Assembly: GCA_051362555.1 (NCBI GenBank) | Contig: CM120642.1 | Coordinates: 13,640,001-13,704,000, forward strand | DNA length: 64,000 bases | Direction of reading: 5' to 3' | Source: Lingula anatina | Taxonomy: Eukaryota > Animalia > Brachiopoda | Shown here: piece by piece, positions 1 to 64,000 of the stretch | Layout: each line of letters starts with the position of its first letter | How positions within the stretch are numbered: the stretch's first letter is position 1 | Program-made: the position numbers and the translations under genes | The notes under the pieces: generated by a model | Told to the model about the DNA's origin: nothing | What the model saw: only the letters and a program-made list of their open reading frames with translations | Databases searched by the model: none

Positions 1-481
1 ATGTTTTACAGTCCTTGAAGAACCCTGTGAAAACCAGGAAGTAGTTTACAACTGACATCTGAATCACACCGAACCACGATCGCTGTGCAATGATTTATCA
101 AGCTATTGAGTTATTTAGCATATACAGACATTGTCTGAGACGTTAGATCTCATACTCGTTTCCTGACAAGTTGCAATTTTTCTACTTTAATAATATTATA
201 TTAAGATTCCATATACATATGTTCAGTAGACTTTGAAATTATGTGCATTACATATTTAACAAACTGTTAGACAAGAGAGATCACGCACGAGGAATTACAC
301 ACGCACACACACACACATACATTTGAATTTCCTACTGATACAACAGAGGGCACATTTACTGTGGTTTACTTCAGTAAGAATGAACCAAGTTCCACTTGGA
401 CAAACGATTCTGCTCGCTTACTTTTGATAAAATAGAAAATAAATGAATAAATTAATATAGGGCCTATATAGGCCTACTGAG

Positions 482-1109
482 AACTAGAAAAGCACTCAGA
501 GAGCGCAGACCCCCGCCAAGACAGCAAAGTCTCCATGCCGTTTCACCCCTAAATTTTCATTCTATAATGATTTAGTATTTTGATTTTTATTATTGATTAT
601 TGATTGATTATTGATCCGGATCACCACCAAAAACTAATCATCTGTTCCTTGGCCCACTTCTGACAGTTCCTGAAAATTTCATCAAAATCGGCCATTACGT
701 AGTTTTTTTATTTTTGATTATTGATTGATTATTGATCCGGATCGCCACCAAAAACTAATCATCTCTTCCTTGGCCCATTTCTGACAGTCCCTGAAAATTT
801 CATTGAAATCGGTCCATAACTTTTTAAGTTATGTTGATGACAGACAGACAGACAGACAGACAAACTAGAAAAGCTCCAGAGAGCGCAGACCTCCGCCAAG
901 GCAGCAAAGTCTCCATCCAATGCCGTTTCACCCCTAAATTTTCGATATTTTTGATTATTGATTATTGATTGATTATTCTAAGTTAACCCATTTCTGACCT
1001 ACCCTGAAAATTCCATCGAAATTCGTCCATTACTTTTTGAGTTACGTTGATGACAAACAAACAAATAAACAAACAGGGGTGAAAACATAACCTCCTTGGC
1101 GGAGGTAAT
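482..1109 (+). mobile_element. Non-autonomous Helentron/HINE-like element, two head-to-tail/nested units (~482-863 and ~863-1109)
   Basis: Both units start AACTAGAAAAGC..CAGAGAGCGCAGAC.CCGCCAAG and carry internal repeats and (ACAG)n/(ACAA)n tracts. The 3' end has the hairpin ACCTCC-TTGGC-GGAGGT, complementary to the subterminal ACCTCCGCCAAGG. It is absent from the paralogous intron of gene A2, and a reverse copy lies at ~12270-12505. The family label is from general architecture only. Confidence 0.7.
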
Positions 1110-1142
1110 GAGTGGAATTATACGTAGCGAAATACTACTCAC

Positions 1143-3405
1143 TGCAGCTTTGGTTTTGGCTTGAGTTGAGTACGTTAGCTGGACACGTGCACTGCGCCTG
1201 TCCATTCTGGTTGACACACCCATATGTACAGTTACTGTCCAAGCACGGGTCACTGGTGTCTTTTACTAATCAATAATGTGGAAATTATAACATTTAGCAA
1301 TAATCAAGTGATTTAAATGGTAAATATGCGGGCTTTCGTGGTAATGGTTCCTGCAATTCAGCTCATTCACTGTAAGTTAATAACATTTAAACATTATGGA
1401 TGGTATTGTGTGTTTCAATAGGGGAGACCGGGGCTAGTGGGACCACGGGGTAAGTTGTTTAAAAAAAAAAAAAACTCAAACTAAAACTAAAACTGAATTT
1501 GTTACTTTCTTTTAAAACGAAAATTTATTATTCGTTTTCATTAATTAGAAACCTGCTTCATACCATTATTAATTAATTCTTTATTAAAACAAAACAAATT
1601 TTATTGATAGATATTTTGGTTCTTGCAACACATACAACGTGACGTACGGAAACCTCAATAAATCTGCCTCGTTTGAACTATTTATTCATCAAAGACTCTC
1701 AAAAATCAATTTAATAAATTTAAAATGTATAGTATAAAAATGTATTTCAAAGCGTTTACATGGGATATTTACTTCATTTTTGTATGACGTCAACTGCGTT
1801 TTTTGTCAAATTATGAGCCATCTGGCATTATATTTGAAAAATAATGACGTTGCATGCGTAACTTAGTTCATGGGCTTATTTTGAAACCGGTTTTGTTACT
1901 CTAACTCATTCCTAGTTGGCTTTACAAGGCCAAAAGTGTCTAACTGGGCCAACTAGCCCCGGTTTGCCCTATCTCATATTTTACAAATGGCAAAATTATA
2001 CACAGAAACGAACAGTAACATGCTGATTTGTTTTCGTGGGCTAGTCGCGCCTACAGAAGGTCACACTACGACAATGATGATGCATATTTGTACACGTGGT
2101 AATGGGTAAACAGAACCATTATACCTATTGACATCATAAATACAAGTGAAAGAGAGCATGGTAGAGTGGCAGACGAATTTTAAATCACACCTGCACAGAA
2201 TGCCCTGTTACAGAGGTATTGCAGATTTGGCAGCTGGTACACGTAGTATCCTCCTGGGCACTTCTTCACCTTGGCATATTCATATTGTTGAAGATGTGAA
2301 TGATGAGAGCTGGTAGCACACGTATAGGAGGAATAGTATGTGCACAGTCGCCGCGACACTATGCCATTGTTGACCTTTGGATGGCCACCGGACAACCAGA
2401 TAGGGTAGTAAGTGCCGCAATGGTTTTGTGAAGGTGCCTAGGAGAGGGCATTTACAGTTTCAAACATTTAAAAGGCCACTTAAAATAAAATGCATTCAGT
2501 TTATAGTTAATTAAGACGCAATTTGCATGAATTTTGGCTTATACTGTATGATCCCTAAGAGGCTTAAAATGCCCAGTAGGCCCCTATACCTGTAAAAATA
2601 GTCCAAGCACACCTACTTTTATTACGGCAGTGCTGAACTGAACTAACCTGTGTGTGTGTGCGCGCGCGCGCGTGTGTGTTTGTGTGTGATGAAGAAATGC
2701 GGAAAAGTTATATATTTAAAAAGATTAGAAAAACACCACTGTACCGAATCAGGCATCTTGTTGCCAGCCCTCCCCATGAAGCGGTACCAGCCATGCCAGC
2801 GGTGAATGGTGTCACAGAAAGATTTTCGTCCGTTTATGTTCCTCCATTCGTCAGTTATGGGTTGATAGCTGTGACAAGGGTCTTCTGTTAAATCGAGACG
2901 ATTTGTTAATAGAAATCATGATCTGCTATGTAAGTTATGTTCAAAAACGATTTTGTTCAATCTACTGTATGTAGAGTAAAGAGATGTTTAATATCAAACC
3001 CTTTGGCCCATTTCAAAACGACTGAAAATATTAGGTTAAATTCCCACTGCTTAACTCGAACAGCTTACTAAATAAAGTTCCGATATTGGTCTTGAATTGG
3101 ATCGCAAAAATATAGTTAACGTGTCGAAAAATTCCATTGTTACCTTGCGGAGTTAGAAAAAAATCAGAGTCGGCTAAACAAGTGAATATGCGTTCCGTGT
3201 GTATTAATGGGCTACACCAATGTACAATTCTAAGCTAATTTTGATTTGCAACTAAGATCCAATTGTGAATTTCTCAACTGAAGAAAAAAATCATCAAGGT
3301 GAATGCAAATATCAAGGTACATATGGTTTACCTACCGCTTGCTCTAACAGGGTCACCTAAAACTCCTATGAGCAGTAATAACACCTGATACCGTGCGTCT
3401 ATCAT
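1143..3405 (-). CDS. Gene A1 (5' part): secreted uromodulin/GP2-like D8C/D10C + EGF protein; remaining exons not seen in the window
   Basis: Exons 3405-3336 (signal peptide MIDARYQVLLLLIGVLGDPVRAS), 2884-2745 ([34 protein letters not shown]), 2437-2191 ([32 protein letters not shown]) and 1265-1143 ([19 protein letters not shown]). All have GT-AG sites and compatible phases and match exons 1-4 of A2. Confidence 0.85.
1421..1969. mobile_element. MITE, TA-target Tc1/mariner-pogo-like, in A1 intron 3
   Basis: Imperfect TIRs GGGGAGACCGGGGCTAGTGG / CAACTAGCCCCGGTTTGCCC flanked by TA at 1419-1420 and 1970-1971. The paralogous A2 intron (~45175-45195, TTTCAATGTCTCA) shows the empty site. Confidence 0.8.
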
Positions 3406-3612
3406 GTTGCAGGTTATATCGTAAAATGATGACGGTAACAACGGTGTTAATATATGACGATATGCGACCCGACGTGTCAACCAATAAAATTAATAATTCA
3501 AAGTTGAAAAAAGATATTTAAATTGAACGTTTTTGTATTGGACGGCCGATGGTTAAATGTAAACTGATGTACAGTATTCAGTTAAAATAGATCATTCACC
3601 AGTTGTTTAAGG
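3406..3612. promoter_or_regulatory. Putative compact bidirectional promoter of A1/B1
   Basis: 207 bp between divergent ATGs (3405 on -, 3613 on +). CCAAT at 3481-3485 and ATTGG at 3537-3541, flanked by TATA-like AATATATGA (~3449) and TTAAATGTAAA (~3553). The same motifs and spacing recur at 46950-47153. Confidence 0.65.
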
Positions 3613-5481
3613 ATGCTGACGTTTGTTTTGCTCTTTTTATGTGTAGCCAAATTAGTAGTTGCGTTAACAAGGGGTATGTTTTTAAAAGGGATTGCACATT
3701 CTTATGTCTAAATTTAACTCAAAATGATTTTTAAAATCACCGTGATGTAGGCCTACCATTAGTGTATCTCTAAACAAAATCTGTACATTATTTGCACACC
3801 TCCTTAAAAAAGTTGGGGTTATTTTAATGCGAACAACTTTGTTAAAACTCGCTGTCTAATTGATTTCAGATAGCCCTTGCGACTATTACATTGAACTGTA
3901 TGGACCTTGGAGGAAAACCAGCTACAGCAGTTCTAGATATTATTATGACGTATATGGGATGTCAAGCGATTGGTTTCGCATCACAGGAGAAGCGGGAAAT
4001 AAGGTGGCAAACATGGTAGGAAAAGTATTCGAAGAATATCGTTTTTGTTAAAGAACGCCCATGCAAATGATTTTGGTTATTTAAGAATCTGAACAATGAT
4101 CATTGCGCATATCATAATACACTTACCTATAACCGTATACAAGTTTGCTTTTAAAACATTTCTTCCACATAACTGCAATAAATGTCGTGATTTTAACAAA
4201 AATATGTTGTATTGCTACATGTAAGTTGATTATATCTAGGATCCCAAATATTTTGGATCCTGGATTATATATACAATATTTACTTTTTTTGATACATTGT
4301 ACATTTTTGAGTGATTTAACAACAACTCTAATATAATGGTTGTTGATTAGAGTAACTATACCAATTTAAAGTTAAATTTTACAAGAATATTTTATCTGAA
4401 TTTAGTCGTACCTCCTTCCTATTCTTATTGGATAAGCCAAGCGTGTGGTAATCCAGTTTCATTCTTTTTCATTGTTCTATTACAGTATCTAAAGAAGGTA
4501 AGGAATTGACATGATTAAGAAACCCAAATAAAATACGCCTTGCGTATAGTAGTAATAAAGTTACACAATTAAACTGCAGAAGAAGATAATTATCAAGTTT
4601 CAACAAACAACATTATACTGTTTTTTTTTTCAAAGTGTCCTTCCTTCAACTACTGTGGAGCCCATTACCCGATGTGGATGCTAGGGGATCACCCTACAGC
4701 GGCTGAGGGAATAGTCAAACACACACTTTGCACCAGATCCTCCTCCAGCTACTGCTGCACCACTCCTAGTGAGAACTCCATATTTGAAGGGGACGTCATT
4801 TACGTAAAGAAATGTCCAGGTGGATATTATGTGTACAGGATACCTAATCTAAAACACTGGGGCGGCAGAGCTGTATGCTCAGGTAAGTTTAAATTATGCC
4901 AAAACAATAAGACGTACAGTGTGTACAGGTGGGAATGGGGTGAACTGACATGTGACGCGAGCTGGACGTGACACAAACTAGAGCGCGCGCGTGTGCTTGA
5001 CTAAAAGTGTTTGTGCATACCGGCATTCACATGTGATTGCAAAATTGTTTCATCAAAGGCCTGTCAGGAAGTCACTGAAACAACTTTCTCCGCAGTACAG
5101 TGATCCAAACTGAGCTATGATACGTTTTAGTAAATGTCACTGCATGCAGAAAGACATTTTCTGTTTCAGTGAAGGACAGCAGTGACCCGTGCCTGGACAG
5201 TAACTGTAAATACGGCTGTGTTAACAACAATGGGAATTTTGAGTGCACCTGTCCGCCTGATATGGTCAAGTCTGGGGATAATTGTGGTCAGTTCTGTTTA
5301 CCTTCTGTTTTTGAGGGAGTTTTAAGGGTGCATAAAACAAGCGGCTGACGTTTGATAACTCTCACGTTAGTCATGGCAATTCTGTAAAATATCTCTTTAT
5401 TCTGCTAAATGGTATTGCCTTTGGCACATAGAAGGCATTGAACCGAATCGAATTTGACTAAACTCGTGACATAAACAAAAC

Positions 5482-5516
<35 letters not shown>

Positions 5517-8228
5517 TCCGCTACCTGTGTTATCCGTCTGAAATGCTGTATTCACAAATAAATGTTTTCTCTAGTGTTACCATGCCAAGTCAACAACCCT
5601 GGCTGCAGTCATAAATGCGTCAACCAAGCTGATGGCACAACTACTTGTCGCTGTCCATTTTACCTGACTCTGGGCACAAACAACAAGACGTGCAGTGAGT
5701 AGAAAGATACAGATAAAATTACCATAGCTCATATTACACAGTGCATGATGGACTATGAAATGTACCATAATATAACCAGTGGTGTAAAATGTTAAAACAC
5801 CCCCGTTCTCATTACTGTAGCTCGACATGCAGTATTTTGTGTGCTTTGATCCATGCGTTATCACCTATTTTCAGTAAGCAAGTGTCAGACCAACAATGGC
5901 GGTTGCAGTGATTATTGTCACGAAGACGGACAAGGCGATGTCGCCTGTAGCTGTCCGGCAAATCTGGTACTCGCCACAGACAGGAAAACATGCAGTATGG
6001 ACGTTCACTTGTTTTTCAAATATCATTCTTTCACGTTGCTGTTAGTCTATCAGCATAATTTAAAATTGTGTGTTAAATTTTGTGTTAATTTTTACTAAAC
6101 AGCTCTTGTTAAATATACTTATTGTAAAACATAATTCTCAATTTAGCCACTATTTTTATTATTCTATCAATTAATTTTGAGACATGGATAAAATGTTAAA
6201 TTTTAATCTATTAAAGATTTTGATTCCTCTCTTCAGAAACCTCTTGCACTATCAACAATGGTGACTGCAGTCACGGGTGCAATGACACAGACAAAGGTGT
6301 CGTCTGCGATTGTCCTCCCAATTTAAAAATGGGGGATGATATGAAAACATGTGGTATGTCAGCTTTTTTAATCCAGTTATAAACAAGATTCACAGGTACA
6401 AATATTATAAGAGCAGATGTGGAAATAACACACACAAATGATAAAATGAAAAGTGTGTTAAAGTGAATATTTCTGAATATTCATAGGGAAAGTTTTTTGT
6501 CATACCATTGGCTTATTAACTAAATTTTCTTCTTGACTAAAATTTGCTATTTCCATGTTGAAAAACTAAATTATATTTGCTGCAGTCTGAACCATGTGTA
6601 AAATATAATCTACATTGTATTTAGACAAGGATGTGAACGAATGTCGGAACCAAACCACACCATGTTCCAAATACGCTGACTGTACCAATACGTTCGGGAG
6701 TTACACATGTACCTGCAAACTTGGATACTTTGGGGACGGCTTCCAATGTTTAGGTGGGACAAGATACGGAGGACGGTTTAGATATCAATTGGGCCATTTT
6801 AAAATTATTAATTTGATACGACATATTAATTGGATTATACGAAATCAAAGAAATATCCCGCACGCAAACGAAGTAGATACTCCAGCTCAGTAGACTACTG
6901 CAATTCTACTGCAAACATGCTTCAAATCTGCTTCGACTGCGGAGCTAATTAGCATATTTGAAACATGCTTCTATCATGCTGCAAATCTACTGCATTAATG
7001 CTCCTCCTCTGTACAACCCTATGTAATTTTTGAAGTAGAATTGCAGTAGGCTATGCTGCATTTCTACTGCAAATATGCTCCACACCACTACTGCGTTAAT
7101 GCTTCTTTGCTACTTCGATACTACTGGATTTTCGTGCGGGATATGTTAAAGGATCACATAAATGAATGAGATATTTCATTGTAAGCCTATATTTATAGAA
7201 TTATCTTGTTGAAAAAATATAATAAATTATTGTTTACAGTTCCGACTCTTATTTTTCATTTTAACATCGCAGTCATAGTTTTTCTCATTCTGTACTTCAG
7301 AGGAGAAACCCACTGATCCGACAACCAAAAGGTGAGATCATATTATTTTCAAACGGTTCTAGTATATGGCAACAATATTTAATGCTTGTATCCTTTCAAT
7401 TCTCAGTGCATTTACGTTTTCATCCGCTACAATTCTTAAGATGACCCACATACAAGATAACGATGTTTGTTTTAGCCTACTGGGATCAATAGAAGAGCTT
7501 GAATGACAAAGATCAATGTATTTTCAGGAGATGCATAAACGGTACATTAACTTATTTTAGAAATTTATTTTTTCTTTGTGTCGTCACCAGATAACATGTA
7601 AGCTGTTGTACATGTAGGTTACCAAAAACCAATATTCACTAATAATATTTACAGGTGCGAATGTCGTCTGAGGGCAGAGATAAACAGCACGGCCCCCGGT
7701 GCCATACTCTACGAGTTCCCCACCCTAATCTACGGGTTTCAGGGGCTCTGGGTGCTGGAATCAAACGCCACTGTCCCTGTCCCGATTACTGACCGCTTTC
7801 CAGATTTCTACAAAACCCGGCTGGTGCGACGTGAACTTAAGTTACCTGATCTCTACACTTGTCTACGCGTTCTTAGAGACTGTCCTTTTGATTGCGAGAG
7901 ACTTGCTAAATTAACCTTAGGAGACGAAGGACTTGCCAAGAAATTCCCGGTTAAGAACTCTGCTGGCGTCGACGTTAAGAAGTCTTTGGGACAGATTTCT
8001 TGCGAGCGTTTCGGTAAAGATTTCCTTACCCCTGGCAAACGTGTGGTGACATTCTACAGCTCCCCTCGTGAGTGCGGCAAAGAGGCGTCCACCCATGCGT
8101 TTGACCAACGGCTCTGCTGTACTAACTACAACGTTTCCGACATCGGTTCATTTAATGCTTGGAATAAGAATTGTACCGAAAGAATGAAGTTAGTTGATGT
8201 CCTGCCTAAATCTGTTGGAGCACATTGA
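3613..8228 (+). CDS. Gene B1: secreted D8C/D10C + 4 EGF + Ca-binding EGF + unassigned 10-Cys C-terminal domain (~553 aa)
   Basis: Ten GT-AG exons: 3613-3673 (signal [20 protein letters not shown]), 3870-4015, 4636-4882, 5170-5286, 5575-5694, 5875-5994, 6237-6353, 6625-6753 ([17 protein letters not shown]), 7301-7331 and 7655-8228. They sum to 1662 nt with consistent phases and an open frame to TGA. Confidence 0.9.
6857..7140. mobile_element. Short non-autonomous DNA transposon (CCC..GGG termini; CMC/EnSpm-like or piggyBac-like) in B1 intron 8
   Basis: TIRs CCCGCACGCAAA / TTTTCGTGCGGG flanked by ATAT on both sides, with internal repeated CTACTGCA motifs. It is not present in B2 intron 8. Confidence 0.65.
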
Positions 8229-8576
8229 ATTGTAGGCCTATTCCTCAGTGAAATTCGTATAGGCACTTATCGATATCTTTCGATACAAAGTTTCATTTAA
8301 TCTAGACAACAGATACGCAAGAGTGTAGTTATTCGGATACAGATTCATGTGTAATAAATTATTCAGTTCACTTGGAGTATTGACTGAGTGCTGTGTAAGG
8401 CTCATAGCGAAGTCTTTTAAACTTGGTAGGCTTACATTCTCGTGTACATTGGATACATTTATGTACATGTATCTCCAAATTATTACTTAGAAATGTAAAC
8501 AAAATTTGAAAATACATATCGAATAGCTAAAAAATATTTACAGTGTTTGACTTATTTTAGTGTAAATCTTTAGCAT

Positions 8577-8700
8577 CAGGTCAGGGCAGGTCAGGTCGCT
8601 CCCGTAGCCTCACGGCCGTTGGGGCACTTTGATGAGTTCACAATTTTCCTCCATCCCTCGCGGTCCCTCGCCAGTCTGACACAAGTCGTTGTGTTTCGCT
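8577..8700 (-). mobile_element. 5'-truncated RTE-type LINE 3' end with 10-bp target-site duplication
   Basis: TSD TCTTTAGCAT at 8567-8576 and 8701-8710. The minus strand reads ..CVRLARDREGWRKIVNSSKCP.. (A.DR..WR motif typical of RTE ORF C-termini), followed by a (CCTGA)n tail. Confidence 0.75.
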
Positions 8701-9930
8701 TCTTTAGCATAATATATTTTATAATAAGCAAGTGTCAATAGCTAATGGATTGAAATGTTTGAAAATGCCGCCTTTAGATTATTAAAAAACTGAGACGCAC
8801 GACACTGCAAAGTGTTCTAAATTGCAACATATTTTCAAAAGCTTTCTTTGCGGCAAGGGGAGGAAGGTTGTTGCGCTGCTGCCCTTTCTATCTATGAAAT
8901 ACATTTTTTCATACACGTTTTTTTTTTCTCCTTTGTGATAATCAGACCAAAAGCCAAATATATACAAACAATTTCGAGGACCAAGTGCCATGTTCTTCGA
9001 GGAAACTGTTTTCTTATCCTCTGTGACTTGTTACATGTAATACCACAGTAAACTTTCTGGACGCCCAGAACCCAAAGTATGTTATTACTACCCAGCTGTA
9101 AAACCACAAGACACAGTCTCTGATAAACTTATCACCTTAGACGGTTGTGGGTATCATCTATCAGCTAGTACTTGCAAAATGATTACTCTAAAGATGCCAC
9201 AATAATCAAGCGCCGATCAGTACAGGCAAGGGGCAACAACGACAATTTATAATATTTGAAAAAAGGCACCAGAGCTTCCTTTGTCACCCCCTCCTCCTCT
9301 ATGTAAAGTAAAACGTGTAAGTTTAATCTAACGGAACACATAGATCACACTCTCCCCGACTGTAACTTAACGAAAAATCTCTATTGCCACTCTTAAACGA
9401 TTTTATATCACGCCGATTTTTAATTTTTCCAAAAGTTTTTTAAAGATATAGGTAATCCGTCAACAATTGTCAAAAAATGATTGACTTGAATGCAAAGCAA
9501 CTGAACATTTTTTAACCGGTTACGTACGTCAAACTTGATTGAGAGAATCGTTAATATGCTCACCTTATCATTACCTATATTAATTATCCATTTTAAAATA
9601 AAAGTGTGATTTAATTACGGTTTATTTTAAAACTGTAGTCAAGAATAGAACCCGCGTTTATAAGATTGGCTTTCAATTTCCTTCCCCTTCTTTATTAATT
9701 CCCTGGCCAGTGTGCATGCATATGCGTGAACTTAAGATGAAACCTGGGGAAAAAAGAGGCAAGCTGGCGCTGTACGATTAATCATGCCTTTTCATCTTTC
9801 ATTCATTTTTCAAAAATCGATTTTGAGCAAAAAAAGGAAAATCTAAAAGTACTTAATGTTTCAAAATGTGGATTATCTGTTTGCCGCACTGTTTCAGAGA
9901 GAGCGAAAGAGAAAGATTTAATGCAACTAT

Positions 9931-10640
9931 TTTTTTGTACAGACACAGATGTGTCTGTACATATAGCCATCATCTGCGTCTGTCGTCGCCGTCGTCGCCG
10001 TCGTCGCCGTGCACTCAGCGATAACACGATAAGTGGAATACCGTTTTACATTTTGTATTCAAATTTACAGAACTGATGAATATTCATAATACGCAGGTCA
10101 AGTTCGAAAATCAGCATGATCGGGCCATTTTTAGGGAAGTTATGCTGTTTTTTCTCTTTTTTTAGCATTATTTTAACACCGATAACACGATAAGTGAAAA
10201 ACCATTTTACTTTTTGGCTTGAAACTTATAAAACTGATGTATATTCATAATATGCAGGTCAAGTTCGAAAATCAGCATGATCGGGCCATTTTTAAGGAAG
10301 TTATGCTGTTTTTTCACTTTTTTCAGCATATATGCAGCACCGATAACACGATAAGTGGAAAACCATTTACTTTTTGGCTTGAAACTTACAAAACTGATGA
10401 ATATTTATAATCCGCAGGTCAAGTTCGAAAATCAGCATGATCGGGCCATTTTTAGGGAAGTTATGCTGTTTTTTCACTTTTTTCAACATAAATGCAACAC
10501 TGATAACACAATATAAGAAAAACAGATAGGCCAATTGTCATTATACTCACAGGAGTAGTCAAACTAACTAAAATGCAGGTTGAGTTCGAAAATCAGCATA
10601 ATCGGGCCTTTATTTTAGAAGTTATGCTGTTTTTTCACAT
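9931..10640. mobile_element. Helentron/HINE-like element carrying ~4 tandem ~161-bp satellite units
   Basis: T-run, then hairpin GTACAGACACA-GA-TGTGTCTGTAC (9937-9960) and a (CGT/CGC)n microsatellite. Units start ~10020, 10181, 10342 and 10502 and share GCAGGTCAAGTTCGAAAATCAGCATGATCGGGCC. Confidence 0.7.
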
Positions 10641-10899
10641 TTCCTCAGATTCAATTCTTAGGCATGTTAACAGTCTCATTATTTAACTAATAAGATACGT
10701 AAAAGTGTTTGTTTGATATTTCCTGCATCTTTACAACATTGTTAATTGACTATGTAAAAATGATTGTAAACTTGTTATCGTGTATTGTGTAATATAGTGT
10801 CAAAAATGGAAATAAACTCATATCATTGCAGTTTGTCAGATGCATTCATCCACTATGTTCAGAATCTCAGAATGGAGGAAGTTGGACATTTAACACTGT

Positions 10900-13000
10900 T
10901 CTATTGATATTTTTCCCATCTCATCAATTTTCTTAGTTGGTCATATAAAAATGGCAACAAACTGTTTATTTTGTTTTATGTTTAAAAAATGTTAAAAATG
11001 GAAATAAACCCATTTCAGAACAGTGCTGTCTTGTTTACATTTTGGTATTTTTAAGATGTGACTTTGAAGTTCCATGAGCCTGCAGACCTTTGCTAGTCAC
11101 ATTTTCTGAATATCCATGATACTAATATTTTATTATTAAAAATTGATGGTCATTATGCTGTTAAACATTATGTAATATTGCATCAAAATTTGAAGAAACC
11201 CCTATTTTGGGCACTGCTCTCATGATGACCATTAAACAAAAATCATGTCAATTACTGTTCTCAAACTTACAGGAAAGAAACATGGGTCTAAAATACAGCT
11301 TCAGTAGGCAATGCAGTCTGTTTGTTAATTTTTTCTGGCAGTTAAACAGTTTTTTGTGAAAATTTAATTTTTCACTTTTTGGCATTTTCAAGGTGTGACT
11401 TTGAAGTTTCAAGATCCTGAAGACCTTTGCTTGTCCCGTTTTCTGCATGTCCATGTTACTAATATTCTATTATTAAAAATTGATGGTCATTATACTGTTA
11501 AGCATTATGTAATGTTGCATCAAAATAGAAGAAAACACAATTTTTGGTGCTGCTGCCATGATGACCTTTATGGGAAAACCGTGTTATGACTGTCAAACCT
11601 TTAAAAAAGAAACACAGGACTAAAATGCAGAATGAGTTGGAAAAGCAGTCTAATTGGCTTCTTTTTCTGGAAGTTATACATTTGAGTGAAATATTCATTA
11701 TCTTTTTGGCATATTCATTGTGGGACTCGGCGCTCCCATGGACATGAAGCCAAATGGTGATCAAATTTTCTACATGTCCATGCTATTTATTGTCAATAAT
11801 CAAAAATTGGTGATAATTATTCTATAATTTATTATGTAATGTTACATCAAAATTGACAACAATATTTTTGCATTGCTACTGCAAACATTATGAAAAGAAA
11901 ACTGTGTTACTTATTATTATTTTTAACTTACAAGTATGATTTTTAGGATTGGCATGCAGTTCAAATTAGAAAGCCAGGGCAATTGGTTTATCATTTATTA
12001 TTGAATTTATGCAATTTTGTGTGAAATTTTCATTTTTCTCATTCTGGCACTTTCTAAGTATAAACTTGAACTCTGATGGGCCTGAAGCCTTATGCTTTTA
12101 CTTTCGTCGTTGTTACCTGTTGTGCATAATTAAAATTTGATGTTGACTGTGCAGTAAAACATAATGTATTATTGCATCAGAATTGGTAGTCTCCTATTTT
12201 GTGCATTATTGTTTTGTGCTTTTCTTAAGATGTGACTAAAAATTTGAATAGCAGCTTCATTGAAATTATATTTACCTCAGGCTCTGCCAAGGAGGTTATA
12301 TTTTCACCCCTGTTTGTCTGTCATCAACATAACTCAAAAAGTTATGGACCGATTTTGCTGAAATTTTCAGGAACTGTCAGAATTGGACCAAAGAGGACAA
12401 TGATTAGTTTTTAGTGGTGGTCTGGCTCAAAATTCAATCAATAATCAATAATAATCAACAATTGCTGCCTTGGCAGAGGTCTGCACTCTCGGTGGTTTTC
12501 TAGTTTTGTTATGTTTTCCTTTACAATTTTTTCTCAAACACTTGCATTTGTGACTTTTAACTCTCATCCGCTTGAGGCTCTGCACATTTTCTGTATTTCC
12601 ACATAAGCAATTGCATTGTTTTTTATGTCTTTAAACATTATATAATATTATTTTATGCACTGTCATCATTTTTCAAATATTGAGACTTTCATCATGTGAC
12701 TTTGGTCTCTCATGGTCCTGAAACTGTAATCTTATTGAAGGGGTGGATTGAGACCATCTTCTGGGTCTTCTGGAAGACAGGTTATTAAGTTTATATTGAC
12801 TGGTATCTATTTTTTCTGTTGGAAGACCATCAAAATGGACGATGGATCAACATAGATACTTTGGAATACTGTCAGAAAATATCTCAGGGTCCGCTCCAGT
12901 TATTGACCATGTTACCTGTTGTGCATGATTAAAATTCAGTGTTGACTGACAGTGCTATTTTAAGCATTATTTATTATTGCATCAAAATTGACAAAATGAC
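10900..13000. repeat. Degenerate ~330-bp tandem repeat, interrupted by a HINE-like copy
   Basis: Anchor ATGTAAT.TTGCATCAAAAT recurs at ~11170, 11507, 11834 and 12164, and again at ~12970. GTGACTTTGAAGTT recurs at ~11058 and ~11395. Boundaries are approximate. Confidence 0.6.
12270..12505 (-). mobile_element. Reverse copy of the HINE-like element seen at 482-1109
   Basis: GCCAAGGAGGTTATATTTTCACCCCTGTTTGTCTGTCATCAACATAACTCAAAAAG...GCCTTGGCAGAGGTCTGCACTCTC..TTTTCTAGTT is the reverse complement of that family. Confidence 0.75.
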
Positions 13001-13132
13001 CTTTTTTTATATCTTTATTTTCTGTTTTTTGTCTGTACATTTGACAGCTTTGCTGCCTTGTTAGTTTTAGAAATTGTGTACCAGTTTGCTTTACTGCAAA
13101 TTGAGAGGAACTGTGCGCGCGTTGCACATGTA

Positions 13133-13163
<31 letters not shown>

Positions 13164-13840
13164 TAGAGAGAGAGAGAGAAATGATAAGAGAGAGGGAGAT
13201 CAATACCACAGATTTTTCTTCAAGTTTGTTATGTATGAAAGAAGGAAATGGGGGGATAGAGAAAGAGGGGATTTAACGAGAATATTTCTTTTCAATTTCG
13301 AATGAGCAATTATTAGTTTTTAGAAACAGTTGATTTGATATGTTGAGTGTAAACCTTAGTAACCTCGAATAACCCAGAACAGTTGTTTAGCGAATCTGCA
13401 TTTAATTTTCCGAGAAATCTTCCCCAAAAACCCACCTTAAAAACAACAAACAAGTGTCAACTTATACTTAGATAATGTGACTCCTGCTCAGGAGTCTAAT
13501 GATGCGAGAAACTTGGTATTTGTTCGCCCAAGATCTATTTGTCAGATTTTCGATTAATTGTCGAGAGATAAGAATATTGTTACCCGAGGACTATTTTTAC
13601 CACAAATGAAAAACAAATAATGTTTACTATAAATAGTCTTATCGGTTCAAATAAATCACTGCAATTTCTTCGGTTGGAAGACTCTTTATAAGAATTGTTT
13701 GGACATCTGTAAGTTTAATCAAAGCTACTTGAAGTCTTTCCAAGATGTCACTCCAATGTAACAACATAATCTAAGTCACCAGTTTTGCAATTGGTCAATT
13801 TTTCTTTTGTCAGGCACGCGCACTCAGACACACACACGCA

Positions 13841-13878
<38 letters not shown>

Positions 13879-14245
13879 AAAAAAAACAAAAAAAAAAAAA
13901 CATGCGTTTCTTAAATAACATGCTTTTTTTCAATGTTGTCAGTGATTATGAATCCCTGGAAAATTTGCATTAGGTTTGATATGTTCTAATTAAATTTGCC
14001 TTAAAAAATCCCTCAGACATTCTTGTTCTCTCTATCCCCGAAAGGATGCAGAAATAATTTATATGACAGTAAATCACAATTTACAAAGTATTTACGCCTT
14101 GCTCTCAGTAACACAGTTACAAGGCACTTACCGCTATTAATTTACATTATCCTTGGTTTGACTAATGACCACTGTTGTTGCTAACACTAAATTATTATCC
14201 CATCTCTTTTTCTTTCTCTCTCTCCCCCTCTCTCCCTTCCCCCCT

Positions 14246-14296
<51 letters not shown>

Positions 14297-14641
14297 TAAG
14301 ACACCAGTGACACACAAATACACGCAAAGGCACGTGAACAAGCAGACACAGAACGGGTTAGATTTGTACATCCCACAATTTCGGAAGCGGGATTTAATTG
14401 TTTACTTATGATATTTATATCTACAAAGATTGCATTTATTCATACTAATCGCGTTTTATTTATTGTGAGGTTTGTCTAGCATAGGCTAGTATAACGACAC
14501 GCCTTTGAACGTTATTTTTACGATTTTCTTAATCCTCTAGAAGGGCCACAGATTGATTTTCACTAGATATTCACAGATATGTCTTTGGATAGTTCTTTAC
14601 ATTTTTTCTGTGCAGTCCAGCAATTTTTGCATGGAATAAAA

Positions 14642-14822
14642 CAGGCCGTAGCCAGGGGTTTCAAACCAGTCGCCCTTTTTGCCAGTAAAAGGTCTGCTCT
14701 GGATAAAATTTGATCTAGATACCGGGAGGGGGGGGGGGGGGGTTCATGTAAAAGTCCACGTTCTCAGAAAAAGACCCCCCCCCCCGCCCCCCCCCCCTTT
14801 GAAATTGCTGGCTGCAGGTCCG
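14642..14822. mobile_element. Small G/C-run MITE (CAGG.CGTAGCC-type termini)
   Basis: Begins CAGGCCGTAGCCAGGGG and ends GGCTGCAGGTCCG, with internal poly-G and poly-C runs. Related termini occur at ~33640 and ~56333. No clear TSD. Confidence 0.45.
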
Positions 14823-15342
14823 ATAAATGTCATCACCCATTTTCCCTTTATATTAGTATAGAGTACGGTTTCATCGCCACCTCTTTTCTTCTACAGCATT
14901 TTCAATCATTTTACCCTCCTAGCTGAATACATAGCATATCTTCTTCAGGTCAATCATTTTTCCTCAATCTCTCCAAACTATCTTATATGATGACGACAGA
15001 TTATGTGCACAGCATGCTGCAGTAATTGTGATGATTAAATGAAATACAGGACACCATGTTAATTGTATTTACTATTTTATGAACTACTATACCTTTCTCA
15101 TCGGTGGAATCAGGTCTACAACTTGAGATTGCTTCTCTTCAGGCCGTCCATAATGCAGGTATATATTTATTTACCATATAATGAAATACATGTGCGAGTA
15201 CACTGTTGTTAAAAAGCATTGGCACACCTTTGGTTTTCTTATATTTCATTTTTGGGACAATTTCCTTTGGTTTTGAGAGAAAATTATGTGGAGCTGTATT
15301 TGGTAGTCCTCATGGCACGAGTTCCCGTCGGTAATGAATAAC

Positions 15343-15897
15343 TGGGGAGTGTTAGGCATAAAAGAGGCGTTTTTGTTTTAAAGATCGATAACGTTTATTA
15401 TGTAGAATGTATCAATACAAAAAAATGCGTAAAATTCATAATGTAACAGATTTCGTTAGAAGGGAACATTTTCCAGACTCTTAGAAGCGATAAACATACT
15501 GTACGGTTAAAGGTCAAGATCAGTGTAAAAAAAAACGTGCATTCGACGTTCCCAAAACTGTTCACTGCCCCCATCCTCTTCCAGCTCAAGAGCTTTCTTG
15601 GTACATGTTATATATAATGTGTCAGGTGCGACGTCACGCATTTTACCAAGGAGCCTGGCGATCCAGATACGTATGTAAATGTAGGCATATCTTATGCGAA
15701 TTCTGTTTTCTGTATATTCTAACAGTTTCTCTTAATGAAGAGTTACGCATCAAGTTTCCCTCTGACACATGCCTTTACTTAAGGATAAAAATAATGATTT
15801 AAATCCAATTTGCGGCGTGAAAAAGCACTTGTTTGTTTCATGATAAATGTACCTGCTTAAAAAAAAAAAACAGCTGGGCAGTCTCTAACACTCCCCA
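15343..15897. mobile_element. Candidate MITE with 13-bp perfect inverted termini
   Basis: TGGGGAGTGTTAG (15343-15355) and CTAACACTCCCCA (15885-15897). TSD not resolved. Confidence 0.45.
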
Positions 15898-17153
15898 CAA
15901 TATCATTAACACGGAAAAACACAGGCTTGCGTTCAAAACATATTTGCTTATGTTTTATTGATATTTAACAAATATTTACATAACTATATTTACCCTGGTG
16001 ACTGAGAAAAATCAGTACTAACAGTGCTCTTGATGACAAAGACAACATTAGATATCACCAAATACGTCCTTTATACAGTCATCTTTACACATGAAATATT
16101 TAACAACGTTGCGCAAATTTTCAATCAATCGTAAGGGCACCGTGGGCTTAACGGAAATTATTGAGAGAGAGAGAGAGAGAGAGTGCACTGCAAGAGAAAG
16201 TCAGACAACGAACTTCCTTTTTATCTGCAATATGTCGTTATTTGAAACATTAAGGATATTCTTGTTGTGGCAGAGGTCAATTGAATGGTGACATGCATGT
16301 ACATTTTCGTCTCTAAAGATTTGTTTTACCACTGAAAACTGTCTTAAAGGCCTCATTCACAACAAACATTAGAATATTTACATGTTAACAAAAATTCTAT
16401 TAAGAATACAGATAGCATCAATATCTAGTAGAACAGAAAATTCCTTAAAACGTTTGTCTATATCTTCACATTTGTTCTCAAAGTTCATTTTGTTCCAATC
16501 AATCTAGATGGCAAAATTTCAATTGGGGGTATTTTTTTGCCAAAATATCATCACAACAAAATCAAAATAATTCAGCTGTAGGCTTGGTTTAAGTAAGCCT
16601 AACTTTGAAATAATAATTAGTGATTTTTTCCACGCCTATCTTGTATAAAATGTCATAAATCTTTGCCCCAATGTTCAGCGCCAACGTCTTAAATTTTAAA
16701 TCTACTTACGTGCTCACTTTTGGGACACCGACCTTGGCTTGGTGAAGTTTAGTTGACATATATTGGGCTATGAAAATGATGAAACTGGTCGGATGGAATT
16801 GCAAGTTTAATATGTAATGGATATTTTAGCCTTATTCGCCAATAAAAAATTGGTCCAAACATGTGCTGTTTTCATGAAAAGACATGTGGGTCCAGAACTG
16901 ATCCTTCGGTATTATGCTGTATGTGATATAGTACAAACACAAACATAAATTAATGGCACTTAAAAAATCTTAGCAAAATTGGCGTTGCTTATGTCCACAC
17001 ACAAGCATAGAACATGTTCTACCCCCTTCAATATTTTGTGCATCATATTGCAATATTGTACAAAAGGTTTGCATCAGACGTAAAGATAAAGGTTTCGATC
17101 AATATCTTGTTCTATCTGAGCTGTAAAGCATACAGTATATCTATTGCATGTAT

Positions 17154-18455
17154 TTATTGGCAGGATGAAGAATAGAATTTACAGACAAAATCATACACTA
17201 CACTGCATATATCATCATACCATTGCCCATGAGTTGACTCGTCTTCATTCAGTCTTACTGCAAGGACCAGGCAGTTGCCATAGCCAGTGGGGTTGGACGG
17301 GGCCCAGTCCATGTACGTCACGTTCGTACCAGTGTGGTTCCATATGAAATGACCATCTGTCAAGTGACGAGTTCCGTCAATCCAAAAATGCGCTGTAATA
17401 GATTGTTATGCTGATAAACAGGGGAATTCGTTTGCTTATAGTGTGTGTGTGTGTTTACTGTTGCCCGAAGTTGTAAGTGAACCATTAGTTTTTTCCAGTA
17501 TTTTTAATCTTCCCGTTATGTTATCAGAATTATCATTTATCATGTTTTGAAAGTTTAAAACAATGGAACAATGTATGTAGTAGTGAAGCTAAATCTACAT
17601 GTACGTGTAAGTGAATGAACATTAATTTGTGATAATATAGGCATTTACTTCCTCCACTCCTATATACATGAGTTACAACCAAGTCGTTCTCTTCTGCCGA
17701 TCCTATGGTCGTTAGGAAGACACCTGGGCCGAACGATTGACAGTAGTCATTGGCGTCTGTCCATGCCTTGTTAGTGCCGTGCAAATACCAATGGTTTCCA
17801 AGTTGTACGAAGCCGTCGGGGACTGTTTTAAACGAAAATAAGATCATTTTCTTTTCAAGTGCTTGGATTAACGCAACCCAGTCGTAGAAAAAAAAAGAAC
17901 ATGTCATGATTTATTTTTAATCTGAGGCGTACCTCGCATTTCGCAAAATGATAGCGAGCTACTGAAATGTGACCATTTTTTTTTTTTTGGTAAAGAATCA
18001 TTCCATAGGGATTTCCGACTTTAAAGTTTACTTTTGTTACTTTCCACCATTAGATCAATTAATTCAAAACATTGATAGGGCTATTTGCTAAAATGCCTTC
18101 AATAATTACCGTCCTAAAGAACTCCCCGCGCCCCTAGCTGGTTTTATAGGATTTATCCTATAGGGCATTTTTTTCAAATCCTAGATTTGCAGATTTGCAC
18201 ATACACAGAATTAATAAGGAACCGACTGTTTTGGTATGAGTTATCTTTTTCCCAGGGAACCTACAATACGTTTGTTGTCAGTGCATTTGTTAGTACTTGC
18301 AGCTGATATTTCTTGTTTTGGAAATTCATTTTTATACGTAATATTGCTGAACTTACCAGTTAAATTTAGCTGATTGCAAAAATTGGTTTCATTCCTAGCA
18401 GGAACCTGAAAAAAAACACATATTAAACATAAATATATATATTATATACGTAATA

Positions 18456-18539
<84 letters not shown>

Positions 18540-19110
18540 AATGCACTCTGCTGAAATAAGAGCTATATTTTCTACGTCATATTACTTTATGCGTCTTAAT
18601 TTTTCCAGATTAAAAACATCTTTAAAAAAAGAGAATACAGGAACATTAAAATTAACCCATTGGACTTTGGGTGCAGAATTTTATTTGGGACGTATACAAA
18701 ATAAAGTTAAAGTTTGGTTTCTAATACAAGTAAGCTTAATGGTGTCAAAATCCACGCACTGATTAATAAAAACTTACTTTTTTAAGGTACTGAAATCCCT
18801 CCCGATAAATCAGCTTATCTGGCACCGCTATTTCACTTATCAGCTCACACACCCACGATCCACTTATTTTCCCCAAGTTCAGAGACACACACCTTGGGTC
18901 ATGCAGACAAAAAACGGTGCACTCCAATTTGGAGCGAACCTCGTAACTGCCAATGAGAGAACCATTGAGGGAAAGGTTGACGTTTGCGGTTCCTTCCACG
19001 GTCTGTTCTGTTTGAAACGTGGCGCTGGGCAAACTGTTCGCTTGTCCGTACGAGAGCCAGGACAGCAAAGCGGTGAAAACTGACCAGCGGTGACTATAGC
19101 GGTTGTCCAT
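17154..19110 (-). CDS. Lectin L1: secreted PAN/Apple-like domain + C-type lectin domain (~264 aa)
   Basis: Exons 19110-18778 (signal + ECTVFCLHDPRCVSLNL..CEL), 18405-18357 (49 nt), 17822-17649 (PDGF..WTDANDYC..LTTIGSAEEN) and 17392-17154 (FWIDG..W..NC..WYDDIC..FVCK). GT-AG sites, 795 nt in frame. Confidence 0.9.
18457..18534. repeat. (CA)n(TA)n microsatellite
   Basis: Directly visible dinucleotide runs in L1 intron 1. Confidence 0.95.
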
Positions 19111-20894
19111 GGCGAGTATACTGTCCTACGGGTTGATGTTATTAAACGTCGCCAATGGAATATTTCAAACCAAAGCGTACACAATGTATGTCTGTAGCGT
19201 ACGTTTTTAAATAAACCTTTGCCCTTTTATTGTTTTTATGTTCCCTAAATCACGAGAAGCTGGATTATTTTGTACATACATACAGTTCACAGAAGTGCAG
19301 AAGATCTATGAGTTGAACATCATAATGTGGGTATGCGCAGATTCTGGCGACTCTCAAAGTAGGCTGCACTCCCCAAATGCATTCATTAATCCACTGCCGA
19401 ATTAAAAAGTCGGCTTTGGGTAAAACAAATAATGAAATCGAAGATTTTTGAAAATAGGTTGACGTAGACTTATGCAGTCTGACTTGGTTGATAAAACGGC
19501 CTTCGGGAAAAGAATGAAGATGTTTACACTGGTGGAGTAATTCAGTATTTTTAAAAGAAATTGTCATATATTATCAATTATTATGGGAAAATTCATTGAC
19601 CGCGCTGCAGGGCAGTGGAGGCATCTCAGTATATGTGACCCCGGATATTATTAGCAATGACATGCTCTGCCGTGATAGCATTCATAGTTTTTGACGTCGT
19701 TTACTTGAAGAAAACATTTATCTTCTAGTCGAACGTGTTTTATGAGAAATATAATGAATGGACGATTTGGGATATGTCCAGATTATGCAAATGTGCCAGA
19801 GGCTAAATATTATTTAAATATTTAAAGTATCAACAATATACGACGTCATTTACCTCGCTTTACTTTAATTTTAATTAAAAGATATTAATACATGCTCGCT
19901 AAAGTCAGTCGAAATTCTTATGTGTTTAACAATATTAAAACCATGGTCTAGTTAAATTACAAAAACTGTTGATAAGCACACAGTGTGCCGACTTTGTGAG
20001 CCTACAATGCGGTTAAAATCTGTTTGTCACATGAAAATTGGCAAGCCCCGAAGTTATGAAGATAAGGTGTCTTGTTTTTTTTTTTTTTAAGAATTAAAAT
20101 CGGTAAGAGTAGGCAATGTTGATTTATCCGTTTTTTTTTATTGGGAACTTTAATAATATGATTTTTTTTACCTTCGATGTCCGGCAAAATGAAAGGATAA
20201 CCCTATTGATTAGAGCTGATACTCATCAGGGCTGGATGGGGTGAAAAGGGCACAGTCCGACACACCATACGTGTACCCTTCTGATAGTCCCTATAAATAC
20301 TTAAAGCTGTCCTTTTCTTTAGATTACACTGTAATGTTTAGTTTATGATGCTATAGCTAAGCAAACCGACCACGTCGGATCATCTCTCTCTCCCTCTCAA
20401 TGCGTGTCAATAAACTGTGTTTGCTGCGACAGATTATGGCCATTGTCTTTTTTTATTAGCACTTTTCATTGCAAATGCTACTTTTTGCAATAGAAGAATA
20501 CAGGAATGGAATACTGTGGTTATTTAAATCGTTTTACTCCAAATATAACACCCATGCTTTTGTATTACACTCAAAAGAGAAAAATCAATAATATTTGTAT
20601 GAGATTGATAATAAAGACGACCAACCCTTTCGCGTGAAATGCATTACTGGGAATTCGCAAGGATAAAATGTAATTATGACACATGAAATTACCAAATAAC
20701 TTTTTATTAAGTCATTTTTGCATAAAACATTGTGTATATTCACTCAATTGTCAGAGAAATGTCGCCTAGGGCTAAACAGAAATTGTAGAGAATTAAGAGT
20801 GACAGTTCATGTGACAGCGTACTGCAAAAGAAAGTCAGACAATAGAATTTCCTTTCATCTGTAAATTTTCGCTATTTCAAATATTTAGGATATA

Positions 20895-22553
20895 CAGGGT
20901 TACTACTTAATATGGAATATTTTTTATCATTGTTATTTTTGAGTGGCGATTATAAATCTTTTGGCTTAATTCATCAAAAAAAGTATGTCATTGAGTGATA
21001 AAAATATCCAGTCTTCTATTGTGAGATATTTTGGTCAATAATATCAAATCTGACATAAGACGTCATTCAAAAGAAAAGAACAGCCCCAGAAAACCATATC
21101 AACAGTTTGATGTCAATATTATTTTAAGCTAAGATATTAAAGAAAATGATAGCCTCCGGACAGTGATATATTACACAGTCAAAGAACACATTGCAGTAAA
21201 TCATGAAAAGTCATCAATAGCGGGTATCACCTCCAGCAGCCGCTTGCAGCGCCCTCATCCTACATGGCATACCCTGTGACAAGTTTTTTGGAGTTTGGAT
21301 GGGGATATCATTCCATGCAGTGATATTTGCCTGTCGTAGTTCATCCACATTTACCGGCCGATGACCATAGCTATTAATTCTGTGAGTTACTTCCGCCCAC
21401 AGATTTTCAATTGGGTTCATATCTGGGGAGTTTGCACGCCAGGGCAGTTGCTGAACCGATTGGTTTCGAAGAAAAACAGTGATTCTGCGGTCCCGATGTG
21501 TGAATGCGCAGTCGTCTTGATACACAAAGTTGTTCATGAAGATGACTCTTACAAATCGAAGCATTGTTTGCTGTAGAATGTCTCTGTAGGAACCCTGGTT
21601 GAGGTTGCCTCCTAAAAAAACCAACTGGTTCTGGTCACCGGCATGAAATGCTCCAAAAACAGAGACGTTACCACCCCCTGCTTACACCCTAGGCAGTGCA
21701 CAATCATCGTGTTATGCCTCTCGTACACGTCGGCGGATACGAATTCGACCGTCATCCCTAAAAACTCCATATCTGGCCTCATCACCGAAAACGACGTGAT
21801 TCCAGAGTTTTGGCTGAAAACGCACGTGGTCCCCAGCCCATACAGACGTCGCTGTATATGACCTGCTGTTAACAGTGGTTTCCCTACTGGTCTTCGTGCA
21901 AAATAACCGGCTTGCAGTGATCTCTTGTTAACGAGGGACCTTCAAACGGGTATTTGAATGGCATCCTGCCATTCTTTTCTGAGGACACTGGTTGTCTTTG
22001 TACGACCAGCACGGCGCACTCTAAGGAGAAGGCGATCCTGTCTTCTTGGTGTGATACGCGGACACCCTGGTAGAGTTATTGGAGTAGGTGCCCCTGTTGC
22101 AGCATTTCTTTGGAGGACTTAACTAACGGTTCCAGATAAATGTTGAATTACCTGGCAATGGCTGTCGGTTTCTGGCAATTTTCTCTGAGAGCAAGAATCC
22201 CATAGTAAGCTGCGTTGCTTAGCTGTCGAACCATATCTTCACTAAGGTACCTGTCAAGTTTCAGAGCGATCCCTTTGTTGCTTCTCTAAACACACTCCAA
22301 AGATTGAACGAACCCATGCGTTTTTATACAAGGGCAGAAATTGCCGAAAAGACCACCCCTCACATTTCTGACCACAGAACATGCAACTGCATGCATCAAT
22401 TGCTTCGAGAATTGTGTGGTAATTAGGTAACACACCTGGCTACACATGGAGTGACACCTCATTTTTGGATTTAAAGTAGTTGGAGAGAAAATAAATATTT
22501 TGTAGAAAATTTTCTTGCCAAAAAATAATATTCCATATTAAGTAGTAACCCTG
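20895..22553 (-). mobile_element. Full-length but decayed Tc1-family (DD34E) DNA transposon
   Basis: 27-bp perfect TIRs CAGGGTTACTACTTAATATGGAATATT with TA TSDs (20893-20894, 22554-22555). Paralogous spacers (~26955, ~32235, ~34210) show the empty site. Confidence 0.93.
21214..22234 (-). pseudogene. Frameshifted Tc1 transposase
   Basis: Probable start MVRQLSN at 22234. Motifs VVFGDEA, VYQDDCAFTH and WRANSPDMNPIENLW are present (34 residues between the second catalytic D and E) but are split across frames. Confidence 0.85.
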
Positions 22554-23338
22554 TACTTGATTGTCGCGGAATTAAGTCAATTGAATCTTGACCTACATGT
22601 ACATTTTCGCCTCAAAAGATTTGTTTTTACCACTTAATACCTGCTAAGAGGTGTCATTTACAATAGATATTAAGATATGCACATGTTATCAAAATGCTAA
22701 TAAGAATACAGGTAGTACGACTACCGAGGAGAACAGAAATTCCGTAAAATATTTCTTCTTATCTTCAGATATGTTCTCAAAGTACATTTTGTTCCATTCT
22801 TATCTAGATGACAAAGTTCCTACTGGGAGTATTTCGGTGCATTACACCGATATTAAAATAATGCAACTTGATGCTTGGTTTAAGTTTTGTCTCCACTCCT
22901 ATCTTGTATAAAATGGCGCATATCAGTGTTCGAGGTACAGTGCCAACGTCTTATTTTCATATCTCCTTACGAACGCACACTTTTCGGTAAAGTTACCTCA
23001 GTGTCCATATATGGGGATCGATATGAGAATGAAGAAACTGGTTCGTGTCGGCTGTGAAACTCAGGTTTCATAACTTATGGGCACTGATCATTTGAAATTT
23101 TGCTGTATACGTTACGGTACAAAAAACAAGTACAAAGGGCCGGAAACATACGGTAGATGCACGGATCAATCTAGCACAATTGGAGTGGAGTTGTTGACGC
23201 CTACATACTACTGTAGAAAATGTTCCACCTCTTTGCCCTTTGTGAAAAAATTGCATTAATATTGTACAATGTTTGCATCAGACGGAGAGTCACTGGTTTC
23301 GAACAATCTTTAAACAGAGCTGTAATTAAATCCTACAT

Positions 23339-25176
23339 TTATTGGCAGGATGAAGAATTGAACTTACAAACAAAATCATGAGTATCGCTGCATAAATCAT
23401 CATACCATTTCCCGTGGTTCGAGACATATACTCCATATATTGCAACGACCAGACAGTTTCCAAAGCCAGTGGGGTTGAAGGGGCCCCAGTTCGTGAACGT
23501 CACATCCATGCCGTTGTGGTTCCATATGAAATGACCATCTGTCACGTGGCGAGTTCCGTCAATCCAAAAATGCGCTGTAATAGATGTTATGCTGATAAAG
23601 CAAATTTAGTATTTACATTATATATGTAAGTATTGTGTGTGGGTGTGTGTGTGTTCACTGTTGCCCTAAATGGTACACTTTTACCCTCTACCAGGGTAAG
23701 AGGTGGATGTTTAACTAGATAATCACATATATGTCTGTAGCTAATTCATGACGATTCATCAACCAGAGAAAAGTGCACATAGTAAACCTGGTAGAGGGGC
23801 TAGTACACGCTTGGGTTTATCCAATATTTTTATCTAGTCTTAATTGTAATCAATTGTAATTGAGTTGTGGTTCATCATGTTATAAATATATATGCAAAAA
23901 CGATGGAACAATGCATCAAGCAGTGAAAATAAGCTAAAAACAAAATAGATAAATAATAATACAGAATGAAAAACACTAACATTCAGAAAAACACGTAGGG
24001 CGAATGATGAAGTACACATATTTTATCAAAAATCCCTGGAACGTGTAAATGTGAATGAATGAACAAAGTGATAATAGACATTTACTTCCTCCACTACTAT
24101 AGACATGAGTTGCAATCAAGTCGTTCTCTTCTTCCGATTCAATGGTCGTTAGGAAGACCCCTGGGCCGAACGACTGACAGTGGGCATCGGCGTCTGTCCA
24201 TGCCTTGTTAGTGCCGTGAAAATACCAATGATTTCCTAGCTGTACAAAACCGTCGGGCACTATTTAAAACGAAAATGTACATTTGTACAGACATTAAGAT
24301 CATTTTCTTTTTAATTGCTTGGATTAACGATACCCTGTCATAGAGAAATGTACTGTATTTCACAATTTGTTTTTCATAGAAATGCAAAGGAATATGCTAT
24401 TTTATATGTATTCTTTTTTCTCTGTCACTTTTCTTGTCGTTGTATTTAACATTGTATGTCTTTTGTTTGAAGGTTAATTTTGATATTTCGTGTGAAATTG
24501 CTACACTTACCAGTTAAATTGAATCGATTGCAAGAGTCTGATTCATTGCTGGCGGGCACCTGAAAACTTGACTCCATTTTTCAATCTTATAATGATATTG
24601 TACATGCAATCGCTTATCAGCTAAATAGGAGTTACATTAAATCTAACGCTATGTTGCAAAATAACAGAAAGTAAATTGATATCAAAAAGTGCCTATCAAA
24701 TGTACATGAAAGCAAATACAAATTGATTAATAAACAATAAAGTATTTTAAAATCTCAGAAGTTCCAATTTGCCCTGATCTGAGCTTTTGGTCTGTACGTT
24801 TTCGGGTTCTGATGTGTTCCTCGTGTGTCTGATTAAGACTTACCATTTTAAGGTACTGAAATCCCTCCCGATAAATAAGCTTATCTGGCACCGCTATTTC
24901 ACTATTCAGCTCACACACCAACGATCCACATATCTTCCCTAAGTTCACAGACACGCACCTTGGGTCATTCAGACAATACACGGTGCACTCCAACTTGGAG
25001 CGAACCTCGTAACTGCCAATGACAGAACCATTGAGGGCGAGGTTGACGTTAACAGATCCCTCCACGGTCTGTTCTGTTTGGAACGTGGCGCTGGGCAAAC
25101 TGTTCGCTTGTCCGTACGAGAGCAAGGAGAGCAAAACGATGAAAACTGACCAGCGGTGACTATAGCGGTGGTCCAT
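23339..25176 (-). CDS. Lectin L2: PAN/Apple-like + C-type lectin (~263 aa)
   Basis: Exons 25176-24844, 24559-24511, 24259-24086 and 23574-23339, with the same phases as L1 and near-identical sizes (last exon 3 nt shorter); 792 nt in frame. Confidence 0.9.
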
Positions 25177-26408
25177 GGTCAGTTTACTGTCCTTCTCGGT
25201 GAAATGACTGAACGTCACCAATGGAATATTTCGGACAAAAGCGTATGTTTGTACTGTTTTTAAGTAAACCCTTGACTTTTTAATTTTTTTATGATCCCCA
25301 AAACACGAGAAGATGGACTATGTTGACATACTTGTACATACAGTTCGCAGATGTGCAGAAGATATACTAGTATCTCAATGTTGATGTAAAGCTGAACATC
25401 ATACTGTGGGTATGCGCAGCTCTAAAAGTCGACTCCACTCCTAAAACCCATTCATTAATCCACTGCTCAATTAAAAAATGTCAGCTTTGAGTAAATACAA
25501 ATAAAATGAAATCGACGATTAGTGAAAATAGGTTGACGTAGACTTGTGCAGTGCGGCTTGATTGATACAATGGCCTTCGGGAAAAGAATGACGGAAACAC
25601 AGGTGGAGTTATTCAGCATTTTTTATAAGAAATTATCATATGAAAGTTCATTGATCGCTTCGCAGGGTATTGGAGCCATCTTAATGCATATGGCCCCCGG
25701 TATTATTAGCAATGTCATGCTATGCCGTGATACGTATTCATAGTTTTTGACGTCGTTTACCCGAAGATAACATTTATCTTTTATTCAAATTATATGACAA
25801 ATATAATGAGAAATATAATTAATGGACGATTTGGGATTCCAGGATATACAAATATGCCGCAGGCTATATATAATTTAAGTATTTAAAGTATCAACAAGAC
25901 ATGACGTCATTAACCTCACTTTACTTGGAAGATGATGTTAGGACATGCTCGCTTAAATCAGTCGAAATTCTTTTGTGTTTAACAATGAAGTAGATAAATT
26001 ACAAAAAAATTGTTGATAAGCGAACGGTGTTCCGACTTTGTGAGCCTACTTTGACAATGTGGAAAATTGTCAAGTCCCAAAGTAATGCAGATAAGGTGTC
26101 ATGTATTTTTTCTAGAATTAAAATTGGTTGGAATAGAACATTTTGACATAACCGTTTATTATTGAAAACTTTTTAAAATGCATGAGTTTTTTACCTTCAA
26201 TGTCCGGCAAAATAAAAGGATATTAATTAGAGCGAATACTCATCAGGGCTGGATGAGATGAAAAGGGTGCAGTCCGACACACCATATCCTTCTCTTTATC
26301 GAAGAAGTGGAATGAATATCCTTTTATGTCTTTTTATTTAGATTTACCCTTTAATGTTTAGTTTATGATGCTATAGTTAAGCAAACCGACAACATCGGAT
26401 CATCATCA

Positions 26409-26447
<39 letters not shown>

Positions 26448-27525
26448 TAATGTGTGTCATTAAATTGTGTTTGCTGTGACTAATTTTGTCCATTTTTTTA
26501 TAAGCACTTTTCATTGCAAATGCCACGTTTTGCTATGAAAGAATACAAGAATGGAATGCCGTGATTATTTAAATCGCTTCACTTCAAATATTACAACCAT
26601 GCTTCTGTATTACCTAAAGAAAAAAAGTATATTTGTATGAGATTGATCATAAAAACGACAAACCCTTTCGCATGAAATGCATTTCATTACTGCAAATTCA
26701 CAAGGATAACAATGTAATATGACACATGAAATCCCCAAATTATTGTTTTATTCAGAAATCTCTACACAATACATTGAACAAGATAAAATTTTCACAAACG
26801 TTGTACACATTTTTTTCAATCGTCAGAGTAATGTCGCCTAGGGCTAAACTGAAATAATTGAGTATTGAGAATGACAGTTTATGTGATAGCGTACCGCAAA
26901 AGTCAGACAACATACTTTCTTTTCGTTTGTAAACATTCGCTATTTAAAATATTTATGATATCCTTGATTGTGGATTAAGTCAATTGAATCTTGACCTACA
27001 TGTACATATTCGCCCCTAAAAATATGTTTTACCACTAAATATCGTCCAAAAGGTGTCATCTACAACAGATATTTTAAAAGACATATGCATGTTATCAAAA
27101 TACCAATAAGAAAGTAAGTAGAATCACTATCTAGGAGAACAGAAATTCTGAATTACGTTTGTTTACATCTTCATATTTGTTCTCAGAGTACATTTAGTCT
27201 TTATATGGGAATATCTGGGGATATGATAAACAAGAACTGGTCCGTATCGACTGAGAAACTTAGGTTTCATATCTAATGGATATTTAACGCTTTTCAACGA
27301 AAAAATTAGGTGAAAATACCGGTACGTGCTGTTTTCTTCAGAGGCTTGTGGGTCGAGTACTGATCTTTTGAATTTTTGCTGTATACGTTACTGTACAAAC
27401 GACAAGGTTAAACATTACATTAACCCTTTGCCCTTTGTGAAACATATTGCAGTATCGCGTAAAATGTTTGGAAGAGTAACGGGTTTGGAACAATGTTTAA
27501 ACAGAGCTGTAATAAAGCCCTACAT

Positions 27526-30467
27526 TTATCGGCATGATGAAGAATTGAACTTACAGACAAAATCATAAGTATCGCCACATAAATCATCATACCACATCCC
27601 ATGGTCCGAGTCGCGTGGTCCATATACTGCAACGGCCAGGCAGTTTCCGTAGCCGCTAGGGTAGAAGGGGCCCCAGTTCGTGAACGCCATGTCCATACCG
27701 TTGTGGGTCCATTTGAAATGACCATCTGTCACTTGACGCCTTCCGTCTATCCAAAAATGCGCTGTAATAGATTTTTATGCTGATAATGCAAACTTCGCCT
27801 TTATAAAATCATGTAAGTATTGTGTGTGTGTGTGTGTGTGTGTGTTGACAGCACTTTTACCCTCTGCCAGAGTCACAGGTGAATTTTTCACTAGATAACC
27901 ACAGATAGGTCTGTGGCTAATTCATGGCACGATGCGATATTCGCGCTATAGAAAAGTGCACATAATTAATTTGCGGAAGGTACCTGTAGAGGATAGTACA
28001 CTTTTGGGTTTATCCATTATTTTTATCTACTCTTAAATATAATCAGAGTTGTATAGAACAGTTTCATTAGCTATGTTATTCTACGAAAATATAAGTAGCG
28101 ATAGACAAAAGAATCTTCACAAGTCTAATCAGAGTTATAATTATACATGTAAAAACGATGAAACAATGTCTCCAGTAGTAAAGATAAACTGATAACAAAA
28201 ATAAATAATAACTAGAGGATCAGAGAGGCGATACCGCCTCCGGGTATTGCACCACCAACTGGAGTAAGCGCATTCGTATGGAAGACAAAAAAGTGACATC
28301 ACCTCCAGTATTTTGTTTGACACGCTCTACAAATTACAGGAAACAAGAGTTCTCACTTTTTTTTGTTGAAAAATACAATTTATAATAAAATCATGGGGAA
28401 AAGTAAAAGGTCAAATCCAAGTCTGTGAAGTGTGGTTCATGACGAAAAGTAGGTCAAAGTTCAAATTCATGGTTACGGTTAGACTGCCAGTATATGACTT
28501 CTTATTCAAGTTCAATAGTAACTATGCGCGTATCTCTGCCAGTTTTGGAGATAAAAGGGAAGGAAAATGTTAAACCGACAGAGCCCAAAATTTACGTAGA
28601 TCGTGTTGAGATTGTCTGTTGCTTAAATCTAAGAGATCGGTACGCAGGCCCTTGTAGTCTAGGAGGAGAAGCGGTAACGGTGACATGGCGGTGGAGCCGG
28701 CGGATACGGCGGACGAGACGGATCGGGACTAAAACCATGTGTACAATAACATACCGGGTAGATTCTACAGAATGAGAAACACAAGCATTCAGAAAAACAG
28801 GTGTGGCGAATGATAAAGTACACATATTCTACAAAGAAAAACGACTGGTACATGATTATGTAAATGAATGAACATAGTGATAAAAGACATTTACTTCCTC
28901 CACTCCTATCGACGTGAGTTACAATCAAGTCGTTCTCTTCTTCCGATTCAATGGTCGTTAGGAAGACCCCTGGGCCGAGCGACTGACAGTAGGCATTGGC
29001 GTCTCTCCATGCCTTGTTAGTACCGTGCAAATACCAATGATTTCCAAGCTGTACAAAACCGTCGGGCACTGAAAATACGAATATGTTCATGATCATTTTC
29101 TCTTTAAGTGCTTGGATTAACACAACTCAGTATCAATTGTGAGAAAATGAATATTTTAGAAATTATTTCTTTTATTATGGTTTGCGTATCACGCAGTTTT
29201 CAAAATGTTATCGTGCTATTGAAACGCGATTAAAGATTATATGCATCAGAAGTGGAAGTTTTATTTTCTTGCTTTCCAACGAGTTATTCTTGTATATCAC
29301 AGAAATTGACGCAAAACACTGCTATCACTATTCATTAAGGTATGTCTTTAGCATTAACTGACGTAAAAAACTTGTTTGTTATATAACATTTGTTCCTGAG
29401 GGTGAAAATCTACAACTATCCCAATTCTGCATGTGAACAGAAGTGAAAAGGAACATACAATTTAGATGTACGTTCTGTTTTTTCTCGGTCACCTACAGTG
29501 CATATTGTAAGCACCAGAGGTCTTTTGTGTGAAGATTCATTTTGATATTTTCTGTGAAATTGTCGCACTTACCAGTTAAATTGTGAGGATTGCAAGAATT
29601 TGATTCATTGCTGGCAGTAACCTGAAAAATAATACCCCATGAAACACATTTTTCGTTCAATTTATGATATAATGGAGGCATTTGTTCATCGGCTAAAATG
29701 AGAGTTACATTTTCTATATCAGATATCTTCAGGCATCTAAATTATCCATCTTAAAACATCCACCAAGTAGACATAAAAGAAAGAATACGAGAACAATAAA
29801 ATTAACCCATTGGATGATTTTGTTTGCGGAAATTTGATTAATAGAAAAGAAAAAATTGACTTAGCGTTAGGTTTTAAAATAACAAAAAGAACGCTGTTTT
29901 CAAATTTTTCATAGGTAGGGCCTAGTTCTACATGTAGTGCTGTGTACCGGAACTATCTATAAAATGTACAAATACAAATTGATCAACAAAAGATTTAGAA
30001 ATAACCCGTTTTTTCTTTCTTTTTTTTTTTAATTATGAAAAACTTTAAAATCTGGAAACCTCCAATTTGACTTGGGTTTCCCTTTGGTCTTTTACGTTTA
30101 TTGCATATATTTTCTGGGTCTGATTAAGACTCACCATTTTAAGGTGTTGAAATCCCTCCCGATATATAAGTTTATCCGGCTCTGCAATTTCACTATTCAG
30201 CTCACACACCAACGATCCACTTATTTCCCCTAAGTTCACAGACACGCACCTTGGGTCATTCAGACAAAACACGGTGCATTCCAATTTGGAGCGAATATTG
30301 TGCCTGCTAATGACAGACCCATTGAGGGCAAGGTTGACGTTAACAGATCCCTCCACGGTCTGCTCTGTTTGAAACGTAGCACTGGGCAAACTGTTCCCTT
30401 GTCCGTACGAGAGCAAGGGCAACAAAACGATGAAAACTGACCAGCGGTGACTATGGCGGTGGTCCAT
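27526..30467 (-). CDS. Lectin L3: PAN/Apple-like + C-type lectin (~263 aa)
   Basis: Exons 30467-30135, 29621-29573, 29068-28895 and 27761-27526; 792 nt in frame. Confidence 0.9.
28211..28765 (+). mobile_element. Insertion in L3 intron 3, probably Helentron/HINE-like
   Basis: About 555 bp starting ACTAGAGG, containing AGGTCAAAG motifs and a GC-rich (CGG/GACG) tract near the end. L2 (~23950) and L4 (~35720) have the uninterrupted AATAATA.C.GAATGAAAAACAC site. Confidence 0.6.
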
Positions 30468-32267
30468 GGTGAGTCTACTGTCCTTCTCGGAACGTCACCA
30501 ATGGAATATTTCGGACAAAAGCGTATGTTAAAATTTGTACTGTTTTTAAGTAAACCCTTGACTTTTTTTATTTTTTATGATCCCCAAAACACGAGAAGAT
30601 GGACTATGTTGACATACTTGTACATACAGTTCGCAGATGTGCAGAAGATCTACTAGTATCTCAATTTTGATGTAAAGCTGAACATCATACTGTGGGTATG
30701 CGCAACTCTCAAAGTCGACTGTATTCCTTAAACCCACTCATTAATTCACTGCTTAATTAAAAAGTCGGCTTCAGGTAAGTACAAATAAAATGAAATCGAA
30801 GATTTGTGAAATTAGGTTGACGTACACTTGTTCGATGTGACTTGATTGATAAAATAGCCTTTGGGAAAAGAATGAAGGTAACACAGGCGGAGTTATTCTC
30901 CATTTTTATAAGAAATCATCATATAAAAGTTCATTGATCGCAACGCAGGGTATTGGAGTCGTCTTAATAGATATGGCCCCCGGTATTATTAGCAATGCCA
31001 TGCTATGCAGTGATACGTATTTATAGTAGTTTACCCGAAGATAACATTAATCTTTTAGTCAAATGTATTTTAAGAGAAAATAACAAATGGACGATATGGC
31101 ATTCCAGGTTATGCAAATATGCCGGAGGCTATATTATTTAAATATTTAAAGTATCAACAAGTCATGACGTCATTAACCTACCCTTACTTTGAAGATAATG
31201 TTAGAACATGTTTGCTTAAATCAGTCGAAATTCTTTTGTATTTAACAATGGGGTAGATAAATTTCAAAAAAAATGTTGATAAGCGAACAGTGTGTCGACT
31301 TTGTGAGCCTACTTTGACAATGCGGATAAAAGCTATCTGTATGTCACATGAAAATTGACATGCCCCGAAGTTATGAAGATAAGGTGTCTTGTATTTTTTT
31401 CTAGAATAAAAATTGGTTAGAATAGACAATTTTGACTTAACCGTTTATTATTGAAAACTTTTAAAAATGCATGTGTTTTTTACCGTCAATGTCCGTCAAA
31501 ATAAAAGGATATTAATTAGAACGAATACTCACCAGGGATGGATGAGATGAAAGGGTGCAGTCCGACACACCATACCCTTCTTTTTATCAAAGAAATAGAA
31601 TGTCCTTTTATTTAGATTTTCCCTTAAATGTTTAGTTTATGTTGCTATAGTTAAGAAAAACGACAACATCGGATCATCATCATCATCATCATCTCTCTCT
31701 CTCTCTCTCTTTCTCTCAATGTGTGTCATTAAATTGTGTTTGCTGTGACGGATTGTGCCCATTGTTTTTTATAAGCACCTTTTAATGCAAATGCCACGTT
31801 TTGCTATGGAAGAATTCAAGAATGGAATGCCATGATTATTTAAATCGCTTCACTTCAAATATTACAAACATGCTTCTCTATTACACTCAAAAAAGAAAAA
31901 AAGTATATTTGTATGAGATTGGTAATAAAAACGACTAACCCTTTCGCGTGAAATGCATTTCATAACTGCAAATTCACAAGGATAACAATGAAATATCACA
32001 CATGAAATCACCAAATTATTGTTTTATTCAGAAATCTCTACACAATAAATTGAACAAGATAAAACTTTCACAAACATTGTACACATTTTTTTCCAATCGT
32101 CAGAGTAATGTCGCCTAGGGCTAAACTGAAATAATTGAGTATTGAGATTGACAGTTTATGTGATAGCGTATCGTAAAAGTCAGACAACATACTTTCTTTT
32201 CATTTGTAAACATTCGCTATTTAAAATATTTATGATATCCTTGATTGTGGATTAAGTCAATTGAATT

Positions 32268-33640
32268 GCAAAGTTGGTATCAATTCTGTGAGAAAATCAT
32301 CCCCAGAAATGCACTGCATGACGTCACGCTTAGCCCACTGCGCATGCGTGCACTTTTAATGAGTTGCTAGATTGCCATAGGAAAATGAATGGGTTCGCGA
32401 TTCGTGGGTAATTCGTGATAACTGACAAACTAACGGCCTGATGCCGATAGACAGCAACGCTGTGCTATGCTTCAAGCAACTCCTGACCAAATATCGCTAT
32501 GGTTTTTAAAAAAATTCTGTTGTACACACGTAATAAGAAGTTTGCCCTGTATTGCCTAGCCTACCCTCAGCAAAACGCACATATTTTCAGAAATAGTGAT
32601 TTTTGACGGTAGATTCACTCAGAAACAAAGGCAAACTAATTCGTTGCCGATAGCACTAGCAGATAGCAGCACCATACAGAGTCAGATTAAAAAGTTTCAT
32701 GGCAATTGAAGAACTTTTGCCACTGTACAATGGAGTCCAAAAAAAAGCACTTGACACAAATGTGAAACTGCCCATGCAGTGCAAGGCCAAGAATTCAATC
32801 AGAATTTTCAATCATATTATCAGATTCTACATAAATTGACTGACAATATCACTACTCAGTATTTTACTAATCTCTTAACCCAAAATTCCTACCATCATTT
32901 AATAATAATGCAAAATTCTTCTTTCAGATTGCTATTTATTTTAAAGTTTAATGCTGCAACTGTTCAAAAATAATCTTGTAGTAAAGGAGAAATGCAAATA
33001 AGAAGTGGAAGACCAATTTTACCCACATTATTAAATTATTTGAATATAAAAAGAATAAGATCACGATTTAACAAATTAAAATAATCCTTCATGAACTCTT
33101 TCATGAATAACATATTAAACAAAATTAAAGTTATAAATTAGTGGTAATGGCTTATTCTGGAATATAGCCTATGACCTCTGCACATCATCAGTACCCGACT
33201 TGGTACAGTGTAGTTACTGCTTGGATACAGAGTTGGATTTAATAATGTAACAATAAGAACAATATATATTACAATAAACTTCTCTGCACATATCATACGC
33301 TTGTTACCATGAACTAACACTACTTGACAATGGGCTGAGCACTTATCACAGAGTCTGTGTGCGATGCCATTGTTGTGCTGTGATTGGCTAGTTGAGTCAC
33401 GTGAAGCCCTACTGTAGCGCCCTCGCGTATCGCGTGAATGCTGCGCATTTCTGGCCATGGCACTCATGGCCACTAGACAATCATTCAACAATCTGTTAAC
33501 AAAGGTGTACTGTTTTTAGCCAGTACTGTTTTTAGACACCCCCTCCCACACCTCCCCTCGTAGCTCCCCCCCCCCTCTCGTGTCCGCTCACTGCCCCCCC
33601 CCCCCCCCCCCCCTGGCATTTTGGTCAGGCTACGGCCCTG
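32268..33640. mobile_element. Composite foreign sequence (probable TE fragments) in the L3-L4 spacer
   Basis: Has no counterpart in the other lectin spacers. It ends in a poly-C MITE terminus GGCTACGGCCCTG. The family of the left part is unidentified. Confidence 0.45.
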
Positions 33641-35104
33641 AATATCTTGTATTTTTCCCTAGAATTGAAATTGGTTAGAATAGGCAATGTTGACTTAACC
33701 GTTTACTATTGAAAACTTTTAAACTTCCATGCCTGGCAAAATAAAATGATAGCCCAATTGGCTAAAGCTAATGCTCATCAGGGCTGGATGGGGTGAAAAG
33801 GGTGCAGGCTGACACACCATACCCTTACCTTTATCGAAGAAGTGGAATGAATATCCCCATATAACTACTTAAACATGTCCTTTTATTTAGATTTACTCTT
33901 TAATGTTTATTTTATGATGCTATGAAGCTATGCAAACCAACCACATCGGAACACAAGGATAACAATGTTATATGGCACATAAAATCACCAAATAATTGTT
34001 TTATTCAGAAATCTTTGAACAAAACACTGAAGCAGATAAATTATAATATGCGTTGTGTGTATTTTCACTCAATCGTCAGAGAAATGTCTCCTAGAAACAG
34101 AATTTTTGAAAAGTGAGAGTGACAGGTCATGTAACAGCGTACTGCAAAAGAGAGTCAGACTACAGACTTTCCTTTTATTTGTGAATTTTCGCTATTTGAA
34201 ATATTTAAGATATCCTTCATTGTGGCAAAATTAAGTAAATTGAATCTTGACCTATATGTACATTTTCGCCTCTAAATATTTGTTTTTACCATTAAATACC
34301 GTCCAAAAGTTGCCATCTACAATAGATATTAAGAGACGCATATTATCAAAAATTCTAATAAGAATGCAGGTACATGTAGTATCACTATCTAGGAGAACAG
34401 AAATTCCGTTTAACATTTTTCTTATCTTCATTTATGTTCTCAAGGTACATTGTGCTACATTTAATCTAAATGACTAAGTTTCTACTGGTGGGGGTATTTC
34501 TTTGCCAAAATATCAAGATAATTCAGCTTTGGTTTAAGTTTCACTAACTTTTTAATAATTATTAATATTTGTCTCCACTCCAATCTTATATAAAATGCCG
34601 CATATCATTGAATCGAGGTTCAGTCTTCATTTGACCTGTCTTCATTTTCAGATGTCCTTACGTTCGCACACTTTTTGGGTTCTGGCCTTGGCGCAGTAAA
34701 GTTACCTCAGTGTCCAAAAATGGGAATCGATATGAAAATGAAGAAATTTGTCCGTGTCGGCTGTGAAACTCAGGTTACATATCTAAAAGATATATATACC
34801 GTTTTTCACCATAAAAAAATTTAGCTGGAAACAAATTTTGTTTTCTTGAGAGGCTTGTGGATCGAGAATTAAATCCTTTGAAATTTTGCTGTATACGTTA
34901 CGGTACAATGGGCCGTGAAACATACGGTAGTTACACGGAACATTCTTAGCACAATTGGAGTGGAGTTGTTGACGCCTATATACCACTAGAAAATGTCCCA
35001 CCCTTTGTGAAACATATTGCATTACTGTGTAACATGTTTGCATCAGACGGAGAGTTAAATCTTTCGAACAATCTTTCAACAAAGCTGTAATTAAAACCCT
35101 TCAT

Positions 35105-37500
35105 TTACTGGCAAGACGAAAAATAGAACTTACAGACAAAATCATAAGTATCGTCACAATAATCATCATACCATTTTCCGTGGTACAGGTCGCGTGGTCC
35201 ATATACTGCAACGACCAGGCAGTTTCCATGGCCGCTAGGACTGTAAGGGTCCCAGTTTGTGAACGTCAAACCCGTACCGTTGTGGTTCCATATGAAATGA
35301 CCATCTGTCTTGTGACGAGTTCCGTCAATCCAAAAATCCGCTGCAATAGATTGTTATGTTGATAATTAAGGCATTAAAGTATTTACAGTATATATACAGG
35401 TACATGTAGTGTGTGTGTGTGTGTGTGCGTTTGTGCGTGTGTTCATTGTTGCCCTAAATGGTACTCTTTTACCCTCCACATGGGTCACAAGTGGACATTA
35501 CACTAGATAACCACAGGTACATGTACGTCTGTAGCTAATTCACGACATGATACGATTCTCGCGCTAGAGTAAAGTACACAATTAACCTGCAGCCCTGGTA
35601 GAAGGTAGTACACTTTTGGGGTTATCCAATATTTTATGTGGTTTATCAGGTTATACGCGTAAAAATGATGGAGCAACATCTCCAGTAGTAAAGATAATCT
35701 GATAAAAATGAATAAATTATAATAATACCGAATGAAAAACACTAACATTCAGGTAGGACGAATTGTTAAGTACACATATTCTACAAAAAATAAATAATGA
35801 TAATAATAAAAAAATAAATCAGGCAACATGTATATGTAAATGAATGAACACAGCGATAAATATTAATAGACATTTACTTCCTCCACTCCTATATACGTGA
35901 GTTGCAATCAAGTCGTTCTCTTCTTCTGATTCAATGGTCGTTAGGAAGACCCCTAGGCCAAACGTCTGACAGTAGGTATTGGCGTCTGTCCATGCCTTGT
36001 CAGTGCCGTGCAAATACCAATGATTTCCAAGCTGTACAAAGCCGTTGGGGACTATTTAAAACAAAAATATACATTTATACTGATGTTAAGATCATTTTAT
36101 TTTCACGTGCTTGGACACCTAGTATCAATTGTGAGAAAAATGAGTATTTTAGATATTATTTCTTACCTAAGGTTTTATAATGGTTTATGTATTACGCAGT
36201 TCTCGAAGTGTTATTGTGCTATATTGAATTGTGATGAAACATTATATGGTAGAGAATCATTTATCAGATATACATGTATCAGAAGGGGAAGTTTTATTTT
36301 CTTGCTTTCCGACGAGTTTATTCGTCTATATCACACAAATTGATTTAAAACACTGATATCACTATTCACTAAGATATGTCTTCAGCATTAGCCGACGTAA
36401 AGAACTTGCTTGTTATATAACATTTGTTTCTGGCAACTATTTTAAACCTGCGTGTGAACGGAAGGAACATACTATTTAGATATGCGCTCTGTTTTTTTCA
36501 TCGGTCACGTGTAGCACTTTTATTGTCATTGCATCTAAAATTGAATGCATTAGAAGTCTTTTGCGTGAAGATTAATGCTGATATTTCCTGTGAAATTGTT
36601 GCACTTACCAGTTAAATTGTGAGGATTGCAAGAATTTGATTCATTTCTGGCAGTAACCTGAAAAATAATACCCCATGGAACACATTTTTCGTTCTTTTTA
36701 TGATATAATGGAGGCATTTTTTCATCGGCTAAAATGAGAGTTACATTTTCTACATCAGATATCTTCAGGCATCTAAATTATCCATCTTAAAACATCCACC
36801 AAGTAGACATAAAAGAAAGAATACGAGAACAATAAAATTAACCCATTGGATGATTTTGTTTGCGGAAATTTGATTAATAGAAAAGAAAAAATTGACTTAG
36901 CGTTAGGTTTTAAAAGAACAAAAAGAACGCTGTTTTCAAATTTTTCATAGGTAGGGCCTAGTTCTATATGTAGTGCTGTGTACCGGAACTATCTATAAAA
37001 TGTACAAATACAAATTGATCAACAAAGGATTTAGAAATAACCCCTTTTTTCTTTCTTTTTTTCAATAATGAAAAACTTTAAAATCTCGAAACCTCCAATT
37101 TGACTTGGGTTTCCCTTTGGTCTTTTACGTTTATTGCATATATTTTCTGGGTCTGATTAAGACTCACCATTTTAAGGTGTTTAAATCCCTGCCGATAAAT
37201 CAGTTTATCCGGCTCCGCTATTTCACTATTCAGCTCACACACCAACGATCCACTTATTTCCCCTAAGTTCACGGACACGCACCTAGGGTCATTAAGACAA
37301 AACACGGAGCATTCCAATTTGGAGCGAATATTGTGCCTGCTAATGACAGACCCATTGAGGGCAAGGTTGACGTTAACAGATCCCTCCACGGTCTGCTCTA
37401 TTTGAAACGTAGCACTGGGCAAACTGTTCCCTTGTCCGTACGAGAGCAAGGACAACAAAACGATGAAAACTGACCAGCGGTGACTATAGCGGTGGTGCAT
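35105..37500 (-). CDS. Lectin L4: PAN/Apple-like + C-type lectin (~263 aa)
   Basis: Exons 37500-37168, 36657-36609, 36051-35878 and 35340-35105 (FWIDGTRHKTDGHFIW..WDPYSPSGHGNCLVV..WYDDYC..FVCKFYFSSCQ*; this exon is missed by the ORF track). 792 nt in frame. Confidence 0.88.
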
Positions 37501-39562
37501 AGTGAGTCTACTGTCCTACTGGTTGATGTAAATAAACGTCGCCAATGAAATATTTCAAACCAAAGCTAAGAATTGTTCTGAACTGCGCTTTAAAGCAAAC
37601 TCATTCGGTATACGCTTATTTGCTAAATTAAAAAAAGTCGGCTTTGGTACATGTATAATACATAGGATGAAATCGACTTGGTTCATCAAACGGCCTTCAG
37701 GAAAAGAATGAAGAAGGTTACAATGTTGGAGTCATTTAGAATTTATATAGAAATAAACAACTAAAAAAATCATTGGCCACACTGCAGGGGATTGGGATAA
37801 TTTCACTGCATGTAACTCCAGGTTAATAGCAATGACATGTGCAATACCCTGGTTATGCCGTGATGTGTATTCATAGTCGTTTACTTGAAGACAACTATCT
37901 TCAACACGTTATAATCGAACATCTTTTATGAATAGTATAATAATAGGACGATTTGGGATATATCCAGCTGATGCAAATATGCCAGAAGCTATATAATTGA
38001 AATATTGAAGGTATCAACAAGACATGACGCCATTAACATTAAGCTAACACAAAAAGCGATTATTAGCAAATAATTGTACTTGAACGATGTTCTAAATAAA
38101 TTACATTTTTTGTTTTGCAAAAGGTGTGTAGACTTTGTTTTTCTATAGACTTTATTTTTGCTAACCATAAGCAATGTTGATGCTTCCGTTTTTTTATTTG
38201 AAACTTGATTCTTTTTATTTCTAGGACATTCATGATCCGGTAAAATAATGGAAAAACTGAACGCCCATAGTTACCGAGAGGAAGGTTGGAATGTCGCCAG
38301 ACGAGCCCATACCCTTCTCTTAATCAAAGTAAAGAAATAGTTATTGCTGTTCAGATCATTCTCAATTGTCTTTAATGTATTTATGAAGTAATTCATTTTC
38401 TTTTGATTAACCCCTTTAATGTGACAACTAGTTTATGATGCTTAGCACATCCCAACATATTGGTGCACTCTCCTCCAACGTGTCACTCAGTTCATTGTGT
38501 TTGTTGTGATGACAAATTGTGTCCATTGTCCATTTTTTATTAGCGCATTGCGAAAAAGACGTTTTGCTGTAGGACACATGCTTTGGATATTGTGATTAAC
38601 TTTATCGATTAACGCCAAATATAACGCCTGTGTTAGTGGATTTAAAAGAAAAATAATCTTAATGAGTTCAATAAAAAAAAAACAAATGCTTCAGCGTTAT
38701 TTGCATTTTGCTTACTAAAATGTGTCCAGGGAAACAATGCAATACAGGTATGACATTTGGAAGCACAAAGATCTTTGGGACATTCCATTAATACCAAATT
38801 ATACAAAAAAAGTATTTTCGATGTGACTTATTTATTTATTGAAATGTGTATATTTTATAATTTTTCAGTTGGTTTCTGTGATTTTTTTTATACCTGCCCT
38901 TCGTTACCGACAGTATTTTTGTATTTCCCAATTTATTTTGTTGCCACCAATGCCATGAAATTGTAAACAGTACCGCCATATAATGGATAAAGTCTTTTTT
39001 ATTTGGACAAATACATGTGATAAATATATACATGTATATACTGGATAAGAATTTTTTAGACTTTTTAGTATAACGTATAGTGTTTAACTGGAGCCTAATT
39101 ACAAAGCATATTTTTGTGAGTTAGCATTCTGTCGCAGCTAGCATGCTGAGCATCCACTCTCAGTATATTGTTAGTTTAACTGCAAATGATTCATCACAAA
39201 GAAAATGTAAAATGTAAATTAGAAAGAAAGATTTTTCTCGTTTCATTTCTCCTTTTAACCATCCAGTCTAATAAAAAGACACTAAAAATTAAGTAGAACA
39301 TCGATTTCTTTACTTAAAGGGATAAAATCAATTTAAGAGAAAGTATATCGTGACTGAAGTATTCGATGCAGACATAAACTGCTCAGCTCTCCATTCCGTT
39401 ATTTAAAAAGTCAGTTTCATTTGTAAGTGTTTATTCTTAAAGCTTGTTTTATGTAAAAAAATTATCAGTCACATTAGGTGTGTTATACACCTGCGGCACA
39501 ATGTGTTCGACTAATTTAATGTCATACATCATCAGTCTTCATTTACTTAAGTGTTCACAGTT

Positions 39563-42500
39563 TTAGCCAACGAGAAGTTCCGACAATTTCACTCCTCCAC
39601 TACACTTCCGGTTCCAGAAAGTCAATTTACCAATGCCAGACACGTCCTCCGAGTTGCAGCATAGATACGCCTCTGATGCGTACGTACTTAACTCGTCCCC
39701 GCAGTCCTCCCCGGGATTATAAAACACTACCACTCTCTTCCCTGGGGGATCAATGTAATGGTTGTACGTCTCGCACATGATCTGGCCCATGGTTTTATAA
39801 ACTTGGTCATGGGCCGAGTTCTCCACCAACAGCTTGGTCTCGAACCCGAGGGTGTCACCTACGATGATCCTTGCTAGGCGTTCGCAGTCGGTAGGGCAGC
39901 TACGGAGCACCTTGAGGCACGTGAGGAGATCCTCTCGGCTGCCAATGGCCTTGCGTCTACGCAGTGTGTTGTAGAAGTTGGGGTACTTGTCCGTGATGAC
40001 ATAAGCGGCGCTCTCGTTACCATACATGTCCGTAGCCCACAAAGTCTTGTGACCGTAGATCAAGGTCGGGAGGTCAAATAAGATAGGACCCTGAGCGGTG
40101 CTGTTGGTTTCAGCTCTAAGTCGGCATCGGCAACTGTTTGAAGAAAAGACAAAGGGACAATTTTAAATAATAGATGTTATAACTGTATCGTGAAAAGTTA
40201 CCTTTATAATATACTACCAGTCATACTGGTAGTATGGCATGTCAAGCTGGAATATCTATATAAAGGAAAACTTTCTGTTACAAGTGTACTTTTAAATCGA
40301 AATTTCTTGTTAACGAATGAAATATAGAAGCATCCAAGACCAATGTTTTTACGATGTTCTGAAAAAGGATTGATACTACTATTTAGAAAAAAATCTGATA
40401 CTCACTGTCTGGTGTTTTTGTCTGTTGGCCTTTCATCTAAAATGAATATGTTTTAACAAGTAATCTTAAATCTTAATTTTGATCTTAAAAGATGAATACT
40501 TATAAACTTAGATTTAACTGTCTAACTGCCCTCTTGATGTTCAGGATTTAACAGTGGAATTTTTTATTATGATTATGATTGGACCAGAACCCGTAAATAC
40601 AGTTAAAGTTATTATTTAAAAAAGTTTTTTCAAACTCTTATAAAATGCTATAACGTTTGAAAAGAAACACCCTTACCATGGCAATTAAACCCATCCCCAG
40701 CAAAGCCCGCGTTGCACACGCATTTAAACGAGCCGTGGGTATTGATGCACGTTGCGTGCTGCGAGCATGGGTTTCTTTTACACTCATTGGCGTCCTGGTC
40801 TGAAAATAGAAAAATGACGAATACAACCATTAAATTAACGCCAACAGTTATGCGACATTATCCACTAAAAAGCGCTGGTCCCATGCGAGCCGATGAAGGA
40901 AAATATGCACTGAATAGCGTAAATTGACCCGAAGTGACCTCCAATATATAGCACCGCTTTGTATGAAAATCAATATGAACTAAATCTTTGTTTAAACAAA
41001 CAAAACCACAGAACAAGATAACATTCGTGTGAACACATACCACAAGTAAGTTTATCATTCCCCAGCTCCCAGCTGACGGGACAACTGCAGATGGCGCCAC
41101 TGTTACTATCAGTGCAGTTGTGACTGCAACCGCCATTGTTGATGCTGCATGTGCTTACTGAAATGGAAGAAGATCAAATTTCTAAATAACTGTTATTCTA
41201 TGCATTTAAATATTTTCAAAATGTTGAAGTCAAAGGCAGGGGCGGATCGAGGATTATTTGAAGGGGGGGGGTCTGCGGATGCGAAGCCGACCTCCCACCC
41301 CTTTTGTCGTGGGGTTCATCGGGTCCCTAAAGGTTTTGGTATTTTACAAGGCGAACCGTTTTATTTGGTACGGTTTTGTACAATAAATCAGCTTGTCAAA
41401 ATTCTACTTCCAAGAGTGGAATATTAGTGTGATTTTTTCAGAAACAGAAGAAAAAGAAACTTTAAATCCGCCACTGGTCAAAGCCATGGTAAACTATAAA
41501 TAGAAAGATTCCATGCATTCTGTGGAAGTTGAACATTTTATTTTTAGTTTCGTTTTTTCAAACTAAGCTTAGTTCTTACTGCATGTTTTGTTATCTTTTG
41601 CTAACACCATGTTCGCAGGGCATCCACAGGATATTTTCCCCTTGTCGTCTGCTTTGCAGAAATGGCTGCAACCGCCATTTTGATGAAGGCATGGAGTCAC
41701 TAAATGGAATATGATAAAATACAAAAATTCAAAGTAGGTAGGCCGGTCCTGTATATGCTACATCCTGTTTTGAATTTGATCGGCTAACATAAAATATGGC
41801 ATAACATTGGATTAGGGTATCCGATATAAAAGTCAATCAAATCAACTAATTATTTCTCCCACATATTGTCAATAATGTAAATCTTGTTATGAGAAATAAA
41901 AAAGCATATTGGATTATGAGCTCATCTGTATCTCTGTTAACACCACCCAGAGACAACATAAACTTAAAGGGTCAAGCATGTAATTGTACATCGACTTTAA
42001 CCAACAATAATTGTTAATCGACTTTAACCAACACGAGCTCTTACATGTGTATGTACATGTGTATGTACAGGTACATGTAGTTAGTGTCTTACCACAAATC
42101 TTTTTATCTCCCGCCAGAACCAAACCGGATGGACAGCTACAAGTGACGGTAGCATTCACGTCACCATGGCAACTGTGGCTACACCCACCATTGTCTATGT
42201 CACATGGAGATACTGTAAATGGAGGTAATGTAATCATATTACAGGGGGGATCCAGAGATGGGTTGGGATGGATCATCAAAGTGTAAAGCAAGTGTATATT
42301 TTAATGGTATGTGACCAAATATTTTCCGGCATAGATAATATAATTCATCAGTTTACATGTACATGTACCTTGTATAAAACATGGCCTGCTTATACAGGTA
42401 TATGCTGACTATATACCGAGTCGTAATCCAATTATACTGCTTTAAAACAGAGATACCCAATAAAGTGGCCAGAGAACGTCCAGAGTGCGTGCATGTACGT

Positions 42501-44736
42501 TGTACTCGTCTTGGACGCAGGGCGTAGAAGCACAGGGATGTTTCTTACCGCATGTGTTCTTGTCCTCAGCCAGCACCAGGTGGCTAGGACACGTACACAC
42601 TGGGCTGCCTTTGTCACCAGTACAGCCGTGAGTACACGTACTGTTCAGGCAGGGGTCGCTAGTGTCGGTCACTAGAAATGTTGAATATTACATATTATAC
42701 CACGAACATAATGCCTTCATTGTTCAGGCTGTGCGAAAAATCTCTTTCCCCAAACGCTCATGCACGCGTATTTTATATACTTTCTGTAGTAATGAAATCG
42801 GACAGCTACATGTAAGCTGGCGATATGACTTATGATAGGCCTATAATGGTAGTTAATTTAGATTTATTCAAGTAAACGAAATTTCTGTCACATATATTAT
42901 TTAGTTGAATCAACATGGCGTTTTGGTATCTGTTTAAGAAAAGGATTAGAAATATTAATATGTATCTGAAATAGAGTTTAATAATATTTCAACACAGAAA
43001 AGATAAACATTCAGGAAAATTCGTCCAACTGCTGAATCACGGAGAATTGGATAGCCAGGCCCCAGTTTCACAAAAAAACTTAAGTCAGGTCCCTGGCTTA
43101 GTTGACTAGGATTTCCATGAGAGTGCTGTTATACTGCTCCTGATAGGGTAAGACTTGTCCATGTGACCATGTAACCTTGGTAATTAAGTACTTAGCCAAG
43201 AAACCTGACTTAAGTTTTTTTGTGAAACCGGGGCCAGGTGTACCTCCGCACATGTTGACACGGCAGTTATTCCACTGGAACTGAGGAAACTTGTACACAT
43301 AGTATCCGCCCGGACATTTCCGCACCATGGCGTAGTCAAATGTGGTGTAAGCGTTGTCTATACAGGTACAGCTGGAGCTGGAGGACCGAGTGCAGATCTT
43401 TCTTTTGACGATGCCATCCTTCACAGTTGGGTGACCGCCTAATAACCATCGTGTTTTACCATTTCCTCCACAATGATTCCAGGACACACACTGGAGACAG
43501 ATAGCACCATTTTTATTTACACAGTTGTAAGTGGTGTTGTGGATATAATCGTCACACTTTTTTTCCATTTTGGAAAGAAACCGCAGTTTCAACCTAATTT
43601 CTTTAGAATGTACTAGTTGTTAATTCATGTTGGTCCCAGACCACCCTACTGACAAATTATTATTGGCACTTACAAGTAAAGGCGAGTCCATCTCGGGAAC
43701 GTAGATCTAACTATTACCTCTGTGAACCGTCAGTGAATGGGATGTGCTGCTGAGTGACGAACAGGGTCAGAAATGAAAACTGGGGTTACAACTTGGCTGG
43801 TAGCCTTTGGGGCGGATCCAGGATTATTTGAAGGGGGGTCCGGTTTTTAGGAATGACAGGCCGTGGATACGAACCCGACCCCCATCCCCACCCCCTGGCG
43901 TGGGGTTCTGGTCCCGTTGAAGGGACCGAATTTTTTTTTTTTTTTTTTTTGTATTTTAGAGAGCGAACGGTGCCATTTGGTACAGTTTATAACTATGATT
44001 CAGCTGGTCAAAATTCTAATTTCGGAGGGGACCATTGGTGTGTTTTTTTTTCAGAAAACTTAGGGGGGGGGTTGTCAGGGCTCCTGTAACACCCCCTAAA
44101 TCCGCCACTATAAGGTACTTGGTATATCGTTTAAAATGCTATATTGTTATTATTGTTATTACAAAAGCCATTCGTTAACTTGCCGAGTCCGCCATCCGGT
44201 TGCCTGCGCCTTTTACAAATCTGTACCAGCCTTCAAAGCTTGTCGTATCGTCACAATAATTGTTTGAACCATATCGTGCATTTCTCCATTCTTGGTCTAG
44301 TAGTTTGTATATCTTACATGGATCCACTGAAAAAAATCATGGAGGCTAAATAATGTGGGTTTATTTTGTTACCCTGTGAAAATCAAACGTATTATATCGA
44401 TTTTCAGCTTCACTGTCTATGTACTGAAAAAAAAAACGAGAAGGTAAAACTATGCAAAACTACGCAGTAATATTTGTGTATTTTGAGCGGAAGAAAACTT
44501 TCAAAAATGAATTGTTTTCTTTTTGCATTTTAATTAGTTTGAGCATTTTAATTGCACATACCGCACGTTTTTTTATCCTTGTCTAACTCCATGGTCTCCG
44601 GGCACGCACATGTTTTGCTGCCAGCTCCTTGTGACCGACATGTATGACTACAACCGCCATTGTTACTTGAACACGGGGATACTAAAGTAAACCACACCAA
44701 ATGAATCTTTTTGTGCATTCTATAGGAAAGTCAATG

Positions 44737-44802
<66 letters not shown>

Positions 44803-45293
44803 GAGACAGAGAGAGAGACAGAGAGAGAGTTTTGGCGAATGCAATGTAGTAGTTACTGTGAAACATGAAAAAATAAGCATGCAAACAACTACTCACCGCA
44901 GCTTTGGTTTTGGTTTGAGTTGAGCACGTTAGCTGGACACGTGCACTGCGCCTGTCCATTCTGGTTGACACACCCGTATGTACAGTTACTGTCTAAGCAC
45001 GGGTCACTGGTGTCTTTTACTAATCGATAATGTGGAAATTATAACATTTAACAATAATCAAGAGATTTAAATGATTAATATTTAAAACAAATATGCAAGC
45101 TTTCATGCTTATGGTTCGTGCAAATCAACCAATTCACTGTGAGTTGATAACATGTAAATATCATGGAAGATATCGTGTGTTTCAATGTCTCATGATCAGT
45201 TTTCACCATGGGCAGATTTTTACGCAGAAACGAATAGTTAGAGGCTAATGTGTTTACGTTGGCAAGTTGCGCCTACAGAAGTACACATCACGA

Positions 45294-45357
<64 letters not shown>

Positions 45358-46949
45358 ACAGGTGGTAATGGGTAAACGGAATCATTACCTATTGACATCA
45401 TTAAAGACAAGAGAAAGAGAGCAAGACAGAGTGGCAGACAGATTTTAAACCATACCTGCACAGAATGCCCTGTAACACAAGTTTTGCAGATTTGGCAGCT
45501 GATACACATAATATCCTCCTGGGCACTTCTTAACTTTGACGTATTCATACACTTGTAAATGTGAATGATGAGAGCTGGTAGCACACGTAGATGAATAGTA
45601 TGTACACAGTCGCCGTGACACTATCCCATTGCTGACCTTTGGGTGACCACCGGACAACCAGATAGGGTAGTGAGTCCCGCAGTGGTTCTGTGATGGCGCC
45701 TAGGAGAGAACATTCACATACTTGTGAAGTGTTTTATATAAAAAAGAACACTTCAAACAAAACGTAACTGTTTTAGGATTAGTAAAAACACGATTGACAG
45801 GATCTTGATTTTATTATTCTTTTATTATTTCTTTTTTTAATATTTTATGTTCTCTTGAAGTGTATTAAGGTGCCTAGTGCTACTTTTTAAAGAGTCATGA
45901 CTTAATACAACTATATCAGTAGAGATCTAATGCGTGCACTTGTATGTAAGTGGCGTAGAAATTGAGAAAAGTGATATACATGTACACTGTAGATAAGGAG
46001 AGTTACATATTTAAGAAGATATGAAAAACACCACTGTACCGAATCAGGCATCTTGTTGCCAGCCCTCCCCATAAAGCGGTACCAGCCATGCCAGCGGTGA
46101 CTGATATCACAGAAATATTTTTGTCCGTAGTTTATGTTTCTCCATTCGTCAGTTATGGGTTGATAGTTGTGACACGGGTCATCTGCAGACGGAGGGTTTT
46201 GTTATTTAACTTATGAGGTGTTATATAATAATGTTCAAATGCAATTTAATCTACAAGCTAAATTTCGAGGTGGGCACTGAAGTCAATAACTAAAGTTTAG
46301 TTTTGATTTTCGTTTTTCACAAACGAATCTGGTAACCAGACACTAGTGTCGTTCTTTTACAAAAAAAAAAAAAAAATGAATACATAAATAAATAAATAAA
46401 ATAAAATAAACTGGAATCTGGAAATCGAGAACGTTTACGCAGGGGTTTGAATATACATGTATATACACGGATAGGGATGCACATGTAGTATAGCAGATGT
46501 AGTATAGCAGATGCATCTGCACATGTAGTATAGCAGATACTTGGCCCATTTTTAAAACGACTGAAGATTTCTTTCTTACCCTGTACATGAAGTAACCAAT
46601 TCTAAACTTCTAAATTAATTAGGATGTTGGTTTTAGGAAAATTCTCTTACAATTGAAACACATGAAATGTATTTGGCATTTTAAAATAGGCCACTGTCAG
46701 CAACGTTTGAAAAAATAGTCAATACAAGGGTATGAGATATAGGCTTAATCCGAATATGCGTTATGAGAAAATGTAAAATCAATAGGCTAATATTCTTAGC
46801 TATTACAACTGAGATCCAGTTGTGAACCCCTTTCTCCGTTGAATACGAAAACGGTAATCTAGGTATTTAATTCACCTACCGTTTGCTCTTACAGTCGCCC
46901 CTAAAACCCCCGTGAGCAGCAATAATAACTGATAGCTTGCGTCTTTCAT
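39563..46949 (-). CDS. Gene A2: secreted protein, D8C-EGF-EGF-D10C-4xEGF-cbEGF-unassigned 10-Cys C-terminal domain (~764 aa)
   Basis: 14 exons: 46949-46880, 46182-46040, 45699-45456, 45019-44897, 44681-44562, 44326-44184 (GC donor), 43490-43244, 42671-42549, 42212-42093, 41699-41580, 41157-41041, 40799-40677, 40436-40406 and 40133-39563. They sum to 2295 nt with consistent phases. Confidence 0.88.
41237..41476. mobile_element. hAT-type MITE in A2 intron 10
   Basis: Termini CAGGGGCGGAT / ATCCGCCACTG, with an 8-bp TSD GTCAAAGG (41229-41236) / GTCAAAGC (41477-41484), one mismatch. Confidence 0.75.
43059..43234. mobile_element. PIF/Harbinger-like MITE in A2 intron 7
   Basis: ~31-bp TIRs GCCCCAGTTTCACAAAAAAACTTAAGTCAGG / CCTGACTTAAGTTTTTTTGTGAAACCGGGGC with a 3-bp CAG TSD (43056-43058, 43235-43237). 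Confidence 0.8.
43808..44109. mobile_element. MITE related to the 41237-41476 element, in A2 intron 6
   Basis: GGGGCGGATCCAGGATTATTTGAAGGGGGG ... CCCCTAAATCCGCCACT shares both ends with the 41237 copy. No TSD recovered. Confidence 0.65.
45296..45352. repeat. (TA)n microsatellite
   Basis: Directly visible; absent at the paralogous position in A1 intron 3 (~2080). Confidence 0.95.
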
Positions 46950-47153
46950 GATGCGGGTCATATCGTGGAATGTTAACGGTAACTACGGTGTCAATATATG
47001 ACGGTGCACGGGTCGAAGTATCAACCAATAGAATGAAGATTTTAAAAAAGGAGAATAGGGGTTGCAAATGAGAGGCTCCTATTGGACGCAGCGGTTAAAT
47101 ATAAAGTGGTCTTTAGAGTTCAGTTGTAAATTATCATTCACCAATTTATTAGG
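46950..47153. promoter_or_regulatory. Putative compact bidirectional promoter of A2/B2
   Basis: 204 bp between divergent ATGs (46949 on -, 47154 on +). CCAAT at 47025-47029 and ATTGG at 47081-47085 (56-bp offset, same as copy 1), with flanking AATATATGA and TTAAATATAAAG. Confidence 0.65.
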
Positions 47154-48165
47154 ATGCTTACGATTGTTCCACTGTTTTTGTGTGTAGCCAAACTGGTAGT
47201 GGCATTAACAGGGAGTATGTTTTGCACGGGAAAGCAAAGACTTATGTCGAATATTGTCCTAAATTTAATTTTTTTAAATAACCATGCATGTATGTATGCA
47301 CTTTTTATAATCTGCCAACAATATTCACCTTAAACCAAGTATGTAAATTATTTGCACACCATAGTTCCATAGCCTTGCTTTGTTCATCGAAACAGATTTG
47401 CTTAATGCATGTTCTTATTTATTTTATTCAGGTGACCCTTGCCACGATTATATTGAACTGTTTGAACCTTGGAGGAAAAGCAGCTACAGCAGCTCTAGAT
47501 ATTTTTATGAGGAGTATGGGATGACAAACGATTGGTTTCGTATCACAGGAGAAGCGGGAAATAAGGTGGCAAACACGGTACGGATTTTCTCATCAAAATG
47601 TTTTGGTACCTGTTCTGTGCTAATTGGTTAAAACAGGTGTAAAGTACATGGTCTGGTACACGTAGTTAAATGTGTTATTCGTATGCTAGCTTTCAGCGGC
47701 TCGTGCGGCAGCTGGTATGTACTTCCTACAAGGAGGGAACAATATCTAAAACCAGTCTAAATCAGCCTCAAATAAAATTTCACGCACGGTGTTTATTAAT
47801 TTTAATCTATTGTAAACCGCACTGAGACGCTGTGGAGTGTGGTATATGTACAATGACCAAACTTTATTTAACTTTTACTTCACGGCATCGTTTATATAGT
47901 ATTCATAGTATTTATTTATTAATGTTTATGTCAGCCGGGTTGGACAAACTTTTTAAAATGCATTCAATAGTTACATAAAAGTAATTGATACTTTTTCTCT
48001 TTATCAATGCATCTTTTTATCGAACCTTATCTGTTTTATTTTAAAATGTATGCAATAATAGTAATATTAATACTTATTATAATCATTATTATTATCATTA
48101 TTATTTTACATTATTTATTGCACACATTTAAAAATAAAACAGATAAGGTGTGGTAATGATTAAAA

Positions 48166-48197
<32 letters not shown>

Positions 48198-48482
48198 AGT
48201 GTCCTTCCCTCTACTATTGCGGTACCCATTACCCTATGTGGATGCTTGGAGATCACCCTACAGCGGCTGAAGGAATTGTCAAACACACACTTTGCACCAG
48301 ATCCTCCTCCAGCTACTGCTGCACCACTCCCAGTGAGAGCTCTACTTTTAAGGGAGACGTCATCTACGTGAAGAAATGTCCTGGTGGATATTATGTGTAC
48401 AGGATACCTAATCTAAAACACTGGAGTAGCAGGGCTGTTTGTTCAAGTAAGTGCAACATTTTAAATTCAGATTGTGTGCACG

Positions 48483-48518
<36 letters not shown>

Positions 48519-51500
48519 TGTGTGTGTGTGGCGTCTTCATGCCTATGGAATTAGAGTGCATACTTGCGTTCCTTTGTAATAACCTACATGAAATTGAAAT
48601 AACTTTATGCTTTGCTTCGTCAAATAAAAAAAAAAAAAGAAAAAAGAAAAAATCACCAAAAAACCTTCAGTGCAAAACAGTTCTCCGAATTGAGTTTTGA
48701 ACTGTTTTAGGAAATGTCATTACAGATATATTTTGTGTTAACAGCAAAGGACAGCAGTGACCCGTGCCTGGACAGTAACTGTACATACGGCTGTGTTAAC
48801 AACAATGGGAAGTTTGAGTGCACCTGTCCACCTGATATGGTCAAGTCTGGGGACAACTGTGGTCAGTTTTCTTGGACTCTTGTTATTTTGTGTGTTGGGT
48901 TATGAAGGGTAGACAAAACAAATGTCCGACCTTTCATCACTCAAACATTTTCAAGGTTAATTTAAGAAAATATCTATCTTTGTCTCTTAGCAATTGCTAC
49001 TGCTTCATTGGGGTTTCCCTGGCTCAAAATTTTTGACTCAGTGGCTTTTGTAACCTCCCCTTTAAAATCAAAATTAAGGAAAAAATGGCGAAATGATTTT
49101 AAGTTTCATCCATTTTATCTTAGAAATGCTCATTAATTGGTAATCTTCAAACATCGCTTCCTTCGCTATCTACCTGATATACATTTTGCTAATACTTGTA
49201 TAAATATCAAAGATTATATTATATTATATTATATTATATTATATTATATTATATTATATTATATTATATCTCAATCATCCAGTGCTACCATGCCAAGTCA
49301 ACAACCCTGGCTGCAGCCATGAATGCGTCAACCAAGCTGATGGCACAACTACTTGTCGCTGTCCATTTTACCTGACTCTGGGCGCAGACAATAAGACGTG
49401 CAGTGAGTAGAAAGGTTTTGAAATGTTACATGATGTACGCAGAGCGGTTGGTGTTTTTAGGCTTTGGACTAATGAAAAATCTTATTCGCCTTAGTTCAGG
49501 TTAACTCCATCAACGATACGACAGCGATCTCTTACAGCACCCTTTAATTGAAGTAAACAAAGCTTTTATCCAACTGCAATACATTTTTTATTATGGTTTA
49601 ACTTTTTGTATTATCTGTATTCTAACCTTTCTCATCATGGAAATTAGATATTCTATCGACATAAATATGATAATGGATTATTTATTTTTTCTATTCTATT
49701 CTACCACATGTACCATAATGAAGCTTATATGGTAAAGGGCAAAGAAGTATTATGCGCGCCCAGAGTATTTAAAATCACCTTAATACAAGTATTCCACGTA
49801 TTTCCAGTAAGCAAGTGTCAGACCAACAATGGCGGTTGCAGTGATTATTGTCACGAAGACGGACAAGGCGATGTCGCCTGTAGTTGTCCTGCAAATCTGG
49901 TACTCGCCAGCGACAGGAAAACTTGTAGTATGGATGCTCAAATATAATATGGAACGCTGAAAAGTTTTTATTAATAACAAATTTGCAGCATATATACAAT
50001 GTGCATGTACATGAAAGTAGTTTGTTGAAACGGGGTTTGAATGTATCTTCACTGTTCATTTTATAAAACGCACAAAATCTCAGTTCATCAATAATCTTAT
50101 GTTACGATTTTTCATTTGAAGGTAGACAAGGTGTTATATTTGAGTCTACCAAGCATTATGATTACTTTCTACAGAAACTTCATGCACCATCAACAATGGC
50201 GACTGCAGTCACGTTTGCAATAACACGGACAGGGGTGTCGTCTGCGGTTGTCCTCCAAATTTAGAAATGGGAGATGATGGGAAAACTTGTGGTACGTCAA
50301 CGTCTTTGATTTACAAGCAATAAACCTGTTTTTAGTAGGAGTTACCATACAATTTGATTTTTAGTAATGAACGAAAAAGAATCGGAAGCCGGGGGATATC
50401 ACCATTAAAATTCCTCATATAAATTACCGGCCATCATATATTTTGTTATGCTCTTTCTTAGCTGAAGAAAAAAATGATGCAATCTGTTTTCTTAAAGTAA
50501 ACACAAAATGTTATTTCCACACATTTAGACAAGGATGTTAATGAATGTCGAAGTCAAACCCCGCCATGTTCCCAATATGCTGACTGTACCAATACATTCG
50601 GAAGTTACACTTGTACCTGCAAACTCGGCTACTTTGGGGATGGCCTCCAATGTTTAGGTAGGTTAGTTTTAAATATCACTTGGTCTTTGAAAAAATTTAA
50701 TTTAAATCTGTTAAGAACCATATACGTATATCAGATAGCAAGTAACACATGTAGAATTAATATATATTTTTCATGGAAATGCCATCCAAAATAAAATGCA
50801 CGCATAGTATACATGTATATTAAAACGACTTCTAAAAAGATCTAAAGTTCAATCTCCTCGGTGCATTTAGGGGTGGTTTTATATTATACTCTTGTCTTTT
50901 ACTTCAGAGGAGAAAGCCACCGATCCTAGCACGAAAAGGTTAGTGTTGCTATAATATATCTATAAATCGTTATGTTTTTGAATGTGCATATCATGTATTT
51001 ATAATGTCTGTGCTACAAATGTTAAAGATGAAGTGAAATGGTCATAAAACAGTACATCAAAATGAAATTCATAAATATTATTTACAGGTGCGAATGTCGT
51101 CTGAGGGCAGAAATAAACAGCACTTCTCCCGGCGCTATACTTTACGAGTTCCCCACCCTCATCTACGGGTTTAAAGGGGTCTGGGTGCTGGAGCGAAACG
51201 CCACAGTCCCTGTCCCGGTTACTGATCGTTTCCCAGATTTCTACAAAACCCGGCTGGTGCGACGTGAACTAAAGTTACCCGATCTTTATACCTGTCTACG
51301 CGTTCTTAGAGACTGTCCCTTTGATTGCGAGAGACTGGCTAAGATAACCTTAGGCGACGAGGGGATTGCCAAGAAATTTCCGGTTAAGAACTCTGCTGGC
51401 GTCGACGTTAGGAAGTCTTTGGGACAGATTTCTTGTGAGCGTTTCGGTAAAGATTTCCTTACCCCTGGCAAACGTGTGGTGACATTCTACAACCCTCCTC

Positions 51501-51643
51501 GTGAATGCGGCAAAGAGGCGTCCACCCACGCGTTTGACCAGCGTCTCTGTTGCTCAAACTATGACATTTCCGGCATTGGTTCTTTTAATGCCTGGAATCA
51601 GAAATGCACCAAAGGAATGACTCTTACCGATGTTTTTGGTTAG
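47154..51643 (+). CDS. Gene B2: paralog of B1 (~547 aa)
   Basis: Exons 47154-47214, 47432-47577, 48200-48446, 48745-48861, 49283-49402, 49808-49927, 50175-50291, 50529-50657, 50908-50938 and 51088-51643. Exons 1-9 have the same sizes as in B1; 1644 nt in frame to TAG. Confidence 0.9.
49215..49268. repeat. (ATATT)n pentanucleotide repeat
   Basis: Directly visible just upstream of the B2 exon 5 acceptor. Confidence 0.9.
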
Positions 51644-52075
51644 ACTTTAAAACATCCCAATGGCATTTGTACTGGAATGTTGCAGCCGGTGCTGATCAAT
51701 GCATTACAATACCTTACAACTATACATATAAATGTAGTAAACCGATCTTGTTTCCGATTGTGATAAAAATGCAGTTATTTGTGAGAAATAGCTGGTGGAA
51801 AAAATGTCTAATTTGAGGTTTGGTGGTCACCATCGAAACTTTAATTTGCGTACTTGTATTGTGTTTGGATATCATTATTTCGATATTACACTTTTACTCA
51901 ATATTTTCCTCAATTAGTTAAGTGAGCAAAATGGCTTCACACCATGCTGTGTTTAAGCTTCTGTTTTATGCAGCCAATGTTTATAAAGTACGAATAATAA
52001 ATTTAGTAATATGAAAAATAAAACTTCGTTTTGCTTTTTTATTAGCCATAAAATACAGACACTGTATATATCTCT

Positions 52076-52077
<2 letters not shown>

Positions 52078-52138
<61 letters not shown>

Positions 52139-52463
52139 CTGGTCACTGTGCCGAAATCCTTGTCGTCACCGTCCGACATTCCTTTTGTTTACCCAATAAC
52201 CGTTCCTTATTTTTCAATATTCATTAAGTGGCTTTGTTTGGTAAAAATGCAGTTTCCTGTCAAAACTTGACATGATGCATGTATAATCCTTTCAATGATA
52301 AATTTTTGAATGTATTTTGACGACGATTGTGCTAAATCAAATTTTATTTTACCTCATGTTAACTAGGAGGCAATTCTTGGGGGAAGGGCCGAGTGAAAAA
52401 ATAAGTAACAATCTTTTCACGAAAGTAGTGACACATTTTGTGGTGTTTTATAATCATGTTTCC

Positions 52464-52551
<88 letters not shown>
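52078..52551. repeat. (TA)n at ~52078-52135 and compound (CT)n(GT)n at ~52467-52551
   Basis: Directly visible dinucleotide runs. Confidence 0.9.
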
Positions 52552-52555
<4 letters not shown>

Positions 52556-55004
52556 GCATTCTTAATCATTATTTGTATTTATTACTGATTCGTTCTAGTT
52601 CTACACTTAGGAACATATAAACGAGAATAAAATTAATTTAATAGACGTCTATAAAGCTCAACAGCAAACTATTTTCTATCTTATATAGATATAAAAAATT
52701 CTCCTGTCTCTCTCGCCTCCCTCTACAGATCTCTCATTATTTTCCAAATTCTTCTCTTTTAGCAGTGCTTCTTTCATTTACACACAACGCAAAAGCATGT
52801 TATCATAATACACACCATGAGGACCTGCCCGATAAGTTGAATCAAGTTGCTGTCTGATGATAACCATTTGATTGATCGTGAAGAAATATTTGTTTGCGAC
52901 TCCACCAGTGATATGTTTGTCAGCATTTTTAGACAAACACCCTTGTATATCTTCTGACAGTCATCCGTGTCATGGGAAAGAAGAACTGATCTGTTCAGCA
53001 ATCGTGTGTCCTGTGCCCTTGCCAGGGGGTTATCGAAATCATATATATCAACTATGATCCGGGTTATCTAAACAAATATTTAATCCGAGACAGTTGACCG
53101 CTACTATCTGGAACATTTTCGGTTGACTTTGCCAACGTATTGCTCAACATTGTTAAATTTTATGATTTCAAAGTTGCCAAAACCACAAAACCGTAAAGTA
53201 ACACGTTTGTTGGTATCTGCTTTTTGAAAACAAATGAAATATATAAATTATATAAACTATACTTTAATATTTATAAATATAATCAAAATTCCACATATAC
53301 ATGTATATGCTTACTTTAGCCAGACGATGCTTAATATTGCTTATCAAACAATGTGGTGCATTTACGTTATTATGAAAAAATATATTAATTTATTTCACCA
53401 GTCGAACTTTATGTTCTTGACATCGCGTCGGGGTTCTATTCCCTCTCACTGAAACCTTTCTAGTAATTCTCTCAGGACTGTGCACTATTTGTTTAATTTA
53501 TACTATCGCGCCTTAGTTAATCGTATTACCCCCGAGGCACTTTGATTTAATGTCACCCAGGAAGTTTAATCTTTAACCAACCCAGGTAAAACTCCAAAGG
53601 CATTGATAGAACCAAATTTGGCCCATCCAGGCAATTTACGACGACACCAATGAACGACATATTTACACAAAGTCGACTCAAGAACCGAACCGGTCACCAA
53701 ATACTGATACTGCTAAATGATAAGTTGCTTCTCACGACCTCAAAGTTCAAATATTGAAAACATGTTGGACCATAACACAGATGAGGGCACCAGGTTGCTT
53801 GGACCGGTATGTTCAAAAAGCATGGGCAAGGTCGCGCGTACTAAATGTACATGTAGTAATCATTTTGTAATGCATTAAATAAATATCAAACATTAAATTA
53901 CAACAAGTCCTCAATAAGAAACGGCTCATCATTTTATCTGAATGACTGACTTGATGATGATCATCAACAATTAGAAAAATATATATATATAATACAATAT
54001 AATTTTAACCGGTAGACTGTCCTATCATAATCATAACGTGCTGTTATAATGGTTCGACACTGAAACCGTGCATTGCTTGATTCACATCCATCATGAATTA
54101 TACGGAATAATGTAAGTCATGTCCTGAAATGGCCTTACAAGCATATAAGCCTAAACCATACGATACCTATATATGTTTCAAAGAAGAAAATACCACTTTC
54201 AAGAACAGAGGATAATTCGCCTTCCTTCTAACGACCCTACTGGCCACAATCAATCCATAGCAAATGTGGCATTACAAGCAAAATTTGGATAATTTTTAAA
54301 TACCTTCTTGTTCATGTTTAATCTGTATTTTCTATTTGCAACAAAATCTTCCATAATGTTAAGTGACCCCCAACCTTTCGAGATAACGTAAAGCATGGCA
54401 TTTCAGGGCATCGAAACTATATTTCAAATACTAGCGTAAGCGGCATAGCAACCATTCCGGCAATTGACTGTATGTACTGCAATGTAATTGTTTTACATAT
54501 GAAATAAAGTAGAAATACTGTAGATGATGTTACCAGTGGTTTCAAAATTTTTTAGTCACTGAAATTGCAATGCAGACATGAAGATATATATTAATAATAA
54601 CAATAAATTAGATAAACAATTAACCCAAACAGTCTCAAAAACCGAATATTGCCACTGCAGTGGACATATTTAAGCCACTTTACCACACCACTGTTGTATA
54701 TGCATTTATATGTCATCAATTTTTTTTTATTTTTTTATTTTTTTATTTATTATTATTTTTTTTTTTTTTGCATAACTTTAACTGTCACTGTCACTTTACG
54801 TATAACATTGATTACCAGTTTGGGAATTACGTGCATTCAGTGGCAGTGTGTAGTAGTGTGTAGTAACTCACTGATAATTTATATACGTCTCACAGCAAAC
54901 TGATCGCACCAAAATAGGCGTTTTGTCATTTGCCCAAAATTATAACAGGACAAATACAAAGCAGACTTAAGCACACGCTGATTGTTATCAGGGCGCAATG
55001 TATA

Positions 55005-55230
55005 TTTTAATCCTCCAAGGAGGTTTTGATTTTACCTCACCAGCCTTTCTCAAAAAGTAATGGGTTGGTTTTGATGACAATCCCAGTATAGGTCACAATA
55101 TAAGTGATTCCATTTTGGTGGTGATTCGTGCAACGGATCACCATGATCTGGATCCAAGATTTTTTAAATGATTCTTTACCTGAGTGAGATAGGGCCAATA
55201 ACCTTGTGCAATGGATGTGCTCTCAACTAT
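55005..55230 (-). mobile_element. Degenerate relative of the HINE-like family at 482-1109
   Basis: CCTCCAAGGAGGTTTTGATTTT..TTTTGGTGGTGAT..GGATCACCATGATCTGGATCC resembles the reverse of that family's 3' hairpin and core. Confidence 0.4.
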
Positions 55231-58200
55231 CACAGTTTTATCAGTGCTATTTTAGTGTTTGCTGTATCTACCTTTATCAATGCAGGTTAATCACGAAACT
55301 CGTATAAAAAATGCAACCTTGGTCTTTCATTTCCTTAAATGTAAGCCTTGACATAAGGGTCACTACAGCATACTGTACACTCTACAAGAGGCCAGCTGAG
55401 TGATGAATTCAATTCTCTGCACAAATTCTCACTGAACAGAAATGTGCACATAGTGCTTTTTAAACAGGCTATTAAAATAGGCAGATACAGTTCTGTTAAT
55501 ACATCGATGGTGATGACATTGGGCACACAACGCAATGATGTAGCTAGTCTGTAGAAAAACCAACCTATCCATACGCTGTCATATACTGAACATGCATGAG
55601 TTACATGTATATATGCCATGAGAAGTCCTCTCAATACAAGCATTCTTATCGTTAGTTCTGACCAGCACGCATAATGGCTTTTAAAATTGACTAAGTTAAC
55701 GACGAGCATAACCTTTACAGGTTTTAGTTTGTTAACTGCTTTTTATACTTAACATATACCTAAATGCTGAAGTATTCCAGTCACATTTCTGATATCACCC
55801 ACAGAGGATAGCACCTTGATTCTTATTGCGGTAGCTGCGACGTGCATCATATGTGCGGCTGATATGCGCATGCAGTAATGTCCCAGCCGGGGCAATTTAT
55901 CGGTAAACATACGATTTTCTCCATATTGTCTGAGAAACCGTCTAAAAAGATCGCGCAGTCTCTGCCTAGCAAAATTTCACAAATAAATAGATAGACAGAT
56001 TGAATTTCATTAATTGCAAATCTGTTGTAAGTAGTTAATCTGTTTTCCTTTTTTGAGTGCAGTCCAAAGCAGTGGGCGGAAAAATATGACTGGATGGAGG
56101 ACACAGCTGCTGAACGCCCACAATCCTTGGAAACGGGTTAGTTGTACCGCCTGTGGTCTGATTTAGCCGTCAACCGAATAAAAAATATGATATTTCTGAT
56201 GGGCTGGAAGGAAGGAGAAGGTTTGATGAAGACACCCCCCCCCCCCAAAAAAAAAAAAAAATAATAATAATAATAAAAAATAAGAAGAAGAAGAAGAAAG
56301 AAAGAAAGAAAAAACTCGGCGGCCTACGGCTCTGGAGTCTTGTAAAAAGCTTTTAGGTGCCTTTTAGTTTCATCAGCAGATATAAGTGACTTTATGGTAT
56401 TTTCATATTTTTCCTTAGAGAAAATTCACATTTGTTTTATTCTTTTTTGTAGCATTGACTACCCTGTACTTAGATTGACAAAATGCAACATCTCTGTGTT
56501 CGTTGGCTGAGCAAAAGCAAATAATACAATATAGTTGTAGGTAAACCCTACCACAGAACGTTCGAAAAGCATTGTTACTCCTTGTTCTTTTTACACCCTT
56601 TTGTCGAGTCATTCTTTACATGTAGTTGGTTATACTGTACATATTTCAGTAAGTTAATATCTGAAGCTCATGTTGGTCATTTCGGAATAATGCGCTTCAT
56701 TTTAGTAGTCTAATTCACTATATGAATCGATAGTACAATACGAAGTTAAGTCCCAGAACAAGAAGTCAGGGAAATATGTTAAAAACAAATAATTAAAACT
56801 GGCGGAGAGAGAGCACAAATATTTTTTTCTTTTGGCTCACTTTGCTCATCATCTCTGCATAATTCATTCAGGACACGGTTCCCTCATATCCTACGTCTTC
56901 CCAATAGGGACAAGCGACTATTTCTACGTCGAAATAACGTCCTCAAAAGCGTCTGCTAATTCCAACTGCGTACAGCAGAGAGAGCCGTTTGTTCTGAATC
57001 ACCTGTTTTAAAATTAGGTGAATCGGACCCTTTATTAAATAAAATTTATTTATGTCGTACTAATCCCTGAATAAGTGTATCTTCCTTATTACCACTGTCT
57101 ATACAATCGCGCGATGCCGTGATACCGAGTGGTCAAAATTGATTTAAATATAATACGCAAATAGCGTACCGGTTCGCTTACTTTAGGGTGGATTGCTTAA
57201 TTTTTGCTAGAGCTTGTTCCTCATTTGAATCTTTAAATGTAATCAAACGTTAAACAAAAGCACACATTGCATGGAATAGTTCGACAAACGAGATCTTTAA
57301 GGGTACATAATACACTCCCGTTTTTTCAGTACACAGTTACCTTACTCTTTACTTGCTTAATAACACAGTGCCACAAGACAATCATCTACTATCAGCAGAA
57401 ATGGCATTGGACTTTATGTCGTTCGTGTCATAAAATAGGATGCAAATTGGACTGCGTCCACATCATTTCCAGCCTATTAAACATGATTGATTTTGCTGCT
57501 CAATAATAACATCCATATGCTATGTAGGTAGCGTGACGGATTAAATCGGCGTTAGATTAGTGACCACAACTCTGGTACCCCATGTTGTTCACTATTATTG
57601 GAGAGGATGGTCTCTGCGCGTGGTGGGCGCTACTCATGACTTTGCCACTTCGCAAGACCACTACCCTAACGGCTTGAACGGAGTCGCGCCAAGGCAAGTC
57701 ACCTTGTAAGAAATGCGAAAGAAGTGATCAGGTGTCGCGACTTTATCACTTAGGGAACCCGCGGCACTTCAAAGGAAATATGAACGCCGTGCATCAGATT
57801 AACATTTCAGATGCCAGGATTTAATTTCGAATGATCAACGGCATTTTTCCGAGGACGAATTTAATAATGATATGAGCTAAGATTGCAGGCGCGCTTTGTA
57901 AATACTGCGGGAGTCGTGGCTGCTATGGGCGCAATTGTAGATTGGATAGATTGCTATCGAAGTTGTTCTACTATGGTGTACCATTACGCGTGGCGTCAGA
58001 TTTCCCAGAATTTTTCCTAAGTAGTTTTAGTTCTAAGAAGCCGTGTAGACGTGTGTTCACCGTTTATTCTAGGTCTAGCGTGATAAATAACAGCGGCGGC
58101 TTATTCAGGAGAGAATGTCTAAGCACAGGTATTATTACCTGAGAATTTTATTACACAAGGGACAGAAAAGAGCAGGCAAGTGTCCTTCGCGAAGCAACTT

Positions 58201-59466
58201 TAATCGGAAGCTGTATTCCGTGTGGATCGCAAGTTCATTAAGATAACCTTTTGCGGTAAACTTTTGCCAAGACGGCCAAGCCTCGGCGTTATAAACACAT
58301 CAAGGCGTCTGGCGTAAGGCAATCCGCTGGCAAGAATACTAGACGAGTCACTACAGGGGATGTTTCAGGTCTTCCCTATAGCGAAGTTAAAAAAAGGAAA
58401 GATGACACCTGTCGCGTATTTCTTTCTACGAAGGATGTCGCTGATGTTTGCCATTTGCATCATACAACGACGCACCATCATTTAACAAGAAAAATGATTG
58501 AGATGTCAGCTCAGTGCGTATGAACGGTGTATCTGAAAGTTTAGTCAATATCTAACTTGTGCTGTATATGTAGGAACTTGGGAGGTAAATTCACTGGAGG
58601 TGATCTGCTCGCGAGTACATAGACTCAGTCAACAACGCTGCGTGTAGATGTTATCAAGGATCACCGCAGCCGTGTGACAGCTGAACGTTGGCACCAGGGG
58701 GATAGAGTCAATTGGGTGAGTTGCTCTTGCGTTTAACTCTACACCGGATGGCTACAGTGTATTACTGTTGTGTAGCGTGTGTGGAGCGCACTTTGTACAG
58801 GTAAAGAGCAGGTTAGTGTGTGTGTGTGTGTGTGTGCGTGCGTGCGTGCGTGTGTGTGTGTGTGGGTGTCTGTGTGAGAGAGAGAGAGAGATTGAGAGAA
58901 AGAGAGAGAAAGAGCAAGAGAGCAAGAGAGAGAGCGAAAAAGAGTTGCTCTGAAACTCTGTTCTTGTTCATCAAATGGATGAACTTTTTATGCTATCCAT
59001 GTACATGTAGGATATTACTCCCATCGATCAAGTCTTGATTAATATTTGAAGGTATAAGAAAGCTTTCTTGCGGAGACACGATATCACAGTGGTGTATTAG
59101 CTGCCGCAAAGCGAGAAATACGAAAGACCTACTAGTAGACTAGTGTAACGAAACTGAGAGTCAGTGTAACAGAGAGTCCGCCATCCACCTTCCCTTTCCA
59201 TTTAGTTATATCGGTTAGGGTTAGCCTGACCTAAGTGGGTCAAAATCTAGGGCGAGGTTTACCTGGAAGCAGACTCTCTATCATGGAGGACTCTCTGACA
59301 CGTTACACCGGCTGCTTATTTTGTCTTGAATCCCCCTCGTGTAGCCTATATTGCTGTCGATAGCGTGACTTTGAAGCCCCCCACCCGTACCCTCACTCCC
59401 ATCACCGGCATCTGTTTGATCATACATGTAAAATGGGCAATTGTGCCCAAATATGAGATACATTTA

Positions 59467-59505
<39 letters not shown>

Positions 59506-62079
59506 AGTTGGGATGGATTGGAGAGCGTTATGGTAAAAAAATGTTTTGACAATTACATTAACACTACCCGATGATGACGTGCAGAATGACACAAATATAT
59601 TGTTGAAATATTTAAGCGCTGTTACTATGAGACGAGACGAAAAGCATAGTTATCCCAAACAGACAACATGACGAAGGTTTACGTTTTTCCCGTTTAAAGT
59701 ACACAGGGTACACGTATGACTCAACTCTTTTTCTGTCTGGAACACTAAGAAAAGGTGTCGTCGCATGCAGTTCTTTGAAACATTAAATTACTCATGGAAT
59801 AATCTGTGTATTGCAGATTGTCAAAAAAGCATCCAGGTGTCCTGGCATAGCAGGCATGAGGTTAAAAAGTGTATTGCAACTCCAATTTCTGGAAGAATGC
59901 ACTGCTGGCATATTATTTTTCCTTCAAGGATTAGTTTGGGTTTTGCGTGTCTACGAGTTTCAGATCGTAGATAATGTGAGTTTGTGTAAAGTCGTGTTAT
60001 TGGTGTTCATTTATTTCTTTCGTCAATCAAATCTAGATACCTTACCTTTTCATATCAGAAACTCACAGTGCGAGTCATGGGTGAAACTGAAACTGTAAAC
60101 GAGTTGCTTGTTGAATATGTGTGTAATTTTTTTCAGACTTCAAGCCTTCCCGATACCGTTCGCAGACAGTATTTCTTTGCAACTTCATATCAATTCAAAA
60201 ACATGTATATGTCTACTCGCAGGACGAGATCTTACTTAACAAATGAAAACGGTGTCATTTTATGGCTGTTCATGTTAACTGGAAGGCATTCATCGTGAAT
60301 ATATAAGCCAAAATGTCACAGTTATTTCGAATGGTACTGCTAAGCAAACGCGTCTTAAACAAATAACTGTGGTAAAAAAAGACTACACCATGGCGTCATA
60401 TATTTTACTGGGAGACATATCAAGCTCTTAAATGCGTCTTTGCACTCAGTTGTCGTTTATCGCCATGTATGAATCATGGTTCATCAGTCGTGCATTGTGC
60501 CCTTGGGTATGTCAATTTAATTTTCCGAAACATCAGTTTATGTGAATCTTTGACAAAAGGTATTTGCTGTTCCACTTTCACGGAAGTCTGATATGATTTA
60601 TGATTTCTAGAGTAGTCAGGCGTGTAACTGTGTTGAATTCAAAGTTTGTTTTAGATGGAATATCAAGTATTTATGGCCTGCACGTTGGCCACTGGCATAT
60701 GCGTGGCTGACAAGCAGGTGTGGTGGGTGGGTGCTACACCCGTTGATCGTTAGGCATTTATATTTTCTTCATATCGTAAGTTATTCACCCATAGGAGTAA
60801 AACTTAGAGAAAGTCAGTACTCTCTTTTTTTCTCTTGCAAGTTAGTATAATTTGGAGTTACGTTCATTGTTGTGGACACAAATCACCCTAAGGAAAAATT
60901 CGTTGATTTAGTCCACTAGTACCAATACTCCATAGAGTAAAGAGACTTCAAACGAACTGCTTACGGTACCATATTAGACATACATAACCCAAAGAACAAT
61001 GGTTCATTGGATGCATATATTGTGAAATGGCACATAATATTCAGTCAATTTATCCAGATAATTCCAGGCAGCTTTTTGCTCCACACACAACTAGGCTTAT
61101 CGAGCATGACAATACCGTTTGTTCATTTAAAACCTACATTATTTTGAACTTTGGTACGGAAAAGGTGAAACATGACAATTGATTTTATGACCAAGAAAAA
61201 AAACAGTTTCATAAGATGTCCAAAGGTTCAAATAACAACACAATAACAGATGCATTTTATTTGGTCTAGCAGATTTATGAAATCTTAATGATTAAAACTG
61301 CCCATTTATTTCATTTGCAATTTAACAATGTGAATTGATATGTGAACATTTGTCAACCGTAACTCTCATATCTCTCTTATGTATAATTATATTTTTGTCT
61401 TTGTTGCGATCCAATTGTAATTTTAATGAGGCATGACGTTTATGACAATTTCGATATAGCTTGGCCCCGCTTTGTGCTACCTGTAAGTGTAAATAAACAT
61501 CGAATCCGATACCATTCCGTATTGAATTAATATCCTGAAATATGAAAATCGGCGGTATATCAAACAAAAGGTTTATTATTACAAAAGTGCATCTAGTGCC
61601 ATTTTATATTCCATATCATATTGTAGAGTCGGGATCTGGATAGACAAAGCATAGAATTGTCTATTTTACAGATATAAACTTTGGACAGTTAAATGTGAAA
61701 TGCGGGCGAAACGTGAAACGCGTCTGTTTGGTTTTGATATCTCGATTAATATTAAGTATTTGATATATAAATCGTGTTTTATTCCCCAAATTAAAACACC
61801 CTACCTCCACAGAATTAAGTTAAAAGAGGGATTAAATTCTTGACATATAGGGCACAATGTAGATTAGTGGGAACATGCGTTGTTACGTAGTTTTGCTATG
61901 AACCGGTTTCACTTTCGATTAGGACCAAAGAGTGGGTACCTTGGCCTTATTGAATTTAGTCCAGATTTCTTGGTTATGCTGTTACCCCCTCACACCTGAA
62001 TTTTCATAGATATATCACCGTTACATTTGTAACAAATCTAGATCAATTCACTTCATTTGATTTCGGGTTCGTCGACAGT

Positions 62080-62209
62080 CACCCTGAGCTTCAGAGATAA
62101 CTTGACACTAACCTCTTCACTATAGCCTATCTTCATCGTGTAACTTGACACGATGAAGATAGGCTATAGTGAAGAGGTTAATGTCAAGTTATCTCTGAAG
62201 CTCAGGGTG
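62080..62209. repeat. Near-perfect long inverted repeat (62-bp arms, 6-nt loop)
   Basis: 62080-62141 is the reverse complement of 62148-62209 with one mismatch; loop AACTTG. Confidence 0.95.
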
Positions 62210-62933
62210 TTGATGGTACCAAAGGAAGTTAATTCACATACTAGAATATCGGGTGGAGCCAGCGGGGCATTTATTCTTTTTTCTTTATATTATAAAAAAA
62301 CGCCATTATCTTGGACAGTCATTTGTCATTGTGATTCGCCTCATTTTGATAACCGTTTACTATTCCAAACTTCACATAACTGTTATAAAAAAGACTCTTA
62401 ATTGCAAGGTCATTTCCTCCTTTTAATTCCTTTCAGATCAATATTTTCTAATTCCACTGACACCAATTATTGAAACAATTATTGGGCCATATGGGTTAAT
62501 CACTTCGTAATTTAAAACTACTGACCTGACAGCATATACAGTAGGCTGTATATGTTTTGAAATATAGAAAGGCCTATAATCAGAAGCAACGGAATGGTAC
62601 CTGAGCACCAGAGACAGATTAACGATGCTATTCCGTATTTAAAATGATATGCTAGCTAGAGGCATTGATCAAGTCGTTATGGATACATAGGAATAGAACG
62701 TGGCTGAAACGCACCAATATGAAAGCAATGTTAAAGGTGCTTACATATAAAAATGTGAAAGTCTGGAGTCATTAACTGAATGTATTATTTTCATTGTCCC
62801 AACGTACTCAATTAGTTATCAATTTTCTCATCTTTGCACCGGCACTGGGTGTAATCATCTTACAGAATGGTTTGCCTTTAAGCTTTTATCTAAGTGACAG
62901 GATAGGTAATATGAGAGTGTAAATGTCATACAA

Positions 62934-63059
62934 TTTCATTTCCTCATGAATAGCAAAGGCATTGCCTTTACATATAATTTTATTTCCTTATAAATAGCAA
63001 TGACATTCCCTTTACATATAATTTCATTTCCTTATGAATAGCAATGACATTGCCCTTTA
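62934..63059. repeat. Minisatellite, ~3 copies of ~44 bp
   Basis: TTTCATTTCCTTATGAATAGCAATGACATTGCCTTTACATATAA-like unit repeated three times. Confidence 0.85.
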
Positions 63060-63965
63060 AGTCATTTGCAAACGATAACATACGTCGCTTTATTTTAACT
63101 TCTAATCTATAAAATATACTTTTTTCATTGCCGATAATCACCTAAACATGACCTGGGAACTTAGTGGCATAAATTTGAATATGAGACAAAATTATTTAGA
63201 AGAACAGAAATATATCCACAATATTATGCATGTAGATAGGACTTGGTTTTACTTGATGCCCTTTTCTTTTCTTTGTCATTATTAAGTTTTTTCAATTGTT
63301 TCAGTTCTGTGTACAAATGTAAAGGTAATATATATATATATATATATCTGTTCAACATGTTTTTTTAAAGCTCTACTGCAAACCCTGTTCCCAGGTAAAC
63401 GGCGTTACGTCAGTGGCACTGTTAATCAATTCTTCCAGAGGCTGCCCTACCCCCCAGAGAGGCGTCCTTGCTAATTATAGGTTGGTGAAGATAACTTATC
63501 CTTTTTTCCCTCGGAGAGACGCTCCCAGATTGGAGTGGCGCGTTGCTATCGGCCATAATACAAAACGTAACTTTGATATTCACAATTTATATATTAATAG
63601 TGCTGTCGGCTACATTATTGAATACACCCAAGAGTGCATATTTAACGCAGAAGAATGTGGGAAATCACCATGTTTATATCATATATCATACTTATTGATT
63701 AGCAGTTATAAAAATATGCTGTACAATGAAGGTATTTTTGCGTTAGAATCCAGGTTGCCTCTCCTGAAATTCAAGAAGCGTGAAAATGTTTGGCTTTTGA
63801 TTCTCTATGTAGTCTGTACAATCAAGCGCATGGATTTAAAGATCGTCGTTTTGCATGTAGTCATGTGTGTATTTTATGCCAGTGACAGACAGAAACCCAG
63901 ACGGACCCACAGACAGACAGACAACGGGCGGGGACGGACACACAGCCAATAGACGGATGGAAAAC

Positions 63966-64000
<35 letters not shown>

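What the first reader, a model, noticed from the sequence alone, without database searches (positions are those of the whole stretch)
1143..51643. Duplicated head-to-head A/B gene pair of uromodulin-like secreted proteins: candidate co-expressed two-subunit extracellular system
Seen: genes A (-) and B (+) start ~205 bp apart, and the whole pair recurs ~43.5 kb away (ATGs 3405/3613 and 46949/47154). A and B are themselves old paralogs: A2 exons 6-14 (143,247,123,120,120,117,123,31,571 nt) parallel B1 exons 2-10 (146,247,117,120,120,117,129,31,574). This implies an inverted duplication, then duplication of the pair as a unit. Established: collagen IV chain genes are a precedent for head-to-head paralogs encoding heteromer subunits, and the D10C module of GP2/uromodulin acts as a bacterial-adhesin decoy. 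Inference: A and B are stoichiometrically co-expressed partners of a secreted matrix, mucus or defence complex. I know of no description of this arrangement, but I cannot search.
Basis: partly seen in the sequence, partly recalled or inferred. Interest (0 to 1): 0.85.

Follow-up and report, generated by a model that had tools for sequence, protein, structure and literature searches.

The report
Back-to-back secreted pair, unnamed anchor domain
In a lamp shell (Lingula), two old sister genes for predicted secreted proteins sit back to back about 205 bases apart and the pair was duplicated as a unit; both end in a cysteine-rich domain with no Pfam or solved-structure match that likely is a relative of an arthropod cuticle protein and would anchor them to a chitin-containing matrix.

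Summary
Observation confirmed, with one gap. A (-) and B (+) start 207 and 204 bases apart in two pairs 43.5 kb apart; all exon sizes match. Pair copies are 88-89% identical, dS about 0.4, dN/dS 0.15; A and B are 46% identical. Only four exons of A1 lie in the window. Closest relatives are Lingula. The spacer keeps mirror CCAAT boxes at the same positions in both pairs, so a shared promoter is likely. 'Uromodulin-like' holds for the D10C module only: no ZP domain, no N-glycan site in 5 of 5 D10C modules, so the FimH-decoy idea fails. The heteromer is untested. The more novel part is the C-terminal 185-residue, ten-cysteine module: no Pfam or PDB match, confident model, found in 18 representatives (5 Lingula, 11 Owenia, 2 unnamed) fused behind unrelated secreted domains. 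Its cysteine spacing and motifs match, by eye only, crustacean larval factor/FCP3C, reported to bind chitosan. Best reading: co-expressed matrix proteins tethered by this module. The scan's earlier notes hold no report of this family.

The parts
1143..3405 (-). Gene A1, exons 1-4 only (3405-3336, 2884-2745, 2437-2191, 1265-1143): signal-peptide-like leader, 8-Cys D10C, one EGF; rest outside the window or lost
   Evidence: dN/dS 0.148 vs A2
3406..3612 (.). Spacer 1, likely bidirectional promoter: TATA-like 3450-3455, CCAAT 3481-3485, inverted CCAAT 3537-3541
3613..8228 (+). Gene B1, 10 exons, 553 aa: leader, 8-Cys D10C (exons 2-3), five EGF (exons 4-8, last Ca-binding type), linker, C-terminal module
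   Evidence: 92% to XP_013389243 without gaps
7655..8228 (+). B1 last exon: whole ten-cysteine C-terminal module (190 aa)
39563..46949 (-). Gene A2, 14 exons, 764 aa: leader, D10C (8 Cys), 2 EGF, D10C (10 Cys), 5 EGF, linker, C-terminal module
   Evidence: same layout in P0004, 51% over 697 columns
39563..40133 (-). A2 last exon: ten-cysteine C-terminal module (189 aa), modelled at pLDDT 84, basic loop at residues 58-61
46950..47153 (.). Spacer 2: TATA-like 46994-46999, CCAAT 47025-47029, inverted CCAAT 47081-47085, TATAAA 47100-47105
47154..51643 (+). Gene B2, 10 exons, 547 aa, same layout as B1; module in exon 51088-51643

Best explanation
Two old paralogs, A and B, sit head to head on a 205-base spacer that likely works as one bidirectional promoter, and the pair was copied as a unit; each encodes a predicted secreted D10C-EGF arm ending in a ten-cysteine module that is likely related to arthropod Clf/FCP3C and would tether the protein to a chitin-containing extracellular matrix. 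Shown: arrangement, exon homology, purifying selection, domain layout, absence of ZP, membrane helix and D10C glycan sites, spread of the module. Inferred: joint transcription from the spacer, secretion, kinship with Clf (about 0.7), matrix or chitin binding (about 0.45 if kin), display of D10C as a protein-binding head. A and B would be co-deployed variants in one matrix, not necessarily subunits.
For: Spacer: 70% identity between pairs versus 53% shuffled; CCAAT at +76 and inverted CCAAT at +132 in both spacers, inside 10- and 9-nt identical blocks; mirror placement in 177 of 20000 shuffles and 3 of 151 real 207-nt windows. dN/dS 0.148 (A, 192 codons) and 0.146 (B, 547 codons), module 0.13. 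Module: in one exon; always at the C-terminus behind EGF, SRCR, IgGFc-binding, CUB, olfactomedin, C-lectin, LDL-receptor propeller or esterase parts in the 18 representatives, the pattern of a portable tag. Spacing between its cysteines 1/64-75/6/3/30-36/22-23/13-16/0/16-18 with invariant GQxxC against 1/23/5-6/3/26-27/22-23/15/0/7 counted by eye in SvClf1, 4 and 5 of the PMC6391395 supplement, which mostly share GQxxC and LCC. ESM Atlas on the Owenia module gave as top three hits unnamed 119-159 aa arthropod clusters (0.91 with 206 of 256 features; 0.83; 0.83). Recombinant Clf co-precipitated with chitosan. Trace RNA in run X1 lies on A2 and B2 exons with opposite mate strands.
Against: The Clf link is by eye and by a pattern written after seeing both sets; no profile comparison was possible. 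The Atlas query with the A2 module itself hit bacterial DUF3800 (0.93, 162 features) and not arthropods, and the arthropod clusters are unnamed. Two spacings differ widely from Clf. Clf is acidic and was tested on polycationic chitosan, so binding may be electrostatic; B modules are basic (+6, +7). None of the 8 RefSeq family accessions or prefixes searched, nor 2 peptides, is in the 54-protein Lingula shell proteome files. Spacer identity (0.70) equals the neutral expectation from dS (0.69), so only the blocks, and the contrast with most introns, argue for selection. RNA: about 4 reads on A2 (2 starts, at least 5 further differences) and about 2 on B2 in 1 of 4 runs, no splice joints.
Confidence: 0.4

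Rival explanations
1. A and B are subunits of one heteromer that assembles through the C-terminal modules, as collagen IV chains do through NC1, and the shared promoter keeps their ratio.
For: Head-to-head paralogs with a terminal cysteine-rich domain parallel COL4A1/COL4A2 (PMC6819499 passages). Pair copied whole, equal constraint on both. A-type (P0004) and B-type (P0003) proteins both exist in unnamed, more distant sources. A and B lost different D10C disulfides, a sign of lasting specialisation.
Against: All ten module cysteines are kept in A and B alike, with no odd one for an inter-chain bond. The module occurs on many unrelated proteins, and a third B-type gene exists in L. anatina (P0002, 68%). 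Divergent neighbours are usually co-expressed without being subunits (84.8% correlated in fly; PMC2670823 passages).
Confidence: 0.2
2. The module is a lineage-specific self-association or sorting domain unrelated to chitin; the basic loop is a convertase site that triggers assembly, loosely replacing the ZP module of uromodulin.
For: A dibasic or polybasic run sits in the same insert in 13 of 13 brachiopod-type modules, in the one low-confidence loop of the model (58-64). It occupies the place of ZP in D10C-EGF proteins.
Against: The insert is absent from the 15 Owenia modules. No ZP-like fold match. Several sites are not full RxxR.
Confidence: 0.2
3. The arrangement is only a by-product of local duplication in a duplication-rich region; A1 is now truncated, and nothing couples A and B beyond a shared promoter.
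For: Four tandem PAN-lectin genes lie between the pairs; A1 exons 5-14 are not in the window; no full A-type RefSeq model came up among 14 hits.
Against: A1 exons show dN/dS 0.148 (95% 0.08-0.26) and intact splice sites; about 620 nt of repeats (482-1104) could have lengthened intron 4 past the window edge. The 205-nt spacer length has been kept over dS 0.4.
Confidence: 0.15
4. A and B are glycan decoys for bacterial FimH-type adhesins, like GP2 and uromodulin.
For: D8C_UMOD matches above cut-off in 3 of 3 exons tested; UMOD and GP2 are the top PDB hits; lectin genes are neighbours.
Against: No N-glycosylation sequon in any of 5 D10C modules; the UMOD N275 position is Q, R or K and the GP2 N65 site is absent. 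No ZP filament domain.
Confidence: 0.05

Closest known systems
Uromodulin / GP2 / OIT3 D10C proteins (Pfam PF23283)
   Same: Leader, D10C module, EGF repeats; cysteines lost in A and B go in pairs that fit the GP2 disulfide map (B lacks C2 and C9; first A module lacks C3 and one of C6/C7).
   Different: No ZP module, no hydrophobic C-terminal anchor, no decoy glycan site; a different C-terminal module; head-to-head paralogs.
Crustacean larval factor (Clf) / insect follicle cell protein 3C (PMC6391395)
   Same: Ten cysteines in the same order, CxC start, C-x5/6-C-x3-C, GQxxC, 22-23 residues to the next C, LCC (by eye).
   Different: Clf is a free 100-200 aa acidic protein; here a fused terminal module with two long inserts, basic in B. 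The paper found no match in annelid or mollusc transcript sets (brachiopods are not in its list).
COL4A1/COL4A2 head-to-head pair
   Same: Divergent paralogs, short shared promoter with CCAAT site, terminal cysteine-rich domain, pair duplicated.
   Different: No collagen helix; heteromer not shown; promoter AT-rich with TATA-like boxes.
Lingula anatina LOC106157972 (XP_013389243) and XP_013396176-8
   Same: 92% to B1 and 68% to B1/B2; same layout.
   Different: Annotated only as uncharacterized or fibulin/fibrillin/SCUBE-like; module not recognised.

Membership tests
Uromodulin/GP2 family | D8C/D10C module | tested here: met
   PF23283 45-61 bits, cut-off 27; UMOD E 3.5e-22; 8 or 10 Cys
Uromodulin/GP2 family | C-terminal ZP module | tested here: not met
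   Last exon has no Pfam match; UMOD/GP2 match covers only residues 27-198 of P0023; model is mixed alpha/beta
Uromodulin/GP2 family | High-mannose N-glycan site (UMOD N275 / GP2 N65) for FimH | tested here: not met
   No sequon in 5 of 5 D10C modules
Uromodulin/GP2 family | C-terminal GPI/hydrophobic anchor | tested here: not met
   Highest 19-residue hydropathy after residue 25 is 0.95-1.17 in A2, B1, B2; crude test
Clf/FCP3C domain | Ten conserved cysteines in the family order and spacing | tested here: met
   12 of 13 brachiopod-type modules have 10 Cys (P0002 is cut short); core pattern in 26 of 28 modules, 0 of 56000 shuffles, 0 of 14 other proteins; pattern written after the fact
Clf/FCP3C domain | Significant sequence-profile or structural homology | tested here: inconclusive
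   No Pfam model matched; Atlas hits are unnamed arthropod clusters but DUF3800 for the A2 module; no direct alignment run
Clf/FCP3C domain | Free small secreted protein, acidic (Clf) | tested here: not met
   Fused terminal module; net charge -1 (A2), +6/+7 (B); Owenia modules 0 to -14
Clf/FCP3C domain | Chitosan binding, inhibition of calcite growth | not testable with these tools
   needs recombinant protein
Collagen IV-type head-to-head heteromer genes | Divergent paralogs on a short shared promoter | tested here: met
   (sequence only; start sites not mapped)
Collagen IV-type head-to-head heteromer genes | Co-expression | tested here: inconclusive
   trace reads in 1 of 4 runs
Collagen IV-type head-to-head heteromer genes | Products form a heteromer | not testable with these tools
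   see Tried and rejected

The most novel reading that the evidence does not exclude
Lingula and the annelid Owenia carry an undescribed, probably new-fold, portable C-terminal module, the lophotrochozoan counterpart of the arthropod Clf/FCP3C domain, that pins lectins, IgGFc-binding, olfactomedin, esterase and D10C heads to chitinous matrices; in Lingula an A/B pair of such proteins is co-transcribed from one promoter, cut at a conserved basic loop, and assembles as a two-chain unit.
Probability: 0.15. Interest if true: 0.8.

Novelty: new variant of a known kind. Interest (0 to 1): 0.5.

Why it matters
Head-to-head paralogs and tandem copies are ordinary. The module is not: it has no family model, no solved relative and no fold match, yet tags many kinds of secreted protein in two phyla. 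If it is the Clf/FCP3C domain, a family described as essentially arthropod reaches back to the protostome ancestor, and a small testable matrix-anchoring tag becomes available for work on chitin-mineral skeletons, chaetae and tubes. It also shows D10C used without ZP and without the decoy glycan, which bears on what D10C did before uromodulin.

Tried and rejected
Complex prediction of A2 and B2 modules: no answer (score 0.00 twice, alignments not used, partner fold uncertain); no evidence either way. Fold searches of the module model: Foldseek PDB 0 hits at E 0.001, BFVD 0, VIA-align best Z 3.0 among 48161 chains; absence does not prove a new fold. PDB sequence searches empty or E 0.7. Search for longer relatives of the A2 module: 0 of 333 candidates, although such proteins exist, so that tool is insensitive here. 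DUF3800 Atlas hit rejected: bacterial, 162 features, no sequence support. Sequencing runs: no RNA holder listed; 4 of 9 same-label runs laid on 35000-52500 gave mostly repeat reads; pair 1 has no RNA data. Sequence symmetry of the spacer as an inverted repeat is not above chance (286 and 311 of 500 shuffles reach it). A-B gene conversion at exon 4 considered: 66-68% amino-acid identity but 31-44% of synonymous codons differ, so not shown. Haplotig artefact rejected: introns largely unalignable, dS 0.4. Synteny in relatives could not be tested. Papers: 'Lingula + uromodulin' 0; five-term head-to-head/heterodimer search 0; 'D8C + invertebrate' 1 listed, on human UMOD; 'Lingula + head-to-head' 1, on DNases; 'crustacean larval factor' 2. 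The Luo 2015 supplement was listed but not read; its shell proteome uses other gene ids and may bear on localisation.
Full report
Observation. Self-comparison shows collinear same-strand blocks between 1134-8187 and 44888-51620. Exon models built from coordinates give B1 (553 aa), B2 (547 aa), A2 (764 aa) without internal stops, and four exons of A1. B1/B2 are 88.4% and A1/A2 88.7% identical; A2 residues 236-762 match B at 46.5%. RefSeq XP_013389243 of Lingula anatina aligns to B1 over all 553 residues at 92% and shares its C-terminal extension, so the organism is a Lingula and the model is independently supported. A1 stops in the window at an intact donor; nothing like exons 5-14 lies in 1-1142 apart from an 81-nt inverted match next to a CA repeat, and no genome was held. 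Whether A1 is whole is open.

History. dS is 0.37 for A and 0.42 for B, dN/dS 0.148 (0.08-0.26) and 0.146 (0.11-0.20): both genes were copied at about the same time and stayed under purifying selection. A carries an extra D10C-EGF-EGF block, also seen in an unnamed protein P0004 (51% to A2); P0003 groups with the B modules (87/96), while A2 and P0004 are unresolved at the base. So A and B types are old, the pair duplication recent. A third B-type gene exists in L. anatina (P0002, 68%). Linkage in relatives could not be tested.

Spacer. The two spacers align at 70% (shuffled 53%); 9 identical runs of 7-11 nt include a TATA-like box at +45, CCAAT at +76 and inverted CCAAT at +132 in both, with TATAAA at +151 in pair 2 only. 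Mirror boxes arise in 177 of 20000 shuffles and 3 of 151 real windows. Overall identity equals the neutral expectation (0.69), and the spacer is not a significant inverted repeat, so the case rests on the blocks. A shared promoter is likely but not shown. RNA: none of 9 listed runs is shown to hold the stretch; of 4 laid on 35000-52500 only X1 has exon reads, about 4 on the A2 last exon and about 2 on B2 exons 4-5, on opposite mate strands as a stranded library would give for a divergent pair; no joints. Pair 1 has no RNA data.

Proteins. Leader, D10C (PF23283), EGF repeats, a 10-residue linker exon and a single-exon terminal module. UMOD and GP2 match only the D10C-EGF part. No ZP, no membrane segment. 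PMC8930769 (passages) shows the decoy depends on a glycan at UMOD N275 or GP2 N65; the aligned positions here carry no sequon, and none of the five D10C modules has any. B lacks the C2-C9 pair and the first A module lacks C3 and one of C6/C7, fitting that paper's disulfide map.

Terminal module. No Pfam family, no PDB sequence match. Among 1.84 billion representatives 18 match: 5 Lingula, 11 Owenia fusiformis, 2 unnamed. It is C-terminal in all, behind EGF, SRCR, IgGFc-binding, CUB, olfactomedin, C-lectin, LDL-receptor repeats or an esterase. AlphaFold2 on 23 sequences gives pLDDT 84, pTM 0.80, a mixed alpha/beta fold with no match in PDB or BFVD (best Z 3.0). The Atlas pointed the Owenia module to small unnamed arthropod proteins, but the A2 module to bacterial DUF3800. 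A recalled resemblance to FCP3C led to PMC6391395 (main text parts 1-4 of 5, supplement parts 1 and 11 of 11 read), which defines the ten-cysteine Clf/FCP3 domain, reports chitosan co-precipitation and altered calcite growth for one Clf, and found no match in annelid or mollusc sets. Cysteine spacing counted by eye in three Clfs (1/23/5-6/3/26-27/22-23/15/0/7) matches the module (1/64-75/6/3/30-36/22-23/13-16/0/16-18) at six of nine intervals closely, with shared GQxxC and LCC; a core pattern hits 26 of 28 modules, 0 of 56000 shuffles and 0 of 14 other proteins, but was written after the fact. No direct alignment was possible. All 13 brachiopod-type modules have a basic run in an insert that Owenia lacks, at the disordered loop of the model.

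Mechanism. Most likely A and B are co-transcribed secreted proteins whose terminal module tethers them in an extracellular, perhaps chitinous, matrix while EGF stalks present D10C heads (0.4). Against: the family was not found in the 54-protein shell proteome of PMC13425148 (passages, Data S1 and term searches of the supplement); Clf binding may be electrostatic and B is basic. A heteromer as in collagen IV (PMC6819499 passages) remains possible (0.2) but nothing here requires it; divergent pairs are commonly co-expressed, and only 4.3% of fly pairs are duplicates (PMC2670823 passages). PMC4595640 (passages) notes frequent EGF shuffling and tandem duplication in Lingula and does not mention uromodulin.

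Verdict. Interest 0.5.

Noticed in passing
window 17150-37500, - strand: Four tandem copies of a predicted secreted PAN plus C-type-lectin gene (first exons near 19110, 25176, 30467, 37500); three exons per copy found without stops, 65-94% identical to the last copy. PAN and lectin Pfam scores are below cut-off on single exons.
   Followed up: partly
window 21217-21681, - strand: Tc1/mariner-type DDE_3 transposase fragment (31.7 bits) inserted in the lectin array.
   Followed up: partly
window 44184 (A2 intron 6): GC-AG intron at the position where the paralogous introns use GT.
   Followed up: no
window 39950-39961 (-) and matching sites in B1, B2: Basic run in a disordered loop of the module, kept in 13 of 13 brachiopod-type copies: possible convertase site inside a disulfide-locked domain.
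   Followed up: partly
window 482-1104 and 12282-12506: Three nested copies of a dispersed repeat in A1 intron 4, with an inverted copy at 12.3-12.5 kb.
   Followed up: no
window 41236-41272, 43055-43238, 43809-44090: Small repeats in A2 introns (one an inverted pair) attract nearly all RNA reads from other loci; likely MITE-like elements.
   Followed up: no
window 1143-1265 vs 5170-5286 and 48745-48861: A exon 4 and B exon 4 are more alike (66-68% aa, about 80% nt over 90 bases) than other A-B exon pairs; old conversion possible, not shown.
   Followed up: partly
P0009-P0019, P0036-P0039 (Owenia fusiformis): At least 15 Owenia proteins of unrelated kinds end in the same module, shorter, mostly acidic and with 1 or 3 extra cysteines.
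   Followed up: partly
window 10016-11882: Tandem repeats with periods of about 161 and 337 nt between B1 and the lectin array.
   Followed up: no
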